From contig NC_134032.1 of NCBI RefSeq assembly GCF_964204645.1, positions 13,194,275-13,258,274 on the forward strand: a DNA stretch of 64,000 nt, in the 5' to 3' direction. Below are positions 1-64,000 of this stretch, in pieces (position 1 is the stretch's first letter; the number at the start of each line of letters is the position of its first letter). The DNA is from Tubulanus polymorphus. Lineage: Eukaryota; Animalia; Nemertea. A model generated the notes under the pieces. That model did not search any database and had not been told where the DNA came from. It worked only from the letters and a program-made list of their open reading frames with translations. The translations under genes were made by a program, and so were the position numbers.

Positions 1-109
1 AGAAATTGTTGATTAAATAAAAAAAATTAAATAATAGAAATAATAAAATAATAAAATCAATTTAATATCTAGAATCCGAAATGACCTATCTGGACAATTT
101 AGTTGCTCC

Positions 110-494
110 TCATAGATAAACAAAAGTAGTGAGATATTTAATTGATTTAAAATATTGTTTAATGAATTTAATTTTTTTTTGCTTTTTTTCTAAAATATTA
201 GTCCATTTTTTGTATAGTGAACTTTGGAATTTCAACAGTAGTAAAATTTCATTTGATCTTTTATACCAACTACATCCAATCAAAATGAATACAATTACAA
301 ATCCAGCTGCAAAATATAGTAGAAATAACAATATTATTACCATTATTATTAACATTTCCATCGTTTATTTTTTCTTTTATAGCTTTTTTGAATTCTCTCG
401 ATTTAATTCCTAATTGCCGAGACCATTCAATTTGTTTTCGAGTTCTCGGTTTTTTCTTCACAGTTAATTCCTTCAATTCTTTTACCACGCTCAT
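110..494 (-). pseudogene. Small Maverick-type protein, basic N-terminus plus transmembrane helix, frameshifted
   Basis: ORF 270-494 (KKKPRTRKQIEWSRQLG) overlaps ORF 110-361 (YFAAGFVIVFILIGCSWYK) in another frame. AATAAATG start context. Confidence 0.5.
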
Positions 495-517
495 TTATTG
501 TAGATAAATTTTTACTT

Positions 518-1039
518 TCAATATTTGAAATAATTTGATGTTATAACTCCAGTTGATAATAGCGTCATAAATCCACCTTATTGAAATGATAAATATCCAA
601 TCCATTTATTTAATTCAGTCGTAACTAAATAATCATTTTTCAAATCGGAATATAATCTATTTTCATCTTGAATTGGTAGCATATAATTACATAATTTACT
701 ATAACCTTTTACTACATTTTCTGATATTGCATCATTGATTCTAGCTATTCTTGCAGTTTCATAGATCTTAAATAATTTAATAATTTGGTCTGGTTTCATT
801 GTATCTAATTCATTATACGTTAAATTCTTACCAATAAAATTTTTACATTTTCCAGACGCTATAAATATTTCTAATTGATGTTTGCAATAAAGATTATATT
901 CAAAATTATTATTTGTAGTAATATCATTTAACGTACTATTATCTGGAGTTAATTTTGTTTCTGATATACCTATATCATCCAAAGTTTTTTCAATTTGAAC
1001 ATCACTATTCTAAGATTTTATTTTCTTTTCACCTCCCAT
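518..1039 (-). pseudogene. Conserved hypothetical Maverick/adintovirus-type protein next to the ATPase, with in-frame stops
   Basis: ATG at 1039 (TATAAATG context): MGGEKKIKS*NSDVQ...FIGKNLTYNELDTM...LFKIYE...LYSDLKNDYLV...SFQ*GGFMTLLSTGVITSNYF. One frame, two premature stops. Family resemblance recalled, not searched. Confidence 0.6.
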
Positions 1040-1111
1040 TTATATAACAAAATAATTAGTTGTGTTGTTGCAACTAGAATTTAACTAGAATGTAAATAAA
1101 AATATAATAGA

Positions 1112-1736
1112 TTAAAAAGCTAGTTGAATTTGAATGAATTCATATTTAAATGGGTGTTGTAATCGAAATGGTAATTTAGATCTTTTATTATTTTTCAATT
1201 TAACCATATATTCATTATGTAAATCATGCGGAATAATAAAATTTTCCTCAAGCGCATTTTTCATTGATTTTCTATCTTTATTGTAGAATAATACTAAAAA
1301 TCTAATGTTTTCTCTAAAATCTTTAACAATTGAATTATATTTTTGATTTTAATCCCACGTTGTTATCCCAAAATGTCTCCCAGAGAAAGCTAAATTACAT
1401 AGTTCACTTTCTCTAATTTTTGAATCATGTAAATTTGCACAATCATCTATGATAAATAATGTATTTGTTCCTTTATAAATATCAATTGCTATTTTAATAC
1501 AATTTTCTAAATTTTCTTTAACTGTTTTAGGATCTAATACAATAAATTTATCATTTCAAGTAATATTTCTATCATAAGTTTGATTAGATTCATACGTTGG
1601 ACAAAATAATACTACATTATCAAAATAGTTTTTACAAATAGTTTCTAATAAATTTAATATAAAATAAGTTTTTCCGCAATTTGTTACACCAGAAATTAAC
1701 ATATTATGAGGTTCAAATATAAATAATTCTTTTGAA
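1112..1736 (-). pseudogene. A32-like (FtsK/HerA superfamily) viral DNA-packaging ATPase, copy A
   Basis: One frame gives Walker A GVTNCGKT, Walker B LFIIDDCA, arginine finger FSGRHFGITTW and sensor NQKY..IVKDFREN. In-frame stops at 1556-1558 and 1349-1351. Confidence 0.9.
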
Positions 1737-1904
1737 CTAAAATAAAACTTTTGATGTTTGTACAGCATCTTTTCTGGATAGTTGAAAACATACATAACGA
1801 CTGAAAATATCAATTATATTTAATATCCACCAATAATCATCATTATCTTTCTTAAGATTTTCCATATCAATCAAATCACCCTGCCACTGTTGATCTACAT
1901 AATT
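1737..1904 (-). pseudogene. Maverick c-integrase (rve) fragment containing the first catalytic Asp
   Basis: Frame absent from the ORF track: NYVDQQWQGDLIDMENLKKDNDDYWWILNIIDIFSRYVCFQL, matching the WQADLxDM...ILxxIDxFSRY signature. Abuts the ATPase directly, implying an internal deletion. Confidence 0.85.
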
Positions 1905-2015
1905 CTTACCATAGTAGTTGTCGAATAAACACTATAATCCGTGTAAACTGTAGATAAATGAAGAAATCCCACTCTTCGAATTTAAAATTATACGATTAAA
2001 TTTATTATTATGAAA

Positions 2016-2057
2016 CCACAACGTTTCGGCCGTTGACTAACAGCCATCATCAGGTGG
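2016..2057 (-). ncRNA. Minimal type I hammerhead ribozyme motif (Penelope-like element type)
   Basis: Minus strand: ccac-CUGAUGA-u-ggcuguu-aguc-aacggcc-GAAA-CG-UU-gugg. Stem I 4 bp, stem II 7 bp, palindromic AACGUU in place of helix III. Confidence 0.75.
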
Positions 2058-2367
2058 AATGACCAGAAAAACAAGTTACAAAGCATATAAACTCACAGGA
2101 TCTAAAATAGAAGCAGTGTGTCAAAACTAAAGATAAACAGACCAAACAATAAAACATCAAGGGGTACCGTGGAAACCACAGCAATTCTAAACAAACTAAA
2201 GAGTAAAAACAAATTATGTAACTAAGTGAAGTGGACTGAAGAGGGTGGCGATAACAGAGTGACATCCACCCAAATCTAATAAAGAGTTGATGTGTCTGGA
2301 TAATAATTGGTTATGTGGAGAAAAACCAGTATAAAATCCAAAACATTTTCATTTTCATCATCTAACT

Positions 2368-2727
2368 TTATTTTAATTTTATTAAACTCTCACTTTTTAT
2401 GAATCTAACTGAAAATGTATCTTCACTTCTAATTTTTATTCGTGCTTTTCTACTAATATCTTGCGCTAATGTTTCTAAATTATATAATCCTGGTGTTAGC
2501 ATAAGATGGACCCATTTATGATTACTTTTATTAAAAATTAAAAAGGCTCTATGATCATCAGTTTTATCTGATACATTATAAAAAGAGTTACATAAACTTT
2601 CATTTACTAATTCTAAATCTACACAATTTTTAAATTCTCTATCTAATTGTACTAGTAAATTATGTGATTTTGAATTTGTGAGTTTTCTGGAATAAACAAA
2701 TATTCTATATTCTTTTAATTCAATCAT
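2368..2727 (-). pseudogene. Probable minor capsid (penton) protein N-terminal part, truncated, copy A
   Basis: IFVYSRK...LLVQLDREFKNCVDLELV...CNSFYNV...LTPGLYNLETLAQDI resembles the N-terminal pattern of Polinton-like/NCLDV pentons. Located in the same AT-rich relic. Confidence 0.55.
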
Positions 2728-4857
2728 TATTCATTACACAAAAAATTACCTCGAACCACTAAAAATTAATTTTAATAAAATTTTTCCTAAATAAATGGAA
2801 GATTGTGTTGTGCCAAACTGTAGACATTCCGAAGAATTATTCAATAAACATATCCTGTATTCGTAAATGTCGTTTGTATCAGTGTCAGCGTCTTGGTCTA
2901 ACCACTCATTTCGGGGAAGTTCCGGACCAACTAAATAAGTTAAGGTTGGAGCCAAAATAATGGAAAATCTTCTCTCAAGTAAGTGACGGACTCGAAACGG
3001 TAAATCGTATTCGGGGGCACCCGTACGAATTCCACTGTTTTGGCGATTTCAGATTCGGCCAAAATATTGATCAACGTATGAAAGATTCTTGCATATGATT
3101 AACGACGCGAACATACACATACATTTCAATTTTCCAATTTCGTTCCGGAGCTGGGAAAATAATCAGTGCGAGTCGTCACTCAATAGAAAGAATTCGACTA
3201 CGCATTACGTGCTTACCTCATTATAAGCTTATGTGGTAAATAAAGTTGATCCAAACTTTCATTTCAAATAATTTGAATTAAACGGATTCTATATCTACGT
3301 TGGCTAAATATCCATTCGATGGATGTAGCCTAGCTCTAGTGTCGATGAATCCCATGACGGGGTAAGTTCTACAAGACAAAATCTAAACTGAGCTAAAATC
3401 TCGAATGTGAACCATACAATCGAATAGAATCGTTTATTTCTCACTAAGCAAACTTGGCACATGTAGAAGATACAAGAATCGATACGATAGAAATTTATCA
3501 TTTACAAAACTTTAAAAACAAACGAAAATGAAAAATAGGATAGAATTGATAACAGAGATAATATACGTATATGTACTTCAGTAATTTGAGGCCAACATTA
3601 ACACATCTAGCGAGTTAAGCGGTTATTAGGATATCACTATTTGCAGCATTAAGTAATTAGATAGTGTCAGGTCTATTATGAACCTCTCGCCCCTGAAAGT
3701 ATATATGGAATCGAAACGAAACGACTGTTGACACATTGTTTTATATCATTAATACATGTTACCTTCATATTTTTCTACTCGTAACCGAAGGTCAATATCA
3801 TTGACGTGCAAACGGAAACCGATATTACAGCAGCAATTAGCTTGTACTTATAATATAAAATGTGAGTGCGAAAAAAAGTACAACGTTTCAAATTTCGAAA
3901 GCACTCGACATTACATTATAGTCTCTATACGTAAACGGGAAGCAATTGACACTTTTTTCGCGATCTTTCATATGCGTGCAAAAGTAAATAGAATAAATGC
4001 TGAATAAACTTCAAAGAAAATAGATGGATCGGAAATGTACGGTTAACAGATTTTGTTGTTAAATCTACAATATTGTTGGTCTTTTACATACACTCCCAGG
4101 CGGGCCAATGTGCGTTTAACCTACGAGCAATCATCTCAACCTAGGATAATTCAGATGGTTCAGATATTTGCTCGTAGGTTTAACTAATGACGCATTGTTT
4201 GAATGAATTCCCAGTGTAGGAGGACTGTGTGGGCCTGTTTGATTTTTGATGTACCTGTTCAGGTGTTCAGATACGTCGTTCCACAAGGCATAACGCATCA
4301 GTTTCATCAGAGTTTTGTTCTATATAAAAAACAATCCAACTTAATCAAATAATCTGCACAGTCACCCGAGTTATACATGCTGAATAAACACTGGGGATTT
4401 TAATAAATTCGAGTCCCAATGTAGCATATGAAAAAACAACTTTTTTTGAATACATCTCTGTAGATGGAAACGAGAAATATTTCAGAAACATCGGGAAAAC
4501 TGCATTTTATAGTCGAAAACTGAAATAACAACCTTAAGTTTCGCCCCCGAGAATCGACCATCGCTGATAACATACCTGTAACGCTGCGGACATCGTGTAG
4601 GACACTACTCGTATAGTGTTACAACTGCAAGGAATCTGTTTCCTTAATAATAATGACTCATAGCATCGAGTATAGTTAAATATGATACAATATAATAGAT
4701 AATACAAAATTTCATTCGCGAAATAGTGAGGTCCTAGATGGATTTCAATGTTGGGACTAGGGCTCGTTGCAGAATTAAGCATATCCAACGCTAGGTTGAT
4801 GTTACGGTGGCGCCTGGTCATTGCTCCGCGTTGCGTTCTATCGCTGATTGAAAAGTC

Positions 4858-4967
4858 TATAAAGCTGTCACACGTGATACCTGAAATACGTCGATCACTC
4901 GTTGTTTACTGCAGTTCTTAGTGAATGTGAATGTTTTTTCATCGTTAAGATTACGAATCAGGTAAGC
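4858..4967 (+). promoter_or_regulatory. Putative core promoter and non-coding first exon of FkbM gene 1
   Basis: TATAAAG at 4858, CACGTG at 4871, TCACTC initiator-like motif at 4895, CAG|GTAAGC donor at 4961/4962. Retained in all three units (donors at 13792 and 20411). Matching acceptor CCAACAG at 7747. Confidence 0.5.
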
Positions 4968-6426
4968 CGAAATGCGCTGACGGGGCCCATTTTACCCGAA
5001 AGACTTAACAGTTTTTATAGATCTTTTAAAGTATGTGGTCGTGAACTTTGAAATGCCTTCCACTGATTTGAAATGATAGAAAATTCGACGGTTTTTAAAT
5101 TGATACCATGTCTATAGGTCTAAATGATTAGTAAAGAATAAATAGTTTCAAGTCGGAAATAGGTGTAGGTCTCGCGTTTGACAGTCGAGATTATACTTGG
5201 TACTTTGGAACTCATTTTATAATTTACATTCAAAGTATATTGAAAATTCGGCTCTTCGCTCACAGTCGGAGTTGTAGAAAATCTCGAAGTCACATAAACA
5301 TCGCACCACTTATTGTGATTTATGGTACCAATAAAACCAAAATGAGACATCTTGATTCGAGAAAATAATGTTCACTAATTATTCAATATTTCTCATTCTT
5401 TTTATTTCATTGACTTCGATTACAAATCTACCACACCTGCCGGGAAAGAAACAGGGGGTTTGGTTTTGAAATCGAAAATCGAAAGTCGAGTACAGATTAA
5501 GTTGGATGATCGGTCCAATTTACTTGGAAATTTTGGTACCGGTACAATCTTCTAAGCAGCCTGAACCGGCAAGCGACTGATTAGCGTTATATGTCTTGTT
5601 CATGATACATGTATTTCAGTTATTATGTGAACGTAATTCCGAATGCCTTGTTATTTTCTATATCGAAAATAAAACCAACTTCTGTTCTTAAAAACGATCA
5701 ATTTGACACCGACCGGCAGCCATCTCTCGATTATTCATTATTGATTAACATTATTTTACCGTTGCGTTCATACAATGCGATATATAGGTACGTTACATGC
5801 AAGTTTGCGCTGTTACATTTGCCAATAACGGATAACATGAAATGTAAGAACAAGCCAGCGAGTATGGTACGAATAAAGCCGGTGCTTGTGCCGGTGCAAG
5901 AGTTATATAAGAAAAAAAAAAGAAAAACTTAGAGGAAGTAATGAAACATATTATGTTAAAATACAATGACAGCATCTATCTATATCTTAAAGTGAGTAGT
6001 AAGTTCGACGGTTCTTAATCAAAGAGAAATGATTTGATGAAGAGCCATATATCGAATAAAGAAATAAAGAAATATCCATGTTGAATGACATAGAATGTTC
6101 GATCAAATTAGTAGACGGCTAAAAGTAACTTTCAGATTTAAGATGAAAGGGATATGCATTTCAAATACCATAGGACCTTGAATTTCAAGACTGTATTTTC
6201 TTGATTAACGCTGTATCGTTCTGGAATTATGTTTGAATTTTTTTAATCTAGTTTCTCGGACCAATGCCCAAGGCGCCTATCTTTGGAACTTTATTCTATG
6301 TAAGAACATCGACAGGTTTTGCGAATAACCTGGCTTATTCATAAAGTTAGCAACTGTGTTTAGGCTGGGATTGGTGGATATTTCACTTCTTTCTCTGTTG
6401 TAAAAGGGACATATACATAGAACATG

Positions 6427-7084
6427 GTTATGACCGCGGCATTTCACTCTCAAAGAGCCAGTATCAACAACAATTTAATTGATACTGACAGCTTTAAGTG
6501 GTCAAACTCACACTGAGCATCGCTGCTTAGCTGGACCCCAGCTGCTTGTTACTATGGTTACAGGCAAGAGTGAATAAAGAGCAAAACTTTTCCACACTTA
6601 ATCCAAGAAAATGAAGTAATAAGCAATGAAAATTCAGTTTTGAAGTCTTGTTGCATTCAAGAGTGAATATTTTCGCTGGATGCTGAAGTCAGTGTTTACA
6701 TTATGAAGTGTCAAAACCAATTTCCAAGTTGAAAGATTATATTTAGACGGTGTTTCAAGCAAAACAACAGCACTCGACTTATGAGATGATTCCAGATTAT
6801 ATATGCTCACACTCTGAGGAGTTTATAGATGTACAAAATCAATCAGATTGAATTTGCCACATGACATGATTATTCCCAAAATGAAACTAAAAAATTCAAG
6901 AAAGGATTTTGTAAATTATAAAAATTGGAATTTTATATCCTTTAATGAATGGCCAGGATGGTATGTTATTCACTCTTGAATGCAGTAGTCGCTTGACCTC
7001 AATTTCTCGTAAGGCTGAGTGATAGAAACCACAGGGATCCCGATATGTTAGTGTAACAACTCTTTGATGCGCCGCGGTCATAAC
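6427..7084. mobile_element. Non-autonomous element with 14-bp inverted repeat, inserted in an old LINE remnant (unit 1)
   Basis: GTTATGACCGCGGC ... GCCGCGGTCATAAC. Absent at the equivalent site in unit 3 (~25753-25840), where the LINE remnant is continuous. Confidence 0.65.
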
Positions 7085-7761
7085 TACTGGGATAGACTTT
7101 ACACGCAGATCAATGATAATGTACCGTCTTCCTAGAGATTTACGAAAAAGTACACTCATTTTAGACGGTTGCCGACCTAACTCAGGTTACGATTCGTTAT
7201 AACGACTGGAGCATTATCAGAACGCATAAAAACACTGGCCATTTATTCTCCTCATTTCGTTATTCTCCTTATTATCGAGGTGATGAAAATCAGCAGAATT
7301 GTAATGTACTCTAATTAACGAAATAACTGCGCTCCTTCAGATATAAACTCTATCAGACGTCACAGTTTGGATGCAATGTACACGTTTGTACGAAGTGAGG
7401 TAATATCGAATTTACGCCTCAATGCCACCCGACGCTTAACTGGCCCTTTTAATCTCGACGACTTATGTATCGAACTTGTTGATAGCTTCGAACGCGATGC
7501 GTGTGACACGAGGGTACTCGACATTGTGTTGCGCGATGGTAGGGTAACGAATATCAATCATTTAGCTTTCGTTTTTACATAAAGGTAGATGTACCGAACG
7601 TATTTCGTATTGGAATGAAACTGGGTGAAGGACGGAGAGGCCGATGTATAAACTGGGCTATTAATGTTACATCCCGTCACGAGAAGCGAGGTATAAACCT
7701 TTATAGTCATATGTTTGATTTCTTTTTCATTTTCTTTTATCCAACAGGTGAACAAAGAATA

Positions 7762-8793
7762 ATGACCGATTGTCAAAGATCTCCGCTGAAAATCTGCACT
7801 ATAGTTGTCAGTATTTTAGCAGTAGGTTCTTTGCTGTTTTCCTACACGCAATTCGAGATTTCTAATTTGACTAAGCATAATTCGCTAGCTGGAGTAGTCT
7901 ATAAATACATTACGGTAAGATCAAATGCGCTAATGGTCTATCCACTGGACGTCAAAGAACCGGACTCGCCGGAAATACCGTGTACAATGCGAAAAACCAA
8001 ATATTCCGGGTCGACTCCAATATGCGTTTACAAAGCGACAGTTGACACAGTCGTGTCCAAGGCTATATTGATAAACGGGGCTTGGGAACCTCACCTAACC
8101 GAACTTATGGAGGAACTTTTCCGTCGCGATCCTAATTTGAACTTGTTCGATTTCGGGTCGAATGTCGGCTCCTTCGCGATAACGGCGCTAAAAAGCGGTC
8201 GTAAAGTCGTCGCGGTCGATCCTAAAGCGGGGAATCTGCGCCGAATCAGAATGTCGATTCATAAAGGTCATCTGACCGGCGCGGTTTTAGTACAGAACGG
8301 TTTATCGGACTTCCGAACAACGGCGACTTTTCACCAAGACCCTGGAAACAACGGCGGGTCATACCTCACCGATACTAAACTGAATAACACACACGGTATA
8401 ATAGCAAAAGTGAAATTTCAAGTTAAAACAATTCTAGTGACCGATTTGATTCCAGTGATTAGATTTAAACGAGCTATGATTAAAATTGATATTCAGGGTT
8501 TCGAACTGAAGGCGTTTCAACATCTCGAGTCGTTTTTAAAAACGGTAGATATTCCGTTTATACTGATGGAATGGATCTGGGTGAAGGTCGGAGAGACTGG
8601 TAATCGTATGGTAGCGCTGATGTATAAACTGGGCTATCAATGTTTCATTCCATCAATAAATGGAGCTGCGTGTCCGGGTAATGAACACACTAAATGGCCG
8701 TATGACGTAGTTTGGGTGAGAACTAATGCCACTGTTTACCCTGGAGCATATGAAGCTATTCGTATATGGAACGGGAAACCAAAACCTTCCTAG
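7762..8793 (+). CDS. FkbM/Methyltransf_21-family SAM-dependent methyltransferase, type II membrane anchor, 1 catalytic module (343 aa)
   Basis: Polypyrimidine tract plus CAG acceptor at 7747, then ATG 7762. TM helix ICTIVVSILAVGSLLFSY. Motifs GAWEP, DFGSNVG, VVAVDP, KIDIQGFE, ILMEW. Confidence 0.9.
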   Translation: MTDCQRSPLKICTIVVSILAVGSLLFSYTQFEISNLTKHNSLAGVVYKYITVRSNALMVYPLDVKEPDSPEIPCTMRKTKYSGSTPICVYKATVDTVVSKAILINGAWEPHLTELMEELFRRDPNLNLFDFGSNVGSFAITALKSGRKVVAVDPKAGNLRRIRMSIHKGHLTGAVLVQNGLSDFRTTATFHQDPGNNGGSYLTDTKLNNTHGIIAKVKFQVKTILVTDLIPVIRFKRAMIKIDIQGFELKAFQHLESFLKTVDIPFILMEWIWVKVGETGNRMVALMYKLGYQCFIPSINGAACPGNEHTKWPYDVVWVRTNATVYPGAYEAIRIWNGKPKPS

Positions 8794-9104
8794 AGAGAGA
8801 TACCGGTCAGGTGTTCTTTGAATATATATTCTTGTACACAAATTTCGATTTATATACATCACGAAGCTAAAACTGCAATTTTTGCCAAGTGAAAATGATA
8901 TCTTAAATGATATCTGCGAGAAAACAGGCATTTTGCTGTCACCAACTTCTGACGTGCCATTCGGGTATAGATTCAATACATCTGTCTCGATTTATATGAA
9001 TGGTTGTTTGGTTAGCATGCATGGACGTATAAGCTAGATGAAGAAAGAACTCCACAATGGTTATGATTATTTGACCTAATTCTATTCTTCCGGAAAAGCT
9101 GATT

Positions 9105-9200
9105 TCTTAAGCAGTTTTTTACAAAAGAGCGGTTAGCGTCAATAATGACAATTTATTCCGCCTTAAATTTATATAAAATATCATCGTGTTTACAAGCAAT
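9105..9200 (-). pseudogene. Possible viral-type phospholipase A2 fragment
   Basis: IACKHDDILYKFKAE*IVIIDANRSFVKNCL (ANRCF in the copy at ~18850-18945). One base from CxxHDxxY and one base from ADxxF. Confidence 0.35.
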
Positions 9201-9277
9201 TGGGATATCAGTGGTCCATCCAGAGGTCGTGAGGTCAACACACCACTCGCCACCACAACTAATTTTTTTTCTTATAA

Positions 9278-9604
9278 ATGGGAGATAGAAAAGCATTCTT
9301 AGCGAAAATAAATAACAAAATAAAACCAGCAAAAAAACAATTTGAAATAAAAAAGTTAGCCGATGTTACAAAAGAAATTGAACATAAAATATTAAAATTA
9401 GAAAAGATAAAAACTAAATATGGAGAGAAAGTATCTGCAAATTTAAGTTACTGTAATGTTAGTACTACACGAGAATTTAAAGTATTTGTACCTGATAAAT
9501 GGGTTTCATTGAGTAAAGAGGAATTAACAGATTTAGAAGGATTTAAAATAATCTATCATGGAAAAAATGAAGACGGTCATCATGATTTAGAAATTGTTGA
9601 TTAA
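9278..9604 (+). CDS. Hypothetical 108-aa Maverick-associated protein (KTKYGEKV...VFVP motif), intact
   Basis: Open ORF with TATAAATG start. Its 3' end is also seen at 1-16. The copy at 19023-19348 has a premature stop. Confidence 0.55.
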   Translation: MGDRKAFLAKINNKIKPAKKQFEIKKLADVTKEIEHKILKLEKIKTKYGEKVSANLSYCNVSTTREFKVFVPDKWVSLSKEELTDLEGFKIIYHGKNEDGHHDLEIVD

Positions 9605-10106
9605 ATAAAAAAAATTAAATAATAGAAATAATAAAATAATAAAATCAATTTAATATCTAGAATCCGAAATGACCTATCTGGACAATTTAGTTGCTCCTCA
9701 TAGATAAACAAAAGTAGTGAGATATTTAATTGATTTAAAATATTGTTTAATGAATTTAATTTTTTTTTGCTTTTTTTCTAAAATATTAGTCCATTTTTTT
9801 GTATAGTGAACTTTCGAATTTCAACAGTAGTAAAATTTCATTTGATCTTTTATACCAACTACATCCAATCAAAATGAATACAATTACAAATCCAGCTGCA
9901 AAGTATAGTAGAAATAACAGTATTATTACCGTTATTATTAACATTTCCATTGTTTATTTTTTCTTTTATAGCTTTTTTGAATTCTCTCGATTTAATTCCT
10001 AATTGCCGAGACCATTCAATTTGTTTTCGAGTTCTCGGTTTTTTCTTCACAGTTAATTCCTTCAATTCTTTTACCACGCTCATTTATTGTAGATAAATTT
10101 TTACTT

Positions 10107-10628
10107 TCAATATTTGAAATTATTTGATGTTATAACTCCAGTTGATAATAGCGTCATAAATCCACCTTATTGAAATGATAAATATCCAATCCATTTATTT
10201 AATTCAGTCGTAACTAAATAATCATTTTTCAAATCGGAATATAATCTATTTTCATCTTGAATTGGTAGCATATAATTACATAATTTACTATAACCTTTTA
10301 CTACATTTTCTGATATTGCATCATTGATTCTAGCTATTCTTGCAGTTTCATAGATCTTAAATAATTTAATAATTTGGTCTGGTTTCATTGTATCTAATTC
10401 ATTATACGTTAAATTCTTACCAATAAAATTTTTACATTTTCCAGACGCTATAAATATTTCTAATTGATGTTTGCAATAAAGATTATATTCAAAATTATTA
10501 TTTGTAGTAATATCATTTAACGTACTATTATCTGGAGTTAATTTTGTTTCTGATATACCTAAATCATCCAAAGTTTTTTCAATTTGAACATCACTATTTT
10601 AAGATTTTATTTTCTTTTTACCTCCCAT
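10107..10628 (-). pseudogene. Conserved hypothetical Maverick-type protein, copy B
   Basis: Near-identical to 518-1039, with stops at the same codons. Confidence 0.6.
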
Positions 10629-10700
10629 TTATATAACAAAAGAATTAGTTGTGTTGTTGCAACTAGAATTTAACTAGAATGTAACTAAAAATATAATAGA

Positions 10701-11325
10701 TTAAAAAGCTAGTTGAATTTGAATGAATTCATATTCAAATGGGTGTTGTAATCGAAATGGTAATTTTGATCTTTTATTATTTTTCAATTTAACCATATAT
10801 TCATTATGTAAATCATGCGGAATAATAAAATTTTCCTCAAGCGCATTTTTCATTGATTTTCTATCTTTATTGTAGAATAATACTAAAAATCTAATGTTTT
10901 CTCTAAAATCTTTAACAATTGAATTATATTTTTGATTTTAATCCCACGTTGTTATCCCAAAATGTCTCCCAGAGAAAGCTAAATTACATAGTTCACTTTC
11001 TCTAATTTTTGAATCATGTAAATTTGCACAATCATCTATGATAAATAATGTATTTGTTCCTTTATAAATATCAATTGCTATTTTAATACAATTTCCTAAA
11101 TTTTCTTTAACTGTTTTAGGATCTAATACAATAAATTTATCATTTCAAGTAATATTTCTATTATAAGTTTGATTAAATTCATACGTTGGACAAAATAATA
11201 CTACATTATCAAAATAGTTTTTACAAATAGTTTCTAATAAATTTAATATAAAATAAGTTTTTCCGCAATTTGTTACACCAGAAATTAACATATTATGGGG
11301 TTCAAATATAAATAATTCTTTTGAA
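10701..11325 (-). pseudogene. A32-like packaging ATPase, copy B
   Basis: Same motifs and the same two stops as 1112-1736. Confidence 0.9.
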
Positions 11326-11493
11326 CTAAAATAAAACTTTTGATGTTTGTACAGCATGTTTTCTGGATAGTTGAAAACATACATAACGACTGAAAATATC
11401 AATTATATTTAATATCCACCAATAATCATCATTATCTTTCTTAAGATTTTCCATATCAATCAAATCACCCTGCCACTGTTGATCTACATAATT
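11326..11493 (-). pseudogene. c-integrase fragment, copy B
   Basis: DQQWQGDLIDM...IIDIFSRY, near-identical to 1737-1904. Confidence 0.85.
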
Positions 11494-11604
11494 CTTACCA
11501 TAGTAGTTGTCGAATAAACACTATAATCCGTGTAAACTGTAGATAAATGAAGAAATCCCACTCTTCGAATTTAAAATTATACGATTAAATTTATTATTAT
11601 GAAA

Positions 11605-11646
11605 CCACAACGTTTCGGCCGTTGACTAACAGCCATCATCAGGTGG
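11605..11646 (-). ncRNA. Minimal hammerhead ribozyme motif, duplicate of 2016-2057
   Basis: Identical sequence in unit 2. Confidence 0.75.
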
Positions 11647-11956
11647 AATGACCAGAAAAACAAGTTACAAAGCATATAAACTCACAGGATCTAAAATAGA
11701 AGCAGTGTGTCAAAACTAAAGATAAACAGACCAAACAATAAAACATCAAGGGGTACCGTGGAAACCACAGCAATTCTAAACAAACTAAAGAGTAAAAACA
11801 AATTATGTAACTAAGTGAAGTGGACTGAAGAGGGTGGCGATAACAGAGTGACATCCACCCAAATCTAATAAAGAGTTGATGTGTCTGGATAATAATTGGT
11901 TATGTGGAGAAAAACCAGTATAAAATCCAAAACATTTTCATTTTCATCATCTAACT

Positions 11957-12316
11957 TTATTTTAATTTTATTAAACTCTCACTTTTTATGAATCTAACTG
12001 AAAATGTATCTTCACTTCTAATTTTTATTCGTGCTTTTCTACTAATATCTTGCGCTAATGTTTCTAAATTATATAATCCTGGTGTTAGCATAAGATGGAC
12101 CCATTTATGATTACTTTTATTAAAAATTAAAAAGGCTCTATGATCATCAGTTTTATCTGATACATTATAAAAAGAGTTACATAAACTTTCATTTACTAAT
12201 TCTAAATCTACACAATTTTTAAATTCTCTATCTAATTGTACTAGTAAATTATGTGATTTTGAATTTGTGAGTTTTCTGGAATAAACAAATATTCTATATT
12301 CTTTTAATTCAATCAT
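11957..12316 (-). pseudogene. Probable minor capsid protein fragment, copy B
   Basis: Translation identical to 2368-2727. Confidence 0.55.
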
Positions 12317-15274
12317 TATTCATTACACAAAAAATTACCTCGAACCACTAAAAATTAATTTAATAAAATTTTTCCTAAATAAATGGAAGATTGTGTTGTG
12401 CCAAACTGTAGACATTCCGAAGAATTATTCAATAAACATATCCTGTATTCGTAAATGTCGTTTGTATCAGTGTCAGCGTCTTGGTCTAACCACTCATTTC
12501 GGGGAAGTTCCGGACCAACTATATAAGTTAAGGTTGGAGCCAAAATAATGGAAAATCTTCTCTCAAGTAAGTGACGGACTCGAAACGGTAAATCGTATTC
12601 GGGGGCACCCGTACGAATTCCACTGTTTTGGCGATTTCAGATTCGGCCAAAATATTGATCAACGTATGAAAGATTCTTGCATATGATTAACGACGCGAAC
12701 ATACACATACATTTCAATTTTCCAATTTCGTTCCGGAGCTGGGAAAATAATCAGTGCGAGTCGTCACTCAATAGAAAGAATTCGACTACGCATTACGTGC
12801 TTACCTCATTATAAGCTTATGTGGTAAATAAAGTTGATCCAAACTTTCATTTCAAATAATTTGAATTAAACGGATTCTATATCTACGTTGGCTAAATATC
12901 CATTCGATGGATGTAGCCTAGCTCTAGTGTCGATGAATCCCATGACGGGGTAAGTTCTACAAGACAAAATCTAAACTGAGCTAAAATCTCGAATGTGAAC
13001 CATACAATCGAATAGAATCGTTTATTTCTCACTAAGCAAACTTGGCACATGTAGAAGATACAAGAATCGATACGATAGAAATTTATAATTTACAAAACTT
13101 TAAAAACAAACGAAAATGAAAAATAGGATAGAATTGATAACAGAGATAATATACGTATATGTACTTCAGTAATTTGAGGCCAACATTAACACATCTAGCG
13201 AGTTAAGCGGTTATTAGGATATCACTATTTGCAGCATTAAGTAATTAGATAGTGTCAGGTCTATTATGAACCTCTCGCCCCTGAAAGTATATATGGAATC
13301 GAAACGAAACGACTGTTGACACATTGTTTTATATCATTAATACATGTTACCTTCATATTTTTCTACTCGTAACCGAAGGTCAATATCATTGACGTGCAAA
13401 CGGAAACCGATATTACAGCAGCAATTAGCTTGTACTTATAATATAAAATGTGAGTGCGAAAAAAAGTACAACGTTTCAAATTTCGAAAGCACTCGACATT
13501 ACATTATAGTCTCTATACGTAAACGGGAAGCAATTGACACTTTTTTCGCGATCTTTCATATGCGTGCGAAAGTAAATAGAATAAATGCTGAATAAACTTC
13601 AAAGAAAATAGATGGATCGGAAATGTACGGTTAACAGATTTTGTTGGTCATTGCTCCGCGTTGCGTTCTATCGCTGATTGAAAAGTCTATAAAGCTGTCA
13701 CACGTGATACCTGAAATACGTCGATCACTCGTTGTTTACTGCAGTTCTTAGTGAATGTGAATGTTTTTTCATCGTTAAGATTACGAATCAGGTAAGCCGA
13801 AATGCGCTGACGGGGCCCATTTTACCCGAAAGACTTAACAGTTTTTATAGATCTTTTAAAGTATGTGGTCGTGAACTTTGAAATGCCTTCCACTGATTTG
13901 AAATGATAGAAAATTCGACGGTTTTTAAATTGATACCATGTCTATAGGTCTAAATGATTAGTAAAGAATAAATAGTTTCAAGTCGGAAATAGGTGTAGGT
14001 CTCGCGTTTGACAGTCGAGATTATACTTGGTACTTTGGAACTCATTTTATAATTTACATTCAAAGTATATTGAAAATTCGGCTCTTCGCTCACAGTCGGA
14101 GTTGTAGAAAATCTCGAAGTCACATAAACATCGCACCACTTATTGTGATTTATGGTACCAATAAAACCAAAATGAGACATCTTGATTCGAGAAAATAATG
14201 TTCACTAATTATTCAATATTTCTCATTCTTTTTATTTCATTGACTTCGATTACAAATCTACCACACCTGCCGGGAAAGAAACAGGGGGTTTGGTTTTGAA
14301 ATCGAAAATCGAAAGTCGAGCACAGATTAAGTTGGATGATCGGTCCAATTTACTTGGAAATTTTGGTACCGGTACAATCTTCTAAGCAGCCTGAACCGGC
14401 AAGCGACTGATTAGCGTTATATGTCTTGTTCATGATACATGTATTTCAGTTATTATGTGAACGTAATCCCGAATGCCTTGTTATTTTCTATATCGAAAAT
14501 AAAACCAATTTTCTGTTCTTAAAAACGATCAATGTGACACCGACCGGCTGCCATCTCTCGATTATTCATTATTGATTAACATTATTTTACCGTTGCGTTC
14601 ATACAATGCGATATATAGGCACGGTACATGCAAGTTTGCGCTGTTACATTTGCCAATAACGGATAACATGAAATGTAAGAACAAGCCAGCGAGTATGGTA
14701 CGAATAAAGCCGGTGCTTGTGCCGGTGCAAGAGTTATATAAGAAAAAAAAAGAAGAAAAACTTAGAGGAAGTAATGAAACATATTATGTTAAAATACAAT
14801 GACAGCATCTATCTATATCTTAAAGTGAGTAGTAAGTTCGACGGTTCTTAATCAAAGAGAAATGATTTGATGAAGAGCCATATATCGAATAAAGAAATAA
14901 AGAAATATCCATGTTGAATGACATAGAATGTTCGATTAAATTAGTAGACAGCTAAAAGTAACTTTCAGATTTAAGATGAAAGGGATATGCATTTCAAATA
15001 CCATAGGACCTTGAATTTCAAGACTGTATTTTCTTGATTAACGCTGTATCGTTCTGGAATTATGTTTGAATTTTTTTAATCTAGTTTCTCGGGCCAATGC
15101 CCAAGGCGCCTATCTTTTGAACTTTATTTTATGTAGGAACATCGACAGGTTTTGCGAATAACCTGGCTTATTCATAAAGTTAGCAACTGTGTTTAGGCTG
15201 GGATTGGTGGATATATTAGCAGGGAGTAGTTCACTTCTTTCTCTGTTGTAAAAGGGACATATACATAGAACATG

Positions 15275-15933
15275 GTTATGACCGCGGCATTTCACTCTCA
15301 AAGAGCCAGTATCAACAACAATTTAATTGATACTTACAGCTTTAAGTGGTCAAACTCACACTGAGCATCGCTGCTTCGCTGGACCCCAGCTGCTTGTTAC
15401 TATGGTTACAGGCAAGAGTGAATAAAGAGCAAAACTTTTCCACACTTAATCCAAGAAAATGAAGTAATAAGCAATGAAAATTCAGTTTTGAAGTCTTGTT
15501 GCATTCAAGAGTGAATATTTTCGCTGGATGCTGAAGTCAGTGTTTACATTATGAAGTGTCAAAACCAATTTCCAAGTTGAAAGATTATATTTAGACGGTG
15601 TTTCAAGCAAAACAACAGCACTCGACTTATGAGATGATTCCAGATTATATATGCTCACACTCTGAGGAGTTTATAGATGTACAAAATCAATCAGATTGAA
15701 TTTGCCACATGACATGATTATTCCCAAAATGAAACTAAAAAATTCAAGAAAGGATTTTGTAAAATTGTAAAAATTGGAATTTTATATCCTTTAATGAATG
15801 GCCAGGATGGTATATTATTCACTCTTGAATGCAGTAGTCGCTTGACCTCAATTACTCGTAAGGCTGAGTGATAGAAACCACAGGGATCCCGATATGTTAG
15901 TGTAACAACTCTTTGATGCGCCGCGGTCATAAC
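15275..15933. mobile_element. Non-autonomous inverted-repeat element, copy in unit 2
   Basis: Same 14-bp inverted ends as 6427-7084. Confidence 0.65.
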
Positions 15934-16612
15934 TACTGGGATAGACTTTACACGCAGATCAATGATAATGTACCGTCTTCCTAGAGATTTACGAAAAAGT
16001 ACACTCATTTTAGACGGTTGCCGACCTAACTCAGGTTACGATTCGTTATAACGACTGGAGCATTATCAGAACGCATGAAACACTGGCCATTTATTCTCCT
16101 CATTTCGTTATTCTCCTTATTATCGAGGTGATGAAAATCAGCAGAATATTGTAATGTACTCTAATTAACGAAATAACTGCGCTCCTTCAGATATAAACTC
16201 TATCAGACGTCACAGTTTGGATGCAATGTACACGTTTGTACGAAGTGAGGTAATATCGAATTTACGCCTCAATGCCACCCGACGCTTAACTGGCCCTTTT
16301 AATCTCGACGACTTATGTATCGAATTTGTTGATAGTTTCGAACGCGATGCGTGTGACACGAGGGTACTCGACATTGTGTTGCGCGATGGTAGGGTAACGA
16401 ATATCAATCATTTAGCTTTCGTTTTTACATAAAGGTAGATGTACCGTACATATTTCGTATTGGAATGAAACTGGGGTGAAGGACGGAGAGGCCGATGTAT
16501 AAACTGGGCTATTAATGTTTCATCCCGTCACGAGAAGCGAGGTATAAACCTTTATAGTCATATGTTTGATTTCTTTTTCATTTTCTTTTATCCAACAGGT
16601 GAACAAAGAATA

Positions 16613-18538
16613 ATGACCGATTGTCAAAGATCTCCGCTGAAAATCTGCACTATAGTTGTCAGTATTTTAGCAGTAGGTTCTTTGCTGTTTTCCTACACGC
16701 AATTCGAGATTTCTAATTTGACTAAGCATAATTCGCTAGCTGGAGTAGTCTATAAATACATTACGGTAAGATCAAATGCGCTAATGGTCTATCCACTGGA
16801 CGTCAAAGAACCGGACTCACCGGAAATACCGTGTACAATGCGAAAAACTAAATATTCCGGGTCGACTCCAATATGCGTTTACAAAGCGACAGTTGACACA
16901 GTCGTGTCCAAGGCTATATTGATAAACGGGGCTTGGGAACCTCACCTAACCGAACTTATGGAGGAACTTTTCCGTCGCGATCCTAATTTGAACTTGTTCG
17001 ATTTCGGGTCGAATGTCGGCTCCTTCGCGATAACGGCGCTAAAAAGCGGTCGTAAAGTCGTCGCGGTCGATCCTAAAGCGGGGAACCTGCGCCGAATCAG
17101 AATGTCGATTCATAAAGGTCATCTGACCGGCGCGGTTTTAGTACAGAACGGTTTATCGGACTTCCGAACAACGGCGACTTTTCACCAAGACCCTGGAAAC
17201 AACGGCGGGTCATACCTCACCGATAGTAAACTGAATAACACACACGGTATAATAGCAAAAGTGAAATTTCAAGTTAAAACAATTCTAGTGACCGATTTGA
17301 TTCCAGTGATTAGATTTAAACGAGCTATGATTAAAATTGATATTCAGGGTTTCGAACTGAAGGCGTTTCAACATCTCGAGTCGTTTTTAAAAACGGTAGA
17401 TATTCCGTTTATACTGATGGAATGGATCTGGGTGAAGGTCGGAGAGACTGGTAAACGTATGGTAGCGCTGATGTATAAACTGGGCTATCAATGTTTTCAA
17501 ACCGCTCTGAACGGCGCTCGATGTCCGGGTAACGACCACACTAAATGGCCGTATGACGTAGTTTGGGTGAGAACTGATGCCACTGTTTACCCTGGAGCAT
17601 ATGAAGCTATTCGTATTTGGAACGGGAAGCCACCAGTCACACATATAACGACAGCTTCTCCAATAAACGGCGTCGCAATCGTCTATCCGCTCAACATCAA
17701 AGAACCAGACTCGCCGGAAATACCGTGTACAGCGCGTAAAACCAAATATTCCGGGGTGACTCCAATATGTGTTTATAACGCAACAGTTGATACGGTCGTG
17801 TCTAAGGCTATATTGATAAACGGGGCTTGGGAACCTCACCTAACCGAACTTATGGAGGAACTTTTCCGTCGCGATCCTAATTTGAACTTACTCGATTTCG
17901 GGTCGAATGTCGGCTCCTTCGCGATAACGGCGCTAAAAAGCGGTCGTAAAGTCGTCGCGGTCGATCCTAAAGCGGGGAACCTGCGCCGAATCAGAATGTC
18001 GATTCATAAAGGTCATCTGACCGGCGCGGTTTTAGTACAGAACGGTTTATCGGACTTCCGAACAACGGCGACTTTTCACCAAGACCCCGGAAACAACGGC
18101 GGGTCATACCTCACCGATACTAAACTGAATGACACACACGGTATAATAGCAAAAGTGAAATTTCAAGTTAAAACAATTCTAGTGACCGATTTGATTCCAG
18201 TGATTAGATTTAAACGAGCTATGATTAAGATTGATATTCAGGGTTTCGAACTGAAGGCGTTTCAACATCTCGAGTCGTTTTTAAAAACGGTAGATATTCC
18301 GTTTATACTGATGGAATGGATCTGGGTGAAGGTCGGAGAGACTGGTAAACGTATGGTAGCGCTGATGTATAAACTGGGCTATCAATGTTTCATTCCATCA
18401 ATAAATGGAGCTGCGTGTCCGGGTAATGACCACACTAAATGGCCGTATGACATAGTTTGGGTGAGAACTAATGCCACTGTTTACCCTGGAGCATATGAAG
18501 CTATTCGTATATGGAACGGGAAACCAAAACCTTCCTAG
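16613..18538 (+). CDS. FkbM-family methyltransferase, type II membrane anchor, 2 tandem catalytic modules (641 aa)
   Basis: Acceptor at 16598, ATG 16613. Exactly 894 bp longer than gene 1. Modules joined by KPPVTHITTASPINGVAIVYPL. Confidence 0.9.
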   Translation: MTDCQRSPLKICTIVVSILAVGSLLFSYTQFEISNLTKHNSLAGVVYKYITVRSNALMVYPLDVKEPDSPEIPCTMRKTKYSGSTPICVYKATVDTVVSKAILINGAWEPHLTELMEELFRRDPNLNLFDFGSNVGSFAITALKSGRKVVAVDPKAGNLRRIRMSIHKGHLTGAVLVQNGLSDFRTTATFHQDPGNNGGSYLTDSKLNNTHGIIAKVKFQVKTILVTDLIPVIRFKRAMIKIDIQGFELKAFQHLESFLKTVDIPFILMEWIWVKVGETGKRMVALMYKLGYQCFQTALNGARCPGNDHTKWPYDVVWVRTDATVYPGAYEAIRIWNGKPPVTHITTASPINGVAIVYPLNIKEPDSPEIPCTARKTKYSGVTPICVYNATVDTVVSKAILINGAWEPHLTELMEELFRRDPNLNLLDFGSNVGSFAITALKSGRKVVAVDPKAGNLRRIRMSIHKGHLTGAVLVQNGLSDFRTTATFHQDPGNNGGSYLTDTKLNDTHGIIAKVKFQVKTILVTDLIPVIRFKRAMIKIDIQGFELKAFQHLESFLKTVDIPFILMEWIWVKVGETGKRMVALMYKLGYQCFIPSINGAACPGNDHTKWPYDIVWVRTNATVYPGAYEAIRIWNGKPKPS

Positions 18539-18849
18539 AGAGAGATACCGGTCAGGTGTTCTTTGAATATATATTCTTGTACACAAATTTCGATTTATAT
18601 ACATCACGAAGCTAAAACTGCAATTTTTGCCAAGTGAAAATGATACATTAAATGATATCTGCGAGAAAACAGGCATTTTGCTGTCACCAATTTCTGACGT
18701 ACCATTCATGTATAGATTCAATACATCTGTCTCGATTTATATGAATGGTTGTTTGGTTAGCATGCATGGACGTATAAGCTAGATGAAGAAAGAACTCCAC
18801 AATGGTTATGATTATTTGACTTAATTCTATTCTTCCGGAAAAGCTGATT

Positions 18850-19763
18850 TCTTAAGCAGTTTTTTACAAAACAGCGGTTAGCGACAATAATGACAATTTA
18901 TTCCGCCTTAAATTTATATAAAATATCATCGTGTTTACAAGCAATTGGAATATCAGGGGTTCAGCCAGAGGTCGTGAGGTCAACACACCACTCGCCACCA
19001 CAACTAATTTTTTTTCTTATAAATGGGAGATAGAAAAGCATTCTTAGCGAAAATAAATAACAAAATATAACCAGCAAAAAACAATTTGAAATAAAAAAGT
19101 TAGCCGATGTTACAAAAGAAATTGAACATAAAATATTAAAATTAAAAAAGATAAAAACTAAATATGGAGAGAAAGTATCTGCAAATTTAAGTTACTGTAA
19201 TGTTAGTACTACACGAGAATTTAAAGTATTTGTACCTGATAAATGGGTTTCATTGAGTAAAGAGGAATTAACAGATTTAGAAGGATTTAAAATAATCTAT
19301 CATGGAAAAAATGAAGACGGTCATCATGATTTAGAAATTGTTGATTGAATAAAAAAAATTAAATAATAGAAATAATAAAATAATAAAATAATAAAATCAA
19401 TTAAATATCTAGAATCCGAAATGACCTATCTGGACAATTTAGTTGCTCCTCATAGATAAAAATTAACATTAAACATTATCAAAATAGTTTTTATAAGTAG
19501 TTTCTAATATATTTAATATAAAATAAGTTTTTCCGCAATTTGTTACACCAGAAATTAACATATTATGAGGTTCAAATATAAATAATTCTTTTGAACTAAA
19601 ATAAAACTTTTGATGTTTGTACAGCATCTTTTCTGGATAGTTGAAAACATACATAACGACTAAAAATATCAATTATATTTAATATCCACCAATAATCATC
19701 ATTATCTTTCCTTAGATTTTTCATATCAATCAAATCACCCTGCCACTGTTGATCTACATAATT
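18850..19763 (-). mobile_element. Maverick relic copy C, heavily deleted
   Basis: Keeps the broken 108-aa ORF, the ATPase Walker A region (19473-19600) and the integrase fragment. ~1.5 kb and ~2 kb deletions relative to copy A. Confidence 0.85.
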
Positions 19764-21264
19764 AACGTTTCAAACGTACAACGTTTCAAATTTCGAAAAC
19801 ACTCGTCATTACATTATAGTCTCTGTACGTAAACGGGAAGCAATTGACACTTTTTTCGCGATCTTTCATATGCGTGCGAAAGTAAATAGAATAAATGCTG
19901 AATAAACTTCAAAGAAAATAGATGGATCGGAAATGTACGGTTAACAGATTTTGTTGTTAAATCTACAATATTGTTGGTCTTTTACATACACTCCCAGGCG
20001 GGCCAATGTGCGTTTAACCTACGAGCAATCATCTCAACCTAGGATAATTCAGATGGTTCAGATATTTGCTCGTAGGTTTAACTATTGTCGCATTGTTTGA
20101 ATGAATTCCCAGTGTAGGAGGACTGTGTGGGCCTGTTTGATTTTTGATGTGCCTGTTCAGGTGTTCAGATACGTCGTTTCACAAGGCATAACGCATCAGT
20201 TTGATCAGAGTTTTGTTCTATATAAAAAACAATTCAACTTAATCAAATAATCTGCACAGTCACCCGAGTTATACATGCTGAATAAACACTGGGGATTTCT
20301 CGTCTTGAAAAGTCTATAAAGCTGTCACACGTGATACCATAAATACGTCAATCACTCGTTGTTTACTGCAGTTCTTAGTGAATGTTTTCATCGTTAAGAT
20401 TACGAATCAGGTAAGCCGGAATGCGCTGACGGGGCCCATTTTACCCGAAAGACTTAACAGTTTTTATAGATCTTTTAAAGTATGTGGTCGTGAACTTTGA
20501 AATGCCTTCCACTGATTTGAAATGATAGAAAATTCGACGGTTTTTAAATTGATACCATGTCTATAGGTCTAAATGATTAGTAAAGAATAAATAGTTTCAA
20601 GTCGAAAATAGGTGTAGGTCTCACGTTTGACAGTCGAGATTATACTTAGTACTTTGGAACTCATTTTATAATTTACATTCAAAGTATATTGAAAATTCGG
20701 CTCTTCGCTCACAGTCGGAGTGTTTCCCAAGTTGTAGAAAATTTCGAAGTCACATAAACATCGCACCACTTATTGTGATTTATGGTACCAATAAAACCAA
20801 AATGAGACATCTTGATTCAATATTTCTCATTCTTTTTATTTCATTGACTTCGATTACCAATCTACCACACCTGCCGGGAAAGAAACAGGGGGTTTGGTTT
20901 TGAAATCGAAAATCGAAAGTCGAGTACAGATTAAGTTGGATGATCGGTCCAATTTACTTGGAAATTTTGGTCCCGGTTCAATCTTCTAAGCAGCCTGAAC
21001 CGGCAAGCGACTGATTAGCGTTATATGTCTTGTTCATGAAACATGTATTTCAGTTATTATGTGAACGTAATTCCGAATGCCTTGTTATTTTCTATATCGA
21101 AAATAAAACCAATTTTCTGTTCTTAAAAACGATCAATTTGACACCGACCGGCAGCCATCTCTCGATTATTCATTATTGATTAACATTATTTTACCGTTGC
21201 ATTCATACAATGCGATGTATAGGTACGGTACATGCAAGTTTGCGCTGTTACATATGCCAATAAC

Positions 21265-23714
21265 AGTTGCTAATAAAACGCTAAAATCGTTGAAACCAGG
21301 TAGCAAAGGTAATAGGAGAAAATATAAACAGAAGTGGTTTGATAATTCTTGCTTAGCGGCCAGACGTTCTTTGAAGAAAAAAGCTAGAAACTTAGCTGCA
21401 GCAAATAGTATTAGTGATATCGATCACAGTAGATTAGCAGATTATTATGGTTCAAAAAAGTCGTATAAAAACCTACTTAGATCTAAGAAAAAAGCTTATA
21501 CTGACAAAATAATAGGCGACATTAGCAAATTAAACGGCTCCAATAATGGCAGTAAAACTTTCTGGAAATTGGTCAACAACCTTAAGAATCCCGCTAACAA
21601 ATGTTCTTCAAGTATCAGCATGGATGAGTGGTATAACTATTTCAAGTCACTTAGTTCTCCTAACATTAACGCTGGATCTACGTCGTCTTGTCTAAAAGAA
21701 TACCTCAAACATCTTGAAGAGCAACCATCAACATTCGGTATTCTGGATTTTAAAATTACTGAGGATGAAATTTTGCGAGCTTCTAGAAAACTGAAACCTA
21801 ACAAAGCATCTGGTTTGGTTTCTATTTTGAATGAATTGTTAAAATGTAGTATTGATATCATGATGCAGCCACTTTTAAAAGTTTTTAATGCCATATTAAC
21901 TTTTGGAAAGTATCCGGAGGAATGGTCGAGAGGGATTATAATTCCGCTATTTAAAAAGGGTAATAAAGACGATGTGTCCTGTTATAGAGGTATAACTATA
22001 ACAAGTAATTTAAGTAAACTTTTTTGTATCATTTTAAACGAACGTCTGACATCCTATGTAAAAGATAATGGTATCCTTTCGGTGAACCAGATAGGTTTTC
22101 AAAAAAAGTCAAGAACTGCTGATCACCTTTTTACCCTTAAGCATCTGATTGATAAAAATACCCAGAAACGTAAACAGAAATTTTTCTGTGCATTTATTGA
22201 TTTCTGGCGTGCCTTTGATAGCGTTATTCACGATGCTCTTATGATTAAGTTGGTGAAATGTGGTATCAGTGGTCATTTTTATGATGTGATAAAGGATACG
22301 TATAGTAGCGCTGTCTCCCAAGTCCAGTGCGATACAGGTTTATCTCAAGAATTTCCTGTTAAAATTGGTGTTCACCAAGGCAATATTTTAAGCCCTTTAC
22401 TTTTTAACTTATTTATAAATGATATAAACCAGCTTTTCTTGGACTGTGACGTTCCTGTTTTATATGATCGTATCGTACCCTGTCTCATGTATGCCGATGA
22501 TCTTATTTTATTTTCGCACTCGAGCAAAGGCCTAAAAAAGTCCTTAGCTAAGCTTGAGCTTTATTGTAAATTCTGGGGGCTGGAAGTAAATGTTCCTAAA
22601 TCGTGTATTGTTGAATTCAACAAAGCAGGTAAATTAGACTGCACAAATAGCTACATTTTTAACGATGATGTTATAGATTGTGTTAAAAGTTGCAACTATC
22701 TGGGTTTCAACATCCATTGTAATGGCAAATTCAATCTGCTACAAGACTCACTGTTGAGTAAGGGTTTAAGAGGGCTTTTCAATCTAACTAAAATGCCTGG
22801 TTTCAAGGATTTATGTATTCTACAACAACTACAGCTTTTTAACAGTTTACTCAAACCGATAGTTATGTATGGTAGTGAAGTTTGGGGAGTTGTGCCCTAT
22901 ATGCCATTTCTAAAGAAACCAAATGGGTCACTCACGGATATGGGTTTACCATAACAAATGGGTAGTGCAAAAGCTGCAGTCAAGATTTTTTAGGTTCATA
23001 ATGGGTCTTCATTCTAAGGCTCCAATTTTACCTATTCTTGGTGATTTGGGAGAGGTTCCACTTTATATTGAGATTACTATGTCAGCTTTGAAGTACTGGA
23101 GGTCAGTTATGTCGTCGGGTAATAGCAAATCATTGATCTACTTGTCTTTTCTAGAACAATATGAAGATGACAGGGAGGGCAAATTCAATTATATATCTAC
23201 CGTTAAATCAATTCTATAAAATTTAGGGTACTCAAATGTTTGGAACAACTTGGGGCATTATTCGAATAGCATTATTCTGGGTATTAGAAAGCGTCTGTCA
23301 GCTATCTTTGTGGATCTCTGGCATAAGGACATAAGATCAAGTGATCATTCCCGTTATAATTTTTATAAAGCAGTTAAAGTGAGTTTTAAGTTAGAAAAGT
23401 ATATATTAGTGCTAAAAGGATTTAACCTCAGAAATGCTGTTGCTAAATTACGGACGTCTACTCACAGCTTAATTATTGAAAAAGGTAGACACCGCGGTAT
23501 AGAAAAGGAAAATCGTTTGTGCAATATTTGTAATGTGTTGGACGATGAATGTCACTTTTTGTTCCATTGTAAAAGAGTTGCCAATCTGAGAAAGGAATTA
23601 AATATAGCTATCTTAGACGTTAATAGTTTAATCTCCACTTTCGACAACCTAAACCCTACAACCAGCATTGTTCAGCTAGCCAAATTTATTAAACTCGGTC
23701 TGCCATTGTCCTAA
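21265..23714 (+). pseudogene. Reverse transcriptase ORF2 of the LINE (no endonuclease; frameshift near 22930, stop at 23217-23219)
   Basis: ORFs 21176-22954, 22923-23219 and 23250-23714 join into one RT plus CCHC protein. Confidence 0.9.
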
Positions 23715-23911
23715 TTTTTCTTCGTTTAATGTTCTGTATATTTTCAATTATGTTTTAACTCATCTGTAATTAGTGTTAATCATGCTTCATTTTATTATTT
23801 GTTTATCTCCTATTATGTATATACTTGATTTTACCGAATTTGTATCAGTTGCAAACAATGTTTTATTAATGTTTATGCTGAATAAAGATTGAATTGAATT
23901 GAATTGAATTA
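21265..23911 (+). mobile_element. 5'-truncated non-LTR retrotransposon (LINE, RTEX-like) in the intron of FkbM gene 3
   Basis: TSD GCCAATAAC at 21256-21264 and 23912-23920; empty sites in units 1 and 2. RT motifs YRGIT, QIGF, FIDF, GVHQG.ILSPLLF, YADD, YLG. C-terminal CNIC...HFLFHC. AATAAA at 23881 and (TTGAA)n tail. Confidence 0.93.
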
Positions 23912-24936
23912 GCCAATAACGGATAACATGAAATGTAAGAACAAGCCAGCGAGTATGGTACGAATAAAGCCGGTGCTTGTGCCGGTGCAAGAGTTATATA
24001 AGAAAAAAGAAAAGAAAAACTTAGAGGAAGTAATGAAACATATTATGTTAAAATACAATGACAGCATCTATCTATATCTTTGATCTTAAAATAGGGATTG
24101 TCCCCATTATTTACTTATTTGGCTGGTAAATTTTGTTTGATTTTTTCGATTGAGTGTCCCTTACAGACCCACCACACCTGCCGGGAGCGAAACAGGGGGT
24201 TTGATTTTGAAATCGGAAATCGAAGTACAGATATAGATGTGTGATCGGCGGTCGAGTTAACAGAATATTTTAAAATCGAAGTACATAATTGGAACTTCGG
24301 TTCCGGTTCATCCAAACAATCTTCCAATCTATATCTTAAAGTGAGTATTCGACGGTTCTTAATCAAAGAGAAATGATTTGATGAAGAGCCATATATCGAA
24401 TAAAGAAATAAAGAAATATCCATGTTGAATGACATAGAATGTTCGATTAAATTAGTAGACGGCTAAAAGTAACTTTCAGATTTAAGATGAAAGGGATATG
24501 CATTTCAAATACCATAGGACCTTGAATTTCAAGACTGTATTTTCTTGATTAACGCTGTATCGTTCTGGAATTATGTTTGAATTTTTTTCACTAGACCGGG
24601 TTCTGTAAGTTGATTTAGAGTTGTTTGAAAAACATTCTGTGAAGATTTGGGGAGCATCATTGTTATAACATCGGTGACAAATAGGAGCGACACTTTTAAG
24701 GACGTACATGTGATGATATGAAATGGTGTATCTTTTCATATATATCTAGATAGATATAATTAATGAATAAGCTATGTACATCAAAAGTGTTAATATTAAA
24801 TGACATACCAAAAATTGATTCCACTTTAGGCTAACAGAAATTGATACATTTTTTCTTATTTTCTGCTTTAAAGTTGACCCGGCCGGCCCCCTATCTACCT
24901 TGTACGATATTTATTTTTCAAATCACAATCAATCTA

Positions 24937-25435
24937 CTGTCTGTCACACCTACTCTCCGTGCGACGTTTTGGTCCGTAATTTCGTTAATAATCGGTTTAT
25001 CTACCTTTATTATGCGTCAATTTGTTCAGTGAGGAATTTGCATTCAGAAATAAACAACAATTTTCACTTAAGTTGTTTTTTTTTCATTTATGAGCGATAG
25101 TTTACTCAGCATACGCTCGCGTAATGCTGAAAAATCCGCTCCGCGGACGCTCGGAAACGTTACAGTGACGTCATCACCTGCTCATTAGCATATCAAAATA
25201 CAGTAGGTGGCGCCACATGATGGGCCATAAAAGCCGTTTTTCAGCATTACGCGAGCGTATGCTAGGTAAACTATCGCTGATAGAAGAAAACACAAACAAA
25301 TTTATGCCAGTTCATGATTTATTTCTGAATGCAAATTCCTTACTGAACAAATTGATGCATAATATTTACAGATCAACCGATTATTAACGAAATTACGAAC
25401 CAAAACGTCGCACGAAGAGCATGTGTGACAGACAG
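24937..25435. mobile_element. MITE with ~200-bp imperfect TIRs and TA TSD (Tc1/mariner-like)
   Basis: TA|CTGTCTGTCACAC ... GTGTGACAGACAG|TA, with inner arms CAGCATACGCTCGCGTAATGCTGAAAA and its inverse. Confidence 0.85.
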
Positions 25436-25589
25436 TAACCATAACCGACCCTGCAGTTATAGAAATGAACTGGAAATAACCGTTTAGCCCCCAGGATTTG
25501 TAATATAACAGTACTAATAATGATGATATTCAGTTCGCTGATGGTATTCAGTTACTAATCTAGTTTCTCGGGCCAATGCCCCAGGGGCC

Positions 25590-25855
25590 TATCTTTTGAA
25601 CTTTATTCTATGTAGGAACATCGACAGGTTTTGCGACTAACCTGGCTTATTCATAAAAGTTAGCAACTGTGTTTAGGCTGGGATTGGTGAATATATTAGC
25701 AGGGAGTAGTTCACTTCTTTCTCCGTTGTAAAAAGGACATATACATAGAACATGGAATTCATCTTCGATCACTTGTAAATTACAAAATAGGCAGATTCTG
25801 TCAGTATATGGTGTAGGGGGCGCGCCCATCGTCCGGTTTCTACACGCAGATCAAT
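25590..25855 (-). mobile_element. Old LINE 3' remnant (CCHC region)
   Basis: DLRVETGRW...DRICLFCNLQVIEDEFHVLCICPFY. Interrupted copies at ~6290-6426 and ~15110-15274. Confidence 0.75.
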
Positions 25856-26458
25856 GATAATGTACCGTCTTCCCGACTTAACTCAGGTTACGTTATAACG
25901 TCTGAAGCATTATCAGAACGCATGAAACACTGGCCATTTATTCTCCTTATTTCGTTATTCTCCTTATTATCGAGTTGATGAAAATCAGCAGAATTGTAAT
26001 GTACTCTAATTAACGAAATAACTGCGCTCCTTCAGATATAAACTCTATCAGACGTCACAGTTTGGATGCAATGTACACGTTTATACGAAGTTAGGTAATA
26101 TCGAATTTACGCCTCAATGCCACCCGACGCTTAACTGGCTCTTTTAATCTCGACGACTTATGTATCGAATTTGTTCGATAGTTTCGAACGCGATGCGTGT
26201 GACACGAGGGTATTCGACATTGTGTTGCGCGATGGTAGGGTAACGAATATCAATCATTTAGCTTTCGTTTTTACATAAAGGTAGATGTACCGTACATATT
26301 TCGTATTGGAATGAAACTGGGGTGAAGGACGGAGAGGCCGATGTATGAACTGGGCTTTTAATGTTTCATCCCGTCACGAGAAGCGAGGTATAAACCTTTA
26401 TAGTCATATGTTTGATTTCTTTTTCATTTTCTTTTATCCAACAGGTGAACAAAGAATA

Positions 26459-29400
26459 ATGACCGATTGTCAAAGATCTCCGCTGAAAATCTGCACTATA
26501 GTTGTCAGTATTTTAGCAGTAGGTTCTTTGCTGTTTTCTTACTCGCAACTCGAGATTTCTAATTTGACTAAGCATAATTCGTTGGCTGGAATAGTTTATA
26601 AATACATAACGGTAAGATCAAATGCGCTAATGGTCTATCCACTGGACGTCAAAGAACCGGACTCACCGGAAATACCGTGTACAATGCGAAAAACTAAATA
26701 TTCCGGGTCGACTCCAATATGCGTTTACAAAGCGACAGTTGACACAGTCGTGTCCAAGGCTATATTGATAAACGGGGCTTGGGAACCTCACCTAACCGAA
26801 CTTATGGAGGAACTTTTCCGTCGCGACCCACATTTGAACTTACTCGATTTCGGGTCGAATATCGGCGCTTTTACGGTAACGGCGCTAAAAAGCGGTCGTA
26901 AAGTCGTCGCGGTCGATCCTAAAGCGGGGAACCTGCGCCGAATCAGAATGTCGATTCATAAAGGTAATCTGACCGGCGCGGTTTTAGTACAGAACGGTTT
27001 ATCGGACTTCCGAACAACGGCGACTTTTCATCAACATCACAGCAACAACGGCGGTTCATACCTCACTGATAGCAATTTGAATTTAACGTATGGTTATAAC
27101 GCCGCAGTGAAGTTTCAAGTTAGAACGATTTTAGTGACCGATTTGATACCGTTGATAAAATTCAAACGAGCTATGATTAAGATAGATATTCAGGGTTTCG
27201 AGTACAAGGCTTTTCGAAATCTCGATGCGTTATTGAAAGTTGTAGATATACCCTTTATACAAATGGAATGGGTGATGGTTAAGTTAGGAGAGACTGGTAA
27301 TCGTATGGTAGCGCTGATGTATAAACTGGGCTATCAATGTTTTCAGAGCGTACTAAATGGCGCTCCTTGTCCGGGTAACGACCACACTAAATGGCCGTAT
27401 GACGTAGTTTGGGTGAGAACTGATGCCACTGTTTACCCTGGAGCATATGAAGCTATTCGTATTTGGAACGGGAAGCCACCAGTCACACATATAACGACAG
27501 CTTCTCCAATAAACGGCGTCGCAATCGTCTATCCGCTCAACATCAAAGAACCAGACTCGCCGGAAATACCGTGTACAATGCGAAAAACTAAATATTCCGG
27601 GTCGACTCCAATATGCGTTTACAAAGCGACAGTTGACACAGTCGTGTCCAAGGCTATATTGATAAACGGGGCTTGGGAACCTCACCTAACCGAACTTATG
27701 GAGGAATTTTTCCGTCGCGATCCTAATTTGAACTTGTTCGATTTCGGTTCGAATGTCGGCTCCTTCGCGATAACGGCGCTAAAAAGCGGTCGTAAAGTCG
27801 TCGCGGTCGATCCTAAAGCGGGGAACCTGCGCCGAATCAGAATGTCGATTCATAAAGGTAATCTGACCGGCGCAGTTTTAGTACAGAACGGTTTATCGGA
27901 CTTCCGAACAACGGCGACTTTTCATCAACATCACAGCAACAACGGCGGTTCATACCTCACTGATAGCAATTTGAATTTAACGTATGGTTATAACGCCGCA
28001 GTGAAGTTTCAAGTTAGAACGATTTTAGTGACCGATTTGATACCGTTGATAAAATTCAAACGAGCTATGATTAAGATAGATATTCAGGGTTTCGAGTACA
28101 AGGCTTTTCGAAATCTCGATGCGTTATTGAAAGTTGTAGATATACCCTTTATACAAATGGAATGGGTGATGGTTAAGTTAGGAGAGACTGGTAATCGTAT
28201 GGTAGCGCTGATGTATAAACTGGGCTATCAATGTTTTCAGAGCGTACTAAATGGCGCTCCTTGTCCGGGTAACGACCACACTAAATGGCCGTATGACGTA
28301 GTTTGGGTGAGAACTGATGCCACTGTTTACCCTGGAGCATATGAAGCTATTCGTATTTGGAACGGGAAGCCACCAGTCACACATATAACGACAGCTTCTC
28401 CAATAAACGGCGTCGCAATCGTCTATCCGCTCAACATCAAAGAACCAGACTCGCCGGAATTACCGTGTACAATGCGAAAAACTAAATATTCCGGGTCGAC
28501 TCCAATATGCGTTTACAAAGCGACAGTTGACACAGTCGTGTCCAAGGCTATATTGATAAACGGGGCTTGGGAACCTCACCTAACCGAACTTATGGAGGAA
28601 CTTTTCCGTCGCGATCCTAATTTGAACTTGTTCGATTTCGGTTCGAATGTCGGCTCCTTCGCGATAACGGCGCTAAAAAGCGGTCGTAAAGTCGTCGCGG
28701 TCGATCCTAAAGCGGGGAACCTGCGCCGAATCAGAATGTCGATTCATAAAGGTAATCTGACCGGCGCAGTTTTAGTACAGAACGGTTTATCGGACTTCCG
28801 AACAACGGCGACTTTTCATCAACATCACAGCAACAACGGCGGTTCATACCTCACTGATAGCAATTTGAATTTAACGTATGGTTATAACGCCGCAGTGAAG
28901 TTTCAAGTTAGAACGATTTTAGTGACCGATTTGATACCGTTGATAAAATTCAAACGAGCTATGATTAAGATAGATATTCAGGGTTTCGAGTACAAGGCTT
29001 TTCGAAATCTCGATGCGTTATTGAAAGTTTTAGATATACCCTTTATACAAATGGAATGGGTGATGGTTAAGTTAGGAGAGACTGGTAATCGTATGGTAGC
29101 GCTGATGTATAAACTGGGCTATCAATGTTTTCAGAGCGTACTAAATGGCGCTCCTTGTCCGGGTAACGACCACACTAAATGGCCGTATGACGTAGTTTGG
29201 GTGAGAACTGATGCCACTGTTTACCCTGGAGCATATGAAGCTATTCGTATTTGGAACGGGAAGCCACCAGTCACACATATAACGACAGCTTCTCCAATAA
29301 ACGGCGTCACAATCGTCTATCCGCTCAACATCAAAGAACCAGACTCGCCGGAAATACCGTGTGCAACGCAAAAAACCAAATATTCCGGGTCGACTCCAAT

Positions 29401-30178
29401 ATGTGTTTATAACGCGACAGTTGACACGATCCTGTCCAATGCTATATTGAAAAATGGGGCTTGGGAACCTCACCTAACCGGACTCATGGAGGAACTTTTC
29501 CGTCGCGACCCACATTTGAACTTACTCGATTTCGGGTCGAATGTCGGCGTTTTTACGGTAACGGCGCTAAAAAGCGGTCGTAAAGTCGTTGCGGTCGATC
29601 CTAAAGCGGGGAATCTGCGCCGAATCAGAATGTCGATTCATAAAGGTAATCTGACCGGCGCGGTTTTAGTACAGAACGGTTTATCGGACTTCCGAACAAC
29701 GGCGACTTTTCATCAACATCACAGCAACATCGGCGGTTCATACCTCACTGATAGCAATTGGAATTTAACGTATGGTTATAACGCCGCAGTGAAGTTTCAA
29801 GTTAGAACGATTTTAGTGACCGATTTGATACCGTTGATAAAATTCAAACGAGCTATGATTAAGATAGATATTCAGGGTTTCGAGTACAAGGCTTTTCGAA
29901 ATCTCGATGCGTTATTGAAAGTTGTAGATATACCCTTTATACAGATGGAATGGGTGATGGTTAAGTTAGGAGAGACTGGTAATCGTATGGTAGCGCTGAT
30001 GTATAAACTGGGCTATCAATGTTTTCAGAGCGTACTAAATGGCGCTCCTTGTCCGGGTAACGACCACACTAAATGGCCGTATGACGTAGTTTGGGTCAGA
30101 ACTGATACCAAAGTTTACCCCGGAGCATCGGAAGCTATTCGTATTTGGAACGGGAAACCAAAACCTTCGTCGAGGTGA
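26459..30178 (+). CDS. FkbM-family methyltransferase, type II membrane anchor, 4 tandem catalytic modules (1239 aa)
   Basis: Acceptor at 26444, ATG 26459. Linker recurs at 27481, 28375 and 29269 (period 894 bp). Uninterrupted frame; all modules keep DFGSNxG and KIDIQGFE. Confidence 0.9.
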   Translation: MTDCQRSPLKICTIVVSILAVGSLLFSYSQLEISNLTKHNSLAGIVYKYITVRSNALMVYPLDVKEPDSPEIPCTMRKTKYSGSTPICVYKATVDTVVSKAILINGAWEPHLTELMEELFRRDPHLNLLDFGSNIGAFTVTALKSGRKVVAVDPKAGNLRRIRMSIHKGNLTGAVLVQNGLSDFRTTATFHQHHSNNGGSYLTDSNLNLTYGYNAAVKFQVRTILVTDLIPLIKFKRAMIKIDIQGFEYKAFRNLDALLKVVDIPFIQMEWVMVKLGETGNRMVALMYKLGYQCFQSVLNGAPCPGNDHTKWPYDVVWVRTDATVYPGAYEAIRIWNGKPPVTHITTASPINGVAIVYPLNIKEPDSPEIPCTMRKTKYSGSTPICVYKATVDTVVSKAILINGAWEPHLTELMEEFFRRDPNLNLFDFGSNVGSFAITALKSGRKVVAVDPKAGNLRRIRMSIHKGNLTGAVLVQNGLSDFRTTATFHQHHSNNGGSYLTDSNLNLTYGYNAAVKFQVRTILVTDLIPLIKFKRAMIKIDIQGFEYKAFRNLDALLKVVDIPFIQMEWVMVKLGETGNRMVALMYKLGYQCFQSVLNGAPCPGNDHTKWPYDVVWVRTDATVYPGAYEAIRIWNGKPPVTHITTASPINGVAIVYPLNIKEPDSPELPCTMRKTKYSGSTPICVYKATVDTVVSKAILINGAWEPHLTELMEELFRRDPNLNLFDFGSNVGSFAITALKSGRKVVAVDPKAGNLRRIRMSIHKGNLTGAVLVQNGLSDFRTTATFHQHHSNNGGSYLTDSNLNLTYGYNAAVKFQVRTILVTDLIPLIKFKRAMIKIDIQGFEYKAFRNLDALLKVLDIPFIQMEWVMVKLGETGNRMVALMYKLGYQCFQSVLNGAPCPGNDHTKWPYDVVWVRTDATVYPGAYEAIRIWNGKPPVTHITTASPINGVTIVYPLNIKEPDSPEIPCATQKTKYSGSTPICVYNATVDTILSNAILKNGAWEPHLTGLMEELFRRDPHLNLLDFGSNVGVFTVTALKSGRKVVAVDPKAGNLRRIRMSIHKGNLTGAVLVQNGLSDFRTTATFHQHHSNIGGSYLTDSNWNLTYGYNAAVKFQVRTILVTDLIPLIKFKRAMIKIDIQGFEYKAFRNLDALLKVVDIPFIQMEWVMVKLGETGNRMVALMYKLGYQCFQSVLNGAPCPGNDHTKWPYDVVWVRTDTKVYPGASEAIRIWNGKPKPSSR

Positions 30179-31486
30179 AAGCCGGTCAGATGTTGTACAC
30201 TATATACGCAGGCGTGGATCTGTAGACTTTCAGGTGCCCCCCCCCAAAAAAAACCTTTCCCGTCAAAAATTTGGTATCTCCTGGGGACGTCCAACGGCCC
30301 GTTACGTATGTTCGTCATTGGTTGAAAGAAGCTCAAATGCTTGGAAATTGCAACTGCATGGGCTTACTTTTCAAGAAAGGAAAGGACTCCAGATCCCCCA
30401 TGGCTTCGCGCCATCGATGCTCGCTATCGTGGATAGTGCTTCTTTTTGGTAATTATTGCCCTTTTCATCGGTTTGGGTGCTGCCCCTAAATATAAGCTGA
30501 TGTTAACTGATATTTTCCTTCTCCTTTTTTTCTTTAAAAATGTAAACGTTTACAAATAGATAAATATATATTTTATAACATAGAAAAATAAGGTTTCCAC
30601 TTTTTGAAGCGGACATAAACATTGTTACAATATCATAGTCTTATTTATTGATAACTATTATGCTGCTATGAGTAAACGGGTACCTGGTAGATGCGTGAGT
30701 TGATGTACTGCGCACTGTCTGCCTCTTTGGCAATTGTGAATATTGGCCTTCAATTCTATGACACTTTAATTCCTGTCTAATGAATTCTATGTCTGGCGAG
30801 TGCCGTGGTCTTGTGCTAAACTTTAAGCATTCCAATTCTAATTTATTCCAATAAACATAATTTATATTCCTAAATGTTGTTTGTATTGTATATAAATGTA
30901 TCAGTGCTATTCTCGGCGTCTTGGTCTAAGGTCACAGGGGAAGTCCCGGACCCACTATCAGTTAAGGGCTGCACTGGTCATAGTAATGGAAAATAATCTT
31001 GAATCGTATTTGGAAGCACATACAACTCCACTGATTTTTTCCCTCAAATTCGTATGCAAATACGACCAACATATCAGCATTAAATTCTCAGTACCGGTAA
31101 GACAAACTCGGTTCGGAACAAGACTTCACACAGTGTTCCGGCTCGGGCCCTGAGAAAATTCGTCAGACAACTCCGGTGGATTGTCCGGGCCCTGCTACTT
31201 TAATCCGTGCTACGGTACTAAGCACAATTTACCTATAAAAACCGTTCGGAAGTTTGTCGATTTTTATTTAGTGAAGAACGGCCTGTAAGCCGGCTCAGGG
31301 TGACAGTCATCCACATTCAACTATCTCAATAAACATTGACTTGAATTGTGCCTTTAGCCCGAGTCAATATCCCTGATTTAGCGTAACCGTACTCCTGAAG
31401 GTCGTCCGTCCTGCTGCTCCGAACATAAACAAATCATTATCGTAGTAAATTGGTGACCAATTCAGGTCTTCCCTCCTAATTGATAT

Positions 31487-34400
31487 ATGGACGATGACAA
31501 GAGGTTGCTGTCAGTTGGTTTGGTCTGTATAGATGTTTTAGCCTATTGTGAACAATTTCCAGCCGAAGACACGGATACAAGGTACAATTATCTGTCGGGA
31601 GTTGAACGTGCTCTGACTAGAGTAGCACTAAATGCAGGATGGGTGGTGACATTTTCTTGAATTGAATTCATTCAATAGCGTCAAGGTCGCCCACGGTCAA
31701 CGTCGTCCTGTCCTGTGGCTTTTTGACTCGCAACCGAGAGTTTGTGGGTTCAAATCCTAGTGAAACGATGTTATTGTTATTCGAAGGCAGGACGCATCAT
31801 CTATCTCCCGATGACTCACTGATTTAACAACAAACCTGAAAATAGTAATACTTGTCCTATGAGGGTTTGAAAGATAACTCGAAAAGAGTCCCTGTGGGGT
31901 GCCCAGACAAATACTGTTGCACTAGCACATATAGAAGTGTAGAATAAACTTAATAAAGTATAACTACTATATAGTGTATAGTAATATTTAAACCTGATAC
32001 TCGTATCAACAATTAAAACCATTTTCCGTAGAGACAAGTGTAGTGAAAATGAAGAAATAACACCCATATACTGAAATACACGCAAAGAAAACAGCGCCAA
32101 ATCTCGGAATGACAATACACGCGCTGCAGTTAAAGAGCCATAGGAAAAAAACTAGGCAAGATATCTTAAAATTTCAAAGTTCACCTGAAAGGGGGCGTTT
32201 ATGCGCACAGTGCTTGAAATGTTTGGATTTTTTAGAAAATTATTTCTGAAAAAAACGAACTTCAAAGTTCAGTACCCTGGATTTCTATGCGCACGGCAAA
32301 AACTGACCACCGATTTTTATATATATCGCTCTCATGTCGCATTGTTGTAAATTTGAGAAATGATTTTAACATAACTGAAAACTAGAGATTCACGCGGTTT
32401 GAATGTTGCTGAAGTTGTCAAAATCCATCCATGGACAGATGAAATATGATACAATACACATCAAGGATAGTTTTTAAAAAAGAGAAAAAAATGACCTAAC
32501 AATACGGGACAAAAGTACCCTAACAAAATGGCGGCTAGCAACTGTAAAATAGTTTATACTTTCATTCTTCTACTTGGATATCGGTGAAATTTTCATCAAA
32601 TTGATTCATTTAAGAGAAAAGTTCATTCAGATTTAATTGAAATGTAGAAGAAATCGAACTCGGACGACTAACTATCTACCAGCGACTCTGGCGGATCCTC
32701 GTCTGCCATACGTGGACTCCTTGATTGCCACAGTAGCACTGCGGGTACCCGATTGTCTTCAAAATTGATCATAGCATGGTTTATCGGTTTCACACTATAA
32801 GAGTGGCTCCGAAAATATCCAAATGACAATATTCAGAGTCATTCTCCAGTAGCTAACTGTGGGTAGACTTGTTTTTGGTACCAACCGACTAAGAAATTCC
32901 GACGTTGAAAGTTTGCGTTTTTAGTTACGCACGTAATAGCCTCATGAACTGAAGGGGGATTTCATTTCTAGAGTGAAGGGAATGAAATGGACGCGAGGCG
33001 GGAATGCATCGAACAACTGCACGGTTTGGTCGCTTTTAGGAGAGCGGTGCGAGTTCTTTGGGTCGATCCCATTCTGTTCACAAACCAGGTAAGAGATCAA
33101 GATGCGAATATGTTTTCGAAATTAATGGAAAGAAATTTTTGAATGAATAGGTGTTGCTTCCTACGCCAGCGACAACTGACCACACCTTAGACCTGGTTTC
33201 ACTGAACGATACTCAGTCAGATACTAACCCTGTTTCAAAATAACACTAAGAAATGCGGTAGACTCAGTCTCTTATGCACTAAAATTGAGAATTGTAAAAT
33301 TCGACCCCGAGTTGGTGTCAAATATATCGAATAAGAGTTTGAGAAATACAGTAGACTCTGTCTCTAACTGCACTAAAATTGAGAATTGTAAAATTCGACC
33401 CCGAGTTGGTGTCAAATATATTGAATAAAAGTTTGAGAAATACAGTAGACTCCGTCTCTTACTGCCGTAAAGATGAGACTGGTAAAATTCTACTCCGAGT
33501 TCTTGCTGAGTTGGCGTCAAGTTTCTGAAAGGAGTCTCTTACTTTCAATGAAACAGGGCATGGCTGTCAGAAGTATTCCAAATTAGTTAGCTAAGGTCTA
33601 GGAATCTTTTTAAAGCAGCACACTTTTTATCGTCTCCAAACGTCATGCCTGAAAACACAAAATCGTGAATTCGTTGTTTCTTAATCATTCGGTTCAGGTT
33701 CATTGAAGAGGATTTCGACAAATATCATATTTCGCACGAGAACTGCATCCGTCACGCTGGTTGCGATTTCTCAATCTGTTGTGGTATCATCAACTCGACA
33801 AATGGCTCCAGGACGTTCGTTTACGATGACAGGTATTGAAATAAGATAATGGTCATATCCAGGGGGCTGCTAGTCTGAATACCAGTCGTTGTTACGGTTC
33901 CCTACAACGTTGTTTGGAGAACAATGGCTAGGTACTGGACTATGGGGCTGCCAACCGCTGGCAAGTGCTATCAGCAACAAGTTGAATATCTGAATATTAT
34001 AACTCATGTGAAATGTGGGTGATCAGTTTGTTGAAAGTGTGTTGATGAAATGTCTAATGTCTGGTGTTTGTAGTTCATTTTCATGTATAAAAATGTCTCT
34101 GGTAAGGTACTGAAATGCGGATGAACAGTTATTGGATGTATTTTCATATTAATTCTTTAGGTCTCAACCCGAGGTGAAATTTGAGGAATTCGTCGAAAAA
34201 ATTGACCTGAAATCGGGAAAATACAAATGGATTCATTTCCAGGTTCGCATTTAATTTGAATTTCGGTTCTAATAAAATAAGGCTCGTTGTAGACTCTAAC
34301 GTCTAGTGATTGATACCATCTTGGAGTAATTATTTCATAAACGGTCACGATGGAATCTCGGTGAACACTTTCCTCAAGTTAGAAAAGACACATCTACCCT

Positions 34401-36528
34401 ATTTTGTTTACTTTTTGGCGAGCTCCCTACAGCTCTGCGTCAAGAGAATAACAACATCGCAGTCTGAACTCAGTCTGTGTATATAAAAAAAAAATCATTA
34501 GACTTTAAAACGAAGTTATGCAGCGAGAAATTGAAATTCGTGTTTAATTTTCTATAGGGCCGGCCAGCTGAAAACGACATACTGAAAATGTTACAACACG
34601 TCGACGAATGGAATAAAACTGCGTCAATTAATGAGCGAATAAAAACATCCGTCGAGATCGAAGTGGATAGGGATAGTTTAGGTAACCATCACCTTCACTG
34701 AGAACTATTAAAAGTGTTTGAAAAAGTCGTCACTCGGTCACAGTTAGTATCGATGTGCCAATATTCTTCAGACCGAGTTTGTAGGTTATCAAAATCAGTA
34801 TCATCGATTCGATTATTTTCAAAATTGATAAAAGTGCGAAGCCATCTGTTAAGTGGAAACTAAGAATATTCAAAAGTTGTCACTCGGTCACAGTTTCTAT
34901 CGGTTTGAATATTCTTCAGAGACTGAGTTCGCAGATGATTTAAAATCAGCCTGCAACATTTATATATAATAATAATAATAATATTTTATATCTTTATTGT
35001 CAGAGAATATTCTCGTATGACTCATACAAATATAAATATAAACGGATACAGTTAGTAAAGACATTTACACATTCATACAACTGCAAAATCAGTAAAAGTG
35101 ATTACATATTATGATCTGATTTGATAAACTAGATCAATGAAGTGATTAAATATCTTTTACTTTTTTCAAAAACTTTGAAAAATTGATACTATTGAGAGGG
35201 TTTCTCATAAATTAGGCAACTTTATATGTGTTTGGACGAATAATAATATTTCTTAGGATGTGTATGGCGCGTGCATTACTGTACTGAGGGCAATGTAAAA
35301 TAACATGGACTTCGTCCTCTATCTCATTAAGATTACAAAATTCACATATGCGTTGATGATGGGGTATAGGGGGGCGCAGCCATCTCCCAGTTTCCACACG
35401 CAGGTCATGACTAGAGCATCTGAACCGTGGATCTTATCTGTTTCGGATGTATGCATATTTACTCATGCATATATTGTAATTTAAACGTTTTGTAATTTGT
35501 GGATATTTCTTGCTAAGTAATTTCCTATATTTTGTTTCCAGTTGTTCTACTGGACGCCGCCGACTACGTATTCATCAGTAAAGAGTACGCCATTCATAAA
35601 GGATTCTCGTCACCTGAATACGCGCTCGCCGGTTTCGCCGAGAAAGTTCGTTCCGGGTACGTAACGAAAGCTGAATAACTGCTAGGGCGGATTTAGGGCG
35701 TGGTCTCGAGGTCCGGACACCTGCCTTCCCATTGAGGTTGCCTTTTTCCTCAAAACGTCAAAACCTGTAAATTTGACGCTAATCTTCTCGCAAATTGCTA
35801 CCTTTCGGATGTTTTTCTTCGTGAATATCTAAAACTAAGGTCTTTAACTTGACCGCTTTATCCGGGACGACGCCTTTTCTTTTCATCTCGACCCTGGCCT
35901 TCCAGTTTTCCTAGATCTGTCCCTGAACTGAGACTTGAAACTCGCCCGTGGGACTAGTAGAAATCTGTCAAATCTAGGTATTCGATGATGTCATTGGGGG
36001 TTGACTTGTGCTGCTGGGGGAGCAAGACTGGTCTCTGTGATGCGATCATTGCTGGCAGTGGCAAGTCCGACCTACGCCTCGCGTATAAGTACCTGCTATT
36101 TTCTGGAGGGGACTGGCTAATTTATGATGTCTCGGTAGGAATTTGACGAGGCAGCCATCTACATTTCTGTAAAGAATTAAAGCCAATGTTTGATGGTTAT
36201 ATCTGGGGATTTCAATGAGATGAACGCGTTTTCTGGTTTTGAAGTTTGATCTCGTCGTTCTTTCTCTCGTTTTAGGGCCGCTGTTATTTGTCCTTGGGGC
36301 GAAAAAGGAGCGTTCGCCCGCGACTGCGACGGTGCTGAATACGAGTCGAAGGCGTTTGTACCGGACGCCGTGGTCGATACGCTCGGCGCCGGGGACACGT
36401 TCATCGCCGCGGTGATATCCCGCCTGAGTCGGGCAGACGATCTGCGCGAGTCGATTCGTTACGGCTGCCGAATCGCCGGTTACAAATGCGGCCACGTGGG
36501 TTTCGATCGAATTCGTGATGTGCTATAG
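31487..36528 (+). CDS. KHK: Ketohexokinase-like (PfkB family) paralog 1; exons 31487-31581, 32972-33088, 33698-33832, 34161-34242, 34558-34681, 35542-35656, 36276-36528
   Basis: Spliced translation LSVGLVCID...FPAED / WTRGGNASNNCTV / NSTNGSRT / KWIHFQGR / SVEIE / VFISKE / VVDTLGAGDTF...AGYKCG..GFD. All junctions GT-AG and phase-compatible. Confidence 0.92.
33227..33560. repeat. MITE-like element with internal ~98-bp tandem repeats; inverted relatives at ~37310-37565
   Basis: Ends CCCTGTTTCA / TGAAACAGGG. Repeated AAAATTCGACCCCGAGTTGG is the reverse complement of CCAACTCGGGGTAGAATTTT repeated at 37.3-37.6 kb. Confidence 0.6.
35180..35428 (-). mobile_element. Old LINE 3' remnant (CCHC region) in KHK-1 intron 5
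   Basis: FRCSSHDLRVETGRW...RICEFCNLNEIEDEVHVILHCPQY. Confidence 0.8.
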
Positions 36529-38103
36529 TTCGATAAAGATGAATTTCCATCTTGATCACAGTTCTCCGACTTTTATGGTTCGCAGCACATTGTTTGATAT
36601 GATCAGGTTTATGAATGATATATTACCGATAAAGCCTATCTGATAGGCCTATTACATGGTTCCCACAGAAATTGGGAAAAACTTGGCAATACTGAAAAAA
36701 TAATACTTTCCAGTTTGGACATATTTAGGAATTTGATACATTTTCCTCTTATCCAGACAATATTTAGGAATTAATTGTCACTTCAAGTATACTATAGTTC
36801 CGGGATCTGGATTACTTTCCCAAGGGTAACTTTCTTCGGCAATTTTTCTCGAAAATCTCCATCTATAAACAAGTCACCACTAAAGTGTTGACCAGCAGAT
36901 GGTCGATGGTAGTAAGGACCATCCCCATTTAGAAAAACTGAAAAATCACCTTGATATGCCGAGTTCTTGTAACTGTAGGAGTGCGCAATGGAGTCAACAT
37001 TTGAGACTCGAGTGGAGTCATTGAAATTGTACTATTTTTAACCAGGAATAAAAATTGTCATGACTGTGGAACTTGATCCTGTTTAAGCATACGTCGAATG
37101 TTGATACATGTAATAATGTTATTGAAATGAATAAATTGTGATGAAATTTTTCCATTTAGAAATAAAATTATACACTTCAAAAAGAACATCTAAATTCATT
37201 GCATTCGTTTATTGTCAGTGGCTGAGTTTTTGGCCCCCGAGAAGGATTGACCGCTTTTCTCGGCAAATTGGCCCCGTTTTTACCGATGAATCCCCATCGT
37301 CCCGGATAGGACGTGAGTCTGCCGTATTCCCGAACTCTTACTCGGCATTCGACTCCAACTCGGGGTAGAATTTTACCAGTCTCGACTTTACCGCAGTAAG
37401 AGACGGAGTCTTTGTATTTCACAAACTCTTACAAAGTATTTGACACCAACTCGGGGTAGAATTTTACCAGTCTTAACTTTACTTCTAGTTATAGAGTCTT
37501 CTGTATTTCCCGAACTCTTACTCGGTATCCCAACTCGGGGTAGGACTTTACCAGTCTCAACGTTACGAGAGTTTGTTTGAACTTAATCGAGTTAAAGATA
37601 TTCTCTTCTGTAGTTATATATCCAAGGAATCTAATTGGCTTTTAGAGTCCGTGATATGTCGAACTGCATCATTCATTGTAAGTCCCGATTTATAAAGAAG
37701 ACTTTTAGTTCAAAGTTTGATAAGATAATAGAAAATGTTTGAACATATATATACACTTTGCACATTACATCTTATCAAATGGACTTTAGTCTACAGCATG
37801 ATGATATCGATAAGAACTACTAGTATCACTAAGCTTATACGTATATAAAGGCACTAATGATAACACCATATCTTACGAATGTTCGAGGCCCAGAGACACA
37901 GGTGTGGAACATCGAGACGTTCGCCAATAAAAGTCCACGGCCGATCACCTTTTTTAAAATTGCGCTGATAAACTGTCTAATGCGCGACGTTACGAAATTA
38001 CTGATATGTCGATGACAGATAACTGGGTCCTGACACACATTTTCTGTTTTTATCCATAGTCCAGATAATCTAGATTTCTAACTTGCTTTATAAACGGATT
38101 GAG

Positions 38104-41100
38104 ATGATTTTATGCGTCGGTTCAGCTAGCTTGCGAGTTTTAAGCGTTGCGCAGGAATATCCGGACGAAGATAAATCATTAAGGTACATGTTTACACGGA
38201 CACGACAGGGGTACGCGGTAGGGGCTTGTACCGCGACAGTGTCTACTCATGATACCATGCTATATCATACTTTATTTACAGTACTACCTTACAACGTAGC
38301 ATTTGGTTTACAAAATGATGGCATCACGTTTGATTCCCAGCCAGGGACGAGGGGTCTACCAGGAAGGAGTCTCACGACGTCAATCGGGCTGCGAGGGAGG
38401 ATGGTCGGTCAACTGGGGCAGGGTTTGTACTGTGGCAGAGTCTCATGATGCCATCATGTTTGACTCCCTTAGACTACGCGTTTGCTAGGACAGAGTCTCA
38501 TAATGCCATCGGGTCCGAATCCCCGCTAAGGGAGGGCGTGTCTGCTATAGAGCAGTGGTTTATGCCGTGGTAGTGTCTATTGGAACTATACTATAAACTT
38601 AATTTACACAGTAAGTAACAACAATATACAGCATATTTGGTTTACGAAATGATACATGCACTGTGTGTTTTTGATTCCTAGTGAAGGAGGATGTGTCTGC
38701 TAGGGCAGATATCTACTAGTCGCGGTAACACGTAACAATCAGTTTCACGAAAAGGTTTAACTCTTAAATCGATTTAATTTCTTCATTAATTCAGTTTATC
38801 TTAAATCGATTTAGGCCTTAATCCCTTTTGTGGAACTGGATCCTGGTTGATAAACCTTTGAAAACCAATTTAAAACCTTTACAATTTGAAAGACCTCTTT
38901 CTTTTTCGTCTTTTTCAGAGCGTCGGAAATTAAAATCGTGAGGGGTGGAAATGCTTCGAATAACTGCACAGTTTGGTCTCTTTTGGGAGAGAAGTGCGAA
39001 TATTTCGGAACGATAGCGACTTCGGCCGAGACGAGGTCAGCATCGGACTTAGACGCGGCCCGTAATCAACTTCCTTCGCTTCGCTTCACGATATTCTAAC
39101 GCCGAAAATTTGATGTTTTCTTTCAGTTTTATAATTGAAGACTTTCACAAATACGGCATCGTTTGTGACAATTGTGTTTACCACGAGAACTGTCAGTTCC
39201 CGTTATCGATCGGTATGATCAGCTCCGACACCGGTTCCAGAACTATCGTTCACAGTAACAGGTAAAACTACGCAGGACCATCCTCGCTTGCCAGGGCCTA
39301 GTTTCACAAAAATGTTTAAATCTTAATTCGATTCAATTCCTTCATTAATTCAGTTTACCTTAAATCGATTTAGGTCTTAATCTTTTTTTTTGTGAAACTT
39401 GGTCCAGGGCCCAGTTTCACGGAAAAGTTTAACTCAAATTTTCGGTCCAATCGTTATGGGTTACTTCACGTTTTCGATGGGGACAATAATTCAAACTTAA
39501 CCGTTTTAGGCTTATACCTTTTCGTGAAACTGGGCCCAGGGTTTGGTTGCCGCCTTCCGAGCTCACGCCAGTAACATAAACCCTGGCCGCAAAGCCTCCA
39601 TTGGTCTATTACACCGCCCAAAATTTCTTGGGCGGACAAGTTGCCACTGAATGGCCACCTGAAACAATGAATAGATTTCGCACTAAATGGCTATGAAAAG
39701 CGACAGTTCCCCCGTTTATAGTATACATCATGTTTCATTCCAGAACTCTTCCGGAAGTGACGCACGCAGAATTCAAATCGCGAATCGATCTCGCTTCCGG
39801 TCGATATAGTTGGATTCATTTCGAGGTAATGAAAAAAAAAACATCGATATTCCCAATTAGATAAAAAAGGAATTCGTTTTCGATTAGTTAAAACTCATTC
39901 GCCGTCGAGGTAAGCTGTCGGCTGACAAAATATCCGATAGCTTTTGTCGAGCGCAGGTGTCAGCTGCCGTGACCGCATGACCTTATTTCCATTACATGAC
40001 GGACTGTTCAAACCTGGCTGCTTGACATTTATTCTGTACACGGTTGTTTTCTTCTTTCCCCTCTGTCAAATATTGTTTATTTCATATCCCGTGTCATATT
40101 TTAATACTTCTTGACGTCCCCTCTGACGGTGACGAGTATAAATAGATTTCAAATGAATTCTTTAAGCTTAATCAGCACGTTCTAATGCTGCCTTACACAG
40201 TCGTTTGAATGGAGAGAGAAATGGTGTATGTCTAATACTGCGTCCCGATATTCTTCGCTGTAGGGTCGTCCGGCTGAAGAGGAAATATCGCACATGTTGA
40301 AATCGATCGACGAATTCAATCGAACTCAACCCGACGAAAAACGAATAACCACATCCGTCGAACTGGAGAAAACCAGACATAAACTTGGTAAAACCAAATT
40401 CTGTTCAGTGTATAGTCAGTAAATGCCTCTAACACAACGGGAACGTCAGGGTTCATCCCCTTTCTGAGTACAGCCTTGTTTGGCTAGGGATGAATCCTTG
40501 ACACATTTCTGTACATTAATGACTGATTTATATTTGTGTGTATTTTTATTCTCCTCTGTACTTTTGTGTCTAAATAAACTTCACTTCACGTCATAATTTC
40601 TGGGCAAAATATTCGCCTGTTGAATCCTGAACGTTCATGTTAACTGTTTGGATGATGGTATTTATAAAGTATCGATTGTGCGAACGGTTCAGTATTCAGG
40701 ACAGCAGATGGATACCTGAGTAGGAAGAGATATCCCTGGAATATGATTTAAAAATACTGTTTGTTTTGCTGTATATTTCTAGGTATGGTGTTAGACAAAG
40801 CTGATTTCGTATTCATCAGTAAAGAGCACGCCGCATTCAGGGGTTATCAAACCGCCGATGAAGCTATCGACGGTTTCGCTGAACAGATCCGCGACGGGTG
40901 AGTCTTTTTTCATTGGTTTTTTCTTGCACAGTACCGGGACATCATGTAGAGGTCAACCACCTTCTGTTCAGTGGCTGTCTATCAGGGGCTCTATTCTTTG
41001 CCAAGCTAACATTAGGGGTCATTCATTTATTACGTACGCATTAGGGGAGGGGGAGGGGTCAGTGCAATTGCGTACTATTATGCTTAATATATACGAAAAA

Positions 41101-42048
41101 TGGCCGATTTTGCGTACAGAGGGGGTTGAAAAATTCAAATCTTAGGCGTACGTAATTAATGAACGATCCCCTATTGCTTGGTAGTTTCGTTTTAGAATAA
41201 CTGAATGTTCAGGAAAGGATCAATTTTTTTCTAATTTTCTTGGCCTCGGGCCTATGGCGCTCACTCATTATATAATATAATGTATATATGTACTGCCTTG
41301 CTCCGTGGCACCATGTAAGGGGTCTAGAGTCCCTCGTAACTATATGCAGTAGACTTCGCTTAAGTCGGATCTTTTGGCAGCGTAAAAATGTGTCCGCCTT
41401 GATCGGTATATCCGAGTTGATCAAATCCAACTTCCAATATCGAAATTGCATTTATGGCTTCACGATAGGTAGAACACAATATCCGTGTTGACGCGATGAG
41501 GAGAGAATCCCACAATGATAATAAAAAGTCCGAAAATGAAACTTCGAGATAGTAGTTTATTTCAACGTTTCGACTATATCCTAATAGTCATCTTCAGGAA
41601 TAAAATTTATTCCCCATTTATTCCTGAAGATGACTATTAGGATATAGTCGAAACGTTGAAATAAACTACTATCTCGAAGTTTCATTTTCGGACTTTTTAT
41701 TATCATTGTGGGATTCTCTCCTCATTTATGGCTTATGATACTATTTTTGTATAAGAATTACGTATTGTATTGTAAGCTTCATTGTTTTATAGGGCTTGTT
41801 TGGTTTGCCCGTGGGGCGACCAGGGCGCCTATTGTGTGGACTCAGATGGACGGAGATTCCGCGTTGCCGCCCATAAACCGGAGAAGCTAGTCGACACCCT
41901 CGGTGCCGGAGATACCTTCGTAGCCGCCACTATTTCCCGTCTACATCGCGGGCAGTCATTCCATCAAGCGGTGACCTTCGGGTGTCACGTGGCCGGATTC
42001 AAATGCGGAATCGTCGGTTTCGACCGAATTGAGGAACACAAAACCTAG
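38104..42048 (+). CDS. KHK: Ketohexokinase-like paralog 2; exons 38104-38183, 38919-39035, 39127-39261, 39744-39825, 40264-40387, 40783-40897, 41793-42048
   Basis: ILCVG...YPDED / RGGNASNNCTV / GSRTIVH / WIHFEGR / SVELEK / VFISKE / LVDTLGAGDTF. Internal exon lengths 117, 135, 82, 124, 115 are identical to paralog 1. Confidence 0.92.
39295..39536. mobile_element. Two adjacent PIF/Harbinger-like MITEs (39295-39404 and 39408-39536) sharing a CAG target site
   Basis: CAG|GGCCCAGTTTCACG...CGTGAAACTGGGCC|CAG. Related copy at ~38740-38862. Confidence 0.7.
41015..41172. mobile_element. MITE in KHK-2 intron 6
   Basis: GGGGTCATTCATTTATTACGTACGC ... GCGTACGTAATTAATGAACGATCCCC inverted ends. Confidence 0.7.
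41496..41725. repeat. Perfect palindrome (109-bp arms, 12-bp spacer) of Penelope-like terminal repeats
   Basis: 41496-41604 is the reverse complement of 41617-41725. Confidence 0.93.
41617..41665 (+). ncRNA. Minimal hammerhead ribozyme motif (mirror copy on minus strand at ~41556-41604)
   Basis: uuuauuc-CUGAAGA-u-gacuau-uaggau-auaguc-GAAA-CG-UU-gaaauaaa. Confidence 0.75.
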
Positions 42049-42769
42049 TCAAGCAAAGACCAGGCCTGGCATAGATTGGAGACCAGTCTAATAGTTCGGT
42101 ACTCAATCTAAAAACTTGAGACCAGTCTTAAGATTTTAGACCACTTTTAGACTTGAAGTCATGACTATGGAGCTGGGTACAGTTTCACAGTTTTGACTTC
42201 AGCCCAAAAGGTGTCTTGAATAATAAGAATGGCTTGGCTATAGAATCAAGGTGGTCCGAGTCGAGTCTTAAATCTAGGCTGACTCATCTGCAGCGGGCCC
42301 CGGACGTCTATTATCTCATTAAAAGCTCAGTTGCTCACAAAATAATCCGAAAATGTCTCAAATAATGATTACATCTTGTTCATTTTCAAATAAAACCACT
42401 ATTTTCTAGTGTATGCGAAGATATGATTTTTGCATTTGATTTGAAATTTGACTCAGCGAGCAATCTGATTGGTGCCGCAAGTTTTCGTGCAGTAAACCTG
42501 CGCACCCGCCGGTCTAGTTTTGCAGAGTTTCGTGCCGTGGCTGAGTGTAGCGATGCCATCAGTTTCGTATCCCTGCCGACAATAGAAATTCTTTCGTAAA
42601 ACCGAATCCTGAGCGTTACAGAGAGAAAAGGAATTCAAAGCTGGTTGGAATTCGTCAGTATCGCATCATCGGAAAATATAGATAACAACTGCAGAGTGAA
42701 TCAATGAAGCCACGTTACTTTATTTCAGGATTTCAAAAAGTTGAACAATTACCAGTTGAACAGAATCGG

Positions 42770-43385
42770 AAGAAACCTACTCAACTGTGGAACTATGAGG
42801 GCCAAAGTCGAATTAAACCCACTCAACTGTGGAACTAATGGGGGCCAAAGTCGAATAAAACCTCCTCAAATGTGGATCTATGAGGGCCAAAGTCGAATTA
42901 AACCCACTCAACTGTGGAACTAATGGGGGCCAAAGTCGAATTAAACCCACTCAACTGTGGAACTATGAGGGCCAAAGTCGAATTAAACCTTCTCAACTGT
43001 GGAACTGGGGGCAAAGTCGAATTAAACCTGCACAACCTGTGGAACTGGGGCCAAAGTCAAATACCATCCACATGATTGCAGAACTGGATCCAGTGTTAAA
43101 TCAAATCCACACAACTGTGGAATTGGGCCCTGAGTCAAATGAAATCCACATAACTGTGGAACCGGGTCCAGAGTAAAGATTAAACCTACACAACTGTGGA
43201 AATAAGCCCTGAGTTAAATAAAACCACACAAGTGTGAAAATGGGCCCTGAGTCAAATTAAATCCATACAATTTCAGAACCGAGTCCTGAGTTTCCTACAA
43301 AATGGAACTGGGTGTCCAGAGTCTGATTAAAACTACACACTGTGGAGGTGGAGCCAAAGTCAAATTAAATCGTGTGGAACTGTGA
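42770..43385 (+). repeat. ~39-41 bp minisatellite (…AAACCCACNCAACTGTGGAACTGGG…)
   Basis: Tandem degenerate units; inverted arrays of the same family at 45185-45465 and 45790-45940. Confidence 0.85.
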
Positions 43386-43413
43386 GTCTTCATTATTCTT
43401 CAAACTTGTCGTG

Positions 43414-46400
43414 TCAGCATGCGCCACACAGACCATCCACTATCGCGCCGTAGTATTTTTCTTTCGCCACTTTTACTTCGAAATACAACTGACCCCCTTC
43501 GTCATCGGTCAAATCGGTAGCGTGCACTTTCATCCACAAACGGCACGGTTTCACGTCGACTTCCAAATCAAGGGTTGTTCTGTTCATCGAGCCGGTTATG
43601 ACGAAACCATCTTGCACAATATACGGCAGCCTGATAATTGATGCCCGGTCCAACTTTTGCAGACAAGAATTAAAAATAATTATTAGAAAAATTGAAGTTT
43701 AATTAAACTCTTTTGAATTTTACGATTGCCTAAAATTCACTATTACGCTTTAGCCCTTTTGAACAGGTCTTGTGTTATGCACATACCAAAAACTATCACC
43801 ACTAGCCAAGTGAATTAATGCTATTGGTAAAACACAGTGATTTACATAACAGAACACATCCTGCTCCAGCAGAGGGGGGTCAAAATGGAGGGTGGACCCT
43901 CGAAATTTGTGAATACCCCGATTATATTTTATGTTACACAGGGCAACAAGTCTCCAGCGGGATTTGATCCTGATGGCATCGTGAGATTAGTTGGCATTAC
44001 TTATGAATTTGAAAATTCTATTGGTTAATTTTCGTGCTAGTAACTTCCTAATAGTGTAGCAGCCCTAAACATCGCCACAGACGAGTCGTTCATGGAATAT
44101 TTTCAGTGAATGTAATACGTACTTTTACTTTGTCGCCGTTTATCGCGAATTTTCTCATCTGATTCTGCACGTGTATTAGAAGTGAAATCCCATTCTTTGG
44201 ATAATGGACTAAAGTCGTACGACAAACGTCCGATTTCATCAGGCGGACTTTATCATCTTGTCGCAATTCGGTGACCATTCCGTCAAATGCGGTAAGCTTC
44301 TCGCCGTCCACGGTACATGTACACGTTCCTGTTTATACACAAATGTGCATGTACATTAAGAGGGTTTTTGTTTTACACAAAGATCTCAGTTTCCCCTCAC
44401 CCAGTCCTGGAATTGGGTCGTTAAAAGCGTAAGACCCGTACGCCTAATGCGATGAGATGCGGTAAGCACTCAGGGTTCGTGCTGAAGGTTACCCCGGATT
44501 GTTAATTCAACCTGACGAAGAGATGGGCGTTGAAGTGTGACCCGCACTATGTAAGCAGCCAGCAGGACTCGAACCCACTTGTCACCACTCAGCCATTGAC
44601 AGTGAATTTGTAACAGCATCACGTTTTGTCCCACTGGAACTGCTGAATCGTTTTTACGGGACGATTTGATAAGTAACGATTTATTTTGCAAAATTTACAT
44701 TTGTTGAAGTTTTATTTTAAATCACGAGTGACATGTACCTTTGAGTAATTTTATCTTGCGCTGCGGCGTGGTACTAGTACTGAATTTGGGATTGGATCCG
44801 CCTCTCAGTGCGCTTTAACTTGCTTGTCACTCATAGATCGTTTTTTAAATGTACATTTGTTGTAGTAGGTCTTTATTTATTAATGAGTGACATGTACCTT
44901 TGCTTAATTTTATCTTAGGCTGCGGCGTGGTACTAGTAGGCGACTCAGTAGTTATTTTCGTCACTTGGGGGCGCTCTTTCAAACAAGCAGTCTCGTCTGG
45001 TTCGACGCATCGACCGTCCTCGCGACGCAGGTAGCCTTTCTTACAAGAACAGCCCTCTATCGGAGCTTTCTCGCAGTTTTCGCTCGCACGCGGTTGCGAG
45101 CACGTGTTCTCACACGTCAATTTCGCGAGATATTCCTCGTCGTCACGGCAACTAATTTCTGTGTATAAATGAAAGAAAATCAATTCAACTCTGCGCCCAG
45201 TTCCACAGTTGTAATGTGCGTTTGATTCAACCCTGGATCCAGTTCCACAGTTGTGTGGGTTTGGTTCAACTCTGGACCCAGTTCTACAGTTATGCGGGTT
45301 TGATTCAACCCTGGATCCACTTTCCACAGTTATGCAGGTTTGATTCAACCCTGGATCCAGTTCCACAGTTGTGTGGGTTTGATTCAACTCTGGACCCAGT
45401 TCCACAGTTGTGTGGGTTTGATTCAACTCTGGACCCAGTTCAACAGCTGTGCGGGTTTGATTCATCCTCGCTTGCCAGGGGTCCGGTATCACTCCCGAAC
45501 TCGCTTCCACCAGCCCCCTGGCCTCACGAAGCGTGATTTCATTACTGGCGCTGTTGCGCGTGACGTCATATATCGATTTGCGAAATACTTCCTTGTTCGG
45601 TAAAACGTTCGCTGATTGGTCAATTTAACGGGAAAACCAACAGAAGTCTACTGACGGTTTGTTACAAGCGCTGTGATTGGTACGACCGGATTCTGGTCGG
45701 CTAGTAACGACTCCAACGACTCGTGAGGTCAAGGGGTTCGGGGAACAGCTTTAGCGTAGTGGGTTCGAATCCCTTGACGGGAGAAGATGGTTTGATTCAA
45801 CCCTGGACCCAGTTCCACAGCTGTGCGGGTTTGATTCGACTCTGGACCCAGTTCCACAGCTGTGCGGGTTTGATTCAACCCTGGACCCAGTTCCACAGCT
45901 GTGCGGGTTTGATTCAACTCTGGACCCAGTTCCACAGTTCTCGATACGATTGAATTCCCCGTTTAATTCTTGATGCCGGGGCCGCATTTGTGGGGTTTTT
46001 AGTTTGATCCTGATACCTACCACATCCGGTTACTTGTCGCCAATTGACTGTCACACCTTCCTCTAGACAGCGTTCGGCCACGCCCTCCACGTGTTCGCAA
46101 GCCTCTAGATGGATCTCGCGCTCATCGTCGAGTAAGCAAACGTCCATCACGCAATTTTCGATGAGTTTCATGAACAGTCGGTAGCGTTCCTCTCGCCGAA
46201 ATGAGCCGTAACACCCGCGAAACACCGATCCGGCCGATGAAAAAACGTTAAAACTGCCACAGTACGTTACGTTCTTCATATATCTAAACTTGTGGTCTTC
46301 CGGGCAAATTTCCACGTCTTCAATAGGACCCAGACATCTACAATAATATAACACCATATACTTTTGCTCGGGATAACGACATATAGTGCGAAACGTGAAT

Positions 46401-49400
46401 TATGAAAATTGTATCTAAACATGCAAATGTTCAAATGAACTACAACTCAGTTAACTAGCTGTTGGTTGTCCGTCAAATAGACTAAGTTTGCCTCGGATCT
46501 CGCGGGACCAATCAATTCTCTTCGAGGTATATTTCCACGGTTGCGAGTTAGAGTTAGCTAGTCAATGTTTTAACTAGAGTCAAATTCAACTCGGAACTGA
46601 CGAAATGGATCCAATTGCTGAAAGGTTAGTTAACGATAACCAGCGGACTGTGCTATGGATGACTCTTACCACCTGTTGAGCAATGGGCCCCGGTATTTTG
46701 TCCTGGTACTAGTCAAAATTGACTCCACGTAGGATTTGTGAAACACGAACAAGTTCGTCAATTTTTTGAGTGCCCTTTTTCATTTTGCCATCAAACAAAA
46801 CAATAGGCGCACTTCAATGCAGGAGTACGCTTGATATTACCTTGACAAGTTGCGGTGACGGTTTTACTTAGCCCAAGAACCTGGAAAATTAACTAATGGA
46901 CATCAAAGTGCCCTTTTTGGATGAGATAAGTTCTTAGAATTAGCCCCTGCAATACTCCGTCATACTAATCTTTTCCACCAAAAACCCTAGATCACTGATA
47001 TGGGGGGAGGTGGTATATCGGGGTTGACTGTAAACATTAATTACGATTCTTCGTCGGTATATGCGCCCGGGCCGTCGGTGACCAGGTAACTGTTGCCGAT
47101 ATCGTTCCAACCGCCTCTGTCGTTGACCGTCAGTTGACCTTGTTTGGTCATCAGATCGTCCGTTCTGTCCTGGTTACAGTTACCGCACATTCCCGTCATT
47201 TTACCCCCGTACACCGAGCGTCTGGCGAATACTTTAACTCGTTTGCGTCCGTCGAATGTGACGATGAAGCCGCATCGTTTCAGCGAGACGACCACCTCCT
47301 TGCGGCCTTGAATGTCGATGTCGATGCCTTTGATAAGCGTGTGACGTGATACCACGGACGATGTCAGATTCCCATCGATCTTTACCTTACGGATAAGAGA
47401 AATTTGATTATAGCCAGAAATGGTTCGGAAAATGGTCCCGATTTCGATCGAACCAGCGAAAAGATGACACTTTACAGTCGAACTCGCGGTGAAGTCGTCA
47501 TCAGTCAGTCGTCACTTCACTAAAACCTTAAGGCGGGCTTAGGTCGGCCTTGCGACGGCTTGTGACTCACTGCGACGCGATTCACTGCGACCGCCAGCGA
47601 CGATCGCATCGCAGCGACTCGCGCACCGACATACGCAACCTTGCGACGCCAGACGCAATGAGTCGCACATGTTCTACTTTTTGCGACGTGGGAGGCCGTC
47701 GCCCGGCTTTAGTGTCTTTTGGTTGCACTAGGATCGTAGAGCGAGGAAGATCACTGTGGAAACAACCACTTCTAGGACTCGTGGTGAACTCGTATCAATG
47801 TCACTGGTATATCACTATCGCGACCCCTGGTGGTGGTTCAAGCGAGCTCTTAGTACACGCAGTATACGGAACACCACGCCAGGACTGAGTGAACCGTCAC
47901 ATATGGGTTAGGATTAGAGTAAAAGGTTAGGTTTAGAGATAGGGTCACCCAGTCCTGAAAGATGTGGTTTCCAGGACTGGGTGAATGAGCAGCCAACCCG
48001 CCCCTCATCTCAGTCCACCCACCAGTCCTTGAAGTAGTTGTAACCACACAGCGATATATGACTGAGTTTGAATTCTAAGTTGCGTTTATCCCAATTCAAT
48101 TTACTAACTGTAAGTCAGCATAATGATTGTGATGTAGTGAAATTTTCAAATTGTAATTAAATTAGATACCTTTCCAAACGTGAAAGAACCAATCTGTTTC
48201 TTTTTTTACATGAAAACAATGAATGATTGAAAGAAAATGAAAGCAAATCTAATATTTCCAAAATCGCCTACCTCGGTCTTCAACCATCTGTCCAACGCTA
48301 TAGTGACTCCACGTGCGATGACGAATACTTTCTGCACATATGAAACTGGCTGTAAAAAAATTTGAAATAAAAGCAGTTAAAAGGAATTACGTTCGTACAA
48401 TATGCGGGGTGTAGACGGGTGCTCCTAATTAGAATCATGCGACCTGTGTCGAGTGTTCCAGTTAGACAATGAACAGATTGATTGATAATTCAAAGATTTG
48501 TGTTCAAGTATTTTTCCCGAAACGCTGTAGTTAGTTACCTTTTGTTTATACGTTCCCGGTCTATTCGTAACTCTTACGTCGAAGTCACACGCCGGATTAT
48601 CGATCTGCGACTCGCTCAGTGTGTAAGTGCAGCGGCCCTGGAAGTTGATTCTGCGTCCGTCGTACGTGAAATAGTGCGGGTCACCGGATGCGCGACATTC
48701 ACAGAATTCCTCTGCATCGAAAAAAATGAGAAGTTCGTTATCAATAACTAGTCATAATTTTACTGAATCGTTGAAGTCATCGGTCGAAGATGAGAAAGTA
48801 GGTTATTAGTTACTAATCATAATTTCAACGAATCGTTAAGATATTGAGAATGAGAATTAGGTCTTCATTAACAAATCATAATTCTATGTTGTTTTATCGA
48901 AAATGAGAAAGTTGTAATTTGTAAATAATCATAATAATCCGAATCATTGAGAATAAGAAGGTCGTCGTTGATAATGATATCATAATTTTACTGAATTATC
49001 AAGAATGGAAAAGGTCGTCATCTCTTGATGTAATTAATAATGAAAAGTTACTAATCAGTTTACATATTTACCAGTGAAAACACTGTTTTCTCCTTTATCC
49101 TCTTTACGTCCCCTTTTTCGACTATGCGATCTCCTTGATTTTCGAGTTTTAAGTTCAGATGTTTTGTCGTCACGATATCCGAGTCGGTGTCCCGTCAGCA
49201 ATTTTTGCGTTGCAGGGATGCCATTTTCTTTTTTCACTTCGCGTGTCACAGTACGGACTGAAAGTAGACCCCAGTCGAAGTGGACGTGGACAATTTACAG
49301 CGGGAACTCTACCTCTTGATTTAAGTAGTTTTAGTGTAAAGGCTGGATGATCGGTTTTTGAAAGCGTGCAGATAAAATCATAGACGTCTAATGTCTGCTG

Positions 49401-49856
49401 TTTGTCGCTGGTCTATGGATGAGTGGTGAGTGAACACTTGTGAAATGTGGACGATCACTTATTGAAAATGTGTCGATAAAATATGGAATGTCTGGTGTAC
49501 ATGATTTTGAGGTTAGGTCCAAAAACGCAGGTACAAGTGCTGACGATCAATATTTGGAAATATGATTTAAAAAGTGATAAATTGTGGAGAATCTTTGCAT
49601 CAATCATTGGTGGAGTATAGAGAATTTTATTTTTCATTACTTGAGGGAGCGTAGGTAGAAGTCAGCAATAAAGAAATTGATTCCTATAAATTAAGGAGAA
49701 TCATGAGACTTTCGAAAAACAACTTCACTATTGATTGACAGCTCATCAGTATCTTAATCGACTAACTGATTGAATTATACCTGCAGATATGAATTTAGGT
49801 GATGTTTTCTCAGTGAATAACAATATCAGGAATAACCAACTCAAGGCTATTTTCAT
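43414..49856 (-). CDS. Secreted VWD(GDPH)-C8-TIL-PTS-VWD protein (FCGBP/zonadhesin/BMPER-like); approximate exons 49856-49781, 49257-49072, 48711-48539, 48349-48272, 47379-47045, 46337-46019, 45159-44898, 44328-44123, 43653-43414
   Basis: Signal peptide MKIALSWLFLILLF; CRASGDPHYFTYDG..INFQGRCTY; GMCGNCN; C8 (CVMDVC...WRQVTGC); TIL (CENTC...C...EGCSCKKGY...CV); second degenerate VWD ending GLCGAC. GT-AG junctions. Confidence 0.82.
45185..45940 (-). repeat. Two intronic 39-bp minisatellite arrays (45185-45465 and 45790-45940)
   Basis: Repeated TTTGATTCAACYCTGGACCCAGTTCCACAGYTGTGYGGG. Confidence 0.88.
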
Positions 49857-49922
49857 GACTTGTCTTTCCTGAATAACATAATGAATAAATAGCGATGAGT
49901 AAAAAGATATAAAAAGGAACAC

Positions 49923-52900
49923 ATATAACGCGTTCTCAAATGTTTTGATACTTTCTCAGTTTGTATCAAAAATATTGCTGATTTTAGGTCCTGAAAGTCC
50001 TGAAAAATGATAAATTTACAGTGTAAAATCGTACAAACGTGTCATCTATACCACAAAACACTTTATTTCCTGACCAATTTATGATGTTTTGTGTGGGCCA
50101 TAGACCTCAATATCTGCCTGTGATCTCAACTTTCAATTAAGATTACGTAAGCTACTCGTGCCCAAAACGCGGCAGGCGCACAATAGAAAGTTACGCGCAG
50201 GGTACTTTTATTGTCGCCGACATAGAGGACCGATATTTTGCTAATTGGATTCGGGAGGTTTAAACCTCCCAAGGTCAATTTACTAAAATTGTGACCTTCA
50301 GGGAGATTCTACGAAAGGCCGATCGTAATCAATTTTGGTTGAAGTTGATACCATAATGCTCACTGGTTTTAATGTCAAACCATGAAGTCCATATTTGGTA
50401 AGTTGTAAATTCTTAAAACCGAAAGAAAATCCCATTATTGGATCGAGTTTTCCTAATTACACGAATTACTTGAAATATCTAATAAATGAAATGTATACAC
50501 AATACCAATAAGAACAACCTGATTTGATTCTGTTCGGAATTCATTCCTATATTTTCGTCATAAAAATCGGAGGCAGTATTTCTCATTGATTTTTTCAATA
50601 GCGTCATTTCAGCCATGGACTGTAAAAAAACGTTACTGATTCCATGGTTAAGCTCGTTTTCGAGTCAAATATTGCATTTGATTCATTTCTCGTTGTGGTT
50701 TTGTCAAAGCTATATTTTCACATCACAGTCCGATCAGTTATACAAATAGCTAGTCAGTTACCAACGGTATAGCCAATAATCTACAGAACCACCCGAATAG
50801 CGAAAATTAGCAAATTGTACCAGTGATACCAGTTTTTGTCATGATTTTATCGAACATGTCATTCAATAATCGATGTGATCGGGTAAAAACTCGCCCCATA
50901 AAGGTCTCTTTCAGTAAAAATCCCCTAGTTAAATATACCCCAAGGTAAAGGCCCCTGGTAAAAAACCCGAATAAAGATTTTTCAGTGTCTAGTTGGATGT
51001 TCTTTTCTTGTTCCTCTGTATACCTGTATACCTTCTCTATCAGATAGAAATCTTGTTAACTGCAACTATCCGTTAATCAAACTGTTGAATTATTTTTGAT
51101 AATCGGGAGTGATGAAAAGTTAGGACTGAAAATTAACGGTTTAGCTACTTATATCTAGTTTAAAATCATGTGTTCTGCTTTAACAAATGCACTGTTGTAT
51201 CTAAAAATATTATTTGAACCGAGTGCCTCAATCAGGGCTACATCAACAGTCCATCTCACTGATTATTTCATCACAAATAATCACCAGCCATTGAAATGTT
51301 TAATCCTCATACAATACAATACAATTATCTCAAATCTAAATTTCATGAGATAAATGCTCCTAGATTTCATAGGTTTTATTCCAACTGTTGCGACGGTCAT
51401 ATCAAAACTGGACTATTCATATCAATAGACGTTAAACTGGACTGTTAATATATGAAAAGTCTTTAAGGCCATATCATATATCTGAAGTGCGCTATGTTTT
51501 GCCTTGCAGTAATAATTTGATTTGTCACATGATTACTCCATATCTTCATATAATTTCCAAATAAACGAATACATTTCCATTGTTATGTTAAATGACATCA
51601 GCAAAAGCAAATAGACACAAACTACTAAACTACTGTGTTTAGGATGGTTTAAGAGATTGGACGCCGATTGATACGAAAACTAGATTTCATGCAATCATTT
51701 TCTTTCTTTAAAATCGTTGCGAATTAACCCGCGAGTGTTCGACCCTGGACGAACGGTTAATGGAATTTTATCGGGTTAGTCTTTCTATAGCCGACTAGCT
51801 ATTGAATACCAGTGATTAAACCATAAGTAAATAACGAAGTTACTTGGGATGTTTAATTAATTGATGACAATGTACAAGTAAAACCAGGCCTATGAGACAC
51901 CCGTAATGTAAAATGATATCATGCAAGATATTCATATAAGCGTATTTTAGTCCTGATTTGAATGAATGTACCCACATTTTAGGCAATGAATCGAGACTTG
52001 GTTTTATCCCATAGCGTCAGCGCTAGTACATGCTTGAGATGAGATTGTTGGTTTATATTTTGAACTCTGTAAAGAAGTTTTGTACATTTAAGCGTGAATG
52101 ACGCACTGTGATGAACTATTGTACGAAATAACATATTAAATTCAATGAAAGAATCTTAATGTTCCAAAAGGAATAATATAAGTGTAGTTAAGATTAATAG
52201 TTGTTTTTTTTTCTTAATGAAAACCGATGATATAAAATAATTTAGGTTATTATCCCCAAAGTGAAAATCCCCAGGTAAAATATTCCCAATATTTGATTTA
52301 ACTAACATAAAATCAACACAATTTATTATGTTTAAAAAATCATAACTCATAGATTCTAGATTTTATTGCACTTATTGACCGAACGTTTGATGAGGAATAA
52401 CTACTGTGGTTAGATACAATTCTTATTCTTAGGATACGAATCGGTTGATTGAATTCGGTCATTTAAACTACTGGCTAATTTACAGTGGTCACTATTGAAA
52501 CGATTAATTGAAGTGCCCTTGAAATCAAGATAGATTCCTGTTGCGTAAATTAACTAATTTTCAAGCGACCACCTTCTATTGTCGGAATTCGGTTAGCTCT
52601 TGGTTAGCCAGAAGTTTTACCATAAAGACTCAGACTAGATGATTGAATTAAATCTTTGAATCAAAATATTGTCACTGGAGTAAACATATATTCCTTATTA
52701 CACTTTCAGCAAATTTAAGTTGTTCAAAACCAACATGAAAATGAGAAGAAAATACACAATATCCGTGTATGGTGAATAATGAGACAAATCCCACAATGAA
52801 TTCAGCTAAAAATCAAATGTTCTACGAGCAATGTTTCGGCTAATGCTATTAGCCATCATCAGGCCCCCGTCAACATGAACATATTGATACGTAAATCGAA

Positions 52901-55900
52901 TCCATATCATAAGCATACTATACCACAAGTAAAAAAGAGTTATTTATTTCGAATTAAAAGATAGTATGAATAAAAATATGAAAAGATAGTATGAATAAAA
53001 AGTTCATTAATTTCATTTATTCTATGAATTTATTTAAAGATTTATTTCAACAAAATAGTTCAATGCACAGTTCAAATATATTGCAGTTGTATTGTGGAGG
53101 AATATGTTTGAATAAATATCGTGCTTTCAAATGTTCTTGATCGTCAAGTGAGGATTTTACCTAGGGGATTTCTACCTACAACCATCTAAAATGCCCCAGG
53201 CTCTAAATCCAGTAGGTTTATGGCGAAAGGTTAAGATTAGGAATGTATTAGCAATATAATTTTTTGAAACAGTATTTTGTCTCCCGATGATTTGATTTGC
53301 AGGTCAGACTTATTGTTGACCAAAGTTCTTAGAGTGAATTGCTTTAAAGTAATAAATATCAATGAAACAATATCATAAATTTTGAAGTGAGTTATTTTGT
53401 AATAATCCAATTTAAGTGCACTCCGATGCATGCTAAATTCTTATAAATTCATTTATTAATTCAATTTATACATTTTCCCTCCTCACTTATTCATTCTATA
53501 TTAGTTTTACTAATGAAGATAACAGTGACTTGTGCCTAATGTCAATAAGCAGCGATTGGGTGCCGCCTCTCTGTGTTAATCTATCACGAAAGATTTAACT
53601 CGTTTAGAGCCGCTGAAAACGTATTTCTTTGCAGCCTAGAGTTTATGCATACATGTTCTAAATCAAGACAATATGCTCTACCCGGTATATCAGAGCCTAT
53701 ACTAAAGCATGCACTCATAATTCGTTTAAGAGTCCGAGGCTTAATTGTGAGAGTTGTTATACAATGAGTAATTAAATGGTGGGATTACAATGGGAGAGAT
53801 CATTTCATCAGCCACATCGTTGCCCCAGGGAGTTAGTCATATTTGTTATAGCCAAGTACCTTGACCATGGACTCTAAAACGTTTTAATGTCTAAATCGTT
53901 TTAGAGTCCATGACTTGACAGAATATAGAAATTTGCCCAGAAAAAGTTATGCATATTTCAACAAAAAAGAATCGATAAAGACTTATATTATTTGAATTTA
54001 AATGAAGAGACGAGTAGTAGTTTAAAGGTTAACTATTTATTCCGACGCACGAGCTTTCGCTTCTAATATATAGAAGCTTCAATGAGTGAATTATTAGAAT
54101 TGGTACATTTAGTAAATTTCGGAAACAAAACCTAGTCTTAAGAACTACCAAGTTTCAAAGAATTTTGTTCCCTTATGATATTGAATGGTGTGAAATTGAA
54201 GTGTCCCTAATGAAATATCTTTATGTAAGTTCAACTAACTTACCCAGTTAGTGATGATAGTTGAATAATTAACAAAATAATAGTTGGAATATCGTTTAGG
54301 ACAAATTAGGATTTTACCGGGTAAGTTTTTTCCTAATAGGCTACCTTTTTGAAGAGCATGCATCCTGAGATACGAATACAAAAATTCGTTTGACGCTAAA
54401 TGCAGAGTTTTCACGGTAGAAGATATTTGGACATCAATTAATCACGTGCAGGGGATGAAATGACAATTTGTCACTGCTGAGCTTATTTTCCTTCACTGAA
54501 CTTTTTCTAAGTTTTTTCAATATTCTCTAATCCGACAGTATATACGCTGCGTACTAACTGTACACAATTTCGGGTTTGGGTTGTTTTTGAAAAAAAAACA
54601 GATACCCAGAAAATTGTAATTTTTGGGTTCTTGAAAACGGTCAATATGTTATAGCAGGTTAATGTAAAACCGCATAGAATAGCTACAATAAACAACATGT
54701 ATCCAGGAAAATATATATTTCAGAACACGATCGATTTCACTGAATTTAGCCTCATCATGTAGGATAAAATGAACTTCTTTTGATATTGCGATTGTGCTGT
54801 CGTTAGCTGTCCCATAGCTTATTCGACTCGCTATCGAAAGTAACACAACAATGGTCACATGTGTCAATGAACTTATCGCTATTCGAAGTAATGTGCGTAT
54901 TGAAAAATTTCTCAAGCACTTCGAATTTCCGATTGCTTAAACGCCAAATTTGCATTCGAAATATTAAGCCGATTTATTCTAATTCATACCTGGTCGTGTT
55001 ATAAGCAATTCAAGCGTTTAGTTTGTACTTTGAAATAAAATGAAATAGATTGATTGATGAAATACAAATCAAGTCAAACAAACTCAACTAACTGACTACT
55101 GCTGAGTTATTTGTATTTGATGAAAGAACATATTGTAGTTACTGACATTGGCTCGAACCTTGATTATTGTCTAAGTTGTACTATAACTAACATGCCAATG
55201 GATGTGTACATGCGCCTCTCTGATTGGCTAGAATCCTTGCATTCGATAGAAACTGACGGCATCAGTGAACTAACGGGGAAATTAGAATTGTATGTTTGAC
55301 CACGGATTCTTCGTTTTTGAGTCCATGGTTTTGGCTCTGGTTTTATCGTGAGTTTGATTAACGTACATTGTAGAGAACAATGGTGGGGATTCGAATAACG
55401 TGCATCCTTTATTCAGAAAGAGTATCATTACGTATATACATATAGAAATTATTACAATAACTTTAATCAGAATTATCTCATCACGCAGAACCAGTGAAAT
55501 AGCCGTTGTAAAGCCGCAAAGTAAATTGAATGAATGAGTAGTGCTCACGCATTTGTTTCCATTTCATAAGAATCAATTCCAAACAGATGAATCAGATTCG
55601 AATTTTTGCTTCTTCGTTATGCGAAGTTTTTTTTGTTTATATCGGGGACTCTTATATGATTTAGGTTTTAGAGTCCATGGTTATATGAATATCTTATGAT
55701 TTCTCAACTTTCATCAAATACTTAGGAATGCCATTGAAAGATTTTCAAACCATTGAACGTTTGGGTAAAAGGTTCTGCTAAATTTGATTACCATCGGCTT
55801 TTTAGATAATTTCCACGAAGGTCACAATTTTAGTGATTTGACCTTGGGAGGTTTAAACCTCCCGAATCCAATTTGCGAAATATCGGTCCTCTTTGTCGGC

Positions 55901-56190
55901 GGTAATGAAAGAATACATAGAGCGAAGTTTCTATTGAGCGCCGGCCGCATTTTGTTCACGAATAGCTTACGTAATAAATTGAAAGTCGAGATCACAGGCG
56001 GATATAGCGCTCTATGGCCCACGCTCAATTCATAAACTGGTCCGCAAATAAAGTGTTAAGAAGTATAATTGACACGTTTGTACGATTTTGCGCTGTAAAT
56101 TTATCATTTTTCAGGACTCAAGGACCAGAAATTGGCAATATTTTTGATACAAACTGAGAAAGTATCAAAACATTTGGGAACGTGTTATAT
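49923..56190. mobile_element. Putative ~6.3-kb non-autonomous DNA transposon with ~415-bp imperfect TIRs
   Basis: 49923-50340 is the diverged reverse complement of 55775-56190 (ATATAACGCGTTCTCAAATGTTTTGATACTTTCTCAG / CTGAGAAAGTATCAAAACATTTGGGAACGTGTTATAT). No coding signal inside. Confidence 0.65.
52824..52870 (-). ncRNA. Minimal hammerhead ribozyme motif (Penelope-like remnant)
   Basis: Minus strand: gggc-CUGAUGA-u-ggcuaau-agc-auuagcc-GAAA-CA-UU-gcuc. Shares the flank ATCCGTGT...AATCCCAC with the 2016 and 41496 copies. Confidence 0.6.
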
Positions 56191-57732
56191 TCGTTGGAAA
56201 TTAAGTATAGACATCAAGTAGTCGGGAGAGGCATATTTACGTTTAGGTCAAACTGATAGTGTTTGAAGGTCGTCAGAGTTTGTAATAATATTGTTCAGAC
56301 CTAGTTCGTAGATTATTCAAATCAGTTTTTTTAAGTCAAGAGACTAACACCGTATCATCGGTTTTCAATAGGTTTCAAAATCAATCGTAGCGTTGATCAG
56401 AACGTTTGGGTTCGAACCCCCAATTACTGTCAAATATGAAAAGTTACCTTTTTTCTGCTAGGAAAATTCACTTATAATCCGAGTTTTTTCGATCGGAAAC
56501 TAAACACGATTTCGATCCGATCTCGAAAAACCTTGAAATCAGAAAATTCGCTTTGTCTTTACTTCTTCAGAGCAATAAAGAGCTCTTCGATTGGCTCGTA
56601 TCCGAGGCATTAACGAAAAATGACCAATGAGAATTAGCGACACATCAACGGACCCGTGGGCTGTTGTCTGTTCTTATTCTAGGATTCAGAAATTGTGTAA
56701 TGTAGCCTATTAACGATTGAGGCAATTACAGAAAAATAAACGACTCAACACTCAGTATGTCAATAACGAACTTTATTCAATAAACAATTTCCGATGTCCG
56801 TTGTTTTTATATAATTAGAATGACTTTCTTTAGATGAAAACTCATTACGCTTCTCTTCGATTCTATTAACACGATTTGCTATCTTTTAATTTCATGAGGT
56901 TTTTTTTTCAACCATTCGCTGCTATTTTAGATGTTTTTTCGGCCGAAAATAATTTCGCAGTCGAGGTATTGGATAGGAGACGTCTCTGGAGTCCGTAGAA
57001 GGCAGGCGAATGTTTGGACGGGTTACGGAAAAGTCTATGGAGCCCGCAGGAGAGGGTACAGTGGAATTTTCGGACGGTTTGCGGAGTTAAGTCTGGGACC
57101 TGTAACCGTTACAGTCCTACTAACGACGTTTGAAGGCAGGCGAATTAAACTTCCCCAGCACACCTACCAAAAGTACATAAGTTTGTAGTTTGAAACTACT
57201 TATAGCGATTTTTTAACCAAAATGAGTTAATTTCTCAAAAAAAACAAGAAAATTAACAGACTAAACAAATATATATATGTAAATAATAAAAATAAACAAG
57301 TATATATATACAACTTAAAGCGAATCAATCTTTAAATCGACACCGTCGGCCTTGCACTCATTAAATAAATGTGTCCGCACCGGCTCCATTTATACGTTCC
57401 GTACTAAAATCTATCGGGGGGCCGAGGCTTTGGTGCTGAGCGCCGTCGAGTTAGCTAAAGCTTCGACACTAAAGCAACCAACCCGGGCGAACTTCGGTTT
57501 TCGTATCAACGTAGTCAACTTCGGCGGTTTACTCGAGCTCTCAACGACACCGACTTTTACACTGCCACGCGAGCGCGTAGTAATAAAGTGTTTTTGTATT
57601 GTATTTATTGTCCGAACCGTACTCCGGGGGAAAACCAGGAATATATCCAATTTACTTCCGTGTTGATAAGATAAGCGATATGTTAAAACGACAAGTCGGT
57701 GGTGATTGTTTATAGTGTGTTAGTTTGAAACA

Positions 57733-57947
57733 ATGTCGCAACAGGGCTCTAGTTCGGCCGGCAAACCGAGAAAACATCGATGCAGTTCGTTAGTCGTTCA
57801 AGTCGACGCGGAAGGGGAGATTACTCCGCTTTTACCAGCCGGTGATGGAGGTCCTTCGCACAGCATCAATTTTATCCCGGATTCGGATACGACGGAGGTC
57901 GGGGATGGTGGTTCTGCTGCTGAACTCGCTGATGGAAATAGAGGAGG
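57733..57947 (+). CDS. First coding exon of an unidentified gene (rest not found in window)
   Basis: ACAATG start, GC-richer 71-codon frame, ends at GG|GTAAGT. Contains the EITPLL dileucine-type motif. Confidence 0.6.
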
Positions 57948-60049
57948 GTAAGTCGAATTGTTTTCTTTTATTCTGGGCGGTGCGTGTATCCTATCCTGAC
58001 ATGCTCGTAGCATGGAATAGACCATATGAACCACCAGCTGGTGCAACTTGACAACCCCACGTCGTGGCGCCTGGAAAGTATATGTATCATGTGGTTGTCT
58101 ACTGTGAAGCAGTCCTGTCATTGTATAGCCAGGGAATGTTCTCGACTCGGTAGACAGGGGCTCATAAACTGGTTTGCATTTTATTCCCAGGTTGTTGATA
58201 ATCTCGCAAAAACAGCGTTAAATCTAATGAACTGCAAATGTGGCATAATATGGCTGAAACGCGTTGTTTTTATATTGTTTATTTATCATAACTCGTAACA
58301 GCGCATAAATAAACAATATTTCTGTATTTCTGTGATATTTTGAATTAATTTGCAGTTTAAATTTAGTACCATTCGTGCGAAATTATCAGCATCCTTGAAA
58401 TGAAAGCAGTTAACGAGCCTATGTGCTCGCTAATTGATCATGGTTGAGTTTGGGTTTTGAATTGTGCTAACATTAAGTACGTTGACCCAATGAAATAAGC
58501 TAACTTTTAGCCCCCTCATCATCCTCAATATATACAGACCCTCTCCTCCCTCACCGGTGTCTCGTTCTTTGATTCAGTAGTTTGCGTTTACCTGGAGTCG
58601 ATTGCCTCGACAGATTCAAGTTTAGGAATTTCTCTTTTGATGGGGCTAGTCAGGACCGGAAATTGGAACCTAAATCCGCCATGTTTTAGTTCATGAAAAT
58701 CTCTGGTTTCAGCCACATAGCATAAAATATTTTACATACTATATAGGCCTAAATCGTCACGCGCACATGACATCGTCACAATGCGTTGGATACTATAAGA
58801 CCTGACAATTACAAATTCTTCTAACTGTACTCCACTTATGTGATAAAGACCTTGAATCCAACTGCCCCAGAATTTGCAAACCTTTATGAAGAGAATTTAT
58901 CTGTCCCGTCGGCTCCAGGGCAAGCAGAGTCCACTGTACATAGAAAGCTGCTTATCCTGAATATATAAGGTTTAAAATGGAACAAAGAAATGCTAAACCT
59001 AACAAGCAGAGTCCACTGTATATTGGAAGCTGCTTGTTCTGAATAGGGTTCGACATTGAGGGATAAAAACTGCATTTATTTTACCGTTTTCAAACATATT
59101 TCTACGCAGGCATCAGTCGAATAGTAGTTTTAATTGTAAGTGTTTTATTATATTTTACGGTTATGGATAATTTGCACAGAGACCTGTCATGACTATACAA
59201 ACTATTTTATAGCGGGTTTAGCCGGAGTATTTATAGACTTTGTGACAATTCTCTGGGCTTTTGTACTGTGTTTTTACCCGATTTAGGAATTTAGTCCCAG
59301 CGGGCTATTACGTTCACTTTTTGTTGTCCGCTGGTATAGACGGAATCCAGTTATTTTGGGAGGTTTTGAAGACTCTTCTATGGATTGTCTTAATATTTGG
59401 TTATACATGTATCTACCCTAGATACATCTTCAGCCCAAAAACTGGCCCAGTCAGAATCAAGATGGCTGACTCACGGTTGTTGTTCGCCGAAATCAGCACT
59501 TTTTACCCATTTTTGAAGTTTTCAAGAAAATTTTTCTGATCGTTGAGCATTGCAATCCACTCCCCAAGTGGGCATGGTGTCCTTGGACCCCTAGTTCAGT
59601 TTCTAATTTTAATAACACATTATCGTTTGGTGAAAATTAACGTGGTTCGGTTCCAAATCATAAAACCCTGTGTTAAATGTGTGAGTTTATGTCATGTTTT
59701 ATCTGATGATGCTTAACTGAGTTCCATTGATTCTGTTAGTATCTTGACGATATTATGAACATAGCTTATTATTTAGACGCTCTAATGCACATACTTTTAA
59801 TAGTTCTCATTAACAATAGTCAGCTTTCTAACGACCAAACTAACTGCTGTTTATGAGTTAATCAGCCTGTTACAGTAACTGAAGTCGTTGGTTGGAATTT
59901 CAATAACTGCAATATCTGCTCTTATTATAGACAATATCAGACGTTGCCATTTCACAATCAATAACCTATTGTGTCTGTCTTAATCAATCCGTAAGGTGAG
60001 AGCCGGTTCACCAATGACCATTAGTGTCTCACTGCGGCTATGAGAAGAA

Positions 60050-60640
60050 GTGTTCTCACCAAGCACCTGCTGTGACTGTTCTACTCGCTGCTCTCCCGCT
60101 ACAGCTGTGAGGGGAGGGGGTTCACTGAGAACCTGCTGTGACTGTTCTACTCGCTGCTCTCCCGCTACAGCTGTGAGGGGAGGGGGTTCACTGAGAACCT
60201 GCTGTGACTGTTCTACTCGCTGCTCTCCCGCTACAGCTGTGAGGGGAGGGGGTTAACCGAGAACCTGCTGTGACTGTTCTACTCGCTGCTCTCCCGCTAC
60301 AGCTGTGAGGGGAGGGGGTTCACCGAGAACCTAATGTGACTGTTCTTCTTGCTGCTCTCGCGCTACAGCTGTGAGGGGAGGGGGTTCACCGAGAACCTAA
60401 TGTGACTGTTCTACTCGCTGCTCTCCCGCTACAGCTGTGAGGGGAGGGGGTTCACCGAGAACCTGATGTGACTGTTCTTCTTGCTGCTCTCGCGCTACAG
60501 CTGTGAGGGCAGGGGGTTCACTGAGAACCTGCTGTGACTGTTCTACTCGCTACTCTCCCACTACAGCTGTGAGGGGAGGGGGTTCACCGAAAACCTATTG
60601 TGACTGTTCTTCTCGTTGCTCTCGCGCTACAGTTGTACGG
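60050..60640. repeat. 66-bp GC-rich minisatellite, about 9 copies
   Basis: ACCTGCTGTG recurs at 60065, 60131, 60197 and onward. Confidence 0.92.
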
Positions 60641-63600
60641 GAAGTTTCCAAAATCAGATATCAATGCAAAAAACTTACCACCTAACTCCACCATATATCC
60701 TAACCTCACCGCGTAACCATAACCTAAACATATGCACATGGATACACTATTTACTACTTAAATCTGACTTGGGCGCAATTCGAGAGATTATGGACGTATA
60801 TATGTGTGAATGTGAGATGAAATACCAGGCATCTTTGTTCGGAATATACTTAATACGGCGAACATGATGTGATTAAGGGAATGTCAGGAACAGGAACTAA
60901 GATACGAAATCGCTAAGAGACGGCGGTAACTGCAGAGACAATGTTTTCTCAGTTGGCTCGAAAGGAGGAAAATTATGAATAGAAATTATTCGTCACCAAA
61001 CACGACCAAGGGAACGAAGTGTGAAGGATTCCAAAGGATAGATTATTGTGTAGATCTATGTACTATTAATATTATCGTTCAACAAATATAAGTCCCACAA
61101 TCACTAAAAACTTAATTATCAAAAATCCGATTTTTTTATTTTCAACTTTTCAAGGATTGTATTCAAAAATGGTTTCCTAGCTGAGAACCGAAAATTCGGA
61201 ATTTTTAAAATAAATTTTAACGCTTCGATATTCTTACTTTTCGACTTCATGATTGTGGGACTTGTCAATCAGTGGAGATAATATTATTCGAACCTGATGG
61301 TTAATAATAATCAATCATGAATATAAAATGAATATGAAAGATTATTGAATTTGTAGCTATATATTATTTCATGCTGTAAACGCGATTCACGTTTTGTGTA
61401 TAAGTATTATGTGCGCATATCAACGTGAAATCAAGATCGTAGATAGAGAATTTGTCGCAAATTTCAAGTGTTTGCCCTTAAGTAAACTGCAGTATGGAGA
61501 CCGGAACAAGAAAGTGTCATTAAGATAAACAGTTTGCGCGCTGAGGACCTCGATATCCGTTATCCGCATAAACTCGACCTAAACGCGTTTGATAAAATGA
61601 CCGAGTGGTTATTATGTAACCGCCTGGTCGATAACGCGAGCGCATAAATCAAGAATTTTGTTTCCTGAAATAGATAGATAGATTTTATGAATTTGTTGAG
61701 AATTTTGAATGTAGTTACCCGCTGTATATAGCATAACCATTGACGAAATACTCTCATCCTGATAGTCACCAAGGGCCAGTTGCACGTCGTGACTTCAAGT
61801 CAAAAAGTGGTCTTAAATCTTTAGACTGATCTTTAGTTGTTATATTTGCTATAGAACTAAGTTGGTCTTAGACTGGTCTATAGTCTAAGCCATGGCTGTG
61901 CAACCGGCCCAAGTATTCCTAAAGATGACTATCAAAAGATGACTATTGGGATATAGATCTCGGGGAGGGAGTTCATATAGTTAGAAATCCATAGTTTATC
62001 AAGAACAGTCCAAATCTAATTTTCTAATGAGTAAACAAAATTATAGGATATAGTCTAAACGTCGAATGGATATAAGCTCAACGAAACATTTCGTATACTC
62101 TTTTTAGTCGTGAAATGGGATTTTATATTATTGTGACTGCTGTATTCGGCTTAATCCGCAATAGTTCATTTTGTCCACCAATATACATAAAATTATTTAA
62201 ATCTGGATTTCCCGTAAACCGTTTAAGTTGTATTGGTCCTGATCCGAATTAACGGATTCTATGTGATTTTTGTGTTTTTTATGTTTTTAAGTGTTTTTAT
62301 TTTTTTCGTATTATATACATGTATATTTGTAAGAATTTTTCCCTCCATTTACGGAGTGGTCGGAGTGCAATAAATAAACTAATCTTAATCATAATCTCAA
62401 CGTCATTCAATCAAATTCGAACCGGATTTCGAGACAAATGATAACCAAACGAGCCATTTCAGGATGTTACAGAAGGACTTCATGCCCCGGCGAAAAAAAT
62501 GACGAACTATTGAAGATGTATAAAGTCGTTGTTCTGTAAAAAACGGGAACCCTTCATTCAAATCATGTATATTTTCTGCCCGTATATACGTATTCTTCAG
62601 AATGTGGAGGACGCTTGACTCAAATATTCGTATTTACCGATTTTCTTGCCGGCCCCCTCTACATACGTAACCTATTACGGTGGTGCATGAGAAAGTATTG
62701 CGGTGATCTTTTCGAAGTTCTTCTGATTTCTGTCGCCTGAAAGGATTTCTCAAATTGAACACCGCTGCGGCTGGTGGTCAACCGGATTACGAAAAAGGAG
62801 GTGAAATGTACATGGATTTCCCGCTAGATGGCGTATGGTAAAATGAAATTTATTGAAACTTCACAGTCGTGGATCAAGATAGTTATCTAAGTTGTCTTAA
62901 AATCTATTTGTAACGAAAATAGGCTTCGATTTGTTTCTAAACTAAGAACTAAGCCGGGCTCACACTAGTCTTAAGATGTTAGATTGATTATACATGTCGA
63001 TTTAAACTTGGCTTGGACTGGTCTCGAGTTGTTAGATTGACAGTATGATATATAACTTTAGCTAGCTCACAATACAGTCCGATCTTTGTCGTTAGAAAGT
63101 TCAAAGGTTGATGATATATTGATAGGAAGTAGAACTGAATTTAGTTTTAATTGCCTTGTATACTCGCTTCCAATGCCGCGCCACATGTTGAGGTATTCGC
63201 CTTTTTGATTAATATCAATCTGATGTGAAAAAAAACCCAACTTCTCCGTTCCGTTTCGTGTTACGGGATACACTAAATAACGGATACACTAAATAACCGG
63301 GGAGAATCCAGAGAAGAATTTTCTGAGTGTCCATTTTTTCTGGCCCCGATTTTTGATACGTTTTTTCGTTAATATTTGCATAGTTTTCAAAGTTTCCAAA
63401 TGGTAGGTGGTGAGATAAGATGTCAAAAGAAAGTCACCGAAAGAAGGCTAGATTTTCGCGCGTGGAGTGTCCTTTTTTCTGCGCGCCCCCCTTTGAAAGG
63501 AAATCCTATATTCGTCCCTGAATAAGCGTTCTGAAACGAAATGATGAAACTTAATACAACGAAAATACATAACGCTTTGATATCTAATTAGAAAAACGAC

Positions 63601-63699
63601 AACAATGAAAAGCATTGACAAAACACCTAATCCATGTTGTGACGTTGATACAGAAGATTCCACGGTAAAAAAAAAAGAAAAAATAAATTAGTTTTTATT

Positions 63700-63778
63700 C
63701 AGTATCCTAAAAGTCATCTTATCGGTAATCCAGTTTTCCTGAAGATGGATATTAGGATACAGTCGAAACGTTGATAAA
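63700..63778 (+). repeat. Degenerate copy of the inverted hammerhead repeat
   Basis: CTGAAGA-t-ggatat-taggat-acagtc-GAAACGTT at 63739-63772 with damaged stem II, preceded by the inverted remnant TATCCTAAAAGTCATCTT. Confidence 0.55.
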
Positions 63779-64000
63779 ACTCTCTTAACATTTCGGGCAT
63801 AATTGTTCATGCATTCCTAGCGTGAGGAGTTTCTATATGCTATTGGCAATTTATGAGATTATTTTTATTGGAAATGCATACGTGTACTTTTAATTTAAAC
63901 AAAAAACTGTGCACTTTGAAGAGTTTCCCCGCTGAACGATTGCTTCTTTTGTTTTTCGGTTCGAAGTGCGAGTGGGAGTGGACGTTATAGATATCTAAGC

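Follow-up and report, generated by a model that had tools for sequence, protein, structure and literature searches.

Bacterial FkbM methyltransferases (PF05050, TIGR01444, and PDB entry 2py6) are soluble, single-domain enzymes with a class I Rossmann fold, in which the catalytic domain carries motif I and a K-x-D motif. Domain copy-number variation by unequal crossing-over is known from human LPA (kringle IV-2) and from the repeats of mucins and adhesins, and poxvirus K3L provides an example of a gene accordion; in these systems, whole units expand or contract in frame by homologous recombination between long repeats. The type II Golgi polysaccharide O-methyltransferases of plants (i.e., QUA2/DUF248 and GXMT/DUF579) are signal-anchored enzymes for lumenal, SAM-dependent glycan methylation with a single catalytic domain. 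Golgi SAM import for polysaccharide methylation is reported in a preprint (bioRxiv 10.1101/2021.07.06.451061), and samt-1, of the Golgi SAM-transporter pathway, has been described together with methylated glycans in Caenorhabditis elegans (PMC7614267). Here we describe a gene array of the nemertean Tubulanus polymorphus whose products share the catalytic domain, motif I, K-x-D, and the fold with the bacterial FkbM enzymes at low similarity (PDB profile match to 2py6, E 7e-4), but are animal proteins that are predicted to be membrane-anchored, cysteine-paired, and tandemly multiplied. In contrast to LPA, the mucins and adhesins, and K3L, each repeat encodes an entire enzyme domain, and the variation is seen between paralogues in one haplotype. 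The proteins resemble the plant enzymes in proposed anchoring and lumenal action and belong to unrelated families. The overall reading that we favor, a tandem array of multi-module, anchored methyltransferases that is reshaped by recombination and would act in lumenal O-methylation, is probable, if by no means assured.

The window (i.e., the whole stretch of 64,000 nt that was analyzed) is part of chromosome OZ123233.1 in the T. polymorphus assembly GCA_964204645.2, which represents one haplotype and for which a literature search found no genome note. No part of the window resembled human sequence. It contains three ORFs, all on the + strand (7615..8793, 16562..18538, and 26345..30178), which encode genes A, B, and C when read from a conserved first Met (Table 1). 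A preliminary description of this DNA had reported three adjacent paralogs with a common N-terminal anchor and one, two, or four modules, all in open frames; the ORFs, repeats, and PF05050 stretches confirmed this arrangement, but the array is larger than was claimed. Two further genes, Z and Y, each with two modules, were found directly upstream of window position 1, and the whole array comprises five genes and 11 modules (module counts, 2-2-1-2-4), every one of them free of stop codons. The open frame of gene C lies far beyond chance expectation, because its other two forward frames hold 81 and 121 stops per 1,239 codons. Gene Y corresponds to an NCBI XP_ model of 640 aa with the same conserved Met start in a single uninterrupted ORF, upstream of which the frame stays open for no more than 14 codons. 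Gene A is represented by an NCBI model of 286 aa (P0001) that spans positions 7933-8793 only and begins past the anchor. The exact products of genes B and C were not found in the protein collection, which includes the NCBI T. polymorphus models, and exact look-ups there of the products of the three ORFs, in eight versions with alternative starts and stops, gave no match. Upstream of gene A, a remnant of the module 3' part (about 40-70 nt, at about 7620-7679) precedes a 57-nt segment that may be an intron, judging from its sequence alone, and a 40-nt match to module nt 690-729 is present upstream of genes Z, A, and B.

Table 1. Features of the methyltransferase array and its spacers (window coordinates)
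Feature	Position	Strand	Remarks
Segmental duplication unit A (spacer + gene A)	1..9588	+	Self-BLAST
Segmental duplication unit B	9589..19460	+	
Segmental duplication unit C	19461..30194	+	More diverged, about 92%; retroelement-interrupted
Broken virus-like genes	1115..1931	-	In AT-rich spacer block 1-4058; again at 10704-11520 and upstream of window
Candidate 57-nt intron	7691..7747	+	GT...polypyrimidine...AG by sequence reading; ends 14 nt before start codon
Gene A	7762..8793	+	343 aa from conserved first Met; signal anchor + one FkbM module, beta type
N-terminal anchor + stem coding segment	7762..7926	+	Copies at 16613-16777 and 26459-26623
Module A1	7927..8790	+	B1/B2 chimera
Gene B	16613..18538	+	641 aa from conserved first Met; anchor + two modules, beta-beta
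Module B1	16778..17671	+	894 nt including linker
Module B2	17672..18535	+	
Reverse-transcriptase ORF	21176..22954	+	Open, 592 aa; PF00078 E 5.6e-29
Gene C	26459..30178	+	1239 aa from conserved first Met; anchor + four modules, central segment all alpha type
Module C1	26624..27517	+	
Module C2	27518..28411	+	99.7% identical to C3
Module C3	28412..29305	+	
Module C4, terminal	29306..30175	+	94-95% identity to C1-C3

A repeat search recovered seven module copies in the window, with a start-to-start spacing within genes of exactly 894 bp (298 codons). The period is as exact as had been claimed, but the copies themselves are not, being 85.4 to 99.7% identical to one another. Membership in the FkbM family was borne out by a profile search against PF05050 (cut-off, 22.7 bits), in which the one-, two-, and four-module genes scored 35.3, 69.1, and 151.2 bits over one, two, and four stretches, respectively (E 3.9e-44 for gene C), and TIGR01444 also matched gene A above its cut-off (60.7 bits versus 37.7 bits). 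Additional Pfam matches on the four-module protein (i.e., Trs65 IgD1, PnpD_N, HAD, FtsJ, and others) comprised zero stretches each and were rejected as summed weak matches on a repetitive protein. Motif I (D-x-G-x-x-x-G) and K-x-D are preserved, with D130, G132, G136, K241, and D243 invariant in 90 homologues, and the 20 positions that are conserved at ≥90% in the family are all kept in each of the 11 modules. AF2 modeled the single-module protein of gene A with a pLDDT of 88.1 and a pTM of 0.81; in the model of the two-module protein of gene B (pTM, 0.52), the modules mostly exceed a pLDDT of 90 and the linker (residues 338-350) falls below 50. The matches listed by Foldseek against the PDB were all class I SAM methyltransferases, including the FkbM entry 2py6 (probability, 1.00; target-normalized TM, up to ~0.6). 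No clue to the acceptor came from these generic methyltransferases or from the weak motif-I matches of the PDB profile search. These results support the assignment of the modules to FkbM-family class I SAM-dependent methyltransferases with predicted activity. Because each module is modeled as folding alone and keeps all of the family-conserved residues, each most likely represents an independent active site.

The 165-nt segment encoding the anchor is 100% identical between genes A and B (95% for gene C) and specifies an 8-residue tail followed by a hydrophobic stretch of ~20 residues. In the AF2 model of gene A, a helix at residues 8-37 is followed by a low-confidence stem at residues 40-57. 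The translations and the model thus agree with the earlier claim of a short cytosolic tail and a transmembrane helix ahead of the catalytic modules, in that a short tail, a single hydrophobic helix, a stem, and the modules follow one another. Distant multi-module relatives show this layout as well, with hydrophobic N termini after basic residues; the Tubulanus proteins have little net charge bias across the helix. Every module contains four cysteines at fixed positions, two of which are kept in 71-77% of the family, and one N-glycosylation sequon position is common to all modules; these features may hint at the secretory pathway. From this layout, we infer a type II topology, in which the modules would face the lumen of the secretory pathway. 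Each gene would encode a single-pass protein in which a short tail at the N terminus leads into one hydrophobic helix and then a stem of ~25 residues; one, two, or four complete 298-residue modules follow, joined by Pro/Thr/Ser-rich linkers of ~16 residues, like beads on a flexible string.

In self-BLAST comparisons, positions 1-4058 were 99.4% identical to positions 9589-13646, and positions 4815-8781 were 98.3% identical to positions 13645-17632; the spacers are 99.3-99.4% identical. At the module level, A1 is a single-crossover chimera whose informative sites follow B1 as far as nt 558 and B2 from nt 720, and C2 differs from C3 at about 3 of 861 positions. The central 300 nt of the modules fall into an alpha type (Y1 and C1-C4) and a beta type (all other modules), with >97% identity inside a type and 84% between the two, and the outer thirds are mosaic. 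The chimeric origin of A1, the near-identity of C2 and C3, and the persistence of old types amid homogenized flanks indicate that unequal recombination and gene conversion reshape the array at both the module level and the gene level. The A1 chimera and the module mosaics also support the original proposal that copy number differs at both levels. The simplest reading of the event separating genes A and B would be a 2-to-1 contraction, with its reciprocal as the alternative.

A region with such similar spacers is hard to assemble, and the C2/C3 pair would fit a scenario in which the two- and four-module genes were tandem repeats mis-expanded during assembly, with only the single-module genes being real. 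We consider such an artefact very unlikely, since most modules differ from their neighbors by 3-14% and carry position-specific signatures, the chimeric and mosaic patterns are coherent, a two-module gene has an independent NCBI model, and relatives with two to five modules occur in other assemblies and metagenome contigs. Under the recombination model, misaligned homologous recombination between modules would add or remove whole catalytic units in frame, because the module is exactly 894 bp long (3 x 298) and has no intron, and misaligned recombination between the 9-10.5 kb units would add or remove whole genes. Gene conversion would homogenize the outer thirds of the modules, with the old central types alpha and beta being kept apart. 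Alpha and beta modules would differ in acceptor preference, and the benefit of more modules would be more catalytic sites per anchor.

The spacers contain broken genes for an A32-like packaging ATPase, which stops divide into three pieces in the same frame; a weak integrase-core piece lies alongside. These pieces were searched separately, with no stops read through and no frames mended, and gave Pox_A32 matches at E 2.5e-6 (profile positions 9-57) and E 0.0057 (positions 79-129) and an rve match at E 0.0066, which is under the curated cut-off. A retroelement is inserted in the B-C spacer only and is absent from the homologous spacers. The statement that the neighboring viral ORFs are dead holds for the A32-like ATPase, which is broken in each spacer, but not for the reverse-transcriptase ORF of the retroelement, which is open. 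The ATPase and the weak integrase remnant lie about 6 kb upstream of each methyltransferase gene, and FkbM genes reportedly occur in giant viruses (PMC12085832); both points would fit a methyltransferase gene that was cargo of this virus-like element, with the array arising by repeated insertions. The units are collinear through their whole flanks, however, which argues for tandem segmental duplication and not for independent insertions. The GC content is 43-44% in the genes versus 23-33% in the remnant, and the closest relatives lie on chromosomes of nemerteans and molluscs, such that we regard a viral origin as extremely unlikely.

Between modules, dN/dS has a median of 0.32 (range, 0.18-0.41); it is 0.18 for Z1-B1, the youngest informative pair, and 0.17-0.23 for the alpha/beta core, where dS is about 1.0. 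These values indicate that the module residues are under purifying selection. The family had been called rapidly evolving, which fits its copy number and mosaicism but not its residues. Alternatively, the genes could be duplicates that are young, silent, or in decay, set among abundant transposons, with frames that are open simply because of their recent origin. Such a state would be consistent with the lack of collection models for genes B and C, the modeling of gene A without its anchor, the abundance of dead virus-like and retroelement sequence in the spacers, and the broken condition of a dispersed copy on another chromosome. We find it improbable, given that the alpha and beta modules have stayed intact, at a dN/dS of about 0.2, despite their age (dS up to about 1), that even Z1-B1 shows constraint, and that the family-conserved residues are retained throughout the array; the dispersed copy, for its part, shows what decay looks like.

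Relatives of these proteins were found only by an exhaustive HMMER search, and word-indexed searches with the one-, two-, and four-module proteins returned almost nothing beyond the 286-aa model, P0002, and one Mytilus protein. The multi-module architecture is not unique to Tubulanus, as five-module proteins exist in Mytilus and two- or three-module proteins exist in other lophotrochozoans; a literature search found no paper describing multi-module animal FkbM proteins. The Mytilus protein (XP_076081479.1, about 1697 aa) is annotated as an "uncharacterized protein" and is conserved, with its orthologues, in four Mytilus species (1669-1713 aa, forming one 90%-identity cluster across the species); it likewise begins with a hydrophobic anchor and continues with tandem FkbM modules. 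In contrast to those of Tubulanus, its modules are old, with 49-68% identity among themselves, and they are about 30% identical to the Tubulanus modules. In the tree, the 11 modules of Tubulanus group together in a single clade (support, 100/100) apart from the Mytilus modules, and no one-to-one module pairing was found, which does not support orthology of the Tubulanus genes to the five-module protein. Module multiplication in Mytilus looks independent of that in Tubulanus, although the two may have a common, older origin that concerted evolution has obscured. Two- or three-module proteins were also identified in Bulinus, Tegillarca, Mytilus edulis, and ENA assembly ERZ25069870, and their modules group by lineage. 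Among these, P0004 (three modules, 95-97% identical) and P0005 (two modules, 99% identical) from ERZ25069870 and KAH9491626.1 from Bulinus truncatus (two modules, 95% identical) resemble the Tubulanus proteins in that a single uninterrupted ORF encodes an anchor and, after it, tandem catalytic modules that are nearly identical, but they belong to other lineages and have a module period of about 310 aa.

The array genes are plausible candidates for enzymes that O-methylate invertebrate glycans, and lumenal glycan O-methylation may reasonably be inferred. N-glycans that carry methyl groups are documented from molluscs, planarians, and nematodes (PMC6935376), groups in which natural O-methylation of glycans is widespread. 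As of 2023, no methyltransferase had been assigned to the modification of fucose on the N-glycans of C. elegans (PMC7614267). Family membership alone does not imply a glycan substrate, because FkbM-family enzymes also methylate non-sugar hydroxyls, and a literature search found nothing that connects FkbM proteins with animal glycans. To our knowledge, nothing has been reported on methylated glycans in nemerteans. The proteins might instead be real lumenal or secreted methyltransferases with a non-glycan acceptor, which could be a lipid, a small molecule secreted as a metabolite or toxin, or the side chain of a mucus protein. FkbM itself, the founding member of the family, acts on the hydroxyl of a macrolide, many small-molecule toxins are secreted by nemerteans, and no structural match indicates a sugar acceptor. 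On the other hand, several bacterial members of the family methylate sugars (e.g., NoeI), one relative also matches the Vibrio RfbT profile, the family is expanded in molluscs, which have methylated glycans, and glycan-modifying enzymes typically have a signal-anchor design. A non-glycan acceptor is a serious possibility, if a doubtful one.

A bolder form of the glycan proposal is that the lophotrochozoan FkbM clade represents the missing Golgi-lumenal glycan O-methyltransferases, that alpha and beta modules differ in their acceptors, and that module and gene numbers are polymorphic and selected; taken together, these tentative propositions strike us as rather unlikely. If they are true, gene Y would encode a hetero-bifunctional enzyme and gene C a tetravalent, mono-specific one. 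O-methylated glycans are a target for innate-immune and fungal lectins, and an arms race would be possible with lectins that recognize, or are blocked by, methylated mucus glycans. The locus is also a clear natural case in which recombination adds and removes entire catalytic domains in frame. Its two distinct old module types, together with the recurrence of the architecture in several lineages, would make it useful for studying the origin of multivalent enzymes, and concrete candidates for glycan O-methylation may come from the lophotrochozoan expansion of this FkbM clade, with its predicted signal anchor and paired cysteines.

Three long plus-strand open reading frames (ORFs) of the palaeonemertean ribbon worm Tubulanus polymorphus, genes A, B, and C, encode one, two, and four FkbM methyltransferase modules, respectively. 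This architecture, proposed in the preliminary description, is confirmed by the ORFs themselves, by module starts that lie exactly 894 bp apart within genes (seven module copies in the window; repeat search), and by matches to the suggested Pfam Methyltransf_21 (FkbM) profile in one, two, and four stretches of the A, B, and C products; the TIGR01444 match was also above its cut-off. The modules had been called exact, which is true of their period but not of their sequence (85.4% to 99.7% between-module identity). The proposed common N-terminal anchor corresponds to a 165-nt segment that A and B share at 100% identity, with C at 95%. The two remaining forward frames of gene C contain 81 and 121 stops. 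Starts were placed at the first Met conserved in all gene copies; paralogue Y has just 14 open codons 5' of this Met, where its NCBI model also begins. The NCBI model of gene A (286 aa; 7933-8793) begins 3' of the anchor, and the exact products of genes B and C were not found among the protein collection searched. The 286-aa protein is recorded on OZ123233.1, a 16.68-Mb contig of assembly GCA_964204645.2, other proteins of which bear the NCBI name Tubulanus polymorphus; window position 1 lies at about 13,194,274 of that record. A remnant of the 3' part of a module (~40 to 70 nt) lies directly 5' of the gene start in A (7620-7747 together with the candidate intron described next) and also before Z, B, and C. 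In gene A, this remnant is followed by GT at 7691, a polypyrimidine tract, and AG at 7746-7747; the stretch from 7691 to 7747 is a candidate in-frame 57-nt intron or 5'-UTR intron end.

Features of the array and its surroundings (L001 and L006 are stretches outside the window with their own numbering)
Feature	Position	Strand	Remarks
AT-rich spacer block	1-4058, 9589-13646, partly 19473-19763		23-33% GC; in every spacer; 99.3-99.4% identity between units
Pox_A32-like packaging ATPase	1115-1813	-	Three same-frame pieces, split by stops
rve integrase-core piece	1740-1931	-	Weak match; adjoins A32-like ATPase
Gene A ORF	7615-8793	+	First conserved Met 7762; 343 aa
Gene B ORF	16562-18538	+	First conserved Met 16613; 641 aa
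Reverse-transcriptase ORF	21176-22954	+	Open; 592 aa; PF00078, E 5.6e-29
Gene C ORF	26345-30178	+	First conserved Met 26459; 1239 aa
VWD, C8, and TIL exons, von Willebrand/mucin-like gene	44845-47355	-	Downstream of array
Gene Y	L006:10001-11923		Outside window
Gene Z	L006:20483 to L001:1285		Outside window

Inspection of the DNA around recorded proteins revealed two further intact paralogues, namely, gene Z (two modules, 641 aa), which ends ~780 bp before window position 1, and gene Y (two modules, 640 aa; NCBI XP_074656480.1), located ~10.5 kb upstream of Z. The window thus cuts the tandem array, which comprises five genes rather than the three originally noted (Y-Z-A-B-C, with 2-2-1-2-4 modules, 11 in total) over ~43 kb. 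No further modules were detected within 10 kb upstream of Y or 3' of C inside the window. The duplication units are collinear (8.9 to 10.5 kb each), and each consists of ~0.8 kb of post-gene sequence, a 4.06-kb AT-rich block, ~3 kb of pre-gene sequence, and the gene. Judged by its identity (~92%), unit C is an older unit. An unrelated class I methyltransferase gene (Methyltransf_11/25/Ubie-type matches) lies directly upstream of the array (L006:1-2126, minus strand).

The A32-like ATPase pieces, which were searched individually without reading through the stops, and the integrase piece look like a decayed Maverick/Polinton-like element predating the unit duplications. The reverse-transcriptase retroelement is inserted solely in the B-C spacer, within unit C, and small ORFs trail it up to 23714. 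Tandem repeats with 94-bp and 91-bp units occur ~3.8 kb apart (33249-33501 and 37315-37566); compared by eye, their consensus units appear largely reverse complementary to one another, and the two blocks possibly belong to a DNA transposon as its subterminal repeats. A 66-bp unit is repeated 8.8 times at 60056-60636 (92% identity). The von Willebrand/mucin-like glycoprotein gene lies ~15 kb from the candidate glycan methyltransferases, and its TIL ORF continues into 39-bp tandem repeats encoding 13-residue units with N-x-T sequons (N-glycosylation). A 39- to 42-bp tandem repeat family is found in opposite orientations at 42773-43270 and 45183-45937, ~2 kb apart.

The statement that all frames are open holds for the entire array, including Y and Z, as none of the 11 modules contains a stop codon. 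All 11 also retain SAM-binding motif I and the K-x-D-x-Q-G-x-E motif, as well as every one of the 20 positions with a conservation of at least 90% in a set of 90 family members. Each module further has four cysteines whose positions do not vary and one N-glycosylation sequon that is conserved throughout. Pairwise dN/dS between modules (NG86) had a median of 0.32 (range, 0.18 to 0.41). At the sequence level, the array constitutes a family of FkbM-type domains that are intact and attached to a signal anchor. In contrast, a dispersed single-module paralogue on OZ123231.1 (10001-10955 of stretch L003, outside the window) is broken by an internal deletion or frameshift, is represented in NCBI by a 196-aa fragment (XP_074653643.1), and is likely a pseudogene.

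Modules B1 and B2 differ at 55 sites, at which A1 is B1-like to nt 558 and B2-like from nt 720 with four exceptions, making A1 a chimera with a single crossover. Read most simply, a B-like two-module gene lost one 894-bp period, although the same switch may reflect an event that ran the reciprocal way rather than as a contraction. Modules C2 and C3 share 99.7% identity. Over their central 300 nt, the modules are of two types, alpha (Y1 and C1 to C4) and beta (Y2, Z1, Z2, A1, B1, and B2), with >97% identity within types and ~84% between them; the module makeup is alpha-beta in gene Y, beta-beta in Z and B, a single beta in A, and four alpha in C. The outer thirds are mosaics with groupings unlike those of the central segment. 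Between types, dS reaches ~1.0 in the core (dN/dS, 0.17 to 0.23) and is just 0.07 to 0.14 in the first third. Two old types have thus persisted, with their flanks homogenized and copy number altered by gene conversion and unequal crossing-over. The proposed copy-number dynamics at both gene and module levels are real.

An exhaustive HMMER search yielded 3377 proteins (E <= 1e-3), of which the best relatives (30 to 38% identity) are mostly single-domain proteins of 300 to 400 aa. Named relatives are uncharacterized proteins of nemerteans (Tubulanus and Lineus) and molluscs (Crassostrea, Saccostrea, Mytilus, Patella, Haliotis, Tegillarca, and Bulinus). The multi-module architecture is recurrent in databases and is not unique. 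A five-module protein of ~1697 aa is conserved in four Mytilus species (modules 49 to 68% identical among themselves), Mytilus edulis has a two-module protein (53%), and in the two-module proteins of Bulinus and Tegillarca the modules are nearly identical to each other. One ENA assembly encodes three-module (95 to 97%) and two-module (99%) proteins, each in a single ORF with a hydrophobic N terminus. The JGI metagenome contig Ga0454334_079892 (L002; 7190 bp) carries two multi-module FkbM ORFs in tandem; in the tree, the modules of P0002, which represents their cluster, form one-to-one pairs with modules 1 to 3 of Mytilus, so this contig, from an environmental sample, is probably of bivalve origin. 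A maximum likelihood tree of 45 modules is grouped by lineage, with the 11 Tubulanus modules in one clade (100/100 support). This grouping fits repeated, independent module multiplication across lineages, and concerted evolution could also lie behind it.

In an AlphaFold2 model of the gene A product, built from a 90-sequence alignment (pLDDT, 88.1; pTM, 0.81), an N-terminal helix (residues 8 to 37) and a stem of poor order lead into a compact alpha/beta domain. Foldseek searches against PDB retrieved class I SAM methyltransferases only, including the FkbM entry 2py6 (target-normalized TM-score up to ~0.6); profile-to-PDB sequence matches were weak. Both modules are confidently predicted in a two-module model, in which the linker (338 to 350) has a pLDDT of <50 and pTM falls to 0.52. 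Given the shallow alignment over module 1, this model hints only weakly at independent units on a flexible tether.

Four points suggest a possible lumenal orientation of the modules and a putative role in glycan O-methylation. An anchor and a stem precede the catalytic part; the cysteines are fixed in position and the sequon is conserved; the bacterial FkbM family includes sugar-methylating members, and the RfbT profile weakly matches one relative; and methylated glycans occur in molluscs, planarians, and nematodes (PMC6935376; PMC8699351). A glycomics study described the methyltransferase that modifies fucose in C. elegans as still to be identified (PMC7614267). The literature searched contained no report tying FkbM proteins to animal glycans and no description of multi-module animal FkbM proteins. 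Overall, the original observation is confirmed and extended and its interpretation is supported in part, with the array encoding putative glycan O-methyltransferases.
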